From assembly GCA_000934665.2 (NCBI GenBank), contig JYFJ02002611.1, positions 1 through 54,132 on the forward strand: a stretch of 54,132 nucleotides of DNA, read 5' to 3'. Numbering within the stretch: the first letter of the stretch is position 1; every line of letters starts with the position of its first letter. Positions 1-54,132 of this stretch are shown here, one piece after another. The stretch is from Catajapyx aquilonaris (taxonomy: Eukaryota). Under the pieces are notes generated by a model, which worked only from the letters and a program-made list of their open reading frames with translations, did not search any database and was not told where the DNA came from. A program made the position numbers and the translations under genes.

Positions 1-212
1 TCCAGTCGTTAAAGTACATTACTAAATCTCCCTTTACAACAGTTGGATATCATAAAAGTGAGTATTAATTATTTTGTAATTATTATAATTCAGTACCCTG
101 TTTTGCCATCTGATGATAGCGCAATATCCTTTTAATGTCCATTTTGACCTTCATTCACTCAGTTTTCCTTAACCATCACTATAGAAACGGGAATTCTTCA
201 CTTACATAACAT

Positions 213-360
213 ATCTATATAAGTAACTGTATGGAACTGTAGCTAGTTTTAGTTCAATATTTTGCGTGGTTCGAGCATCATCTAATGTTGGAAGGGTAAG
301 GCACTATCACTATCAGTATCAACCCACACTATATATTAAACTCTGCTTATTCTTTTTAAG
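213..360 (+). promoter_or_regulatory. Putative TATA box and non-coding first exon/5'UTR intron of P450 copy 1
   Basis: TATATAA at ~216-222, Inr-like TTAGTT ~30 nt downstream, donor GG|GTAAGG at ~296, acceptor TTTTTAAG ending 360 just before the ATG at 372. Copy 3 has a similar UTR intron (8354-8440). Confidence 0.5.
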
Positions 361-371
361 AAACATCAGCC

Positions 372-3300
372 ATGATCACTGCAATCTTAGTGGTGATGAC
401 CATAGTCATGGTCGTGGTCTTTGTTCAAATGAGGAAACATGGCAAGAGGTATCCTCCTGGACCTATGGGCATACCATTTCTAGGATCTATGCCTTTCTTA
501 GGATCCAACCCATACAAGACTATGGCTGAATGGAGCAAGACATATGGGGATATGTTCAGTATGAGCATGGGACCCATGAAGTAAGCTGCTTATTTTTTTT
601 ACAGTATATGCCATAAGTAATATTGCATATTTAATATATTAGTGCTCTAATTTAGCTATAATTTTCAGCTTGGTTATTATGAACACTGCAGAGCTAATAC
701 GTGATGCTAGCAAGAAGAATGAATTTTCTGGCAGACCTGAAATTGGTATGGCCACTCTATGGGCCACAGCTGGAACGGGCAAACTACATGGTTAGGATCT
801 ATTGATTCATTGATTTTTTAAGGCATAGCTATGTCATATAAAAGCGCAAGTTCGAGGGTTATACAACTCTCTTGACGTATGAGTGTCAGTCAAGGGCAAG
901 GTCAAAACTTCATGCTATGTATGCATCATTGCGGTAATTTATTTAGCCTGAGATTGCACAGTGCGATGTTGCATTTCTATATGTTATTAGCAGACTTTAA
1001 TGAAGGTCATGGTGATTTCAGTTAGATTGATTTTTTTTACATAAAAATGAAAGGGTGCAGCCAAAATCAGTATTTTTGAAATACAACCAATACCGAACAG
1101 TTTGGTTCGAATGCTAATCGGGAGTTCCTGGGTTCGAGTCCCGGGGCCGGAAATCCTAACCGTGGTTTTCTATGGTTTCCCACGGTCCCCCCAGGAGAAT
1201 TCCGGGATTGCTTCCTAAATAATAGGCGACAGCCGCTTCCTTCCATTCCTATCCATGTCCCATCCATGAGGAGGTGCGGTGTCGGTGGGGAGTTTCTGAC
1301 CCGCAACTATAGGGGACTGTCTTGTATCTTGCCCCCCTGGGGGACTTCACACGACCCCCAAATTTCGGACATCGCACTTGCACCCGTATCCCCCCCTCAC
1401 AAATACCTATCCTGACCCCTGCACCGGAGAGAAAAAATGCGAAGAAATTTCGTAAGAAAAAATGGTGGTAATGCACCCCCCTACAAGGGCTCTGATCCCT
1501 CTAATGGGGTAAAGCCATTTTAAAAAATCATTAAAAATACAACCAATAAAAATTCGTGTTTCAGGAATTGTGTTTAACGAAGGGAATGATTGGCAGGAGC
1601 AACGAAGATTTGCACTGCGACAGCTACGTGACCTTGGATTCGGCAAGAGAAGCATGGAAGACCTGATCCTTCATGAAGTCCAAGAATTCATGGAAATTCT
1701 TAAGTAATTATTAACACCATAATTTGTTTATAAATAAATAAACTTTATTTCACTGATTGGCAGGATAAAGTCAGAAAAGCCTTTTGAGGTACAACACCTG
1801 TTCGAAATGTCCGTTGTGAACGCCTTGTGGACACTAGTAGCTGGACACAGATTCGAAACTGGTGACAAACGATTGCAGCAACTATCAAAGGACATGCTCG
1901 TGTAAGATTTCAAAGTTATTGTCCACAAACATTACAGGGCCTTTTTGTTACTACAGTTTCTTTGCAGACTTACAGATGTCAGTAGCGTCGGATTTGTCAC
2001 GTTCTTCCCAAGATTGGCGAAATTGTTCCCAAATCTTCTGGGATGGAACAAACTGGCCAATGCTGTTGAAAACATCAGGGCTCTTGCACGAGATGAGATT
2101 GAGAAACACAAGAAGGACTTCAACCCTGATAGTCCAAGAGATCTGATTGATATTTATCTGAAGGAGATACAGAGCACTAAAGAAACTAGCTCCAGCTTCT
2201 TCAAATCAACTGGTGGTCAGTACATAAAACAATCCCTTTACATTATTTGTTTCTAATTTTGATTTTTTTTTAAATATTCAAGAGTTCTCCTTAATGGTTG
2301 TTTTAATGGATTTGTTTGCGGCCGGAATCGAGACAACGACAACTGCTCTGAACTGGGGCTGCTTGCTCTTGTCAGTCAATCCTCAAGTTCAGCACAAGCT
2401 TCAAGAGGAAGTGGACAATGTCATTGGACGAAACAAAATGCCCGCATTGGCTGACAGAGAGAAGTATGTAATATTCAAGGGGTTAGCAACTCCCTGGAAC
2501 CGGTGTACACACTGGCCAAGGAACCGGGTGGAACCGGCTTGGAACCGGGTGGAACCTCCCGGTTCCAGGATATGGTATACACTTTTTTGGGGAGTTGCTA
2601 ACACCTTGGCAATATTATGATCTAATAACATTTGCAAGTACTGTATATAAATAATTTTGTTTCAAGGATGCCATACGTGGAAGCAACGATGCACGAAATA
2701 CTGCGCTTTTCCAGTATGATTCCGTTACTTGTGTTTCACAAGGTCATGGTTGACACAGGTCAGACATACAGTATGGCGTGACGCACCGCCTATAAGTGCA
2801 ATAACACCGTAATATTTTCCGCAGAGTTTCACGGTTACGTGCTGCCCAAGGACACTCTGATCGCCTTCAACGCCTATCATGTCATGCGAAACCCGAAACA
2901 CTTTGACAAACCAGACGAGTTCTGTCCGGAACGTTTCCTCGCCAATGATGGATCTTTCAAGAACAATGAAAACTTCTTCGCATTCGGAACAGGTAAAACA
3001 ATACAGGGTGTTAATCCTAAGCGTGTCACCAGAAAAGGTGGTGGTAGAGGGCGCAGGTGTGAGCATTTTTGCATAAGGAACTAGGGGTCGGAAACGCACC
3101 CTCACCGAGTTACGCCCCTTTCAAGTTTGCGGCAGGCAGTAGCCTACGCAAGAGGCTTGCGCCACGCGGTGGAGTGACTCGGTGAGGGTACGTTTCCGAC
3201 CCCTAGTTCCTTATGCAAAAATGCTCACACCTGCGCCCTCTACCACCACCTTTTCTGGTGACACGCTTAGGATTAACACCCTGTATATTAAATAGAATAT

Positions 3301-3892
3301 TAATTCTGAGGAAACCGCAATCTCTCGTGGCTGCGGGCGAATTGCTTTGTTTTAGCTTTCACTGAGAGGAGGGAAGCGCATGAAGGTCAGCCGAAGTGAT
3401 AAGGATGACCTTCATGCCCTTTCCGCCCCTCAAGCCATGACGGCTGGCGCCACGTCTAGAAACCCTACCCAAGGGGCTAGCAACTCCCTGGAACTGGTGT
3501 CCACACTGGCCAAGGAACCAGGTGGAACCGGCTTGGAACCGGCTTGGAACCAGCCTGGAACCGGGTGGAACCTCCCGGTTCCAGGATCTGGTGTACAATT
3601 TTTGGGGGGAGTTGCTAACCCCTTGGCCCTACCATATTAGTAAAATAATAATTAATAATACAAATAAATAATAGCAATAACAATTATTATTTAAACCTTT
3701 TCAGGAAAGCGAGTATGTCTAGGTGAGAACCTAGCCAAAATAGAGTTGTTCCTGTTTCTGACTGCGATGGTCCAGCGATTTCACTTGAAAATGCCTGAAG
3801 ATAACCTGAAGCCTTCAGTAGAGTACAATAGTCCAGCAGTAGTCCTTCATCCCAAGAGCTACAAACTGGTCCTCTCTGAACGAAAATGCTAA
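372..3892 (+). CDS. Cytochrome P450, CYP2 clan (copy 1), 9 coding exons
   Basis: Exons approx. 372-580, 669-790, 1565-1703, 1764-1901, 1968-2215, 2283-2463, 2667-2758, 2825-2992, 3705-3892 splice in frame with GT-AG. N-terminal anchor plus PPGP hinge, WxxxR (WQEQR), I-helix AAGIETT, K-helix EILR, PERF, heme motif FGTGKRVCLG. Confidence 0.93.
1112..1516 (+). mobile_element. tRNA-derived SINE (family 1), 5'-truncated, in P450 copy 1 intron 2
   Basis: B-box GGTTCGAGTCC at ~1130. Body matches 35530-35783; 3' part matches 38330-38480 in reverse. Confidence 0.75.
2476..2608. mobile_element. MITE family M1 (CAAGG termini, 8-bp TSD, internal GGAACC minisatellite)
   Basis: TIR CAAGGGGTTAGCAACTCCC / GGGAGTTGCTAACACCTTG; flanks GTAATATT / GCAATATT; same element at 3470 and 6891. 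Confidence 0.85.
3004..3283. mobile_element. Foldback MITE, Tc1/mariner-like (TA|CAGGGTG...CACCCTG|TA)
   Basis: ~105-bp near-perfect terminal inverted repeats flanked by TA, in P450 copy 1 intron 8. Confidence 0.85.
3470..3625. mobile_element. MITE family M1
   Basis: Same TIRs as 2476-2608; flanks ACCCTACC / GCCCTACC. Confidence 0.85.
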
Positions 3893-4645
3893 GATGGTTC
3901 ATACTGTGTGTCTGATGGCAGGTCTATTATTTTCAAAAATAAAAACATGATCTAATGCAATATGTATGTTCTTTTATAGTAATGTAAAATTGTACAAATG
4001 ACAAACTGGAGGTGCCTGAATATTTGAAATTTCCTGCTTACGTAATCACTGCTAAGTAAATCACGGTATCGCTTATGTGAGCTCAATTTCGGAGCCTATA
4101 TACACTTAGCATAAATTGGGAGTCTTGAGCTGTAATTTTCAAAACCAGATTGTGACAAAAAAATGCTAATGACACGTTGCGTAAACAATCCTATAATTTG
4201 CATGGGTTCTGGCTTGAAAATCATACAATTAGTGGGAAATCTAAACATCCTGGTTGGCCACACTTGTTAAATTCAACAAATGTCATATAATTATGAAAAC
4301 AATTTAAAATGTCAATATTTTTTTTACAGTAATGTTACCTGTACAGAATTCAACAACAGAATATTACATTACGTAAGTTCCACTGGCATCCAATGTTGTG
4401 TAATAAATTACTAACTAGCTAGGACATAGCTTCCTTTTTTTCCTCTTTTGTGCATTTGCGTACTGGAAACCCATGAGTATACTTATCCATTGCGCAATTG
4501 TACATAGAACAAGTCCTGCTTTAACATTCAGTCTACTGTAGAATCGAAGAAGTGGTGGCCATGCTTTATATTAGCCACTGTCTGTTGAGGTGTTAAGACA
4601 AGTTTTAAGGTAAGTCAAAAAACTGTTCTAAGCTTGTTGTAAGTA

Positions 4646-4721
4646 CACTCTTAACCATTTACCTTCTCTAGAGAGGGTAAGAAAGTNTACCCTCTCTAGA
4701 GAAGGTAAATGGTTAAGAGTG
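4646..4721. repeat. Perfect hairpin, probable TA-flanked MITE ends joined across an N
   Basis: CACTCTTAACCATTTACCTTCTCTAGAGAGGGTA and its reverse complement, with an N at 4687; the same terminus occurs at ~44454. Confidence 0.65.
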
Positions 4722-5361
4722 TATAGGCCATAACCTACGAGGTACACAAACTAATATTAGAAGTCAGCTGAACTGTATTTTCAAAAAGTGAACTATAATA
4801 TTAAAAGCAATCCAAATTAGATAGACTGTTACATTATGTTACTATTGTAATGTTTCCGATGAACTACCGACTTTTTTTTGTTGTGAGAACGTCTCGAGGT
4901 AGTAAAGTAATAAAATGTTTTTTATGATTAGAAAATGTATATAGACATTGTAAAATCATTAGAGACAAAAAAAATAGTTCCGGACATAAATGTCCTATTG
5001 CAGGTCGACTCCTTAGTTAGTAGTAAGATTACGAGATAATCGTTGTTTTTATACTGAAAACAAATAGTTGAATTTCTTACGTGTTGGATGACCTTGAGTC
5101 GAATCAAAAAGATCGGTGTTACATAACACTTTTATTACGTGCAGGTACAAACAGTGGTTGTGTGAACAAAACGTGCAGGTCATCTCATTAAAATTCAATG
5201 TACATCAAATGATTATGTAATCATAAAATCAGTCACCAAAAAAAACCAAAATTGTTTGGCGCTGGTAATGTTGGTCATATATTTTTTGCATGTACTGTAC
5301 AATACTTTGGATCTCTCATAGGTAGATAAGTAGACTGATTGTCACATACTTTTCAGCAATC

Positions 5362-7557
5362 ATGTTAACTGACATATTAGTAGTCGCTGCGGTGATCCTG
5401 ATAGTTACCCTTATTCTAAGAGGAAAAAAGAGTGAAAAATGTCTGCCTGGTCCAAGAGGAGTTCCTCTTCTGGGGTCACTACCATTTTTGGGATCCAACC
5501 CATACAAGACCATGGGTGAATGGAGCAAGATCTACGGAGACATTTTCAGCATGTACCTAGGTCCATTGCAGTAAGTGAACTCTACATTCTCTATTTGCAT
5601 ATCAACTTATGATTATGTCTCATCAGACTGATTGTCATCAATTCGGCGGATATGATTCGAGAGGCGAGTAAAAGACCTGAGCTGTCTGGTCGTCCTAACA
5701 TAGGTGTTGCTGGCCTTTGGGCCGGAGCTGAAACAACTGACCACATGCATGGTATGTACCTGTTGATACATGTTATACAACATCTCACCCAATGTTTTCA
5801 GGAATTGGCTTCAACGAAGGTGAGGAATGGCAAGAGCAACGTCGGTTTGTTCTCAGGCAATTACGTGACCTCGGATTTGGGAAAAAGAGCATGGAGGACC
5901 TAATTGTTCCTGAAATCCAAGAATTCATCAGCATCCTCAAGTAAGAATTGGTCATAAGTACCATCAAAAATGATGTTTACATAATTATATGCTTTGTAGG
6001 AACAAGTGCGGAAAGCCATTCGAGATTGAGCATGTGTTTGAAACATCAATTCTCAACGCCCTCTGGATCATTGTTGCTGGAAGTCGGTTTGAGCCAGGTG
6101 ACAAACGACTTCAGCAGCTTTCTAAAGACATGGCCACGTAAGATGAACAATAGTCAAACAAGGTGTGTGTGACAAATATTTTATGTATTGTCACCAGATT
6201 CACAAATATGGGCAGCGTTGGGTTAGCCTCCTTCTTTCCAACTGTGTCCAAAATGTTTCCTGAAACCCTGGGATGGAACAATCTAGTCAGAGCCATCGAC
6301 AATATAAGGAATCTGGCCAAAACAGAGGTCAAGACACATAAGACGACATTTAATCCCGATGACCCCCCTCGTGACCTGATTGACGTCTACTTAAAGGAGA
6401 TTCATAACACGACAAACAGTCGCTCCTCATTCTTCGAGGACAGAGGCAGTGAGTTTGACTTTACTATTACAGTAGGTCCATTTTACATGAAACCATGTCC
6501 AATGGACAATTGTTTCCTTTCAGTACGATCCTTGTGGGTAATATTAATGGATTTATTCGGAGGTGGAACAGAAACCACTACCACAGCATTGACTTGGGCC
6601 TGTCTCATTTTGGCAATAAATCCACGTATTCAACGAAAAATGCAAAAGGAGACCGATTCTGTGATTGGCCGGAATAGGCTTCCTGCATTGTCTGACCGAT
6701 CTAAGTTAATACACAATCTCTGTACTTTTCGCTCACCCTGTAGAAATTCACTGACTACTTTCTTTCATTGAAGGATGCCTTACATGGAAGCAGTTATGCA
6801 TGAAGTTTTGCGGTTTAGCAGTCTTCTCCCTTTGTTGGTGTTCCACAAAGTATTGGAAGAGACAGGTACAATAATTTTATTACCATTTTACAAGGGTTTA
6901 GCAACTCCCTAGAACCGGTGTACACGCTGGCCAAGGAACCGGGTGGAACCGGCTTGGAACCGGATGGAACAGCCATGGAACCGGGTGGAACAGGCATGGA
7001 ACCGGGTGGAACAGGCATGGAACCGGGTGGAACCTCCCGGTTCCAGGATCTGGTGTACACTTTTTGGGGGAGTTGCTAACCCCTTGCCATTTTATAACTT
7101 ATCATAAATACAACTTTTTTTTCCTCAGAATTTCAAGGGTACATCCTTCCAAAAGGCGCTCTGATTGCTTTGAACGGCTATTATGTCATGCATGATCAGA
7201 AAAATTTTGACAACCCAGAAGAATTTCGTCCAGAGCGATTTATAGACTCGACTGGTTCTTTCAAAGCCAATGAAAACATTCTGACTTTTGGATCAGGTGA
7301 GCGAGTAGTGTCAAAAAAATGTTTCGGACAAATGTGCCTTTGAATTTAACAATTCTTGTAATTTTTTTCCAGGAAAACGGGGTTGCCCTGGTGAGACTCT
7401 GGCCAAAAATCAAATGTTCCTCTTTCTGAGTGCTTTACTTCAGACCTTTGACATGAAAATGCCGAATGACAACCCGAATCCTTCTCTGGAATTCAAATCT
7501 CCGGCATTGGTAGTTCATCCCAAGCCGTATGAGATAATCGTTACAGAAAGATTGTGA
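5362..7557 (+). CDS. Cytochrome P450, CYP2 clan (copy 2)
   Basis: Nine exons with the same intron phases as copy 1 splice in frame; LPGP hinge, GGGTETT, EVLR, PERF, FGSGKRGCPG; stop TGA 7555-7557. Confidence 0.92.
6891..7086. mobile_element. MITE family M1 (longest internal minisatellite)
   Basis: Same TIRs; perfect 8-bp TSD CCATTTTA on both sides. Confidence 0.88.
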
Positions 7558-8195
7558 TCCTTCGACACGTTGCTCAAAAATGTATATTCATCGACTAACA
7601 ACAGGGTTCTTTCATGTCTAATGAATTGACAGTCATGTGTAAGTTACCAACGAGGATTAGTTCACACAATATGGCTGGAGCCTTCATTATATTGGTGCAC
7701 CTTAGTTCTGATGACGGTTGATATTATAACAAGATAATTATATCCACATGGTCCAAATAAAAAGTAATAGAGACAGAATACAGACGAAATGAATGCAACC
7801 ATTTTCGCCACACCTTGTCCTTTTTTCAAGCTTCCAGTTTAATTTAAAAACCCATCAAAGTATTCAATTAAGTGGAAATTAGAGGTAAGTCCAACTAGTA
7901 AATACCAGCCACTACATATTATGGCTACCATGATCAGCAAAAATATCTGGAACAATGGCCGCAGGTTTGGTTCAGTAGATTGGATGACCGAGGCAAATAA
8001 AGAAGCAATTATTTCCTTGATGCTCCTATAGATGGCACTTATATTAGTTATTCAATAATAATTGCGTACATTGCGTTCTGACGTAGCCTTCGCACTACGA
8101 CGTTCACTTGCGTGTGTTTAATGAGTTCATAATACGTAACTGTTAGGTAAATGGATACCTGAAGGTCAGATAGCAGAAGACTAGACTATACTGGG

Positions 8196-8298
8196 CAAGG
8201 GGTTAGCCACTTCGGTACTCCGGTGGTACTGCAGTGGTATTCCCAGGTACTCCTTGGTACTCCAGTGTACACTTTACAGTCGAGTGGTTAACACCTTG
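8196..8298. mobile_element. MITE related to M1 (CAAGGGGTTAGC...GTTAACACCTTG) with an internal GGTACTCC repeat
   Basis: Same outer TIR bases; degenerate 8-bp TSD ATACTGGG / CTACCGGG; interrupts a 5' block shared with copy 4. Confidence 0.65.
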
Positions 8299-8445
8299 CT
8301 ACCGGGCCTAGAGTATTGTGGTGATAATTTTGGACATCAACAATATTGAAGAGGTAAGAGCTCTTCAATGGTTAGAATGTTAGAACAATCAGAGTACCTT
8401 TGGTACGAGTAAATTTTTCGTCCCGATTTGGACTTTTCAGCAATA

Positions 8446-10502
8446 ATGTTAACAGAAATAGTAGTGGGCTCTACGGTGATCCTCATCATTACCTATATTC
8501 TGAGAGGAAAAGGAAACAAAAAATGTCTGCCAGGTCCGAGGGGCGTTCCTCTTTTGGGGTCACTGCCATTTTTGGGCTCCAACCCGTACAAGACCATGGG
8601 TGAATGGAGCAAAATCTATGGAAACATCTTCAGCATGTACCTGGGTCCATTGCAGTAAGTTAACTCTACATTTTCCACATTTGCATATCAACTTATGATT
8701 CTGTCTCAACAGACTTATAGTCATCAATTCTGCGGATATGATTCGAGAGGCGGGTAAAAGACCCGAAATGTCTGGTCGTCCTAACATAGGCATCACTGCC
8801 CTCTGGGCTGGAGCTGAAACAACTGACCAGATGCATGGTATGTACCTGATGTTGATATACATGTTATATAACATCTCACGCAATTTTCAGGTATTGGCTT
8901 CAACGAAGGTGAGGAGTGGCAAGAACAACGTCGGTTTGCCCTGAGACAACTTCGTGACCTCGGGTTTGGGAAGCGGAGTATGGAGGACCTAATCGTTCCT
9001 GAAATCCAGGAATTCATCAGCATCCTCAAGTAAGAATTGGTCACAGGTACCATCAAGAATGGAGTTCACATATATGGTTTGTTGGTAGAGAGAAGTGCGG
9101 AAAGCCCATCGAGATTGAGCATATGTTTGAAGCAGCCGTTATCAACTCGCTGTGGACCATTGTCGCTGGAAGACGGTTTGAGTCAGGTGACAAACGTCTT
9201 CAGCAACTTTCTCGTGACACTGCGACGTAAGGTGGAGTATAACTATAAGTTATAGCAAGCATATAACAAATTTGTCAACAGATTCACAGATATGGCCAGC
9301 GTGGGGTTAGGCACTTTCTTTCCTACTGTGTCCAAAATGTTTCCTGACCTGCTAGGATGGAACAACCTAGTCCAAGCCGTCGACAATATCAGAAATTTAG
9401 CCAAAACTGAGGTCAAGTCACATAAGAAGACATTTAACCCCGATGACCCGCCTCGTGACCTGATAGACGTCTACTTGAAAGAGATTCACAACACGACCGA
9501 CAATCATTCCTCTTTCTTCGAGGACAAAGGCAGTAAGTTTAGGGCCGGCGCAAACGAGGAAATTTGGGAACAACTTATTGCCTGCCCATCCACCCACCTG
9601 GCAAGGAGCGTGCTGGGTTTGGCGTGGAGAATAATTCGATTCATTTCAGTGCGATCCTTGTGCACCATCTTGATGGACTTCTTCGGAGCTGGGATAGAAA
9701 CCACGACAACAGCAATGGCCTGGGCCTGTCTGCTATTGGCAGTTAATCCACAAATTCAGCGAAAAATGCATATAGAGATTGATGCCGTGATTGGCCGGAA
9801 TAGGGTTCCTGCATTGTCTGATCGATCTAAGTTAATACACAATCTCTGTACTTTTTGCTCACCCTGTAGAAATTCACTTACAACATTTTTCTTTCATTGA
9901 AAGGATGCCTTACATGGAAGCAGTTATGCTCGAAGTTTTGCGGTTTTCTAGTATTATCCCTTTGATGTTGTTCCACAAAGTATTGGAAGAGACAGGTATA
10001 CCATACTTTTATTATCATTTTAGAAATTAATATTCGTAAATAAAACCTCTCTTTTCGGCAGAATTCCAAGGTTACACACTTCCAAAAGGCGCTCTGATTG
10101 CTCTGAACGGCTATTATGTCATGCGCGATCCGAAGAATTTTGACAACCCGGAAGAATTTCGTCCGGAGCGTTTCCTCGACTCAAATGGTTCTTGCAAGAG
10201 CAATGAGAACGTTCTGACGTTTGGATCAGGTGAGCAAGTATTTTCAAAATAATTATGTTTCGAACAATTACCTCATTTCATTGATAATTTGCATTTAATA
10301 TGTCATGTACTTTTCAGGAAAACGAGGTTGCCCTGGTGAGACTCTGGCCAAGAATCAAATTTTCCTCTTTTTGAGTAGTATCTTTCAGAACTTTGACATA
10401 AGAATGCCGGACGACAACCCTAATCCTTCTCTGAAATTTAAATCTCCCGCCATGGCAATTCATCCCACTCCCTATACGGTAATCGTTACCGAAAGAAAAT
10501 GA
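8446..10502 (+). CDS. Cytochrome P450, CYP2 clan (copy 3), close paralog of copy 2
   Basis: Same 9-exon structure; GAGIETT, EVLR, PERF, FGSGKRGCPG; some introns are nearly identical to copy 2. Confidence 0.92.
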
Positions 10503-10625
10503 CAGGGACTTTGACACTGTTTTAAAATGTATATCAAATCAAGTGCATATGTACAGTATAAGGTACCGGAACAGAATAAATGTGTATCACAATATTTGTA
10601 GTCGTTAAGAGTTTCACTCGTGCCA

Positions 10626-10864
10626 TCTATACATAAATAAAGCCGTTTGTGAGTCTGTCTGTCTGTCTGTCCGCCTGCCAACAGTCATTTGCCTGCCATC
10701 TGTGCTCCACCCCCAGGCCGGGAGAGGATGGAGGTGTTGGAGTAGCAGGACCACAGATGGCATTGGTGGCCGGACACACAGAAAGACAGACAGTTGACGG
10801 CGGTACTGGCAGGTGTTTTCCCTTCATTCATTTCTTCCCGGGCAACGCCGGGTGCCGCAGCTGG
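10626..10864 (+). mobile_element. Non-autonomous Helitron-like element
   Basis: Inserted between A and T; 5' TCTATAC, (GTCT)n tract, subterminal hairpin CCCGG-GCAACG-CCGGG, 3' CTGG (CTRR). Confidence 0.7.
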
Positions 10865-10867
10865 TCA

Positions 10868-11009
10868 GCATATAAGCAAATCGTAGGTGGTATCCGCAGC
10901 CGGCCCATAGGTTTGTGTATCCGCTGAAGATGGGGCTGTATCCGCAAGGAAGGAAGGTTAGGTTATAGGACCGGTTGCGGGGACCACATACGATTTTTGC
11001 TTATATGCA
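10868..11009. mobile_element. Small inverted-repeat element (probable MITE)
   Basis: ~40-bp imperfect arms GCATATAAGCAAATCGTAGGTGGT... / ...ACCACATACGATTTTTGCTTATATGC. Confidence 0.55.
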
Positions 11010-11293
11010 TACCGTCAATCTATTGCGTTCTGACTAGATGCAAAAGTGACCTTCAGCAACTAGGTCATTCACCACATATCGCATCATTAGTCACTGCATA
11101 AAACAGACCGGTTCGGGAAATGTATATGTGAAGGTCAGTTGGCAGAAGACTACTTGACCTCCAGAAGAAAGGGATAGCTGTGGTGATACTCCGCACACTT
11201 GTAGACAACATCGCAACAATATATTGGGAATGTGAGATCTCTTATTTGGTTGAATACATTTATTTCACTAAATTAACATTTCCACAGATCAAC

Positions 11294-13395
11294 ATGATTA
11301 TTGTCACTGCTCTGCTTGTGGTGCTGGCCACTGCCATTGGAATAGCCCTTGTCCGGAGGAAAAGGAAGCAGAAGAGCAACTATCCTCCAGGTCCATCGTG
11401 GTTGCGGATGTTGAGGTCCTTACCATCTTTGACCTCTGACCCATTCAACACTCTGGCTCGATGGGGGAAGACTTATGGGGACGTCTTCATGATGGATTTC
11501 GGGCCTCTCCAGCAAGTGAACAATCATTGGTTTGCACTTTGGTATCGTCTGGCAATGTTTCCATTCCTCCAGTTTGGTGGTCATCAACTCTGCTGACCTC
11601 ATCAGGGAAGCAGGCAAGAAATTGGAGCTGTGTGGCCGTCCTAAGATAGGATTAAGTGACGTATGGGCGGGGAATGGCACCGGACGATTGTATGGTGAGC
11701 CTTATATACATTTTAGGGCCTCCATAACGCTGTCTGCATAATTACATTAACTTACTTCCTATGATTATCTTCTTGTTACACCATAAATCATTACCTAATG
11801 TGCCCAATAACTGAACAATTTTGTAGGAATTGCTCAGACTGATGGGGATGGTTGGCTTGAACAAAGGAAATTTGTGTTCCGAACACTCCGAGACCTGGGA
11901 TTCGGTCAAAAGGGTATGGAGGACCTTATTCTCTACGAGGTCCAAGAGCTAATGGAAATTATAAAGTAAGTGGAAGTCAAAATGATATAAAGATTGATCA
12001 TAGATTACCTATTTGGCAGGGTCAACTCAGGAAAGCGCCTTGCAGTCGAACATTTGTTCGAAATGCCCATTGTTAATGCAATGTGGACACTCATCGCCGG
12101 ACATAGATTTTCATATAATGACCGTCATTTAGTACAACAATTATCTAACGACATCATGACGTGAGCAAAACTGCGGTTTTGATTTCATTTTGACATAAAA
12201 CCACCCCCATCAAAATCAGATTAAATTGATTTTTTTTACAGGATCACAAATTTGTCAAGCGTAGGACCAGCTATTGTCTTTCCAAGATTGGCAAGAATGT
12301 TTCCTAATCTACTTGGGTGGAACAAACTGATCAATGACATCGACCACATTCGAGAGTTTGCTCGTAGTGAAATCCAAAAACACAAGGAGGATTTCGAGCT
12401 GGACAATCCTCGGGACTTCATAGATATGTATCTCCAAGAAATACATAACACAACTGATCCAGATTCCACCTTTTATAAGGAAGATGGAGGTGGGTAAATT
12501 TTTTTGGCCATAATACGTATTTCCAAACAATGGTACAATATTGTTAAAATTTTCAGAACTATCTTTGACTGTGACTCTGGGGGACCTATTCGCTGCTGGA
12601 AATGAGACCTGCACAACAGTGTTGACGTGGGGGTGCCTCCTTCTGGCCACCCATCCCCATGTTCAACATAAACTTCAAGAGGAACTGGACAGAGTGGTTG
12701 GCATAGAGAGACTTCCATCTTTGGCTGACAGAGAAAAGTAAACACTGTCAATATCACTGTAAATGGGCAAACTTACATATTTTTTCAATCGTAGGATGCC
12801 ATATTTTGAAGCAACAATGCACGAGATACTGCGATTTGCCAGCATAATACCTCTAATCCCTTTCCATCGAGTAACAGCTGACACAGGTATGTGTAATGTG
12901 TCCATGCTGTTATTATGGTTCAATTTCCTTACAATATAATTATTATGGCATAATTCCATATGTTCACCGATCAGAATTCCACGGACACATACTTCCCAAG
13001 GATGCCTGGCTAACCTTCAATGCCTATCATGTTATGCGTGATCCTGATCACCAATTTGAAAAACCGGACGAATTTCTTCCGAATCGTTTCCTCGACAAAG
13101 ATGGATGTTTTCAAATCAACGAAAACTTTATGGCGTTTGGAACAGGTGACATGCGGTATTTAGTTACGTGATCTTATAATGAGTGAAACCTTTTTCAGGG
13201 AAGAGAATATGCCCTGGTGAGGTCTTGGCGAAAGTAGAGATCTTCCTGATCCTGACAGGAATCATGCAGAAGTTTGATATGAAAATGCCTGAAGACAACC
13301 CGAAACCTTCACTGAAATACGAGCGTCCAGTATTACTGATCCATCCTAAGCCATATCAGCTAATATTTTCTGAAAGGAAGTTTCATAAGGCTTAA
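11294..13395 (+). CDS. Cytochrome P450, CYP2 clan (copy 4)
   Basis: Nine exons; YPPGP hinge, AAGNET, EILR, PNRF, FGTGKRICPG. Intron 1 needs a GC donor (CA|GCAAGT at 11512). Confidence 0.9.
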
Positions 13396-14129
13396 TAATT
13401 GTATTGCCTAAATCTGAAAAAAGATAAACTATTGCGATATATTAGGCTATTTTCGTTGCGTATTGCCCTTATGAATTCTCCTTTGGATATTATTTGGTCA
13501 GAGTCAAATAAATACAGTTAAAACATAGGATCTGTATGTTTATTAATATAATTATTATCTCTCATCTTCATTCACATTATGCCAAAATCAGACAATATTC
13601 TCTCATACAGCATGACTACAATCTACCAGACATCGATGGTTTGTTTGTGTAACAACAGTTACTTCATCAAGATGACTTGACATGTATACGTTTCCTTGGC
13701 ACCACAGAAGGCGAAGGTGTTTGTGCGTGGTGAAGATAAACCATATTTGCTGATAAAGGCGTGTAAGCGAGACAAGAGCCTTATCAGACTGGGCGACTAT
13801 TATTTCAGGGCTTACTAACCATAAGATATGATATGACACCTCTCTCCAAGCAGGTGATAATATCCAGGTTACTGGAGATAACAATAACCTTCCCAAAATG
13901 GAGCATTACATTTAATTTTAACATAATATTATGGCTGCTTATGTGCAAATATTGTTAATATAAATAGGTCTAGTCCTTGGGGCGCAGGTCTCGAGTTCGA
14001 TACCTGGTCCCGGCTTTCTGCCAAGCCTTGCATTGAATCCAACCGTATATTAAAAGTACTGTATATCACTAAAGACACAAGATAAAATCCACTCCCAACT
14101 ATTCTTCTGCTGCTCTATTCCTCTGGCCG

Positions 14130-15170
14130 CAAAATGGCTGCCTGGAAGTGGTCAAGCTCCTGGTCAAAAGGTGAGCTGATTTCAATGTTGAGGAGACACT
14201 CCTTTGCATCTGGCAGCCAAGGTGGTCATCTGATGGTGGTCAAGCTCCGGGTCGAATGAATGAGCTGACCTCTGATGCTGAGAAGGAAATACGCCAGTAC
14301 GTCTGGCTTCTAATGTTTGGTCATCTGGTGGTGGCCAAGCTCCTGGTCCAGTGGTGAGCTGACCTCATGTGTTGATGACACTCCTTTACATATCTCGGCT
14401 AAAGTGTGGTCATCTGATGGTGGTCAAACTCCTAGTCAAATAGTGAGCTGACCTCATAGTACTCCTTTACATCTCTCGGCTAAAGTCTTGGCTAAAGTGT
14501 GGTCATCTGATGGTGGTCAAGCTCCTAGTCAAATAGTGAACTGACCTCATGTGCTCAGAAAGAAACACACCAGTACATCTGGCTTGTAACGTGTGGTCAT
14601 CTGGTGGTGGCCAAGCTCCTGGTCCAGTGGTGAGCTGACCTCATACTCCTTTACATCTCTCGGCTAAAGTCTTGGCTAAAGTGTGGTCATCTGATGGTGG
14701 TCAAGCTCCTAGTCAAATAGTGAACTGACCTCATGTGCTCAGAAAGAAACATACCAGTACATCTGGCTTGTAACGTGTGGTCATCTGGTGGTGGCCAAGC
14801 TCCTAGTCCAGTGGTGAGCTGACCTCATGTGTTGATGACACTACATATCTCGGCTAAAGTGTGGTCATTTGATGGTGGTCAAACTCCTAGTCAAATAGTG
14901 AGTTGACCTCATGTGTTGAGGACACTCCTTTACATCTCTCGGCTAAAGTGTGGTCATCTGATGGTGGTCAAGCTCCTAGTCAAATAGTGAACTGACCTCA
15001 TGTGCTCAGAAAGAAACACACCAGTACATCTGGCTTGTAATGTGTGGTCATCTGGTGGTGGCCAAGCTCCTAGTCCAATGGTGAACTTATCTGGTCGAAG
15101 TTCATTGAGACGAAGAAGGAAACACTCCTCTTCATTTGGCTGCAAAAAGTGGTCACCTGAAGTGGTTCCA
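14130..15170 (+). pseudogene. Decayed ankyrin-repeat coding sequence amplified as a tandem array
   Basis: About a dozen ~80-100-bp units translating piecewise as TPLHLAAK..GHLxVVKLLVxx(G/*)ADL, with frameshifts and stops in essentially every unit; no introns. Confidence 0.8.
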
Positions 15171-15856
15171 TAACTTGACTCTTTAATGCCATGGTCACTG
15201 GTACGACAGGCGTAAGAGACATATCTCTTGGTAAACGGAGTAGACCTATATAATGGCCGTGATGAGGCTGAAATACAAGGAAATAAGAGCCTATAATAAT
15301 TATCATTAGGTTTTCTACGCTTTTAAAATCCTCATAAGTGATAACTTTTTAAAAAATCCATACGGTACATAAATACTCACCACATTTTCATATGTGCGAG
15401 GAGTGCCTAGAATCGCAATATTTCTCGAAAAATCTATGTTGAATGTCTGCTTGTGTCCTCCATCACTGGGCTGTATGTAAAGCTGTGTGATGGTCAGCTG
15501 AAACTGCTGGTCTACATTGCAGCCCAGCAGGGTCCATCACTGGACCATCCTGAACGTGGCCGAGATTCACACAAACCTACGCAAGTCCCACATATTTCCT
15601 GTGAGGCACTTCATATCGAAGGTTGAGATAGTGAAGAGGGTAACTGATAACGATGACAAATAAATGACATAACCAACCCAGTGAACTCTTAGCACGTCCC
15701 CACTATTCTGCACAATTGGAAAAGGCTACGAGAGAAACATTTTCCAGATTTACACTTACAGTCATATTAAATATGCCACCCTACAAATATTTTGGCATTT
15801 TCTAGCAGACGCGTTACACAACATGACCATTGCCAAGCTGCCGCTGATCTACAGTA

Positions 15857-15920
15857 TCTCTATATCAATAAATAAGGAAGTTTGTGAGTTTGTTTGTCCC
15901 TTATAGAAATCCAGGGGAAG
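15857..15920 (+). mobile_element. Helitron-like 5' end fragment
   Basis: TCTCTATATCAATAAATAAGGAAGTTTGTGAGTTTGTTTGT resembles the 5' end of the element at 10626; no 3' end identified. Confidence 0.45.
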
Positions 15921-15987
15921 GCCCCTACACCGCCTTAAATTAGCATATCGGGGGTTAATTTCAGTCATTAGTGACACAAATTTTTCA

Positions 15988-16744
15988 GGGAAGAGGATGT
16001 GCCCTGGTGAGGCCTTGTCAAAAGCAGAGATCTTTTTGATCCTGACAGCAATTATGCAGCGATTTGATATGAAGATGCCGGAAGACAACCCGAATCCTTC
16101 ACTTAAATACGATCGTCCTGTATTAATAGGCCTTGAGTCATACTCGGTGTGCTTTTGGACAAAGTAGCAACAATATTGGTCAGGTCAGAGATCATCCTTG
16201 GGTGAACTCATTTGCTTGATCAAATATTTCCACAGATCATCACGACTATTGTTATTGTTCTGCTTATGGTGCTGGCTACTGCCATTGGAATAAATAAATG
16301 TGATCCGAATTATGTCCCAAATGTGGTCCAAATTTCCTCCAAAATACGTCAGAATTTCGTCTTAAATGTGATCCGAATTTTATTTTTTACTACCCTTTAT
16401 TGCAATAACTATCTAATGACATCAATTTGTAAGTGCGTGGTTTTGATTGATATTGACACAGAACTCCACCTGTCCTAAATGTCGCATTTTCATTTTGCAA
16501 GGCCTTAAATGTGTTAACTGTTGGGTCAGCTGCTTTCTTTCCCAGATTGGCAAATGTGTTCACTAATCACCTTGGATGGAACAAACTGATCAGAGGATCC
16601 GAAAACCTTCAAAGGTTTGGTAGTGAAGAGATCATCAGGCACAAGATTTTCGACCTGGACAATCCGCGAGATTTCATAGATATGTACCTCAAAGAAATAC
16701 AGAGCACAACTGATTCACATTCCACCTTTTATAAGGAAAATTGA
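15988..16744 (+). pseudogene. P450 remnants related to copy 4 (exon 9, then exon 1 and exon 5 fragments)
   Basis: GKRMCPGEALSKAEIF..PEDNPNPSLKYDRP at ~15988-16125; exon-1 fragment with ATG>ACG at ~16242; FPRLANVF..LDNPRDFIDMYLKEI at 16500-16744; other exons absent. Confidence 0.85.
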
Positions 16745-17374
16745 GGTCTTGTTATATGCTTCACTCTTCGTTACTTTACTATACACATTTATCTCAGGTT
16801 ATCCTTGAGAATAACTGCACAAAAATGGGAAATATTTCAGACAATTCATTTACATGTGAAGCTGAATTTGTACATTAGTATTGAGTTTCAGTTCAGTCAA
16901 TATTGCATCAGCAGTTTTACCTTACAGGTTTATGACGACACATCAGTCACTTATCAAGGTGAGTATACTTGCACTTTGGTTTTATATCACGTGAGGCAAA
17001 GGTGCGTAGACTATGCACAGTGAAGATATACACTATATGCCCATAGTCTGTGTAAGCAAGGCAACGAGTCTTATCAGATTGGGCAACTATTATTAGAGGA
17101 CTTACTTAGTTATGATATGACACCTGGCTCCAAGCAGGTGATAGTAATAATTATACAGGTTGCTTATTGAGATAACACGCTAAATAACTTTCCCAAAATG
17201 TGGCATTACATTTAACTTGAACATAATATTATCCTGCGTATAAGTGCATAGCTTGTGAATATACGTATAGGCCTAGCGCTTGTGGCTACCTTCATGCCAA
17301 GACCTGTATATTAAAAGTACAGTATATCTCTAAAGACTTACAATATAAAATCCACTCCCAATTATTATTCTATT

Positions 17375-17650
17375 CTGCTGGCCACAAAATGGCCACCTGG
17401 AAGTGATCAAGCTGCTGGTCCAATGCTGGTGAGAACACTCCTATTCATCTGGCAGCAAAAGTGTGGTCATCTGGCCAAGCAGGCAAGCTCCTAGTCCAAC
17501 GGTGAGCTGACCTCACGTGTTGAGATCACTCCTTTAAACTTGGCATCCAAGGTGGTCATCTGATAGTGGCCAAGCTCCTAGTCAACTGGTGAGCTGACCT
17601 GCTCAGCTTATTAGGAAATTTTTTTTCATTTGGCAGTAGAAATGGTCGTT
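17375..17650 (+). pseudogene. Second, unamplified copy of the decayed ankyrin repeats
   Basis: About three units of the same GHLEVIKLLV / TPIHLAAK type. The upstream flank 16920-17400 duplicates 13660-14150. Confidence 0.7.
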
Positions 17651-17951
17651 CGACACCTTTACGAGATGTGGAGCTCACTCTAAGCACCCAAGAATTAACC
17701 TACACAGAAACTGGGCTCACTAGTGTGCTAAAACCGGTCTTGAGACTCTACCTAGACATACCGTCAACACAACTTATATGCAGTATATCCCCATTCCATA
17801 TCAAGTGAAAGATAGACTGTGACAAAAAAAACACTGTTTGAATGTGGCGCCTTGGCACGGGGAGTAGGCCACGGCGGCAATTGTGCTGTTCAAGGTTGCA
17901 CAGGGAGTAGGCCACCATCGCTTGTTTTGTTCTGAAATGGTTCTGAACAGA

Positions 17952-18602
17952 ATGTCTGAAGAGGTCTGCAGCAAAGACGAGGACGGAAGAAGGGACCAGG
18001 GGGAGAAGAGGGAGGACGGGGAGGACTGGAGCGTGGACTGCTCGGACACGGAGGTCTACGGGAACACCCTCAAGGTACATCACGGCACTGGTCGCAACCC
18101 TTCCGCAATCTAACAAAACATCCAATAATATTACACGCAGCCCGGTGTGGAGTGGACCCCACCACCTGCGGAGATAGCCCACCTGTACGAGCACCTGGAC
18201 AAGTCCGGGGTCCTGGACCTGGAGTGGCAGTGTCCAGGAAGGCAGGCGCCAAACACCAACTCCCACCAGGACGACGAATCGGACGAGTACGACGAGGACA
18301 AGTAAGTCGCAGGACATTAAACCACAACCTAAGTGGGAATGTATCGTTATTGTTGTTACAGACCCATACAGCAATACAATAGAATCACTTGATATCACAT
18401 GTCCCTTTTGTAATTTTAAAGGCCCGAGGACAAGTCGGACTTTGACTTCTTCGATGAGCCGACAGCGCCGCGTCTTGGCCCCAGACGCACCCCAGGAGGA
18501 GAAGGGCCCAAGGGAAGCGCCAAGAAGAAGACCACATCTCTCGATGGAATCCTTTCGAACATCAGGCGGCATCGGCAGCTCAACGAGCTGGATGAATTCT
18601 GA
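17952..18602 (+). CDS. PAGR1: PAXIP1-associated glutamate-rich protein 1 (PA1) homolog, 3 exons
   Basis: Exons ~17952-18074, 18141-18301, 18422-18602 give ..DWSVDCSD..EWTPPPAEIAHLYEHL..LDLEWQCPGR..acidic..DFDFFDE..RRTPG..GSAKKKTTSLDGILSNIRRHR, the PA1 motif series. Confidence 0.8.
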
Positions 18603-18651
18603 TTTGGCACAACTTGCTTCCATTTTTGTACATATTCATTAAAAAGTCACT

Positions 18652-19652
18652 TTAAGCTGCACCGTTTTTATCTTGCTCACTCGATGTCTGCAGGATGTAC
18701 TTCTCCATCACAATCTGAGCTGCAATGTAAAAAGGTCACTCTCGTAATTGACAGCATCATTTCCAACTTACCTGATTTGCTCCCATTGGCCGCTGCAATG
18801 TCAAATGCAGTGTAGTCTTCATCATTGACTGCAGTCAGGTCTGCCCCGTGGATCAGGAGCTCATTGACCACGTGGGGGTGATTGCCATGGGCAGCAAACA
18901 TCAGAGCTGTGTTGCCGGACTAGAAGGGACGCTCCGTGAGTCCCGTGATTTTGGTCACTTGCTTGGATACTCACAAGGTCCTTCCGATGCATGTTGGCTC
19001 CTGCCTCAATGAGCAGCCTGACGAGATCATGGTGCCCTCCCGCAGCAGCAAGCAATATTGCCGTCTCCCCCCCTGGACCCTCCCTGTTCACATTGGCCCC
19101 GTACTTTACAAGCAGCTTGGCCGTCGGAAGCTGGCCGTAAGCACAGGCCCACATGAGGGGGGTCAGCCCCGACTCCTCTTCCCTCTCCTCACGCCTGCAC
19201 GGTAAATATACTATACACTAATGGGCCATGCACATGGCATAACAGCTCTGTACCCATGTGCTCCCAGCGACCGCAACTCCTGATCGGACACCTCGCCTCT
19301 TCCCGCCCGCTGGTGCAGGGACCACGCGTCCTCCGTTATCTCCAGCGACTGTCCGCTGACCTGCGTCGGGATGTTGCCTCTCTGCAGGTTGGTCAGCACA
19401 GTGTGGGCCTGCACATAAGCAACGGGTGAGCAACCGGTCCCAACATATGACCCAACCTGACCGTACCCGGTATGGCAGGAAAGCGCTCTTCCTGGACCCA
19501 TCCAACAGCTGCCATCCCGGCACCTGTGGCGACTGGTCATCCCCATCCGCCTCCTCCTCCTGCTTCCCACTTTTTCCCTTACATTTTTTGACCGGAGAGG
19601 TCACAGTGGATGGAGGTTCTTCAGGCTGACCTTCTCCGCTTGGCTCCGCCAT
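18652..19652 (-). CDS. ANKRA2: Ankyrin repeat family A / RFXANK-like protein
   Basis: Spliced product has TVLTNLQRGN, SLHQRAGRGE, GLTPLMWACAYGQ, GETAILLAAAGGHHDLV, GNTALMFAAHGNHPHVV..GADLT, typical of ANKRA2/RFXANK; stop TAA at 18654-18652. Confidence 0.82.
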
Positions 19653-19744
19653 CAGGAATGATTGACCTTTGACCGTTCCTGACGATAGATGATACTATCG
19701 AACAGACCAAGATGGCGGTCCGCTTTGTTTGAAGCCGGTCGAAA

Positions 19745-22700
19745 ATGCCCAAAAAGTGTGGCAAAAAGAAGGAAGAGGTCAAACCGGGTCGGACACTTGC
19801 GGACTTCTTCGGGGGGAACAACCAGAAGGTGGTGCTGGTGGAGTGTCCCGCCTGTGGACGGAGGGTGAGCCAAGGGAGGATCAACTGGCACCTGGACTAC
19901 GACTGCGGCACGTTGGGCACCAAGAAGGACAATGATGAGGAGAAAGAGGAACCCAATGGGGGGCACACACTGAGGCAACGGACAGCCCAGCCGGATGGAC
20001 AGAATGGAGCGGGGACGTCCACTGAGACAGAGGTCACCAGCAGCGGTGAGGAGTACTGCCCACCCGTCGCACAGAAGAGGACACCAACTAAGAAGAGGAC
20101 GCCCAAGAAGAAACTGGAGGTTGTCACTGAGGTGGTGACGCTTTCGCAGTCAAGTCGTGGCGTCTCTTCACGACCTAGTCGGTATCACATTCCAGAGGAG
20201 TTTAGTTCCTCGCAGAAGGTGTCACCGGGCAAACGAGCAAGTCGCTTCTCACCCCATCGGTACATGAATAAGAAGCGGAAGAGTGATCCGGATGCATCGT
20301 CACAATCGTCTACTGATACGACACCATCAAAGACGCCAAATAAGTCGCCGTTAACAAACTGGCTTAGCGGATCGCAGGAAAAGTCTGCAGGATCACCTAA
20401 TAAAACACAGAACAATGCAGCTTCAAAGTCACCCGGTGCGGACGCCAAATCTGCACGTCGCAACCTCTCAAAGGATCTCGAGTATGACGAGGACCAAGAT
20501 TCAGGCTATTCCCCATATTACCTCTCAAACTTTGAGTTCATCATAAACGCAGTTCTGCACGATGCGGACAACCTGCGACTTCTAGATTCAACTGACATGC
20601 AGCATATTGAAACGTTCAAATCTTTGCCAAAGAATGCGCAGAAACTGTATGTTAGGCTCTACAACCGTAAGCAGACTTGGAAGCGGAAGGGTGACATCAG
20701 GTATACTGATGTCGGCGACGTCAGCGAGACACTGGAACTGCTGGCTGAAAAGGGGCTGGTGATGGACGGTATGATCCTTCTCACAATTTATTACCAGTAA
20801 TATTTAATAACGATTCAATTTTTCAGGGTCAAATGTACCTGATCTTCAATCTGCACTGTCGCTGTTGTATGCTAAACAGATGCAAGAGCTGTGCCGTGAT
20901 ATGAAGCTTCCCATAACTGGCGGAAAGGAAGAGATGTCAGCGAGGCTTATTAAAAATGCTGCGAGGCAAAAGAGTGTATTTTTTACCAAGACTGACCTGG
21001 CCGGAGTTACTCTTAAGAAGTACGTACTTTGTCGCTTTTGTTGCTCTCGTCTGATTATGCCACATTCCTCTTCAGAGCCCTCAATTTAGTCGGAAGCTGC
21101 TTCGTACTTTCCCCTGAGCCGCGGGACACCTTCTCCCGCATGATGCTCCTCTTCTCCCTTCCGCACCGCCAAGAGGAAGACTTCGACGGCCGGCAGCAAA
21201 TGCTCACACTTCTGATGGTCAACATGGGGAAAATGACATTCCCGTACTACAGGGTGTGGAAGGAGTCCCACATTTTCAGGAGCAAGGCTGACCTCGTGCA
21301 GTGAGTACTTGCAGTAACAGGTGCTCAAACCATGTACGAATGTGAACTGTCCCTTGTTAGGTATCAAGAAGCGAATCGCCTGGAGGAGGATATGACCAAG
21401 GCATTGGAGGCGAAGAATTGGGACAAAGCGATGGAAGTTGTAGAAGCGGCCAGGAAAAAATTCGAAGCATACACAGCCGACCATGACATGCAGTAAGTTT
21501 TTACTGGACGTGTTTATCCATATCTTCTCATTGTTATTTTCTATCAACAGGCAGCATTTGGATTCGCTGCCAAAGTGGCTGCGGATGTTCAGCGCCAGAT
21601 GTGTCGCCTTCAGGGTGATGTGGCAGGGAATTCATGTGTTGCAGCGGAAGGGTGACCACGAAGGTGCTGTTAGTGAACTGCAAAGGTTGCTGGCGGAGGG
21701 TCTGCTCAGTGGCTTCAGGAAGGGAGAGGGCTACGAGCGACTCGCCCTGAATCTGTCTGTTCATCTCAAGAAGCCAAAAGAGGTCAGGATTTGCTTCATT
21801 GTACGTTTTACGTGACTCATTCCGCAACCTACCCAGGCAATGCTGGCGATACAGGAAGGCCTGTCTGATTCGGACGTGCAGGGCTGCCACAAGGTTGCCC
21901 TTTCGCAGAGAGCAGTGAGGATCTGCTCCAGAAAGACGGTTCCAAGCAAGCTGAAGAAGATAATGGATGCCCTGACCTTGTGGATTCCAGATCAACCCAA
22001 AGTGGTCACCATTCAAGGAAGGAAGTTGGAAAGGTAGCGTATGCCAGTCGTGACACTTTCACATCTAACGCACTGATTGTTCCGCAGTGTTACGGGCATG
22101 AGGAGCGTGTTTCTGCGGGAAGGTTCCTCCCCAAGTGGAACAGTCGCCTCCTTATCCTCGGTGGAGGAGTTTGCTCTGTCCCATTACCAGCTGGTGGGCT
22201 ACGAACGTGGGGTGCACGCAGAGGGAACGTTGCCAGTGAGCCTCTTTGGGATGTTCTTCTGGGACTGCCTGTACGAAGAGGAGCATCCAGACTCCTTCCT
22301 GAGCCAGTACCAGCCATACCCTCTGGACCTCTGCAGCCAAGCATTTTACGAGAGGCGGCAGGAAGGAATCGAGAGCAGGCTGTGCGACTTGTGCATGTGG
22401 GAAGTGGAGGACGCTTGCCAATACATAGAGGAATGTTGGAATCGGCATCACGGGACGCTGTCCATCATCAGCTGGGATTTGTTTGCAAGCGTCAACACTG
22501 CTAAGGTGGGACGACTCTTTGTTACGAATAAGACAAATCATCATGGACTTTTCTTCGCAGGAATTGGTTGCATGCATTGGCCTTTCCATCCTCCACGGCT
22601 TGTTTGAACGACTGGTGAAGGAGTACAGGCACTTCCGCAACGGATTCCCCGACCTGGTGGTGTGGGACCCAAGCACCAAGAGGAGCCTGTTTGTGGAGGT

Positions 22701-22889
22701 CAAAGGTCCCGGAGACACTTTGTCCACGAGGCAACTCGTGTGGATGGACTACCTCAGGACCATTGGAGCACCCGTCGAATTGTGCCGAGTCGAAGGTGAG
22801 ACCCGCAAAATGGTACAACAACCTCTCTGTACTAACACGACTCTTTCCTTTCAGCTGTGAAGGGAAAACGGTTCAAACTGGCAACGTGA
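19745..22889 (+). CDS. FAN1: Fanconi-associated nuclease 1
   Basis: N-terminal UBZ finger (CPAC..INWHLDYDC), YYLSNF and KLYVRLYNRK motifs, SAP-like helix, C-terminal VRR-NUC (GFPDLVVW..FVEVKGPGDTLS..Q..W); multi-exon, stop TGA 22887-22889. Confidence 0.92.
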
Positions 22890-24636
22890 GAATAATAAAT
22901 GTATTTAATTTGGTGCTTGTGCTAGTGAAACGAACAATGCAATTTTTCTTTTTGATAACAATATATTTACACAGAGATTCAACAAGTGGTCCACTTTACT
23001 TTCTCTCCCCTCTGCGGCAGAAAACTTGATTGTTTAAAGTTCGGTTATTTTTGAACCACTCTGTACAGTAACGGTGCCTAGTTAAATAGGTGCTAACCTA
23101 ATGATGATCATGTACACTTCACAAAAGAGGAAGGAGAGGAAGAACAAAAAATGCAATTATCTTAACTCTTTTCCTACATCACAGCTCAACATCTAAATGC
23201 AATTATTTTTTTTCCATACTTAAAGCTAAGTATAGAAGCTATTAACTGGAAAGTATTTGCTACGCATGGTCGAACTCCAGGACTTGATGGAATGATCTTC
23301 TTTCTAGCCAGTGTTACGTGAGAAGCAATATTCCGAGATTTACAAACAACATAAAATTATTCGCAGGTTGCGACAATTGTAACAAGATTTTTACCTGATG
23401 TTCAGCATGGTTTTTGTACTTAGCCAACAATCAGTTAATCATATTCAGTCATACAAAAGTTATCGTAACTTATTACTACTTTTGTAGCTGTGGGATCTTG
23501 ATATCCCTTGATCGTAAACAACTTCGTAGACGCTTACAATCGAGGGCGTTTTACAATCGTATGACCACAAGTACACCACACAATTCTACGGGCCAAAGAA
23601 AATGTTAAAATTCAGCTGGACGATGCGTGTTCCAGTCCGCCGTATGTGAGAAGGTGTGAAAAGTACATGAAATTGGGGGCACATTTAGAATCCTGTTTTT
23701 TGTCCGCAATCCGAAGCTGCATAGACAGCATGAAAGCAGCCTCAAGAGGACTTGAACCCGTTAACAGTACAAGCTGTTGAATTAATTGTGATCGGAAACA
23801 CATACGCACCCTTGATGGTTGATGAAAACTACCTACGTTACTATTGCTGTCTATTCAATAATGCACACAATTTACACAAGGAACTAACAATGCCATTTTT
23901 CACACTTTTTTTGGAGGTCTGGATGCCACATTGTCGCTAAGCTATTTTCATTTGGTCCGTAGCATCATTGTACAATTATGAAACACCTTACAGAGCATTG
24001 TCACCGGAACTAAAATTCATTTCTACATATGAGAAGGACAGTACGTATAGACACGCCACAACAGATCGGATGATGCATAGAAGAGCAGACTGTGCGGTGA
24101 TTGGGTGGCTTTTTGGGCACATGTGTAATAATTGTACATTAAGTGCAGAACTTACCTGATGCAGCTTGCATTTCAAACTCAAGTTACACAATTTCGTACG
24201 AGACTGTACCGTCTCATATTCTACGATGAACCTGTGTGTGGTTATTAGAGCTTCTGGTAAACAGCCATGAGTATACCGAAACATTTACAGACTTACATTA
24301 TTAACTGGGACGTACCTTTTGACTCTCTTTGTGCAATGATTAAGTCATTTAGGGCGAGTCAAAAATACTGCTCATCCGCTGGTGATTTTTCTGCAATCAG
24401 AAGCCGTTAATCCGTCACTTAGACTAATGGTAGTACCAAGTAAATATAAAGAGATATTGCTACTTTGGCTTGCTCAATAATATTGCCTCAGCCTGCGGGA
24501 GGCGAGAGAGCGCAAGTCCTGGCTCGACCAGCCAATTCCTCACGTGCAATCCAACTGAAAAGCACCTCTACAATTAAATTTTTGCATCGACTAGAAACAG
24601 ACTTGTCTCAGGTTCACACGAAGAAGTGTGATCAAG

Positions 24637-26850
24637 TTACGCCCAGATCTGAAAGGGACGGGATGTAGTTAGCAACTGTCTGGACAGATGATTTACTGTA
24701 CGTAGCATGAAACAAATTAATGTACCCTGAGGGTGAAATCCCAGCTTCCAGTGCAGAGAGCAGTTCCGTCGGGTGAGACTCGCAGGCATGAAACTCTGTT
24801 CTCGTGCCCGTACAACATGGCTGCCCTGGTACACTTCAAGCTGTCCCAGGCATTCACCGTGTAGTCATTGTAACCAGCAAACAGAAGACGACCTGCAATC
24901 GTAGCAAACAGGGCATGAAACAGTTCGGAGCTGACAATGTTCTCGTAACTCACCACTAACGGAGAAGTCAACAGAATTGACGCCAAAGATGATGCTGTCC
25001 TTGCTGTAAACCGCCACTTCATTGTCCGCCCTTAGGTCAAATAGCCGACACTGCACCAGAAAGAGTCGAGGTTAATAACTCCTTACCGGCAAATACATCA
25101 TGCCTGTACTCACTGTTGCATCGTCCGATCCGGTGGCAACAGCGTCTCCGCTGGGATGAAACTTAACGCTATTGATGTCTGACTCATGTCCCTCAAATGA
25201 CTGAACACACTGGCCCGTACGCATGTCCCATATCAACGCCCTCCTGTCGCACCCCTACGACAACAACATATCAGTAGATTTTACAGCCTGAACCTTGCTG
25301 ACCTTCTGCCGACTAACTTACCCCAGAAACAAAAGTGTTTCCAGTCTCGCTGGGAGCAAGCGCCAAAGCCATGACGTCCCCATTGTGCCCGTGGAAACTC
25401 TGCAGCATCATTCCGCTCTCAACGTCCCACAGGGCACACGTTGAATCCCCGCTACCCGTCAGGATCTTTGAACAAATTGAAACAAGCATGTCACGTGTTC
25501 GTTTAATGTGCATGATTGGTGCGAATTACCTGCTGATCCGAGTTTGGGAAAGTGCAGCACGACATATAGCTAGTGTGTGTTCCAACCGTCTTTTTCTTGC
25601 TGGACACGTCTTCTTCAAGGCTCAGTGGGTACACAGTAACTTTGTTGTCCAGGCCACTGTTGCCAAATAAAAGCGTTACAAAAGGAGCTCGATTGAGGGG
25701 CTGTGAAACTCACCCGCAGGCAACCAGGTTGCCAGACGGAGCATATGCGCAGGCCATGACCCAGGTGGTGGGCATGGCCACGGCATGCTCCTTGTTGGTG
25801 GTGAAGGCATCCCATATTATCATCTTGCCATCCTGACAACAAAGTGATCACGTTAAATCCCGTCTCAAGATGCACATTTTCCTGCTCAGGTTTACCTGTG
25901 ACGATGACACAACATGTCTCTTGTCCATTGACCAGTCAGAGCAAAGCACTTTGGCCTGATGACCTTTCAGGACACGGCGGGGCTTTATGTTCAGACCACT
26001 TAAGGCATCCAAACGCTGTGCCACTGTCGACACTGGAAATGGACAGCCTCAGGTGGTTACGATCAAAAAGTAAGCACATGTAAAGTACACGCGTGGCTGC
26101 ACACAAGCAGCAGGATTGTAGGAAATAGCTGAGATGCTCATCAGCCATGCAAACAGACCTGTGACCTTCACGAAATCCTTTCCTAGACATGCATGCATTT
26201 CGCTTACAACTAAATGATAATCAACGTTGGAAAAATATGAACCGAGTTTTATTTGCTCATTAATATAAAAATCATAAAAATGCAGGGTTGACATACAAGC
26301 AACGCACACAACATGCAAACAAAGCAGGCTCTGACTAGACCCGGTTTGGGCAGTAATATCACAATGGGATGAACAACAGTGTTGACAATGCAGTGCGGAA
26401 AACGAAACGGCGATCTTATGTCCCTCCCAGTACAATATGAGTAAAGAGTAGCAACAATGTAAGAAACAATGACGTCAGATCGTCGTTTGGTTTTCCTATA
26501 GAGTGTAGGCTATAGTGCGGAAAACCAAACGACGATCGTTTCGTACATTGTTGCTACTGTTCACTCATATTGTTCTGTGCGGGGTATTTCCATGGAAACC
26601 TTGATGACGTCAGATCGTTGTTTAGTTTTCCGCACTATAGTTAATAACGAGGCAAAGCAATAACATTCGCAACGAAGCTTTGCAAGCAACACAATCATGC
26701 GACGGTGTGTGAGCTAGACTGACGAGAGGCGTCGTTGAGCTTGCTCCTCTCCTCCTCAAGCTTAGCCCTGAGGGCGTCCCCTTCCTTGACCAACGCATCC
26801 AGATCAGCAGACCCCTCCTCCGCCCTGAGAGCCTCCGAGGTCATCTTCAT
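24637..26850 (-). CDS. GNB5: Guanine nucleotide-binding protein beta-5 (WD40)
   Basis: Exons encode [108 protein letters not shown], i.e. beta-5-type residues. Confidence 0.93.
26391..26637. repeat. Composite palindrome of four AGTGCGGAAAAC.AAACG.CGATC units in GNB5 intron 1
   Basis: Unit occurs forward, reverse, forward, reverse; the whole stretch is an imperfect palindrome centred near 26505; probable MITE dimer. Confidence 0.6.
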
Positions 26851-27514
26851 TCTCTGTCTCACTGCACCCCTCTCCTCGGCAATGTCTGGAAAGGAAGGCA
26901 ACCGGTGAGTGCACGGTGCGGTACCGCTGCGTTGCTGCATTACCTGTCCTGGTGAGGCCCCTTCCACCCCGACCCCCATCCAACCTGACCCCTGACCCTA
27001 GTGACTGACTGGACACCTCCACTGGGCTACTTTACACAAAGACACGCAGGCGTCGTCAGCGTCCCCCAAACAGCGTCGGCGCCACCCTATTTTCGATCCC
27101 TCGAACCCCCAAGGTACGCACCCAGACAGCCACACTCCACCCGCACCTAAAACCACCCTTGAAAAAACCGCTGTCCCACTTACCCTGTAAACCCGGGTTA
27201 AAAAACCAGTTTTTGGGACACCCAACAGCTACTGCCAGTAGCAGCTACTTGCAATGTAACTAATACTTAAGTGGGACACCCAGCCAGTTTGGGTTGGAAT
27301 AGCAGCTGCGTTACACGACCCTCCATTTTGTGCAAAAAAAAAAAGTTCCCCCCTCCTCTCCCCACTCCCCGTCCTCCCCTTCATAATAAGTAAGTTGGCC
27401 AATATTTTGTGCGTGCAGAATTCCTGAAGGGGGAAGGTCGCATGACGCGTAGCTGAACACTCTCGTTTCCAGGGGCTCTGCAAGTACAGTGGACACAACC
27501 ACAGGGGCAGAAGG

Positions 27515-30500
27515 ATGGAGTGGACGACGGTCCTGCTGGTGGGAGGACTCCTCTTGTTGGGGATGGCTGCTGGGGAGGAAGGAGGTAAGGGTGGAACACC
27601 TCCTGGGCATTGGGTTGGGCCCTTGGCTTGCACCTGTTGGCCCACCGTCATTGGGAGGGGATGGCCGCACCGGCACTGCCAGGCACGGTCAGCAGTCCGC
27701 AACGATGCATAGATTGCCGTTGGTACGCAATGACCCCGTTTAGAGTACGGGCAGTCCCACGGGCATCAGTCACTAGCAGAAAGTATGGATTGTTCTGGAT
27801 CAGTCCAGATCAGCGCACATCGTGCGGTGAGGAATTAATAAGTCTAGTTGAATCCGTGCCAAATGTGCAGGCGCGTAAAATCAACAGGATGCATCTAATC
27901 TGCTGGTCAGCCGATTAAGAGTCCAAATCCAACAAGTTGCAGCAATCAGATTACAGGTCTTTGATTTTTAGCAAAGTTGTCAACTACATGGCCTAATATA
28001 ATAATATAATAAGAATCCGGGTAGTGCTGAGGTATATAGCACGGACCTTTATTTTATACTCATACATAATCGGAACCTTTTTACGTAATGCCCGGGCCCA
28101 CGGGCAAGATGACAGGAGGGGATGTGCAAGGTGCAGTGCAATGTCTTTATGTGGCCATTTTTAGTGAACTCCCCCGGGTGGTTTAGTCTGTAGGAAATAC
28201 CACCCGAGACGAAGCCAGAGGTGACCCAATGAACTCTGCACGAGATGAAGGGGGTGTCGCCGGGCTGGGATCGAACCCGGGACCTTAACATCCGTGGGCG
28301 CATACGTTACCGCAGCACCACTCCGCCTCCCCTACATGGCCTAATACATTTCAGGGTAGTCCGGTGCCTATGACGTGGTGCTGAAGATGAATAGTGCCAA
28401 GGTCATTGATAAAGGGCCAGATTGGGCATGGGGAATAACAATTAGTCATACGTGTGTGTTACTTTACTTTTGATGGCAGTATGCTTCATGGGCACATAAA
28501 ATGGTGCGGACAATATGGAAAGTGAAGTCAGCTGTATTAACAAGCAGTCTAGGGAGGCCTCGTGGTTACGCCACTGGCCAGCCAAGCGGGAGGCCGGGGT
28601 TCAAATCCCGTCCCCATCACCACTGCTTGGCCGGATCTGTTTCCGCTTTTCACCCGACATGCCGGGGGCAGAATTGCACTCCCTACTCTGCCCAGGGCCA
28701 GGAGAGAAGGCCTGGTGTATTTCAGAATGTCAGAAATGACTACCGCACAGCGCCCTCCCTTGGGAAACTTCCCTTCCGCCCTATCACGGGGTATTTTTTT
28801 TTAAGCAGTCTTTGTCATGGCTGACATTGCTGTAAAAAAGAACCGAGTTTAATGAACCTGTTTGCATGGTTTCCGCAGAAATGCAGCGGAATTCCTGTAA
28901 GTAGTCCACATGTGGCAGATGTAAGAATGTGTGGGTTCACTCGCCAACCGTGGGGCTGCCTCGGAAGTCATTGTCACCATTACTTTTGCTATGGCAAATT
29001 TGATGATAAAATAAAAGAGACATGACGTCTAGGGCAGCTCGTTGTGATGTACCTGGGAAATGCGAGCCAGTTTTGGTTGATCTTATATGCAAAAAAAAAC
29101 ACCAACGAAAAACCCCTGCAGGAAATGGTGTTGCACCTCAGGGCCCGAAGTTTGTCGTGGAGGGAGACAGGATCAAAATGAGCTGCGACCTGGATCAATT
29201 TAAGCGCCTGAAGTGGTCAAAAGACGGAAACGAGATTCTCAACACCGACCCCAGAATAATCACCATTCCGTATTCCAATGGGACGAGGATTACCATGATG
29301 GTCATTCATCATGCCAAAGTGGAGGATTCAGGGGTGTACAAGTGCAACCCAAGCTCCGGGGAACTTGTGGTTCATGTCCTCAATGGTAGGAACTATGGCA
29401 CTCAACTCACCAAAAGTCGCAACAGTGTGTGGAATGTGAATAACCAGTAATTCGCTCAACTCTTTGAGTGCACCTTGAGCAAGAACTGTCTTTGGTGACT
29501 CCACAATGAGTGTTAGGTCAGCACGTCAGCATGACCTCATGCTTTTCAACATAGAATCCGTCACAATTAAATTTATACAGTGCAGACTGCCTGGGCCGCT
29601 CTCCAAAATGACGACTCATAAATTTGTAAAATAAACTTAACATGTTTCGGAAGGGTCAGTGTAGCGGACAGCATGTGATATTTCAGGAATATTATTTGTT
29701 ACTAAGTACATGTTAATACCGAGCCATGTGTAAGAGCAGAGCAGCATTAGTTGGTACAAATAGATGCTGTGAATCTAACTCCGCTCCTGAAATATCATCT
29801 GGCATCCGATGCCAGAAATTATGCAGTGATGTAGTACGAGAAGGCAATGTCCATTCAGCATACAATGTAGTAATCTCATATGCGCTAGACAGCATGACTC
29901 GGTGACACTGTCTTGCAACACGATTCATTGCTTAGATAAGTGTACTGTCATCAAGGCCACGTCATGCATAGGAAGCGTGAGAAGCGGCTTTAAGATGACA
30001 AAGTAACTGCATGGCAAACATCTCGTCTCGTGTGTGTTGAGCAGACATTGTTTTAACACGCATGTGTTGCCATGTCTACATGGCAATCCGCACCTGCCTG
30101 TCTAACTCTTGCTTTTTGTTTTGTAGAGTTCACGCTCACTGCCAAGGAGAAGATTGTGCTTATGCCCAAGTCCAGCCTCTTTCTACAATGCAATTCCAGC
30201 ATCAACTTTCAGGCAATGACCTGGTAAGAGTTTGGACTCATTCTATTTCCACATGGCACTGTGCCAAAGCCTTTGCCCGTAGCATTTCTGAAGCCAGTTT
30301 TAAAATTACACTTTGTGGATTCAATGGATTATGTAATGTACCTGAGTTATTTTGGCAGATGCAAAGGTTTTACAATTGTGTGGTACATAATGTAAACCTA
30401 GGGTCGTTATGCTTTTTCTATTGTTTCTGTGACGCTGAGTGATACGGAAGGGGCAGCGAGGTATTGATCCGCCATATTTCCAGGACATTCAATGGCGAGG

Positions 30501-31796
30501 TAATCACCCCCACAAACAAAGATGGCTACAAGCTTGACCCTGAGAAGGGAAGCCTGCTGGTTGATAGTGCAGACAGCAAACATGCAGGGAACTACACGTG
30601 CAGCATAAACAGCACTGAGGTTGAAGGGGAGTCGAACCTGAGCAGAACCATTCAAGTCGTTCGTAAGTCATTTTGTTGCATTTGCGCAGAATTTACTGCT
30701 AACAGATTTGACCATGCTTTTTTTTCCTTTTCAGAGGAACCGTTTGCATATTTTAAATCCAAAGGGTCCTTGAACATGGTGGAAGGGGAAGACTTGACCA
30801 TCTCCTGCAACGTTCTGGGACATCCCAGACCCATTGTCACCTGGGAGAGAGGCAAGTTGCGGAATTACGATGTTATATGATCCTGTTTGTGACACTTGGA
30901 ATATTTGTATAATTGCATCGTGTCTGTGAGGCATCTTTCGAAGTGCATTGTTTAATAATATTGTAATGCAGTATTCAGCTGTTAGTTTAGCGAAAATAAC
31001 TACAACGAAACTTCCATCTATTGTTCTCAGTGGATACATGCTGTGCCCTTGTGAATAATTATAAAGGAATGCCTTTTTTTTTTAACACTTTCAGAGGGAG
31101 TACCCTTAACTCAGGGTGGGAGGATACAATTCAAGGACTATGACAACAGGACTGAACTAATCATCGATGATGTAACAATGGACGACCGTGCCAACTACAC
31201 CTGCATTGTTGCCAACGACCAGGGAAACCACAATGTCACAGTCTACGTCCGAATTAAGAGTGAGTGTTGAATTACTTGCATTGTTGCATCTGAGTCGAGA
31301 AGCGAACCCTAATCGCTCATGCTGAGAATAAATTTCTTTCTTTGTCATGTCACTCAATAAATTAATTTTCAGGCAAGTTGGCTGCCCTCTGGCCTTTCCT
31401 GGGCATCTGCGCAGAGGTTGCCGTCCTTTGTGTGGTCATCTTCATCTACGAGAAGAGGCGCAACAAGACAGAGCTGGAAGAGAGTGATACCGACCAAAGC
31501 CCAGAACAGTACGTCCATTTCTGTGGCCTTTGATTTCTCTTTTTATGGGAGGCAGTAGGGCCAACGTATACTATTTAAACTACTGCCCTTCAAAAATTAT
31601 CTCAGGTTGACGGCTTGATTCTGGGATTAATCATTGGTTGTTCATATGGAGCCAGTTCATGATGGCTTCTTATTGTGATTTACACAATTCTGGATAAGGC
31701 AGCGCTTTTATCATGTCACTAACTCGGCACTGCCATCTCTTTTCCAGGAAGAAACCAGCTGATCGCAAGGAACAGGACGTACGACACAGGAAATGA
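27515..31796 (+). CDS. Bsg: Basigin / neuroplastin-family Ig superfamily membrane protein (3 Ig domains)
   Basis: Signal exon 27515-27584; Ig exons 29122-29385, 30127-30223, 30484-30662, 30735-30851, 31095-31259; TM exon 31373-31508 with diagnostic LAALWPFLGICAEVAVLCVVIFIYEKRR; last exon 31748-31796 ending DVRHRK*. Confidence 0.9.
27999..28331 (-). mobile_element. Full-length tRNA-derived SINE (family 2) with 15-bp TSD
   Basis: A-box-like GTGGTGCTGCGG and B-box GGTTCGATCC on the minus strand, (TAT)-rich tail; TSD CTACATGGCCTAATA at 27984-27998 and 28332-28346. Confidence 0.85.
28551..28802 (+). mobile_element. tRNA-derived SINE (family 3) with 9-bp TSD and oligo-T end
   Basis: B-box GGTTCAAATCC at ~28597; ends in a T run; TSD AAGCAGTCT at 28542-28550 and 28803-28811. 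Confidence 0.75.
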
Positions 31797-32864
31797 GTGC
31801 CTCAGAACAACATGCATTACAATGAGAGTATTGTTATCACCCCTGAAGAATAGAACTCGCATTTTTTTGAGTTCATATGTAGTAGGCGTGTAACCGTAGC
31901 TTAAGGAACTTATCCCCCCAAGAAGAGGTGAATATTCGGAAGGAAAAAATAATTCAAACCACATTGTCTGGAGAAGAAACAAAAAAATTTGGTGTTTTAA
32001 AAGAATATGGATGGGGGAAGTAAATCAATTTTAATATATTATGTCCTCGCTATTTAAAAAGAAAGGTGATCAATGGATTATTATCTAGTCTACAGGTATT
32101 CCTATCCCGAATTATTTTTTCCGAGTTTTTCATAGCACGTTTTAACATAGAGTGTACATAGGAATGAAAGTTGATTAAATGTTGCCCTGTTTTTGGGGAT
32201 CTTTACAATCCCTCCTATTCGAAAGAATTTCATTTCTGTCGTCACTTCTGGAATTGCTTCATCGCTACGTAGTAGGAGGCTACCGATTCAATACCTTTGA
32301 ATAGATCGTGAGTTCCACAGTCTCATTGAACTTCTCAGACATGTCTGCAAAATGTGTGTACGATTTTAATGTAGGGCTATTTTTTTGACATGTTATATCC
32401 AAATGCACTTTGGAACTTGTTATTTGTGGGGAACATGTTGTTATAATTATTATACACAAATTTTCACTTGCAAATGATTCGGCCATGATTGAAAAATAAA
32501 TGTACAATCTGAGAGAAATGGTTCTTACTTGCTTGTGGCTTCTTTTTAAATCCGATGGGTACCTAGGGGATGGCCTTTCCAACCACCTTTCTTTTTCGTG
32601 TTCAATGAATTTGACCTTCCATTACATTCCGTCAGTTTATTTCACATCATTCGCTACTCATAATTACGCTGGGTATATCATAAAGAAACTGACACCTTTC
32701 GTGCAGGTAATAGCGGATGTAAAAGTTAAGTGATGTAAACAAGTTGGGAATTTAGTAAACCCAGGAGAGAGCTTACCATAATGTTTCAGTTATGCTTTCA
32801 GATGAGGGATAACATGCCAGTGATAGAAGTCGCAGAAATTGTGTAAATGGTGATGCTGGACAGA

Positions 32865-34923
32865 TTATTTGATAGGAAGGACGCACTGGAAGCCAGGAAG
32901 TGGAGGCCAGTTCTGATCCTGGTCGCAGACTGAATAGGCCAGAGGAAGGCCAGTGGTGCTCTGGAAGGGTTCCCTGCACCTGTACACGGCCATGGTACCC
33001 TCCGAGTGCAGCACATCATGGCACTGCACCTCCCTTCCACTCGGGGCATGGCAACTCATCTCCATCTCTTCTATCGGAGGTGGAGGAGGGGCCTCGCATG
33101 CTATCCTGTAAGGAACTGTGGAGACAAGAACACGTTGGTAACGCCTATACTTAAATATCGACATCATTCACACACCTCCTGTTATTTCACATACGGAAAA
33201 CAGCCCAGTGTAATGTGGCAAGGTGGAAAGAGCATTAATGTATGCTGCTGGTACATATCCAGCGAAGTGTGGAGGCGCTTCATCTCGTGCTGTTGGAAAA
33301 CCATTGCCCCATTCCCTGCAACAGACATCATTAGTGTGGCCAGTGATAATGTACTGCAGTGGACAGGCGGTTTGTTACAAGATGGTCGAATCGTGACTGG
33401 TTCCATCAGTCCATTTCCACTCTCTTATTAGGTTGTCTTTAGAAAGGCCGATCCAGTATAATCTGACGTCATAATATCCCATGGCCTCTATCAGCCACTC
33501 CTGCAAGTAAATGTATGGCTATCATTAGCGACTAACAACTTGTACCATTAGTGATATAATTGTAGAATATTCCAAAGTGTGATATTCATTAATGCATCAA
33601 AATGAATAATAATAATTCTGGCAGATAATTAATTCGATTTTCTCAGCCCCTCATAGCTTGGACTTCGGACACTTCAGAATTTGGTTTTCCAATTACATTT
33701 GAGGGCTTATTTTATTACCTTCTCATCCTGTGAATTGACCGACACTAAATCCCCTCCACTTCCTATGCATCTCTCTCTGGCATCAAACCACGTTGTCCGA
33801 TAAAAAGTTTCCAGGTAGTAACAGCTTGTGGAACCTTCTCTATTCAACCAATACTCGGGGCATGGGTCATATCCCCTACCTGCAAGAGGGAATGTAGCGT
33901 ATTAGCGGAGAGCAAGGAGTAAATCATGCATGATATATAAGCTCCTCTGGGACATCACAGTCCTAATAAGCGAGCCACACTTGGGACTAATTAGCTTTCA
34001 TCTAAATTGAAACGCTGTGAATAAGTATAGAAAGTCACCTTTTACTCTTTCGCACACAAAGTTCCATATCACACGGCAATCTACATTCGCAACATTGATT
34101 ATGTGGTACGTGATTGCCACAAAACCACAATGATCAGTGTGATTTATTGCTGAAGGTTCACCGATGCCCCACTTCCTGGTATAATTGAAGTTAATTAGTG
34201 AGTATTGGGGACACAACGACCAAGACAACATGTTGTCTGTGGATACTTACAGTGATTCAGAGCTTTGAAAGTCCCTTCCATCTATCCATTTCCACTTGTA
34301 TCCTCCGACACCAGGTGATGTCTCTTCGTACACTGCTCTCAGTCCAATGTACCAGCCCACTTCATGCCCCAGGAGGGTGGGGTACATCTTTGAAGCTATC
34401 CAATCCTGGGCATAAAATTGTGTTATTACATGTAGTCATCAACTCAAGGTCGACGGGGGCCGTGGCTTGTTCCTTGTTACTATTGTGATCATTTCTGTGG
34501 AGTAAGAGACTTACCCATTCCTTATCAGAGTTCACCACCAGCAGATCACCTCCCTTGGCTCGGCACAAGTCGCGCGATTCCTGCCAAGTATGAAACTCAT
34601 CCTGGAGCAAGTAGCAAGAGGTTTCGTCTGGAGGGGATATCCAGTCTGCAGGACATTGTGCAGCCAAGGCGCCTGCGAGGAAGCTTTATCATCAATATGC
34701 TGGTTGTAAAACAAGCCCATTATTTGCAAATTACATTATAACATCTGTGAAAATTTTGTCGCCATTTGCATGGGCAACACCAAACTTTGAGATGGATAAT
34801 GTCATTGATTCTCTGCATCGATCTTAAAGAGATATCGTTGACTGAAATCCAAGTGAGGAAGACAGCAGACAAAATGAATTTGACCTTACCATAAGCCAGA
34901 AGGATGAGGGCAAAGTAGCACAT
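32865..34923 (-). CDS. Lectin A1: signal peptide + 2 CTLD + six-Cys Sushi/Wonton-like module, 8 exons, intact
   Basis: MCYFALILLAYG|ALAAQCPADWISPP..CY..TWQESRDLC..GGDLL..WYIGL..WKWIDG..GEPS..C..C..FVCE; second CTLD with YWIGL..WKWTDG; final exon ACEAPPPPP..C..C..EGTMAVYRC..C..NWPPLPGFQC. All junctions in frame. Confidence 0.85.
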
Positions 34924-35191
34924 AGTGTGCTGCCGGTAACGAGCACTAGTCAAGACTTGGTACATGTCGTGTAGTGTTATCAGGTATGCAGGATGTGTGT
35001 GGCGGGGAGAGTCTTTTCTTGTGTGGACGACTCACAGTAGAAAAACCCACCATGGAAAAGTATGATACCTTTGGGACATACATAAATTAATTTTGTATTT
35101 CCTCCCTGTGGTCACCCTATAATTACGCATCCTGCCACAGTCTACGTGTTACATGCCTGATAACAACTGCTCACAAGTTACTTGGTATGCA

Positions 35192-37106
35192 ATGGATTCA
35201 GCTGGATTGTACCATTGCATCTTGCTCGTCATCTCATCAGTTTCTGTAGAATGTAAGTCAACTTCCCTGTGTCACACGCATATATTCCTGTTGTCCTAAT
35301 ACGTATCATAACCCTCAGCGGCAAGATGTCCCCAGAGTTGGATATCCCCACCAGACGAGCCTTACTGCTACCTGCTCCAGGAACAAGAGATGACATGGCA
35401 AAAAGCACGTGAATCATGCCAAAATCAGAGAGGAGACCTTCTGGTTATCAACTCAGAGAAAGAATTGGTGAGGAGACCCCTGCTGGTACATGCTCACATC
35501 CCAATTATTATTATGTATTCAATACACCGAAGTAAGTTGGTATGGTGGTTAAGGAGCCTGACTGCTAATCGGAAGGTCCTGGGTTCAAGTCCCAGGGCCG
35601 GCAATCCTAACAGTGGTTTTCTGTTGTTTTCCACGGTCCCCCCAGGATAATTCCGGGGTTGTTTCCATATAATAGGCTACAGCCGCCTCCTTCTTTCCCT
35701 ATCCTCAGCCCCATTCAATGGTGGTACTCCACCCCCCTAATGGACCTCCGATTCTCCCAATGGGGTATAAATAAATAAATAAAACAAATAAAATTATCTA
35801 TTCAATACAGGAGTGGATAGTTTCAAAAATTAGTCGCCATAACCAAGAAATCTTAAATATTGAAACAAGGTGGTGGGTTGGGTTGAGAGCAACTGAAGAA
35901 TCCTCCACTATTGGAAGCTACCAATGGAAGTGGGTGGATGGCACTGATTATGACATGTGAGTAAGTACATATGAACCTTCTCCAACACATTTTAAATACA
36001 AACCTCTGTCATTTCAGGCCATGGGCCAGTGGTCATCCATACAAAGGAATCTACAGTGAAGACTGCGTGGTGTCTCGTAGGACAATGATCTATCACATAT
36101 TTATTGATAAAGATTGTACAAAAAGGTACAATTTTGTTTGCGAGAGAGGTACAGTGTAAATTGATTTTCCTTTACAAGATGCAGTACGATCAAATCAGTC
36201 AGGTGCAGGTGATGCATTGCAGAGAAGGAAACCACAAGCGGACTTGGATGTCCAAACTTCTGGCTTTCGAGACGTGGTTCTTCCAGCTGTTATCTGTTGG
36301 CTTCAAGACTGGAGAAGTCGTGGCAGGATGCTCACGAATTTTGCAAAGCAAATGGTGGATATTTAATATCAATCAACTCACTGGAAGAAATGGTATTGTC
36401 TCACTGCTTTCTTGTAGACTCATGGGGAAACAAAGTCTACCAAGTCTGCTCGTTTTCAGGCATGGTTGAGAGCTGTTACGATAACCCCCACAACTAAATT
36501 TAAAGTTTACTGGATTGGTCTGTCAGACATTGACCGGGATGGAATCTGGGAGTGGACGGATGGACGCACTGTTCCAACCAACTCAACATTCCTGCAAGTA
36601 TTCGCATATCAAAATTCATTTTTAATAACCAGCGGAAAAAACAATTTCCAAATGTCCATGACTGCAGAAAATGGCCCGAAGGATATCCTCGAAGGAGGCA
36701 AGGCTTGTACCACTTTGGGTTGTTGAGTTCCATTGATGGGAGTGGTCTGAGGAGCGAATCGGAACACTCATATTTTTCATCAGTGTGTGAGCAACGTGGA
36801 AGTAAGTTGTTGGTTTACTATTTATCAGTTGAAAAAAAGATGTACTCCTTCAATGAAATTGCTTTTTTGTCAGTTGAGTACGTGGTGAGCTGTGAGGCTC
36901 CTCCTTTGTCTGAGAACCAAGAGGTGAGATGCTACAAACCAAGTGGGACAGAAGTGCAATGCCGTGACGTGCTGCATGTGGAGGGCACCATGGCCATGTA
37001 CCAGTGCAAGCCTCCTTACCAGAGCACCACTGGCTTCCCGCATGCTTACTCCATGTGCGAGCCCAATCAGAACTGGCCTGCTATTCCAGGATTCCAGTGC
37101 CGATGA
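35192..37106 (+). CDS. Lectin B1: signal peptide + 2 CTLD + six-Cys module, 8 exons, intact
   Basis: MDSAGLYHCILLVISSVS..CPQSWISPPDEPYCY..WWVGL..WKWVDG..DCV..DKDC..FVCE; CTLD2 YWIGLSD..WEWTDG; last exon SCEAPPLSENQEVRC..FQCR*. Needs a GC donor at intron 6. Confidence 0.85.
35530..35783 (+). mobile_element. tRNA(Ser)-like SINE (family 1) with (TAAA)n tail, in B1 intron 2
   Basis: TGG..TGGTTAAGG A-box region, GACTGCTAATC anticodon-arm-like sequence, B-box GGTTCAAGTCC; body shared with 1112-1516. Confidence 0.8.
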
Positions 37107-37347
37107 CTCCTGACACCTGGATAGGAATCTACATGAAATGACAGGGAATTCTACTCACTCTGTCAACATTATCAGCATTATATTTTATTCCTACACTAAT
37201 TACATTATAAGTAGAGTACAATTCAATAAATGATGGTGGTTATTTCTTGGCTGTTTACCTGGATATCAATTTTGTCATTTTACTTGTACATGACCTGTTG
37301 AGTATTTACATATAGGCGATGATTGTACAAAATGTCCTCAACCAGGA

Positions 37348-39385
37348 TTATTCGATATGAAGGACACACTGGAAGGCAGGTAGTGGAGGCCAGTTCTGAT
37401 CCTGGTCGCAGACTGAATAGGCCATAGGAAGGCCAGTGGTGCTCTGGAAGGGTTCCCTGCACCTGTACACGGCCATGGTACCCTCCGAGTGCCGCACATC
37501 GTGGCACTGAACCTCCCTTCCACTCGGGGCATGGCAACTCATCTCCATCTCTTCCATCGGAGGTGGAGGGGCCTCACAAGCTATCCTGTAAGGGACTGAA
37601 ACAAGTGCACGTTGGTGATGCCTTTCTTTGTAAAGCTGTACATCAACCACACACCTCCTGTTATTTCACACACAGAATACTGCCCGGCACTATGTGGGAA
37701 GGTGATAAGACCACTAAACTGTGATGCATACAATGCAAAGTGTAAAGGAGCTTCTTCTCGTACCTTCGGGTAACCTTCATACCATTCACTGCAACATATA
37801 AATGATTAATGTGGCCAATCACACATAAATAAGTGCAGGGGAGGGCCACATTATTACAAGATTCTTGGATCATGACTAGTTCCATCAGTCCACTCCCACT
37901 CTTTGGTCAGGTTGTTCTTGGAGAGGCCAACCCAATAAATGAAAATCCTGTAATATTCCATTGCCTCTCTCAGCCACTCCTGCAAGTAAATGTGTGAACT
38001 TTGTTATCGAGTCCTTGGAAGTCTAATTATATTACCTTTTCTTCCTGTGAATTGACCGACACTAAATCTCCTCCGCTGGCTTTGCATTCATCCCTAGCTT
38101 CAAACCACGTTGTCTTTAAGGTATTGATGTAGTAACAGCTTGTGAAACCTTCTCTATCCAGCCAATACTCAGGACACACGTCGTGTCCTCCTTCTGCAAA
38201 TTATCAGGTGTTGGATAATGAAATCCCCCATATAGAGCATGGTACTAATAAGCAAGACATTCAGAGCACAAAATAATAACCCCTAATCTAAATTAGATGG
38301 GTAATGAATAAGTTTTTTGATATGTATTGTTTATTTAGCTTTACCCCATTAGAGGGAAGAGAACCCTTTTAGGGGGGTGGAATACCGCCATTTTTATTAC
38401 GAAATTTCTTCGCATTTTTTTCTCTCCGGTGCAGGGGTCAGGATAGGGATTTGTAAGGATGAGATACGGGTGGAAGTGTGCAGCATCAAGTGCGATGTCC
38501 ACCAAACTGCTTCAGTGGGTATAAATAAGTTTAAAGAGTCACCTTTTTCTTTTTCGCATGCAGAGACCCACGTGAGAATACCATCAAAATTGAAAGCCCA
38601 AGTTAAGTTGCCACTATTTATCGCCAAACCACAATCGTCGTTACTTGGTGAGTAAATTTCATCTGAAGGTTCGCCATTAGCCCATTTCCTGAAATAATTA
38701 TTAACGACACCCCTTATTGGGAATACAGCTTTAGGTTGTCTGTGGATACATACAGAGATGGAGAGCTTTGAAATTCCCTCCCGTCTATCCATTTCCAGGT
38801 GAATCCTCCAACACCAGGTGATGTCTCTTCGTACACTGCTCTCAGTCCAATGAACCAGGCCACTTGACGTCGGTAGTAGGAGGGATACAACTTTGAAGCT
38901 ATCCAATCCTGCTCAGTGGATTCTGTTAGTACGTCCATTGTTGCGAGCATTTTTGTATAGTAAGAGATTGTTACCCATTCCTTATCAGAGTTCACCACCA
39001 GCAGATCACCGCCCTTCTCTTGGCACAAGTCGCGAGAATCCTGCCAAGTATGGAACTCATTCTGGAGCAAGTAGCAAGAGGTTTCGTCTGGAGGGGATAT
39101 CCAGTCTGCAGGACATCGTGCAGCCAAGGCACCTGCAAGCAATTCTGCTGGTGAACGGACTGGTTGTAAAACTTTCCGTCTAAAACATCAGTGATAATAA
39201 CATTCTCTTTATAGGCGTGGACAACACTGAACTTTCACATTGATAATTGAGATGTCGTTAATTATTCTCTATTTGCATCTTAGGAGATAACTATCATTGA
39301 CTGATATCCAAGTGACGATCACAGCAGACAAAATGAATTAGACCTTACCATGCACCAGAAGGATGAGTGCAAAGGAGTAGTACAT
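37348..39385 (-). CDS. Lectin A2, intact reading frame
   Basis: Eight exons homologous to A1 splice in frame; GEPSD motif; one inner CTLD1 Cys replaced by Gly; ends FQCVLHIE*. Confidence 0.82.
38330..38480 (-). mobile_element. 3' fragment of SINE family 1
   Basis: Reverse complement of ~1370-1516 (e.g. CGAAATTTCTTCGCATTTTTTCTCTCCGGTGCAGGGGTCAGGATAGG). Confidence 0.75.
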
Positions 39386-39565
39386 ATATGGTCTTTCTGG
39401 TAACGAGCATGAGCCAAGACTGTGGTTGAATGCTGTCATTTGTTATCAGGTATGCAGGATGTGCGCGGCAGGAAATATCCTACTGTGTGGACGACTCGCA
39501 GTGGAAAAGTGATTTTTAAGTAGGCTGCAGCCTACGTGTTACCGGTCTGATACCCTCTCACAAGA

Positions 39566-41239
39566 ATGGATTCATCTGAATTGTACCATTGCATTTTGCT
39601 CGTCATTTTCTCAATATCTGCAGACAGTAAGTTGTTTGAAATAAGTGTTGTCTTTCAATGGCTGTTGACCTCCCCCACACTTTGCCATTCACATTGGTGA
39701 TTGATAAATTGCCTATTAACCTAGTGCATCACAACTCTCAGCTGCAAGATGTCCCCAGAGTTGGATATCTCCTCCGGATGAGCCTTACTGCTACCTGCTG
39801 GAGGAGCGAGAACTGACATGGCAAGAAGCACGTGAATCGTGCCAAATGCAAGGAGGAGATCTTCTGGTTGTCGACTCGGAGAAAGAATTGGTGAAGGGAC
39901 GCTCCTGTGTTGTTTCTCCTGCATACATGCTCACATGATAATCATCTCCTAAATTCAGGAATGGATATCTACAGCAATCAGTCGCAATGTCCGACGAATT
40001 TGGTATGTCACAAGGTGGTGGGTTGGGTTGAGAGCCACTGAAGAATCCTCCAACAACGGAAGCTACCAATGGAAATGGGTGGATGGCACTGATTATGACA
40101 TGTACTCATCACTGATGTACGGAAGTAGTGAATCTTCCCCAATACTTTTAAACACAAACCTGCGTCATTTCAGACCATGGGCCAGTGGTCATCCACGTAA
40201 AGACTCCTACAGCAAGGACTGCGTGGCATCTGGTAGCACGATAATCTCCGAGTTTTTCCTTCAAGATTGTACAGAAAGGTACCATTTTGTTTGTGAGAGA
40301 GGTACAGTGTAACTTGATTTTCCTTTGCAAAATGGCAGTGAGGTCAAATAAATCAGGTTCATATAATGCATTGCAGAGAAAGAAACCAGAAGTAGACGTG
40401 GATGTCCAAACTTCTGGATTTCGAGACGCGGTTCTTCCAGCTGCTACCTAGTGGCTAGGAGAATGTACATATCGTGGCATGATGCTCACGAATTTTGCAA
40501 GGAAAAGGGCGGATATTTAATATCAATCAACACACTGGAAGAAGTGGTATTGTCTCAGAGCTCACTTCATATTATTGTAAGCGAAACAAGAAGGGACCAA
40601 GTCTGCTTCTTTCCAGGCATGGTTGAAACGTGAAAGACCTATCGAAACCAACAGCAATATGTATTATTGGATTGGTCTGTCAGACATTGACCGGGATGGA
40701 ATATGGGAGTGGACAGATGGACGCACTGTTCCAACTAACTCCATATCACTGCAAGTAAAACAAAACCCAATATTAATAAACAGTAAAACACAATTTGCAA
40801 ATCTCTCCGACTGTAGAAAATGGCCTGAACGATTTCGTGCCAATAGGCATAACTTTGCGTACTGGACATATGGTGAAGATGAAAGTGATCTGAGGAGCGG
40901 ACCAGAACACTTATCTCATGGATCGGTGTGTGAAAGACGTGGAAGTAAGTTGCTGGTTAACTTTCTCTAAAAACCAGGCCTTTAATAATTCCACTTTCTT
41001 TGTCAGTTGAGTACGTGGTCACCTGTGAGGCTCCTCCATTGTCCGAGAACCAAGAAGTGAGATGCTACAAACCGAGTGGGACAGAAGTGCAATGCAGTGA
41101 TGTGCTGCACGTGGAGGGTACCCTGGCCATGTACCAGTGCAAGCCTCCTTACCAGAGCACCACTGGCTTCCCGCATGCTTACTCCATCTGTGAGCCCAAT
41201 CAGAACTGGCCTGCTATTCCAGGATTCCAGTGCCGATGA
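39566..41239 (+). CDS. Lectin B2, intact
   Basis: MDSSELYHCILLVIFSISAD..; eight exons homologous to B1, all in frame; ends FQCR*. Confidence 0.83.
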
Positions 41240-41399
41240 CTCCTGAAACCTGGATAGGAATCTACATGAAATGACAGGTAATTCTACTCACTCTGTCAAC
41301 AATATTTATTCATACACTGTACAGTACACGTAGAGTACAATGCAATAAATGCTAGTTTTTTTCTTGGCTCTTTTCCTGGAGGTTTTTCGTTTTACTTTT

Positions 41400-41740
41400 A
41401 CATGACACGAGGATTTTGCAAAATAATAATAACAGCTACTGTGTATTTATCTATTCAGGAAAAACACTATGAATGTGGTTGGAACCGTTTTCCTCCTCGA
41501 GAAGTCCCGAAATAAATTTTTCATAAACAGATTGTTGTAAAAGCTTCGGCCAACAGTTAGGCAATCGCCTAGATTTTCGTCTACTCGTACTCTGATGATA
41601 AAGAGAAGATATTTTACAAATAATAATAACCGATATCCTTACAGGCTCATGCTCTTCACTACTGTAGGAATGTGGTGAGAATAATAAATTTTCCTCGTAA
41701 AATTATTTTACAAATATATTGCTGTAAAAACGCAACATTC
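41400..41740. repeat. AT-rich dispersed repeat with internal inverted segments
   Basis: Shares TTTTGCAAA.AATAA..ACAGCTA..ATCTATTCAGG..AAACACTA.GAAT and GCCTAGATTTTCG..TACTCTGA.GATAA with 46190-46570; lies at the 5' breakpoint of the B3 fragment. Confidence 0.55.
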
Positions 41741-41763
41741 CAGCAGTATCTGCTCGTTTCCAG

Positions 41764-42400
41764 GCATGGCTGAAAGGTGTTATTACGATAACCCCCACAA
41801 CTAAAGTTTACTAGATTGGTCTGTCGGACATTGACCGGGATGGAACCTGGGAATAGACAGATGGACGCACTGTTCCAACCAACTCAACATTCCTGCAAGT
41901 ATTCGCATATCAAAATTCATTTTTAATAACCAGTGGAAATTTGCAAATGTCCATGACTGCAGAAAATGGCCCGAAGGATATCCTCGAAGGAGGCAAGGCT
42001 TGTACCACTTTGGGTTGTTGAGTTCCATTGATGGGAGTGGTCTGAAGAGCGAATCGGAACACTCATATTTTGCATCAGTGTGTGAGCAACGTGGAAGTAA
42101 GTTGTTGGTTTACTATTTATCAGTTGAAAAAAACATGTACTCCTTCAATGAAATTGCTTTTTTGTCAGTTGAGTACGTGGCGAGCTGTGAGGCTCCTCCT
42201 TTGTCGGAGAACCAAGAGGTGAGATGCTACAAACCAAGTGGGAGAGAAGTGCTATGCCGTGACGTGCTGCACATGGAGGGCACCATGGCCATGTACCAGT
42301 GCAAGCCTCCTTCCCTGGCACCACTGGCTTCCCTTATGCTTACTCCATGTGCGAGCCCAATCAGAACTGGCCTGCTATTCCAGGATTCCAGTGCCGATGA
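41764..42400 (+). pseudogene. Lectin B3: 3' fragment (exons 6-8) copied from B1
   Basis: Nearly identical to 36460-37106 including introns; TGG>TAG at 41812 and 41854, 1-bp frameshift near 42312; no upstream exons. Confidence 0.88.
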
Positions 42401-42646
42401 CTGCTAAAACCTGGATAGGAATCTACATGAAATGACAGGGAATTCTACTCACTCTGTCAACATTATCAGCATTATTTATTCCTACACTACATTATGAGGA
42501 GAATAGGATACAATTCAATAAATGATGGTTGTTATTTCTTGGCTGTTTACCTGGATATCAATTTTGCCATTTTACTTGTACATGACCTGATGTTGATTAT
42601 TATTTTACATATAGGCGATGATTGTACAAAATGTCCTCAACCAGGC

Positions 42647-44826
42647 TTATTCGATATGAAGGACACACTGGAAGGCAGGTAGTGGAGGCCAGTTCTGATC
42701 CTGGTCGCAGACTGAATAGGCCAGAGGAATGCCAGTGGTGCTCTGGAAGGGTTCCCTGCACCTGTACACGGCCATGGTACCCTCCGAGTGCAGCACATCA
42801 TGGCACTGCACCTCCCTTCCACTCGGGGCATGGCAACTTATCTCCATCTCTTCCAAAGGAGGAGGAGGAGGGGCCTCACAGGCTATCCTGTAAGGAACTG
42901 TGGAGACAAGTGCACGTTGGTGATGACTTCATTGTAAACCACTACATCATCAACACACCTCCGGGTATTTCACACTCAGAATACTGTGCGGCGTAATGTG
43001 GAGAGGTGAAAAGAGCATGAATGGTTGGTGCGTACGTCGCAAAGTGTAAATCAGCTACTTCTCGTACATCCGGGAAACCTTTGTCCCATTCACTGCAACA
43101 GAAATCATTAGTGTTGCCAATAATCGTGTGCCATGATGAACTGGCAGTTTGTTACAAGATGCTCGAGTGGTGACTGGTTCCATCAGTCCATTTCCACTCT
43201 TCTCTTGGGTGGTTTTTGAAGAGGCCGATCCAAAAAACTGCAATGTCGTAATATCCCATGGCCTCTATCAGCCATTCCTGAAAGTGAATGTATGGCCATT
43301 GCCAGCAAGTGCAGTCTTTTCTTGGAAGTCTTGATTTAACATTGATTACCTTCTCTTCGTTTGAATTGACCGACACCAAAATAATCCCCTCCACTTGCTT
43401 TGCATTTCTCTCTGGCTTCAATCCACGTTGTCGTGAAGGTGTTCACGTAGTAACAGCTTGTGGAACCTTCTCTCTCCAGCCAGTAATACTCAGGACATTC
43501 GTCTTGTCCTCCATCTGCAAAACAAAATGTTCTAGTATAGGAGGAGATGCCTAATAATTATAATCTCCTAAAGGATAGTCCTTATGTCCTAATAGGCGAG
43601 GCATACATGGGCACAAATTACTCCTAATCTAAATTAATATGGTGTGAATTGTATTTTAAAATGTCACCTTTTCCTTTTTCGCATACAGAGGACCAATGAG
43701 GCAGAAGGCATTAATAATTGATAGTCCCAGTGAAGTTGCTATTAAATATTCCCAATAATGCCAAACCACAGAAATCGTCGTTAATTGGTGGGTAAATTTC
43801 GTCTGAAGGTTCGCCATTAGCCCACTTCATGTTAATCAGTGTTGGGTAGGCTACTGCATGGGACAAAAGATGCCGATAAAATGAATCACCTTGTTCACTA
43901 TACTGACTATAGTATTTCATGGTACCGGACTTTGAATTTTTGTTTCTAACTTGTCAAATAATACCTTTTTTCATATTTACCTGTAAAAACCGTGTTAAAA
44001 GTTTTCGAAGTTTGTGAATACATACAGTGAGTCAGAGCTTTGAAAATCCCTTCCGTCTATCCGTTTCCAGGTGTATCCTCCAACACCAGGTGATGTCTCT
44101 TCGTACATTGCTCTCAGTCCAATGTGGCAGTCCACTTGAAGTCCGTAGTAAGAGGGATACAACTTTGAAGATATCCAATCCTGCTCAGTGGGTTGTGTTA
44201 TTACACTATTGTGATCATGTGAAGTAAGAGACTGTTACCCATTCCTTATCCGAGTTCACCACCAGCAGATCACCTCCCTTGGCTCGGCACAAGTCGCGAG
44301 ATTCCTGCCAAGTATAGTCGTCATCCTGGAGCAAGTAGCAAGAGGTTTCGTCTGGAGGAGATATCCAGTCTGCAGGACATCGTGCAGTCAAGGCGCCTAC
44401 AAACAATACATATTTTTATTGTGGTCATGAACATAATATATGGTACTGGTTGTACACTCTTAGCCATTTACCTTCTCTAGAGAAGGTAAAAAAGAGGCCC
44501 TTTTTACCCTCTATTTTATAAGGTAATACATGCAAAAGTTACCTTCTAATCAAGTTACCCTTTAATAATTTACCCTCTAATGTAAAGTAAAAAATGCTTT
44601 CACTGATACCGGTTTTAACAGTATACTGTTAATCATCAGTGAAAGCATTTTCTTCGGACACGTGGACGTGGACAACACCGAACTTTCACGGGTGGCTGTC
44701 ATTGATTCTCGATCATTATATGGAGTTTACAGAGATATTGCTGACTGATGTCCAAATGATAATGACAGCAGACAAAGTGAGTTTGATCTTACCATGCGCC
44801 AGAAGGATGAGTGTAAAGTAGTACAT
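42647..44826 (-). pseudogene. Lectin A3, full length but disrupted
   Basis: Exon-4 acceptor AG lost (~43829), in-frame TAA at 43713-43711, 4-bp insertion in exon 5 (~43380); no head-to-head B partner. Confidence 0.8.
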
Positions 44827-45143
44827 AGGATGCTGCTGGTAACGAGCATTACCCACGACTGATTGTATGTCATCGTGCATTGTTATCTGATATACAGGAT
44901 GTGTGGCAGGAAATAGCTTACTCTGTGGACGACTCACAGTGGAAAAGTGTGATTTTTAAGTAAGCCGCAGCAACCTGGAAAGGAATAGACCCAAATCATA
45001 GCAACATTTTATTCCAACGTATAGTACACTGCAATAAATCCTAGTTGTTTCTTTGCTATTTTCCTGGATTTCAAGTTTTTATTTTTATTTAGAGGATACG
45101 AGGACTGTTTACTCTCGTGACAGTACAAATTATGTTGACGAGG

Positions 45144-47866
45144 TTATTCGATTGGAAGGACGCACTGGAAGCCAGGAAGTGGAGCCCAGTTCTGATTCTT
45201 GTCACAGACTGAATAGGCCAGAGGAATGCCAGTGGTGCTCTGGAAGGGTTCCCTGCACCTGTACACGGCCATGGTACCCTCCGAGTGCAGCACATCATGG
45301 CACTGCACCTCCCTTCCACTCGGGGCATGGCAACTCATCTCCTTCTCTTCCATCGGATGTGGAGGAGGGGCCTCGCATGCTATCCTGTAAGGAACTGTGG
45401 AGACAAGTGGACATTATGACGTATAATTAAATCTGTACATGATCAACACACCTCCTGTTATTTCACACACGGAAGGTAGTCTTGCGAAATGTGGCACTGT
45501 AATAAATACATGATGGGCTGGTATATATACACCAAAGTGTGCATGCCCTTCGAATGATTTTGGATAATTGTTCCCTTCTATCACCAAATCTTGAGCCCAT
45601 TCCCTGCAACAGATATGATTAATGTGGACAATCAGATATGAACTTCTGCAACAGAGGGGCAGATTGTTACAAGATGCTTGAGTCATGACTGGTTCCATCA
45701 GTCCATTCCCACTCTTTGGGTAGGTTGTTCTTGGAGAGGCCGATCCAATATTCGTTAGTGCTGTAATATCTCATTTCCTCTCTCAGCCACTCCTGAAGCG
45801 GAAAGTGTGGCTATTGTTAGCAAGGGCGAATATAATAAACTGTAGCCTACCATCAGTAATTGAAACGCTCGACCATAACATTGGAATTGGGTTCCTCCAA
45901 TTGACTTCGAGGGGCTTTAATTAAGCTTACCTTCTCTTCATGTGAATTGACCGACACCAAATCCCCTCCACTAGCTTTGCATCTCTCTCTGGCTTTAAAC
46001 CAAGTTGTCTGATGAGTGGTCTCCATGTAATAACAACTAGTGGAGCCTTCTCTGTTCAACCAATTCCCAGGACATGAGTCATGTCGTATCTCTGAAAAAT
46101 AGAAAATAATGTGCTTCTGATGAGCAACAGGACGATGCTTAACCCCTTCGCTCCCAGCTAGGCCTACAGATTTTGCCTTACGCGTGCTTTGAAGATATGG
46201 ACAAGATATTTTGCAAATAATAACAGCTATATTCATCTATTCAGGGTAAACACTACGAATACGCTTGGAACAATTTTCCTCAGCCTAGAAGTCCCTAAAT
46301 TAATTTCTAAAAAGAACGCCGCAAAGTACGTATATATATACAGTATATAGGTAGGCCACCAGCGCAGCGCCTAGATTTTCGCTTGCACTTACTCTGAAGA
46401 TAAGGACAAGATATTGTTATTCCGTATGTAGGCTATTTGATAATGAAATCAGCCTAACAGTTGGCTGGTAGTCTGAAATTTGGAGTTTTTACAGCGATAT
46501 TTTTGAAAATTAATTTAGGAACTTCTAGACAAGGAAGACTATTCTAACCACATTCCTATAGTGAAGAGCAAGAACGTGATTTATGTTCACTTGAGTGTGA
46601 ATGCCATTGAAATAGTTTAGGACATCGTATTCCTACTAAACAAGACGTTAATGGCACAAATGACAGCTAATCTAAATTACAATGTTACTAATACGTAAAT
46701 GGAAAAGTCACCTTTTCCTTTTTCACATACAGACGAGTAACCGACAGCACATATTGTATTTACAGCCACGATGTTGGCGCGATAAACCATCGCAAAACCA
46801 CAGTAAGAGGTGACATACATTCCTGAAGGTTGACCAACACCCCACTTCCTGGAACAATTCAAGTTAATTAGGGAGTGCTGGGTATACTGCATGGGACAAA
46901 AGGTGCATACCATTGCGGTATCTATTTTGTCTTTCATAGCACTTGTTGTATACGATACAGTACGCTATAAGGTGAAGTGGGGTAAGTGCATGCACGGGGT
47001 AAGTGCATACACGGGGCCGCCATATTGGAATGAAAATGGCTGACGACACCAACACGGGGGGGATGTTATGTGCAGCTACACAAAAGAGTGCCTGACGCGT
47101 TTTGGTGTCGTCAGCCATTTTCATTCCAATATGGCGGCCCCGTGTATGCACTTACCCCGTGTATGCACTTACCCCACTTCACCTTACATCGATTCCTAAA
47201 TCTTCAGAGATTTAGGAATCGATTTGTATTACGAGCAGGATCTGTCAGAATGATTCTATCATGTGTAGGAAGCATGGTGCACGATCTGATTTGGTGGCAC
47301 ACAATTGCAACCACCCAACAGCAAAAACAACGACACTGTCTTGTACGTCTTGTATGAACCCATAAGTTGTCTGTGGATACATACAGTGATGGAGAGCTTT
47401 CAAAGTCTCTTCCGTCTATCCATTTCCACTTGTATCCTCCGACACGTGGTGATGTCTCCTCGTACACTGCTCTCAGTCCAACGAACCAGCTCATTTCAAA
47501 CCCCAGGAGGGTGGGGTACAACTTTGAAACTATCCAATCCTGCTCAATGGAATTTGTTAGTACTTCCATTGCTGTGAGCATTTTTGTGGAATATGAAACC
47601 TACCCATTCCGAATCAGAGTTCACCACCAGCAGATCACCTCCCTTCTCTCGGCACAATTCGCGAGATTCCTGCCAAGTTTTGAAGTCGTCCTGGAGCAAG
47701 TAGCAAGAGGTTTCGTCTGGAGGAGACATCCAGTCTGCAGGACATTGGACAGCCAAGGCACCTGCAGGAAAGGTAGTTGAACATACTGATTAAAAATTTT
47801 CATATTGGCATAAGTATTTCCTTTGACCTTACCATGAGCCAGAAAGATGAGTGCAAAGTAGTACAT
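45144..47866 (-). CDS. Lectin A4, intact
   Basis: MYYFALIFLAHG..; eight exons in frame; GQPS motif in CTLD1; ends FQCVLPIE*. Confidence 0.82.
46190..46570. repeat. Second copy of the 41400-41740 repeat, in A4 intron 4
   Basis: Direct sequence similarity as described for 41400-41740. Confidence 0.55.
46970..47184. mobile_element. TA-flanked foldback MITE in A4 intron 3
   Basis: ~83-bp near-perfect TIRs AGGTGAAGTGGGGTAAGTGCAT... with an internal ~19-bp direct repeat; TA on both sides. Confidence 0.82.
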
Positions 47867-48073
47867 AGGGTGCTGCTGTTAATGTGCATTAGCCGGGACT
47901 TGTTGGTTGACGAGCAGTGATGCTATGAGACATTCAGGATGTGTGTGGTGGGGAATATTGTCTTTTCCTGATGTGGTCTCCCTATCGCTGTACAATATAC
48001 ATCCGGGCGCAGCATACGTGTCAGTGTGTCACTTACTCATATGTAGATTGCTCACAAGTAACTTTGGTATGCA

Positions 48074-49782
48074 ATGGATTCAAGTGGATTGCTCTGTTGC
48101 ATTTTCCTCTTCCTAACCTCTATTTCTGCAGACAGTAAGTTATGTAAAGTAATGATCATCTTTCAGTCTTTGAGGATGTTGACCATCTTGGCTGTTCGTC
48201 AGTCACTTTCTTTGAACAAATATTTATCGTGCCTGATGTCCTAAAATCACAACCTTCAGCTACTAAATGTCCCCATAATTGGATCTCTCCTCCGGACGAG
48301 CCTTACTGCTATCTGCTTCAGGATGAAGCACTGACATGGCATGAGGCACGTGAATCATGCCAAAATCATAAAGCAGACCTTCTGGTTATCAACTCGGAGA
48401 AAGAATTGGTGAGGAGACCCTGTGGTGTTCAGTATGCTTGTATCCTACATGATCATATACTAAACATGTCTTAAATTCAGGAGTGGATATCTTCAAAAAT
48501 TATTCGTACAATCGCTGGTATTGAGGTTGTAGGAAGGTGGTGGATTGGATTGAGAGCAATTGCGAAATCTTCCAACGACGGAACCTACCAGTTGAAGTGG
48601 GTGGATGGCAATGATTATAACACGGACTCATCACTGCTGTACGCAAGTACACGTGAACTTTCTGTAAAAATTTCTGCAACCCTATTCTATTCCAGAACCT
48701 GGGACATTGACCATCTAAACACAATAATCTACAGCGAAGACTGCGTGTTATCTCATAGAGGAAAATACCACAGGCTTATTGACCACGGTTGTACGGAATT
48801 GTTCCCATTTATATGCGAGAAAGGTACTGTAGAGTTGCAGTTAATTATTTCTCTTGGAAAACTGCGGTGAATTCAAATTATTCAGTCTAGGTATAATGTG
48901 TTCCAGAGAATTTCAGCGGAACCAATAGGAGTTGTCCAGACTTTTGGCGTCCTAGACGCGGTTCTTCAAGCTGCTACTTGTTGTCTTCGATATATTATCG
49001 CCAGTCATGGTACATGGCGAATGCAACTTGCAACGCAGTGGACGCATACTTAATTTCCATCAATTCACCTGCAGAAATGGTATTGTTTGACTGGCAATTT
49101 GGATTAGGCGAAACTATGTGCACCAAGTCTGCTCTCGTTTACAGAAATGGGTGAAAGATATTACGAAATCCGGCATAAGAGATAACTTTTACTGGATTGG
49201 TCTGTCAGACATTGACCGGGATGGAGTCTGGGAGTGGACAGATGGACGCACTGTTCCAACTAACTCCATATCACTGCAAGTACAATCCATTACTAATGAA
49301 CAGTATGAATAATCTGTCAATACAAAATTCCTCTACTGTAGAAAATGGTCTGAAGGCCATCCTCAAAGAAGGCGAGGGTATATTACAGCTTTGCGTTCTT
49401 GACCAGATTTAATGGAGCTGGACTGACTGTGACAGTCGCACCAAAATACATGTCGTATTCATCGGTGTGTAAAAGGCGTGGAAGTAAGTTGTTGGTTTAC
49501 GTTCTCTAAGCCCCAGGACTTCAATAAATTACTCCACTTTATTTGTCAGTTGAGTACGTGATCACCTGTAAGGCTCCTCCGTTGTCTGAGAACCAAGAAG
49601 TAAGATGCTACAAACCGGGTGGGACAGAAGTGCAATGCAGTGATGTACTGCACGTGGAGGGCACAATGGCCATGTACCAGTGCAAGCCTCCTTACCAGAG
49701 CACCACTGGCTTCCCTTATGCATACTCCATGTGTGAGCCCAATCAGAAATGGCCTGCAATTCCAGGCTTCCAGTGTCGATGA
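48074..49782 (+). pseudogene. Lectin B4, single 2-bp frameshift in exon 7
   Basis: All eight exons present; GGG-TA-TAT-TAC at ~49377-49386 (B5: GGG TAT TAC) shifts frame to TGA at 49400-49402, removing the end of CTLD2 and the C-terminal module. Confidence 0.72.
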
Positions 49783-50274
49783 CTGCTGCAACCTGGATAG
49801 AAATCTACCTGATATGACAGGGAATCGTAATACGTATACTCACTCTGTCAGCAGCAGTATTAATTCTTTAAAAATGTACAGTGTAGGTAGGATAAAATGT
49901 AAAAAATGCTGCTTGTTGCCTATTTTCTTGTATTTCGAGTTCTTCGTTTTACAGGCACGACAACTTTGGTATTCTATGGATTCATCTAAATTTTATGCTT
50001 ACACCATTGTGATAGCAATCAGAAATGGCCTGCTATTCCAGGCTTCCAATGCCGACCACTACTTCAAACTGGAAAGAATTCGACTCGAAATGACAGAAAT
50101 ATTCTATCCCCCTATATTAGAAATATTTATTGTATTAATGTGTGAGTGCTACAACTAGATTGCAATAAATTATTCAGGTTCGGTTTTGGCTACTTTCCTG
50201 GATTTATATTTTGTTATTTCCGCTTTTACGTGACATGAGTAGTGGTGAAATCTACGCTGGCAACAGTACAAAAA

Positions 50275-52036
50275 TTATGTCCCCAGATGGGAATATTCGA
50301 TTGGAAGGACACACTGGAAGGCAGGGATTGGAGGCCAGTTCTGATCCTGGTCGCAGACTGAATAGGCCAGAGGAAGGCCAGTGGTGCTCTGATATGGTTC
50401 CCTGCACCTGTACACGGCCGTGGTACCCTCCGAGTGCCGCACATCGTGGCACTGCACCTCCCTTCCACTCGGGGCATGGCAACTCATCTCCATCTCTTCC
50501 ATCGGAGGAGGAGGAGGGGCCTCACAGGCTATCCTGTAAGGAACTGGAGACAAGTGCACGTTGGTGAAGACTTCATTGTAAACCACTACATCATCAACAC
50601 ACCTCTTGCTATTTCACACACGGAATACCCTCCAGCGAAATGTGGTAAGGTGGTAAGAGCATGAATCGTTGATACGTACAGCGCAAAGCGTAAAAGAGCG
50701 TCTTCGTGTACAGTCGGGACACCTCCGTGCCAGGCTCTGTAACGGAAATCATTAGTGTAGCCAATAACCGTGTATTGTGATGAACTGGCAGTTTGTTACA
50801 ATATGCTCGAGTCGTGACTGGTTCCATCAGTCCATTTCCACTCTTCTGTTGTGTTGTTTGGGAAGAGGCCGATCCAAAAAATTGAAGTGCTGTAAAAATA
50901 TGCCACAGCCTCTATTAGCCACTCCTGAAAGTGAATGTATGGCCATTGCTAGCGAGTGCAGAATGTGATCAACAGTAACATTAGTAACAGGAGTGTATAA
51001 AATGCCACAGTGTCTTGTCAGAGCTTTGAAAATCCCTGCCGTCTATCCATTTCCAGGTGTATCCTCCAACACCAGGTGATGTCTCTTCGTACACTGCTCT
51101 CAGTCCTATGAACCAGCCCACTTCACTACCCAGGAGGGTGGGGTACAACTTTGAAGCTATCCAATCCTGCTCAGTGGATTGAGTTATTATTATTCTGTAC
51201 TATTGTAATCATTTCTGTGAAGTAAGAGACTGTTACCCATTCCTTATTAGAGTTCACCACCAGCAGATCACCGCCATTCTCTTGGCCACGAGTCGCGAGA
51301 TCCCTGCCAAGTATAGAACTCTACCTGGAGCAAGTAGCAAGAGGTTTCGACTGGAGGGGATATCCAGTCTGTAGGACATCGTGCAGCCAAGGCACCTACA
51401 AACAATATATTGTGCTCATGAACATACGGCACTGCCGTACTGGTAGTAAAACTTTCTGTGCAAAACAACAGTGAACGCATTTTCTTCATACACGTGAACA
51501 ACACTGAACTTTCACAGGTAGATGTCATTGATTCTCTGTCATTATACAGACAGGGAGCATATACTACATAAGAGGCGCAAACATTCGATTTCCGCGTCTC
51601 TCTGTTTGGGTCGTTGCCAAGGCTGGCGGCCATTTTGAAGTGTGGGTAACGCCAACGAGGTATAAATAGGGTACAGGCAAAAATAGGGTCTGCCATCTTT
51701 GATTCGCGCGTGTTCTTGCCTTTCTTGCCATATAGTTGCCATGTCCGTCACAATAATCAAAGATGGCGGACTCTATTTTTGCCTGTACCCTATTTATACT
51801 TCGTTGGCGTTACCCACACTTCAAAATGGCCGCTATCCTTGGCAACGGCTCCAAACAGAGAGACGCGGCCAAAGGCGCCAAAGGCGCCGACAGAAGTTTG
51901 CGCCTCTTATGTAGTATATGCTCCCTGATATAGATCTTAAAGAGATATTGTTGACTGATGTCCAAATGAGGATGACAGCAGACAAAGTGAGTTTGATCTT
52001 ACCATGCGCCAGAAGGATGAGTGTAAAGTAGTACAT
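50275..52036 (-). pseudogene. Lectin A5, internally deleted
   Basis: Exons 4-5 missing (breakpoint ~51015); 1-bp insertion in exon 2 gives RDSWPREWR* (stop 51270-51268); MITE in intron 1. Confidence 0.83.
51551..51927. mobile_element. Foldback MITE with CAG...CTG ends (P/hAT-like) in A5 intron 1
   Basis: 32-bp perfect TIR CAGGGAGCATATACTACATAAGAGGCGCAAAC plus long internal inverted arms; flanks ATACAGA / ATATAGA; absent from the paralogous intron at ~44715. Confidence 0.85.
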
Positions 52037-52229
52037 AGGATGCTTCTAGTAACGAGCATTAGCCCAGAATGATTGCATGTCATCGTGTATTGTTATCTGA
52101 TATGCAGGATGTGTGGCAAGAAATCGCGTACTGTGTGGACCACTAACAGTGGAAAAGTTATTTTTAAGGAAGCCACAGCCTACGTGTTACTGGTCTCATA
52201 ATCTCTCGCAAATGTAACTTGAGTTTACC

Positions 52230-53950
52230 ATGGCTTCATCTGGATTGTACCACTGCATTTTGCTCATCATTTTCTCAATTTCTTCAGACAGTAAGTTGTG
52301 TAAAATAACTTGTCTTTCAATTACTTGTTGAGTTCCGCACACCTCTCCTTTCACACTTATTCATATGACATGATGCCTGCTGTACTAATCTTGCAATCGT
52401 CAGCTGCAAGATGTCCCCAGAATTGGATATCTCCTCCGAACGAGCCTTACTGCTATCAGTTCGAGGAACGAAGACTAACATGGCAGGAAGCACGTGAATC
52501 GTGCCAAATGCAAGGAGGAGATCTTCTGGTTGTCAACTCGGAGAAAGAATTGGTAAGGGAGATCACCTGTGGTGTTTCTCCTGCATGTAGACTACTGTAT
52601 ATGCTCACATACTAATCATCTTCTAAACGCAGGAGTGGATATCTACAACAATCAGTCGCAATGTCCAACGAATAATAAGGTATTCAACATGGTGGTGGGT
52701 TGGGCTAAGAGCAACTTGGAGAGCAAGCGAAGAATCCTCCACCTATGGCTACTTCCAATGGAAATGGGTGGATGGCACTGATTATAACACCTACTCATCA
52801 CTGCAAGTACACTACAAGTGAACCTTCAGCAACACCTTTTAAAAATCCAAACCTATATTATTCCAGACCATGGCTCAGTGGTTATCCACGCAGAGGAATC
52901 TACAGCGAAGACTGCGTGGTGTCTCGTAGCACATCAATCATCCTACTTATTGATCAAGATTGTGAGAGGATGTTTAATTTTGTTTGCGAGACAAGTACAG
53001 AGTAACTTCATTTGTTTTACAAAACTAGGGTGAGATCAAATAAATCAGGTGCAGGTAATGTATTTCAGAGAAAGAAACCACAAGCAGACGTGGATGTCCA
53101 AACTTCTGGATTTCGAGACATGGTTCTTCAAGCTGCTACTGGTTTGATTCGCTGACGAGTAGGTCATAGTATGGAGCTAACGAATTTTGCAAGGAAAATG
53201 GCGGATATTTAATATCAATCGATTCACCTGCAGAGAAGGTATTTTCCCACTGCTCATAGAATGTAGGCGAAACTAGGTGTACGAAATCTGCTTGTTTCCA
53301 GGCATGGTTGGAAGATGTTACGAAATCCCCAACAGGGAGAAACTACTGGATTGGTCTGTCAGACTTTGACAGGGATGGAATCTGGTACTGGGCCGATGGT
53401 CGCATTGTTCCAACTAACTCTACATTCCTGCAAGTAACTTAATTATAATTATAGCAATCCATCTGAACATGAATAATTTTTATTTTCTAATCTCCCTGAC
53501 TGTATAGAATATGGCCTGAAAAATATCCTCGCAGAAAGCAAGGGTATTACAACTTTGCATGCTGGAACTACATTGATGATTATGATGATGATGAAACTGG
53601 TCTGATTAGCGAATCGGCATACGTAACTCATGGATCGATCTGTGAAACGCGTGGAGGTAAGTTGTTGATTTGCTTTCTGTAAAACTCGGGCCTTTAATAA
53701 TTCCTATTTTTGGTCAGTTGAGTACGTGGTGACCTGTAAGGCTCCTCCGTTGTCTGAGAACCAAGAGGTGAGATGCTACAAACCGAGTGGGACAGAAGTG
53801 CAATGCAATGACGTGCTGCACGTGGAGGGCACCATAGCCATGTACCAGTGCAAGCCTCCCTACCAGAGCACCACTGGCTTCCCTTATGCTTACTCCATCT
53901 GTGAGCCCAATCAGAACTGGCCTGGAATTCCAGGTTTCCAGTGCCGATGA
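52230..53950 (+). pseudogene. Lectin B5, complete except for one TAG at a conserved Trp codon
   Basis: All eight exons and splice sites are intact and in frame; TCA TAG at 53164-53169 where B1, B2 and B4 read SW. Confidence 0.65.
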
Positions 53951-54132
53951 CTGCTTCAACCTGGAAATAAATCGACCCGAAATGACAGAAACGTGCTATG
54001 TCCCCCACATTAGAAATATTTATTGTTACAATGTATGAGTGCTACAACTAGAATGCTATAAATTCTGGTTCTGTTTTGGCTACTTTCCTGGATTTATATT
54101 TTGTTATTTCCCCTTTTACATGACATGAGGAG

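Follow-up and report, generated by a model that had tools for sequence, protein, structure and literature searches.

The chorion A/B genes of the silkmoth Bombyx mori are arranged in tandem as head-to-head pairs of two paralogous families (HcA/HcB), 330 nt apart on a short common promoter region; in the excerpted text of PMC4639761, there are 21 such Hc pairs, with unpaired copies and pseudogenes interspersed, gene conversion is invoked, and co-expression of the pairs is demonstrated. Among genes encoding C-type lectin-like domains (CTLDs), C. elegans has 18 clec gene pairs in which a putative bidirectional promoter is shared, and two of these pairs, CLEC-27/35 and CLEC-26/36, act jointly in pathogen recognition; several pairs are interrelated, some members are pseudogenes, and the authors propose the pairs as heterodimeric pathogen receptors (excerpted text of bioRxiv 10.1101/2024.09.05.611528). 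Tight linkage of mutually binding CTLD paralogues, 3-7 kb apart, is also known for NKRP1/CLEC2 in the mammalian NK gene complex, although these genes lie tail-to-tail, encode type II membrane proteins that have one CTLD and lack a Sushi module, and are not amplified as a regular cassette (PMC3819593, in part). Teleost alpha and beta globins are likewise old paralogues, with products that assemble into one protein complex and genes that commonly lie head-to-head or tail-to-tail in several linked pairs, but they have a different fold and a proven partnership (PMC2975663, in part).

Among vertebrate proteins, the G3 region of lecticans and the selectins have a Sushi/CCP module right behind a CTLD. 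The genes for these proteins split the CTLD over three exons and place the CCP on one exon, as do the genes of the locus analysed here.

The locus analysed here lies in a window of 54,132 nucleotides (contig JYFJ02002611.1 of Catajapyx aquilonaris, assembly GCA_000934665.2), where positions 32865-53950 are occupied by two paralogous subfamilies of genes, ten copies in total, with the A genes on the minus and the B genes on the plus strand, in repeated units 70-87% identical to one another (self-BLAST). The layout is real, and it represents a known kind of gene-family expansion, not a new system. Even though the sequence-only reading had not recognised this organisation as a described one, both the chorion genes (PMC4639761, in part) and the clec pairs (bioRxiv 10.1101/2024.09.05.611528, in part) are clear precedents for it. 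With two paralogue families, spacers under about 350 bp and tandem pairs, the organisation is of the chorion type, although the chorion genes themselves are an unrelated family with 2 exons that encodes eggshell structural proteins and their co-expression is established, whereas the present pairs are known from sequence alone (PMC4639761, in part). The clec pairs have in common with the locus the neighbouring CTLD genes and the shared putative bidirectional promoter; however, the functional ones are transmembrane receptors whose role was shown genetically, whereas the present genes, known only as DNA and likened to them through the shared CTLD fold, encode proteins with two CTLDs plus a Sushi module and no membrane anchor (bioRxiv 10.1101/2024.09.05.611528, in part). 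No description of a CTLD-CTLD-CCP head-to-head array was found in the literature of open-access papers and preprints. The features of the array are as follows.

32865..34923, minus strand: A1, intact, 8 exons, 385 aa; signal peptide followed by two CTLDs and a Sushi domain
34890-34923, 34515-34672, 34251-34405, 34039-34175, 33719-33879, 33379-33500, 33176-33315, 32865-33115, minus strand: exons of A1
34924..35191: spacer 1, 268 bp from the A1 to the B1 ATG; presumed promoter region of both genes
35192..37106, plus strand: B1, intact 8-exon gene, 385 aa
35192-35252, 35319-35467, 35811-35956, 36018-36148, 36223-36392, 36460-36593 (GC donor), 36668-36801, 36874-37106, plus strand: exons of B1
37107..37347: tail-to-tail junction B1/A2, 241 bp between stops
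37348..39385, minus strand: A2, open 8-exon frame, 384 aa
39386..39565: spacer 2, 180 bp
39566..41239, plus strand: B2, intact 8-exon gene, 381 aa
41240..41748: remnant of the junction downstream of B2 (to about 41413), then a repeat element; breakpoint before B3
41749..42407, plus strand: B3, fragment with exons 6-8 only; pseudogene, nearest to B1
42647..44826, minus strand: A3, unpaired A copy; pseudogene
45144..47866, minus strand: A4, open 8-exon frame, 389 aa
47867..48073: spacer 4, 207 bp
48074..49782, plus strand: B4, most diverged B copy; status doubtful
between 49782 and 50275: tail-to-tail junction B4/A5, 492 bp between stops
50275..52036, minus strand: A5, pseudogene
52037..52229: spacer 5, 193 bp
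52230..53950, plus strand: B5, 8/8 exons present; probable pseudogene
53951..54132: first part of another tail junction, with 88% identity to B4/A5

The start codons of A and B lie at 34923 and 35192 in pair 1, 39385 and 39566 in pair 2, 47866 and 48074 in pair 4, and 52036 and 52230 in pair 5, and the four ATG-to-ATG gaps of 268, 180, 207 and 193 bp are exactly those given by the sequence-only reading. Its statement that neighbouring pairs join tail to tail holds for B1/A2 and B4/A5, but pairs 2 and 4 are separated by the B3 fragment (exons 6-8, 41764-42407) and the unpaired A3 copy; these orphans, the decayed copies and the unfixable register of the repeat were absent from it. The repeat period is two genes, roughly 4.5-5.1 kb. 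Upstream of A3, spacer homology is reduced to 145 bp (44827-44971), the repeat element at the breakpoint in front of B3 is also present in intron 4 of A4, and introns 3 and 4 of A4 are swollen by repeats to 536 and 620 bp; ARAGORN detected no tRNA in the SINE-like repeat. Since the last stretch of the window (53951-54132) is homologous to the B4/A5 junction, the array probably continues past the window's end. A FAN1-like gene neighbours the array.

Read base by base, A1 and B1 each have 8 exons, with intron phases 1,0,2,1,0,2,1 in both, which bears out the identical architecture attributed earlier to the two subfamilies, and A and B also agree in domain order, the signal peptide being followed by two CTLDs and then by one Sushi/CCP domain. 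Every acceptor in A1 is AG, every donor is GT, and there are 0 internal stops. The protein models range from 381 to 389 aa and are 38-44% identical between A and B and 59-75% within a subfamily. Their sole strongly hydrophobic stretch is the N-terminus, with no hydrophobic segment elsewhere in the models, and the protein terminates directly after the Sushi domain. Contrary to the vertebrate lecticans, selectins and mannose receptor family, these proteins have no EGF, link, fibronectin II or transmembrane parts; membership of the selectins or lecticans, which would call for EGF modules next to the CTLD plus a membrane anchor (selectins) or N-terminal link modules (lecticans), was ruled out, the models containing only a signal peptide, two CTLDs and one Sushi domain.

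The CTLD assignment draws on several kinds of match. Of 13 exon ORFs, 4 matched Pfam Lectin_C, one of them scoring above the cut-off, 55 PDB CTLD chains were matched at E <= 1e-3, all four of the 472 library matches that were scanned with Pfam carry Lectin_C, as do 100% of the Atlas neighbours, and the protein alignment shows WIGL/WVGL motifs as well as cysteines C0, C0', C1 and C4; a phmmer search of the PDB with the read-through ORF of B2 exons 3-4 gave no match. On profile and fold matches, the WIGL-type motif and the conserved cysteines, both domains classify as CTLDs. The strict C-type lectin signature, however, consists of an EPN or QPD tripeptide and the WND motif of Ca2+ site 2. In the alignment, the EPN/QPD sugar-binding motif is absent from CTLD1, which has EPS or QPS in A and HPY, HPR, YPR or HLN in B, and from CTLD2, which has FPT, YPK or similar in A and YPR, FRA or similar in B; no A or B protein has a WND motif, and CTLD2 is also without the C2-C3 cysteine pair. 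The word lectin, used by the sequence-only reading, is doubtful in its strict sense because these motifs are absent, and with the canonical Ca2+ and sugar motifs missing, the ligands need not be glycans.

Pfam alone would leave the Sushi domain below threshold, as A1 scores 20.3 bits against a cut-off of 20.7 and B1 gives no match. Nevertheless, a profile built from 9 copies matches the CCP modules of factor H (E 1.9e-5), and in the exon a Trp and 6 cysteines are invariant, 4 of the latter being framework cysteines and 2 additional. When an AlphaFold2 model (pLDDT 75.4) was compared with known structures, every top match was a CCP-containing protein (TMq up to 0.62); Foldseek returned no match to this model at E <= 0.001, and only the consistent identity of the top matches was used. 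The four framework cysteines, the Trp before the last of them and the modelled CCP fold identify a Sushi/CCP domain. The best library matches of the proteins are mannose-receptor-like multi-CTLD proteins, together with the CTLDs of DEC-205 and Endo180, and identity to the best library proteins spanning both CTLDs is only 22-33%. Among the 150 best of the 472 matches (library of 1.84 billion protein representatives), none is more than 47% identical to the query and none (0/150) matches the family's Sushi profile. No homologous proteins of greater length were retrieved with the B1 exon 7-8 ORF or the Sushi alignment, and as the positive control, a conserved exon of the neighbouring FAN1-like gene, was equally blank, these two blanks say nothing on novelty.

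Synonymous divergence between A and B is saturated over the whole coding sequence (dS 1.56-2.64), whereas dS within the subfamilies is 0.30-0.56, so the A/B split is much older than the amplification. Along the unit, the counts for the splits 12/45, 14/25 and 15/24, in this order, are 2:14:2 in the spacer and 3:11:0 in B exons 1-2, but 17:5:12 from B intron 4 to exon 6 and 8:10:16 in A exons 7-5; by these counts, the copies are mosaics. The comparison of A and B gene trees recommended by the sequence-only reading yielded best quartets that agree (both 14/25), but the B tree is poorly supported (55/45; alternatives with p-AU 0.35 and 0.29), and congruence was discarded as a test because B is unresolved and the signal is mosaic.

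The four spacers are mutually homologous, with 68-80% identity, which indicates that the pairing stems from duplication and not from chance. The earlier claim that the duplicated unit is the pair plus its spacer cannot be demonstrated, because conservation is equally high in the tail junctions and in the spacers, and the youngest and most similar copied tract (93-99% identical), which begins at B exon 6 and ends at A exon 8, crosses the tail-to-tail junction and not the spacer. On these alignments, the register of the two-gene repeat cannot be fixed. Spacers (0.68-0.80) are conserved no better than introns (0.62-0.94), so conservation beyond the intron level was not found and there is no sequence signal of extra constraint on them; two motif blocks common to the spacers (in spacer 1 around 34985-34997 and 35137-35152), considered as a sign of constraint, are accounted for by common descent. 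In the chorion genes, by contrast, the common promoter region is >90% conserved between TATA boxes (PMC4639761, in part), and no TATA-like motif was found in the present spacers. The role of the spacer as a shared promoter region is supported by geometry only: with 180-268 bp between start codons, the promoters must overlap, barring unseen upstream non-coding exons. A search for sequencing runs with positions 32865-41239 brought up none of RNA. At the opposite ends of the genes, the B1/A2 junction contains the AATAAA signals of both genes, so their 3' ends should overlap.

An open 8-exon frame is present in five of the ten copies (A1, A2, A4, B1 and B2), and pairs 1 and 2 are the only ones in which both genes are intact. 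In A3, exon 4 contains an in-frame stop and exon 5 an insertion of 4 nt; A5 has a +1 nt insertion in exon 2, has exons 4-5 deleted and has lost the usual stop codon; and B3, truncated at its 5' end, is interrupted in exon 6 by two in-frame stops and lacks 1 nt in exon 8. With several independent lesions each, including substitutions to stop codons, these three copies are, as read from the assembled bases, pseudogenes; frameshifts could in principle be assembly errors. B5 is a probable pseudogene, as its codon 203 (53167-53169), which specifies Trp in the other B copies, is a premature TAG. In B4, exon 7 measures 142 nt against 134 in B1, resulting in a frameshift, and an alternative acceptor at 49356 would keep the frame at the cost of the KWxEG motif.

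The exons have diverged at very different rates. Nucleotide identity reaches 0.89-0.96 in exon 8 and only 0.62-0.84 in exons 4 and 7, and while omega within the subfamilies is 0.39-0.63 overall, it is 0.10-0.27 for the Sushi exon in 7 of 8 within-subfamily pairs, compared with 0.43-1.38 (dN 0.23-0.72) for exons 4 and 7. From these ratios, strong purifying selection acts on the Sushi exon, and divergence is fastest in the third exon of each CTLD, which we take to encode the long-loop ligand-binding region. Values of omega above 1 are confined to a few comparisons of small exons and do not demonstrate positive selection, and the high dS of exons 4 and 7 could reflect escape from homogenisation.

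We regard it as likely that the locus encodes secreted recognition proteins in a lineage-specific array that evolves by birth and death and derives from an inverted-duplicate unit. An old inverted duplication would have produced the paralogues A and B, head-to-head and about 200 bp apart, both encoding secreted proteins with a signal peptide, a long-form CTLD, a second CTLD and one Sushi/CCP module. The two-gene segment would then have been amplified in tandem through unequal crossing-over, and the copies would later have exchanged patches by gene conversion or recombination, acquired repeats, undergone deletions and, in about half of the cases, become pseudogenes. The short spacer would carry the core promoters of both genes, so that the two genes of a pair probably become active at the same time, and the products would be soluble recognition proteins in which the binding surface diversifies, whereas a constant Sushi module may serve docking or assembly. 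Of the possible functions, innate-immune recognition is the likeliest (roughly even odds), and it is argued solely by analogy with other expanded CTLD families.

The sequence-only reading had gone further in suggesting that A and B may act as partners. In the strong form of this idea, they would be obligate partners (a secreted heterodimer or a receptor/ligand-like couple) whose equal amounts are ensured by a single bidirectional promoter, the cassette being retained since each A needs its own B, or any B, and resulting in combinatorial specificity. We consider this unlikely. All four A/B neighbours do have the same head-to-head geometry and homologous spacers, but tandem position alone explains the retained geometry, and the youngest copied tract spans the other junction. 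Both copies without a partner, A3 and B3, are dead, and the intact or decayed status agrees in three of the four pairs (1 and 2 both intact, 5 both broken, 4 discordant or doubtful); however, this concordance is not significant, and the intact A4 adjoins the frameshifted B4. Agreement of the best quartets on 14/25 is expected one time in three by chance, even before the mosaic signal and the unresolved B tree are considered. A precedent does exist in CLEC-27/35 and CLEC-26/36, which have a common promoter, need both members and co-precipitate (bioRxiv 10.1101/2024.09.05.611528, in part), but no subfamily-wide unpaired cysteine is available here for a disulphide-linked dimer. Rather less probable still is the specific version in which a pair encodes the two chains of a secreted heteromer, with Sushi modules or CTLD faces joining A to B, the hypervariable third CTLD exons forming a joint binding site, and cassette amplification plus patchy gene conversion creating a combinatorial A x B repertoire; complex prediction for the A1 and B1 Sushi exons alone gave a score of 0.01 (mark 0.34), which weighs neither for nor against it. 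If true, this version would provide a different animal lineage with its own equivalent of the C. elegans paired CLEC receptors, soluble and with two CTLDs.

At the other extreme, the whole array may be a decaying relic in which the intact-looking copies are also unused and the pattern is the neutral aftermath of an old segmental amplification. The disabling lesions in 4 to 5 of 10 copies, the invasion of introns and junctions by repeats, the fairly high overall omega and the replacement of one conserved disulphide cysteine of CTLD1 by glycine in A2 would fit such an origin, which is nonetheless improbable: five copies keep eight open exons and intact splice sites despite their synonymous divergence, the low omega of the Sushi exon is that of continuing purifying selection, and a polyadenylation signal is retained behind every copy. 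Tandem arrays are generally hard to assemble, and haplotypes or reads stacked as false tandem copies might be considered; nothing was found in favour of such an artefact, which is scarcely credible given that the copies differ by 13-30% in nucleotides, far above allelic difference, and also in intron lengths and repeat insertions, and that the region is free of N (the window's single N is at 4687).

As a birth-and-death array, the locus documents how a two-gene inverted unit amplifies, swaps patches and decays, and it offers built-in comparisons among intact pairs, a discordant pair and orphan copies. The annotation of such loci needs care, on account of the GC-AG intron and of the half of the copies that are pseudogenes. 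If the intact pairs were co-expressed and their products associated, the array would represent a compact, paired and diversifying CTLD recognition system outside nematodes and vertebrates.

Upon self-comparison, positions 32865-54132 resolve into repeated units, 70-87% identical and in both orientations, which carry ten copies of two paralogous lectin-like gene subfamilies, A on the minus strand and B on the plus strand. Four A/B pairs stand head-to-head, with the orphan copies A3 and B3 between pairs 2 and 4, and the gaps between their start codons are exactly those reported by the sequence-only reading:

Pair 1: A start codon 34923 (minus), B start codon 35192 (plus), gap 268 bp
Pair 2: A start codon 39385 (minus), B start codon 39566 (plus), gap 180 bp
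Pair 4: A start codon 47866 (minus), B start codon 48074 (plus), gap 207 bp
Pair 5: A start codon 52036 (minus), B start codon 52230 (plus), gap 193 bp

The tail-to-tail joining of neighbouring pairs described in that reading exists at B1|A2 (241 bp) and B4|A5 (492 bp). Its account of the array was largely correct and exact in its numbers, but incomplete in that it missed the decay of the copies, of which only five of ten (A1, A2, A4, B1 and B2) keep an open eight-exon frame. Stop to stop, the period from A to the next A is 4483 bp (unit 1) or 5131 bp (unit 4). Because the final 182 bases match the B4|A5 junction at 88% identity, the array probably extends past the window.

The surrounding DNA is animal genomic (GC content 0.36-0.55, with a single N at 4687), and the genes before the array comprise, besides the P450 set, those from FAN1-like to the immunoglobulin exons (17700-31500):

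1-17600, plus: cytochrome P450 tandem copies, exon ORFs matching Pfam p450 (e.g. 6154-6771, 9256-9900, 2782-3084, 12875-13171)
19733-20800 (FAN1_HTH) and 22429-22860 (VRR_NUC), plus: FAN1-like gene
18861-19217, minus: ankyrin-repeat exon
24717-25031, minus: G-protein-beta-like WD40 exon
29010-29450 and 30443-30880, plus: immunoglobulin-domain exons, directly upstream of the array

P450 segment 5348-7587 recurs at 8432-10534 (78-85% identity), and a 21-22 nt unit (GGAACCGGGTGGAAC...) is repeated in short tandem runs at corresponding sites in two P450 copies (3514-3572 and 6935-7033). A further tandem repeat (about ten copies of a ~94 nt unit, 72% matches) lies at 14148-15084, with a related copy 3 kb on (17020-17600).

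Exons were fixed by reading A1 and B1 base by base, and the other copies were modelled by a phase-aware exon search with A1/B1 templates, DNA mapping and inspection. Both A1 and B1 have eight exons, 1158 coding bases, 385 residues and intron phases 1,0,2,1,0,2,1:

Exon 1: signal peptide
Exons 2-4: first C-type lectin-like domain (CTLD1)
Exons 5-7: second C-type lectin-like domain (CTLD2)
Exon 8: Sushi/CCP module, stop codon directly after

Every acceptor is AG and every donor GT except at B intron 6, where GCAAGT is the sole donor preserving the frame. This donor is found in all five B copies (36594-36599, 40751-40756, 41895-41900, 49276-49281, 53430-53435), the homologous A donors being GT, and we infer that B intron 6 is spliced as a conserved GC-AG intron. 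The B5 intron 3 donor is also GCAAGT (52803-52808). Lesions in the remaining copies, listed below, leave only two of the four pairs (1 and 2) with both genes intact:

A3: exon 4 interrupted by an in-frame stop; exon 5 with 4 nt inserted
A5: exon 2 with 1 nt inserted; exons 4 and 5 absent; reading continues beyond the usual stop
B3: reduced to exons 6-8; two Trp codons turned into stops; 1 nt deleted
B4: homologous exon 7 of 142 nt (134 in B1), frame kept only via an alternative acceptor at 49356
B5: TAG at 53167-53169, otherwise complete

In A2 exon 4 (38543-38688), glycine replaces the third conserved CTLD1 cysteine of A1 and A4; the predicted mature protein has 15 cysteines, an odd number, and may possess a free thiol. 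B1 intron 2 is enlarged to 343 bp by a dispersed repeat (35560-35704) 86% identical to 1109-1254, SINE-like in look, in which ARAGORN found no tRNA. In the enlarged A5 intron 1 (51564-51928), ORFs on opposite strands translate as mirror images of each other, which suggests a long inverted repeat.

Pfam Lectin_C matched four of 13 exon ORFs, one above the curated cut-off, and eight had no match at all. The A2 ORF reading through intron 2 matched 55 distinct PDB CTLD sequences (best DEC-205, 9.3e-8) and, in a library of 1.84 billion proteins, 472 proteins at E <= 1e-3, the best 150 of which are 27-47% identical to it; Lectin_C was present in all four library matches scanned with Pfam, and in the ESM Atlas this ORF neighbours Lectin_C clusters (score 0.92). 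The listed matches to A1 and B1 are 22-33% identical over the CTLDs. For the Sushi exon, Pfam Sushi reached 20.3 bits in A1, just under the cut-off of 20.7, and gave no match in B1, while a profile from the nine open Sushi exons matched factor H CCP modules (E 1.9e-5) and none of the best 150 of the 472 library proteins. An AlphaFold2 model of the Sushi exon (mean pLDDT 75.4) had as best structural matches PAPP-A, beta-2-glycoprotein I, CD55, CD46 and C1r, all CCP-containing and none at E <= 0.001. Exon 8 (32868-33113 and the other copies) encodes four framework cysteines plus two extra invariant ones. The only strongly hydrophobic stretch of the products is N-terminal, and they are probably secreted. 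EPN/QPD and WND are the reference motifs of C-type lectins. In the A/B alignment, the EPN/QPD site is occupied by EPS or QPS, HPY, HPR or YPR, FPT, YPK and similar tripeptides, neither WND nor, in CTLD2, the C2-C3 cysteine pair is present, which makes "lectin-like" a safer label than "lectin".

The proposal that the unit of duplication is the pair plus its spacer (the DNA between the two start codons) was not borne out, since the register is unfixed and the youngest tract spans a tail junction. Spacers are homologous (68-80% pairwise identity), but junctions (0.64-0.96) are conserved as much as spacers (0.68-0.80) and introns (0.62-0.94), so no register of the two-gene repeat is preferred. Similarity in the array is highest between the B1|A2 and B3|A3 copies, from B exon 6 via the junction to A exon 8 (B exons 6-8 0.93, 0.99 and 0.96; junction 0.96; A exon 8 0.96); in A exons 6 and 7 it falls to 0.76 and 0.75-0.76. 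This tract, a young duplication or conversion, lies across the tail junction, not the spacer. B3 starts in intron 5, immediately behind a repeat element whose copies lie at 41413-41748, exactly at this breakpoint, and in A4 intron 4 (46168-46573, with internal inverted repeats 46254-46325 and 46558-46488). Upstream of A3, 145 bp of spacer are left, followed by A4 downstream sequence. Either a series of deletions, each removing roughly one gene, or partial copying of a segment would fit these structures.

Whole-gene maximum-likelihood trees were ((A1,A4),(A2,(A3,A5))) and (B4,((B1,B3),(B2,B5))). For the four pairs, the best quartet is 14|25 in both subfamilies, an agreement expected by chance in one case out of three. 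Its support is 86/90 in A, where 12|45 is rejected (p-AU 0.012), but only 55/45 in B, where neither alternative is rejected (p-AU 0.35 and 0.29). Along the alignment of the four units, the signal is mosaic.

Informative sites for 12|45, 14|25 and 15|24, respectively
Spacer: 2, 14, 2
B exons 1-2: 3, 11, 0
B intron 4 to exon 6: 17, 5, 12
A exons 7-5: 8, 10, 16
A total: 12, 26, 25
B total: 40, 38, 29

Patches have been exchanged among the copies, and tree congruence is therefore not decisive on whether A and B always duplicated jointly.

Given the geometry, each short spacer is presumably a shared promoter region. Spacers have a GC content of 0.42-0.47 and 6-7 CpG (0.39 and 9 in the 317 bp upstream of A3), and no TATA-like motif was found in these five sequences. 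One block, TATGCAGGATGTG, occurs in each of the four spacers and also upstream of A3, at a distance of 62-66 bp from the A start codon; another, GCAGCCTACGTGTTAC, lies 24-50 bp ahead of the B start codon in all four spacers. Common descent would account for both, which are candidate promoter elements only. AATAAA is retained 16-382 nt past the stop in each copy, and from the placement of two such signals the convergent 3' ends at B1|A2 should overlap.

Such an arrangement, which the sequence-only reading did not recognise as a described system, is of a known kind. Linked paralogues in pairs are described for the chorion A/B genes of the silkmoth (PMC4639761), for C. elegans clec genes, whose pairs share promoters, function jointly and co-precipitate (bioRxiv 10.1101/2024.09.05.611528), for NK-complex CTLD receptor and ligand genes (PMC3819593), and for teleost alpha/beta globins (PMC2975663). 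Searches of open-access papers and preprints found no account of the CTLD-CTLD-Sushi architecture in head-to-head pairs. That A and B are themselves heterodimeric partners has good precedent, and the one feature of the array that speaks for it is the head-to-head geometry; we consider it rather unlikely.

A proteins share 38-44% identity with B proteins (59-75% within a subfamily), and the Nei-Gojobori dS between A and B, 1.56-2.64, is saturated, compared with a whole-gene dS of 0.30-0.56 (dN 0.16-0.28) within subfamilies, so A and B diverged long before the amplification. In the Sushi exon, identity between the subfamilies reaches 59-62%, far above the remainder of the proteins, with dN 0.02-0.05 and omega 0.10-0.27 in seven of eight within-subfamily pairs (A1-A4, 0.04/0.04). 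Exons 4 and 7, the third exon of each CTLD, have dN 0.23-0.72 and omega 0.43-1.38, and their nucleotide identity is 0.62-0.84 versus 0.89-0.96 in exon 8. Such a contrast matches a constant module coupled to binding regions that diversify, although the samples are small and do not prove positive selection. Most likely, the locus is a birth-and-death tandem array, in which an inverted two-gene A/B unit would have been multiplied in tandem and its copies then gained and lost, encoding secreted CTLD-CTLD-Sushi recognition proteins.

Follow-up and report, generated by a model that had tools for sequence, protein, structure and literature searches.

Insect immulectins are not known to carry any domain besides their two C-type lectin domains (CTLDs). 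Like them, the soluble dual-CTLD lectins of the Fugu F1 group carry a signal peptide and two tandem CTLDs, in a simple architecture that comprises just these two CTLDs (PMC514892). In other proteins, namely the G3 region of lecticans, the selectins, and the CD93/thrombomodulin group, a CTLD is followed by a CCP/Sushi-like module. The oyster lectin CgCLec-CCP is reported to have a CCP domain and one CRD and to be without a protease domain; it recognizes microbes, binds a MASP-like protease at its CUB domain, and brings about C3 cleavage, and the role of the CCP as the interacting part is only speculated in that report (PMC8605247). The Wonton domain of Manduca HP14 and Drosophila ModSP is described as Sushi-like, having six Cys rather than four (PMC10036332). 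It lies behind LDLa repeats, between a Sushi domain and the S1 protease domain.

We analyzed a window of 54,132 nucleotides, the whole of a DNA stretch from Catajapyx aquilonaris, in which genes for two CTLDs end in a six-Cys Sushi module. The focal gene, p36, was modeled with eight exons and 385 residues with no internal stop. It encodes a predicted signal peptide, two CTLDs, and the Sushi module, in this order:

35192..35252, plus strand: exon 1, ATG and a hydrophobic, signal-peptide-like leader, read from the sequence within a stop-free model; donor GTAAGT, phase 1.
35319-35467, 35811-35956, and 36018-36148, plus strand: exons 2-4, first CTLD; Lectin_C on exon 2, RNA joint 35956>36018.
36223-36392, 36460-36593, and 36668-36801, plus strand: exons 5-7, second CTLD; Lectin_C on exons 5 and 6, RNA joint 36391>36459.
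36874..37106, plus strand: exon 8, six-Cys Sushi module and TGA (37104-37106); acceptor AG at 36872-36873, RNA-derived joint 36801>36874, Pfam Sushi.
37225..37230, plus strand: AATAAA polyadenylation-type signal, 119 nt past the p36 stop, identified by motif only.

Pfam Lectin_C matched exon 2 (E 9.1e-5 and 23.6 bits, where the cut-off is 22.6) and exons 5 and 6 (E 5.3e-4 and 2.5e-4), and no family other than Lectin_C and Sushi was found on the p36 exon pieces. Homologues of exon 1 are present in three further plus-strand genes (p40, p49, and p53). Each CTLD of p36 is split over three exons, a division found in many vertebrate CTLD genes. The Sushi module has an exon of its own, behind a phase-1 intron. 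The donor of intron 6 is GCAAGT (GC-AG), which is invariant in all five plus-strand copies.

Splicing into the Sushi exon was observed in contigs of run X5, from which three GT..AG introns of p36 are missing, among them the one closed by the joint 36801>36874. Run X5 was therefore taken to be RNA-derived; the DNA run X1 contains none of the intron-skipping joints. X5 is the sole RNA-like run found. Its depth is low, and its contigs give no cover over 36919-37106, which is the 3' end of the transcript. They also hold two stretches that were modeled as intron (36181-36222 and 36611-36667).

A preliminary description of this DNA had proposed a CTLD-CTLD-Sushi protein without a protease, encoded by a gene that ends at the Sushi module. 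This architecture was borne out. The stop is kept in all copies, the AATAAA signal follows p36, and a convergent gene (m37) ends downstream, with 241 bp between both stop codons. Moreover, no S1-protease motif (GDSGGP/TAAHC-type) occurs in any frame of the 54-kb window. The exon start given there (36880) was corrected to 36874 by the RNA-derived joint and the gene model.

The signal peptide and the two tandem CTLDs of p36 are those of the dual-CTLD soluble lectins. However, p36 goes beyond the two CTLDs of which the Fugu F1 lectins consist (PMC514892), because a CCP/Sushi exon is spliced on. The order of a CTLD and a following CCP/Sushi-like module is shared with the lecticans, the selectins, and the CD93 group; in contrast to these, p36 has two CTLDs instead of one, and its 385-residue model contains no exon for an EGF module, a transmembrane anchor, or a proteoglycan core. 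The combination of C-type lectin domains with a CCP and without a protease domain resembles the published description of CgCLec-CCP, although the oyster protein has one CRD and p36 has two (PMC8605247). Among the matches listed for literature on two or tandem CTLDs combined with a Sushi or CCP domain, none had both. We regard the family as a lineage-specific variant of the known CTLD+CCP lectins and not as a new kind of system.

The six-Cys module of p36 has about 76 residues, and TGA directly follows it. An in-frame tblastn search with this module located 10 full-length copies in the window, between 32.8 and 54 kb, at 36873, 41006, 42168, 49549, and 53717 on the plus strand and at 33116, 37596, 42898, 45395, and 50544 on the minus strand. 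Nine are unbroken, and the exception (42168-42397) is split over two frames. When the nine unbroken copies are aligned, 40 columns show no variation, and all six Cys are among them, as are the EGT.A.Y.C motif and a Trp. The claim that a repeated six-Cys module ends each gene was thus confirmed. The Cys pattern written in the preliminary description gave no match in the six-frame translation; after x11 was changed to x12 and x4 to x5 before the Trp, it gave nine matches, all of them at the copies. The spacing between Cys1 and Cys2, put at 12-15 residues, measured 12 in the plus-strand copies and 13-14 in the minus-strand copies. A stop almost immediately after the module holds exactly for the five plus-strand copies, where TGA is the next codon; in the five minus-strand copies, 5 further residues (11 in one, m50) precede TAA.

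The copies belong to 10 genes, of which five are intact and five are disrupted, and the Sushi exon is unbroken in nine. They form two subfamilies, p on the plus strand and m on the minus strand, arranged as head-to-head pairs with m and p start codons only about 180-270 bp apart. In addition to p36, the array contains:

32865..34923, minus strand: m33, second subfamily, intact from exon 2 onward; the Sushi exon is 33115-32865, and a leader exon lies near 34923-34890.
37348..39385, minus strand: m37, intact from exon 2 onward; its Sushi exon (37595-37348) scores above the Pfam Sushi cut-off.
39566..41239, plus strand: p40, eight exons, intact 381-residue reading frame; Sushi exon 41007-41239, module 95% identical to that of p36.
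41764..42400, plus strand: p41, 3' fragment that keeps only exons 6-8, its Sushi exon frameshifted near 42311, from tblastn and exon mapping.
42647..44848, minus strand: m42, broken by a stop in exon 4 and by a frameshift in exon 5, with its Sushi exon (42897-42647) intact.
45144..47876, minus strand: m45, intact from exon 2 on, with two longer introns; Sushi exon 45394-45144.
48074..49782, plus strand: p49, eight exons, frameshift in exon 7 (~49380); Sushi exon 49550-49782 intact.
50008..50055, plus strand: orphan 16-residue fragment of the 3' end of a Sushi exon, from tblastn.
50275..52038, minus strand: m50, frameshift in exon 2, exons 4-5 absent; Sushi exon 50543-50275 intact, 11-residue tail.
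52230..53950, plus strand: p53, eight exons, exon 5 interrupted by an in-frame TAG (~53177); Sushi exon 53718-53950 intact.

Neither the shared 5' region, scanned for bacterial promoters, nor an intron repeat, scanned for tRNAs, gave an informative result. As a separate observation, the depth of the DNA run over the Sushi exons is about 270-290, compared with about 32, which suggests more copies than one.

The module is a CCP/Sushi domain with a second, local Cys pair, as judged from its sequence and predicted fold. Pfam Sushi (PF00084) is the sole family found consistently across the copies, and it matches all nine unbroken ones at E ≤ 0.1 (best 1.8e-4). The p36 copy stays under the cut-off of 20.7 bits (16.2 bits, E 0.014), and the m37 copy exceeds it (21.2 bits). 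The nine-copy alignment is invariant at the four consensus Cys, at the Trp located between Cys3 and Cys4, and at the hydrophobic Y/F-x-C strand. A profile of these copies retrieved eight PDB sequences, all of CCP proteins (seven factor H constructs and one CD46; best E 2.4e-5), and the closest were those of vertebrate factor H CCP1. These matches align over the EGT.A.Y.C core, and the HMMER alignments with factor H CCP1/2 reach through to the Trp.

The fold comparisons pointed in the same direction. An AlphaFold model of the module had a pLDDT of 79.9, and it was the one confident model of five, the other four having values of 40-54. Foldseek with this model listed CCP-containing chains in 44 of 46 rows, all at E ≥ 0.16, and thus no match at E ≤ 0.001 was among the rows listed. 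In VIA-align, 49 of the 50 rows listed were CCP-containing, with beta2-glycoprotein I (beta2-GPI) as the best; the Z scores were 4.4-6.8, and values below 8 may, by the tool's own warning, mean only a common arrangement. C1s, DAF, MASP-1/2, E-selectin lectin-EGF-SCR, and a CD93 CTLD+Sushi-like structure are also found among these rows. Two queries were made of the ESM Atlas, and for both of them the 30 nearest clusters were without exception Sushi, Sushi_2, or unnamed sets. A word-indexed homology search with the module, with longer proteins permitted, yielded one candidate, and none was scored. A profile search over 1.84 billion proteins gave six matches; three of these (P0001, P0002, and P0005) were given no weight because they looked compositionally odd and showed no family over any stretch.

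The similarity scores are weak throughout the sequence, feature, and fold searches. Nevertheless, Pfam, the nine-copy alignment, the PDB profile matches, and the fold matches support the preliminary assignment, a Sushi/CCP core to which one Cys pair is added, and similarity to Sushi/CCP was what the profile and structure searches of the module found (Pfam, PDB profile, Foldseek, and VIA-align). Like members of the CCP/Sushi family (PF00084; for example factor H CCP1, beta2-glycoprotein I, and the CCPs of C1s and MASP), the module is about 60-75 residues long, has all four canonical Cys and a Pro-rich stretch behind Cys1, and carries both the G-T-x-A-x-Y-x-C strand and a Trp ahead of the last Cys. 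It differs from typical CCPs in the extra Cys pair, nine residues apart and located between canonical Cys1 and Cys2, and in standing single at the C-terminus rather than in a string of CCPs.

The Sushi exon is far more conserved than the lectin exons. It is 92-95% identical at the amino acid level within a subfamily, while the exons for the CTLD ligand loops differ by 45-65% between paralogues. Among intact copies, dN of the Sushi exon is 0.023 in the p pair and 0.036 in the m trio; the pooled CTLD exons give 0.204 and 0.223, respectively. The dN/dS ratios in the p pair are 0.10 for Sushi and 0.45 for the CTLDs (Fisher p 0.014). In the m trio, whose three pairs are not independent, the ratios of 0.30 and 0.46 do not differ significantly (p 0.14). 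The dS values are also lower in the Sushi exon (0.22 vs 0.45 and 0.12 vs 0.48); therefore, part of its conservation may reflect gene conversion or a younger 3' end, not selection.

Six Cys in a Sushi-like module recall the Wonton domain. The selectin repeats are likewise Sushi variants with six Cys. Such variants arise repeatedly, as the Sushi_2 clusters in the Atlas illustrate, and six Cys are thus not diagnostic of Wonton: the selectin repeats and Pfam Sushi_2, which includes the fifth domain of beta2-GPI, have extra Cys too. It is very unlikely that true homology links the module to the Wonton domain of ModSP/HP14 and that the lectins are protease-less adaptors or decoys plugging into the complex that initiates the Toll/prophenoloxidase cascades. 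The six invariant Cys do agree with the verbal definition of Wonton (PMC10036332). Furthermore, the Wonton position in HP14 orthologues is now annotated as a second Sushi/CCP, either as two Sushi domains (PMC7215089) or as 2CCP (PMC10036332), which places Wonton and the module in the same superfamily. However, the order that defines Wonton, in which LDLa repeats, Sushi, Wonton, and an S1 protease follow one another, is absent; the model runs from the signal peptide through two CTLDs and the Sushi module to the stop, without LDLa, a second Sushi, or a protease, and the window contains no protease motif. Trypsin or LDLa was found neither in the six matches of the large profile search nor in the 30 nearest Atlas clusters of either query, and the best sequence matches were to factor H CCP1. 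The Wonton literature found, including that with HP14, gives no sequence or Cys spacing. Nothing found in these searches links the module specifically to Wonton, and the likeness is one of published description.

Other functions of the tail can be considered. It could be a structural cap or spacer that stabilizes or orients the adjoining CTLD and has no partner of its own, as is thought for the lecticans, the selectins, and CD93. A CTLD followed by a CCP/Sushi-like module recurs in proteins that bind through the lectin domain; a fragment of a Fugu versican paralogue has EGF, CTLD, and CCP domains (PMC514892), and E-selectin and CD93 are among the VIA-align fold matches. However, in a fast-diverging family one would not expect a mere spacer to be the exon that is most conserved, nor to retain 61% identity between the subfamilies when the CTLD exons, apart from exon 2 (62%), have fallen to 32-41%. 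We regard this function as rather unlikely. It is also unlikely, and somewhat more so, that the genes encode a non-immune set of secreted lectins, for gamete recognition, food-particle sorting or mucus, or biomineralization, with the Sushi tail for attachment to the matrix or to cells. Tandem birth-and-death arrays with fast-evolving binding loops, such as exon 7 of the p pair with a dN/dS of about 1, typify reproductive and mucosal lectins too, and a bivalve survey describes CTL subfamilies expressed mainly in the gill and digestive gland (PMC10140915). No feature of the sequence argues directly against such a role. Among soluble CTLD+CCP lectins, the one precedent found with a reported function is immune (PMC8605247).

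On balance, we consider it fairly probable that the array is a lineage-specific birth-and-death cluster of two subfamilies, whose presumably secreted products (signal peptide, CTLD, CTLD, Sushi) have variable lectin heads and a constant docking tail. The two CTLDs would be the variable recognition part, and the Sushi domain would be the constant part, docking every member of the family onto one common partner. The partner could be a protease of the MASP-like or modular kind, a protein of the C3/TEP type, a receptor on the cell surface, or a further lectin subunit. An immune role of such proteins may be assumed by analogy. The preliminary description had proposed that the lectins are adaptors linking recognition to a protease cascade; this idea is plausible by analogy, but it has a published precedent. 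CgCLec-CCP, with its CRD and CCP and without a protease domain, is reported to act through a separate MASP-like protease to drive C3 cleavage, which is the mechanism that had been proposed, and the adaptor idea is therefore not new (PMC8605247).

A further extension seems improbable: the m and p genes of a pair might be co-expressed from shared promoters, and their products might assemble into soluble heteromers that present four variable lectin domains and whose conserved six-Cys Sushi tails would bring in a MASP-like or modular protease that lacks a CCP. A complex prediction for an m-type and a p-type Sushi tail, run with alignments unused and no controls, scored 0.01 against a mark of 0.34 and carries no weight either way. 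If it were true, this would be a lectin-pathway design with the CCP on a combinatorially diversified lectin; vertebrates carry that CCP on the protease.

Soluble CCP-bearing lectins are candidates for the missing recognition arm of complement-like or protease cascades in invertebrates. In the literature found, function has been shown for one such lectin, that of the oyster. The family described here, with its diversifying heads and constant CCP tail, would offer a ready test of whether the tail is a common effector handle, and the tail itself could be used as bait for the partner.

The final exon of a plus-strand gene (p36) contains the stretch 36880-37106; joined in order, the eight p36 exons listed here give a frame of 385 codons without interruption (CTLD, C-type lectin domain).

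35192-35252, plus strand, exon 1: ATG and hydrophobic leader
35319-35467, plus strand, exon 2: CTLD1
35811-35956, plus strand, exon 3: CTLD1
36018-36148, plus strand, exon 4: CTLD1
36223-36392, plus strand, exon 5: CTLD2
36460-36593, plus strand, exon 6: CTLD2
36668-36801, plus strand, exon 7: CTLD2
36874-37106, plus strand, exon 8: Sushi module and stop

Pfam Lectin_C was detected on the pieces from exons 2, 5, and 6, with E from 9e-5 to 5e-4; three further lectin pieces were too short for Pfam scoring. By eye, exon 7 (36668-36801) encodes a part of CTLD2 without the usual two inner-disulfide cysteines and without an EPN/QPD-type tripeptide. Intron 6 (36594-36667) was assigned GC-AG ends because the reading frame is otherwise lost, and its donor, GCAAGT, is invariant in all five plus-strand copies (homologous introns of p40, p41, p49, and p53). 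Contigs from X5, a run of unrecorded kind that we took as RNA-derived, lack three of the seven p36 introns, each with GT..AG ends (joints 35956>36018, 36391>36459, and 36801>36874), and none of these joints occurs in the DNA run X1. Real transcripts therefore join CTLD2 to the Sushi exon. Low-depth X5 contigs, though spliced elsewhere, keep parts of predicted introns (36181-36222 and 36611-36667), which may represent intron retention, alternative acceptors, or, as we favor, unspliced RNA. Use of the acceptor at 36178/36179 would change the reading frame. Intron 2 holds a repeat with a tRNA-like stretch (35480-35800), whose word depth in X1 is about 5,800-8,000 versus about 32 in flanking single-copy sequence. 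Further copies lie in the window at 1109-1254 and 38316-38392; the second copy is 86% identical and the third weak. ARAGORN called no tRNA in the repeat, which is probably a SINE.

The focal peptide (frame from 36873) has 77 residues with six cysteines, ends one residue past the last cysteine, and is followed by TGA at 37104-37106. An in-frame tblastn search of the window with this peptide gave ten full-length copies, five per strand, between 32.8 and 54 kb, plus a fragment of 16 residues (50008-50055). The copy at 42168-42397 falls in two frames and was left out of the alignment; the nine unbroken copies share 40 invariant columns, including all six cysteines, the EGT.A.Y.C motif, a QSTTG stretch, and the tryptophan. 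The cysteine pattern of the preliminary description, as written, has zero matches in the six-frame translation, and it matches the nine unbroken copies and nothing else when x12 is allowed after Y/F and x5 before the tryptophan. The six-cysteine last exon therefore stands in substance, with two spacers short by one and a start coordinate slightly off. The stop said to follow almost immediately does so at once in the plus-strand copies; the minus-strand copies have five more residues (eleven in one copy) and then TAA.

All lines of evidence, each weak singly, agree on CCP/Sushi alone as the identity of the module. Pfam Sushi (PF00084) was found in nine of nine copies at E <= 0.1, the strongest match at 1.8e-4. 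Measured against the 20.7-bit cut-off, the focal copy falls short at 16.2 bits and that of the convergent neighbor passes at 21.2 bits. Searched against PDB sequences, a nine-copy profile matched eight entries at E <= 1, of which seven are factor H constructs and one is CD46; the alignments (best E 2.4e-5) span the central strand motif. A single-sequence search returned factor H and CD46 again, with three weak matches to CGRP-receptor ectodomains (E about 0.5). With a shallow alignment of nine rows as input to AlphaFold2, one model was confident (pLDDT 79.9) and the other four were poor (pLDDT 40-54). Foldseek with the model gave nothing at E <= 0.001; among the matches listed, 44 of 46 were CCP-bearing chains (PAPP-A, GABA-B sushi, C1r, factor H, and beta2-GPI), and the other two were AMA1/i-body complexes. 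VIA-align, with about 48,000 representative chains as targets, gave Z of 4.4-6.8, where the tool warns that values under 8 may reflect merely a common arrangement. Judged from titles, all but one of its 50 rows were CCP/Sushi proteins, including beta2-GPI, C1s, DAF, MASP-1/2, MAP-1, IL-15R-alpha, and a CD93 'CTLD and Sushi-like domain' structure. Among the 30 nearest ESM Atlas clusters for each of two queries, 22 and 22 were Sushi sets, 4 and 5 were Sushi_2 plus Sushi, and 4 and 3 had no common family. Searched against 1.84 billion representative proteins, a profile matched only six at E <= 0.001, three multi-Sushi proteins and three compositionally odd ones without a credible family; none of the six has a trypsin domain. 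The Sushi/CCP core with an extra cysteine pair, first read from the sequence alone, is supported by the profile and fold searches, at modest scores. The extra pair, spaced by nine residues, lies between canonical Cys1 and Cys2, and the model has a strand at residues 16-21 followed by a short return; we infer that the pair would form a local disulfide stapling the Cys1-Cys2 loop.

A resemblance to the Wonton domain of insect modular serine proteases had been proposed. Wonton occurs in the order LDLa(4-5)-Sushi-Wonton-protease, and recent annotations treat it as a second Sushi or CCP (PMC7215089; PMC10036332). The module is like Wonton in the loose sense, being Sushi-like with six cysteines; however, it lies outside the LDLa-Sushi-Wonton-protease setting that defines Wonton by context. 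Since extra-cysteine Sushi variants occur elsewhere, such as the Sushi_2 clusters among the ESM Atlas neighbors, a specific kinship with Wonton is highly improbable. Selectin repeats are another such variant. The proposed CTLD-CTLD-Sushi architecture without a protease agrees with the 385-codon model, which ends at its stop. Onward splicing to a protease exon is very unlikely, even though X5 contigs leave 36919-37106 uncovered, because every copy has a stop right after the module, the p36 stop is followed 119 nt later by an AATAAA, a convergent paralogue ends 241 bp from the end of p36, and no reading frame of the 54 kb window contains GDSGGP, TAAHC, or a similar protease motif.

The copies form two subfamilies, p on the plus strand and m on the minus strand, whose Sushi modules are about 60% identical to each other. 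Four m/p pairs stand head to head, with some 180-270 bp separating their leader exons; m42 has no pair partner.

34890-35192, head-to-head region of m33 and p36
39349-39566, head-to-head region of m37 and p40
47823-48074, head-to-head region of m45 and p49
51993-52230, head-to-head region of m50 and p53
p36 and p40, plus strand: intact
m33, m37, and m45, minus strand: intact from exon 2 on
p41, plus strand: broken, a 3' fragment with a frameshift
p49, plus strand: broken, frameshift in exon 7
p53, plus strand: broken, TAG in exon 5
m42, minus strand: broken, stop and frameshift
50275-52038, minus strand, m50: broken, frameshift in exon 2, exons 4-5 missing

The head-to-head pairing suggests that partner genes share bidirectional promoters and may be co-expressed or form heteromers. 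The array is of the typical birth-and-death kind, and some of the breaks could be assembly errors. Retaining exons 2-3 of CTLD1 and 6-7 of CTLD2, m50 would encode a hybrid single CTLD but for its exon 2 frameshift. Word depth in X1 is about 270-290 over the Sushi exons (36911-37092 and 37366-37547) versus about 32 nearby. Therefore, near-identical Sushi exons are common to many copies, and the family possibly outnumbers the ten copies of the window.

The tail is far more conserved than the lectin exons. Among intact copies, protein identity in the Sushi exon is 95% in the p pair and 92% in the m trio, versus 38-64% in the third exon of each CTLD (the long-loop region). By the Nei-Gojobori method, dN in the Sushi exon versus the pooled CTLD exons is 0.023 versus 0.204 (p pair) and 0.036 versus 0.223 (m trio). 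The corresponding dN/dS is 0.10 versus 0.45 in the p pair (Fisher p 0.014) and 0.30 versus 0.46 in the m trio (p 0.14, the pairs not being independent). Because dS too is lower in the Sushi exon (0.22 versus 0.45 in the p pair; 0.12 versus 0.48 in the m trio), homogenization of the 3' end may contribute beside purifying selection. In the p pair, exon 7 reaches a dN/dS of about 1. The exon ranking was unchanged when the broken copies were added. By eye, the sugar-binding tripeptide position of CTLD1 reads EPS/QPS in m and HPY/HPR/YPR in p, which suggests that the classical calcium/sugar site is retained in m-type CTLD1 only.

The remaining window carries other genes, and there is one N in the assembly, at 4687.

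1800-17000, plus strand, cytochrome P450 tandem array: Pfam p450 on two tested pieces (E 4.8e-19 and 2.6e-13); several alike ORF sets by eye
18680-27000 and 29010-30877, ankyrin-repeat gene (minus), FAN1-like nuclease gene with FAN1_HTH and VRR_NUC (plus), G-protein-beta-like WD40 gene (minus), and Ig-domain gene (plus): all compact, with short introns, which marks the genome as that of an animal

The sole pointer to secretion is the hydrophobic leader. We read the family members as soluble lectins, probably secreted, in which the recognition heads vary and the Sushi tail stays constant. They presumably serve in immunity, and through the tail every member would dock to a single shared partner or to other members. 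A direct precedent is the oyster lectin CgCLec-CCP. It is described as a microbe-binding protein with one CRD and one CCP, whose partner is a MASP-like protease without CCPs, contacted in the CUB region, with ensuing C3 cleavage (PMC8605247; PMC12842671); the CCP as mediator of this association appears there as the authors' speculation (PMC8605247). A CTLD adjoining a CCP is already known from lecticans, selectins, CD93, and the oyster lectin, and so are dual-CTLD soluble lectins. A narrow literature search, among the 25 papers listed of 56, found no description of two CTLDs with one terminal six-cysteine Sushi, and lineage-specific CTLD architectures are described as commonplace (PMC10140915). 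Most worth attention in this family are the head-to-head pairing of its two subfamilies and their constant tail.
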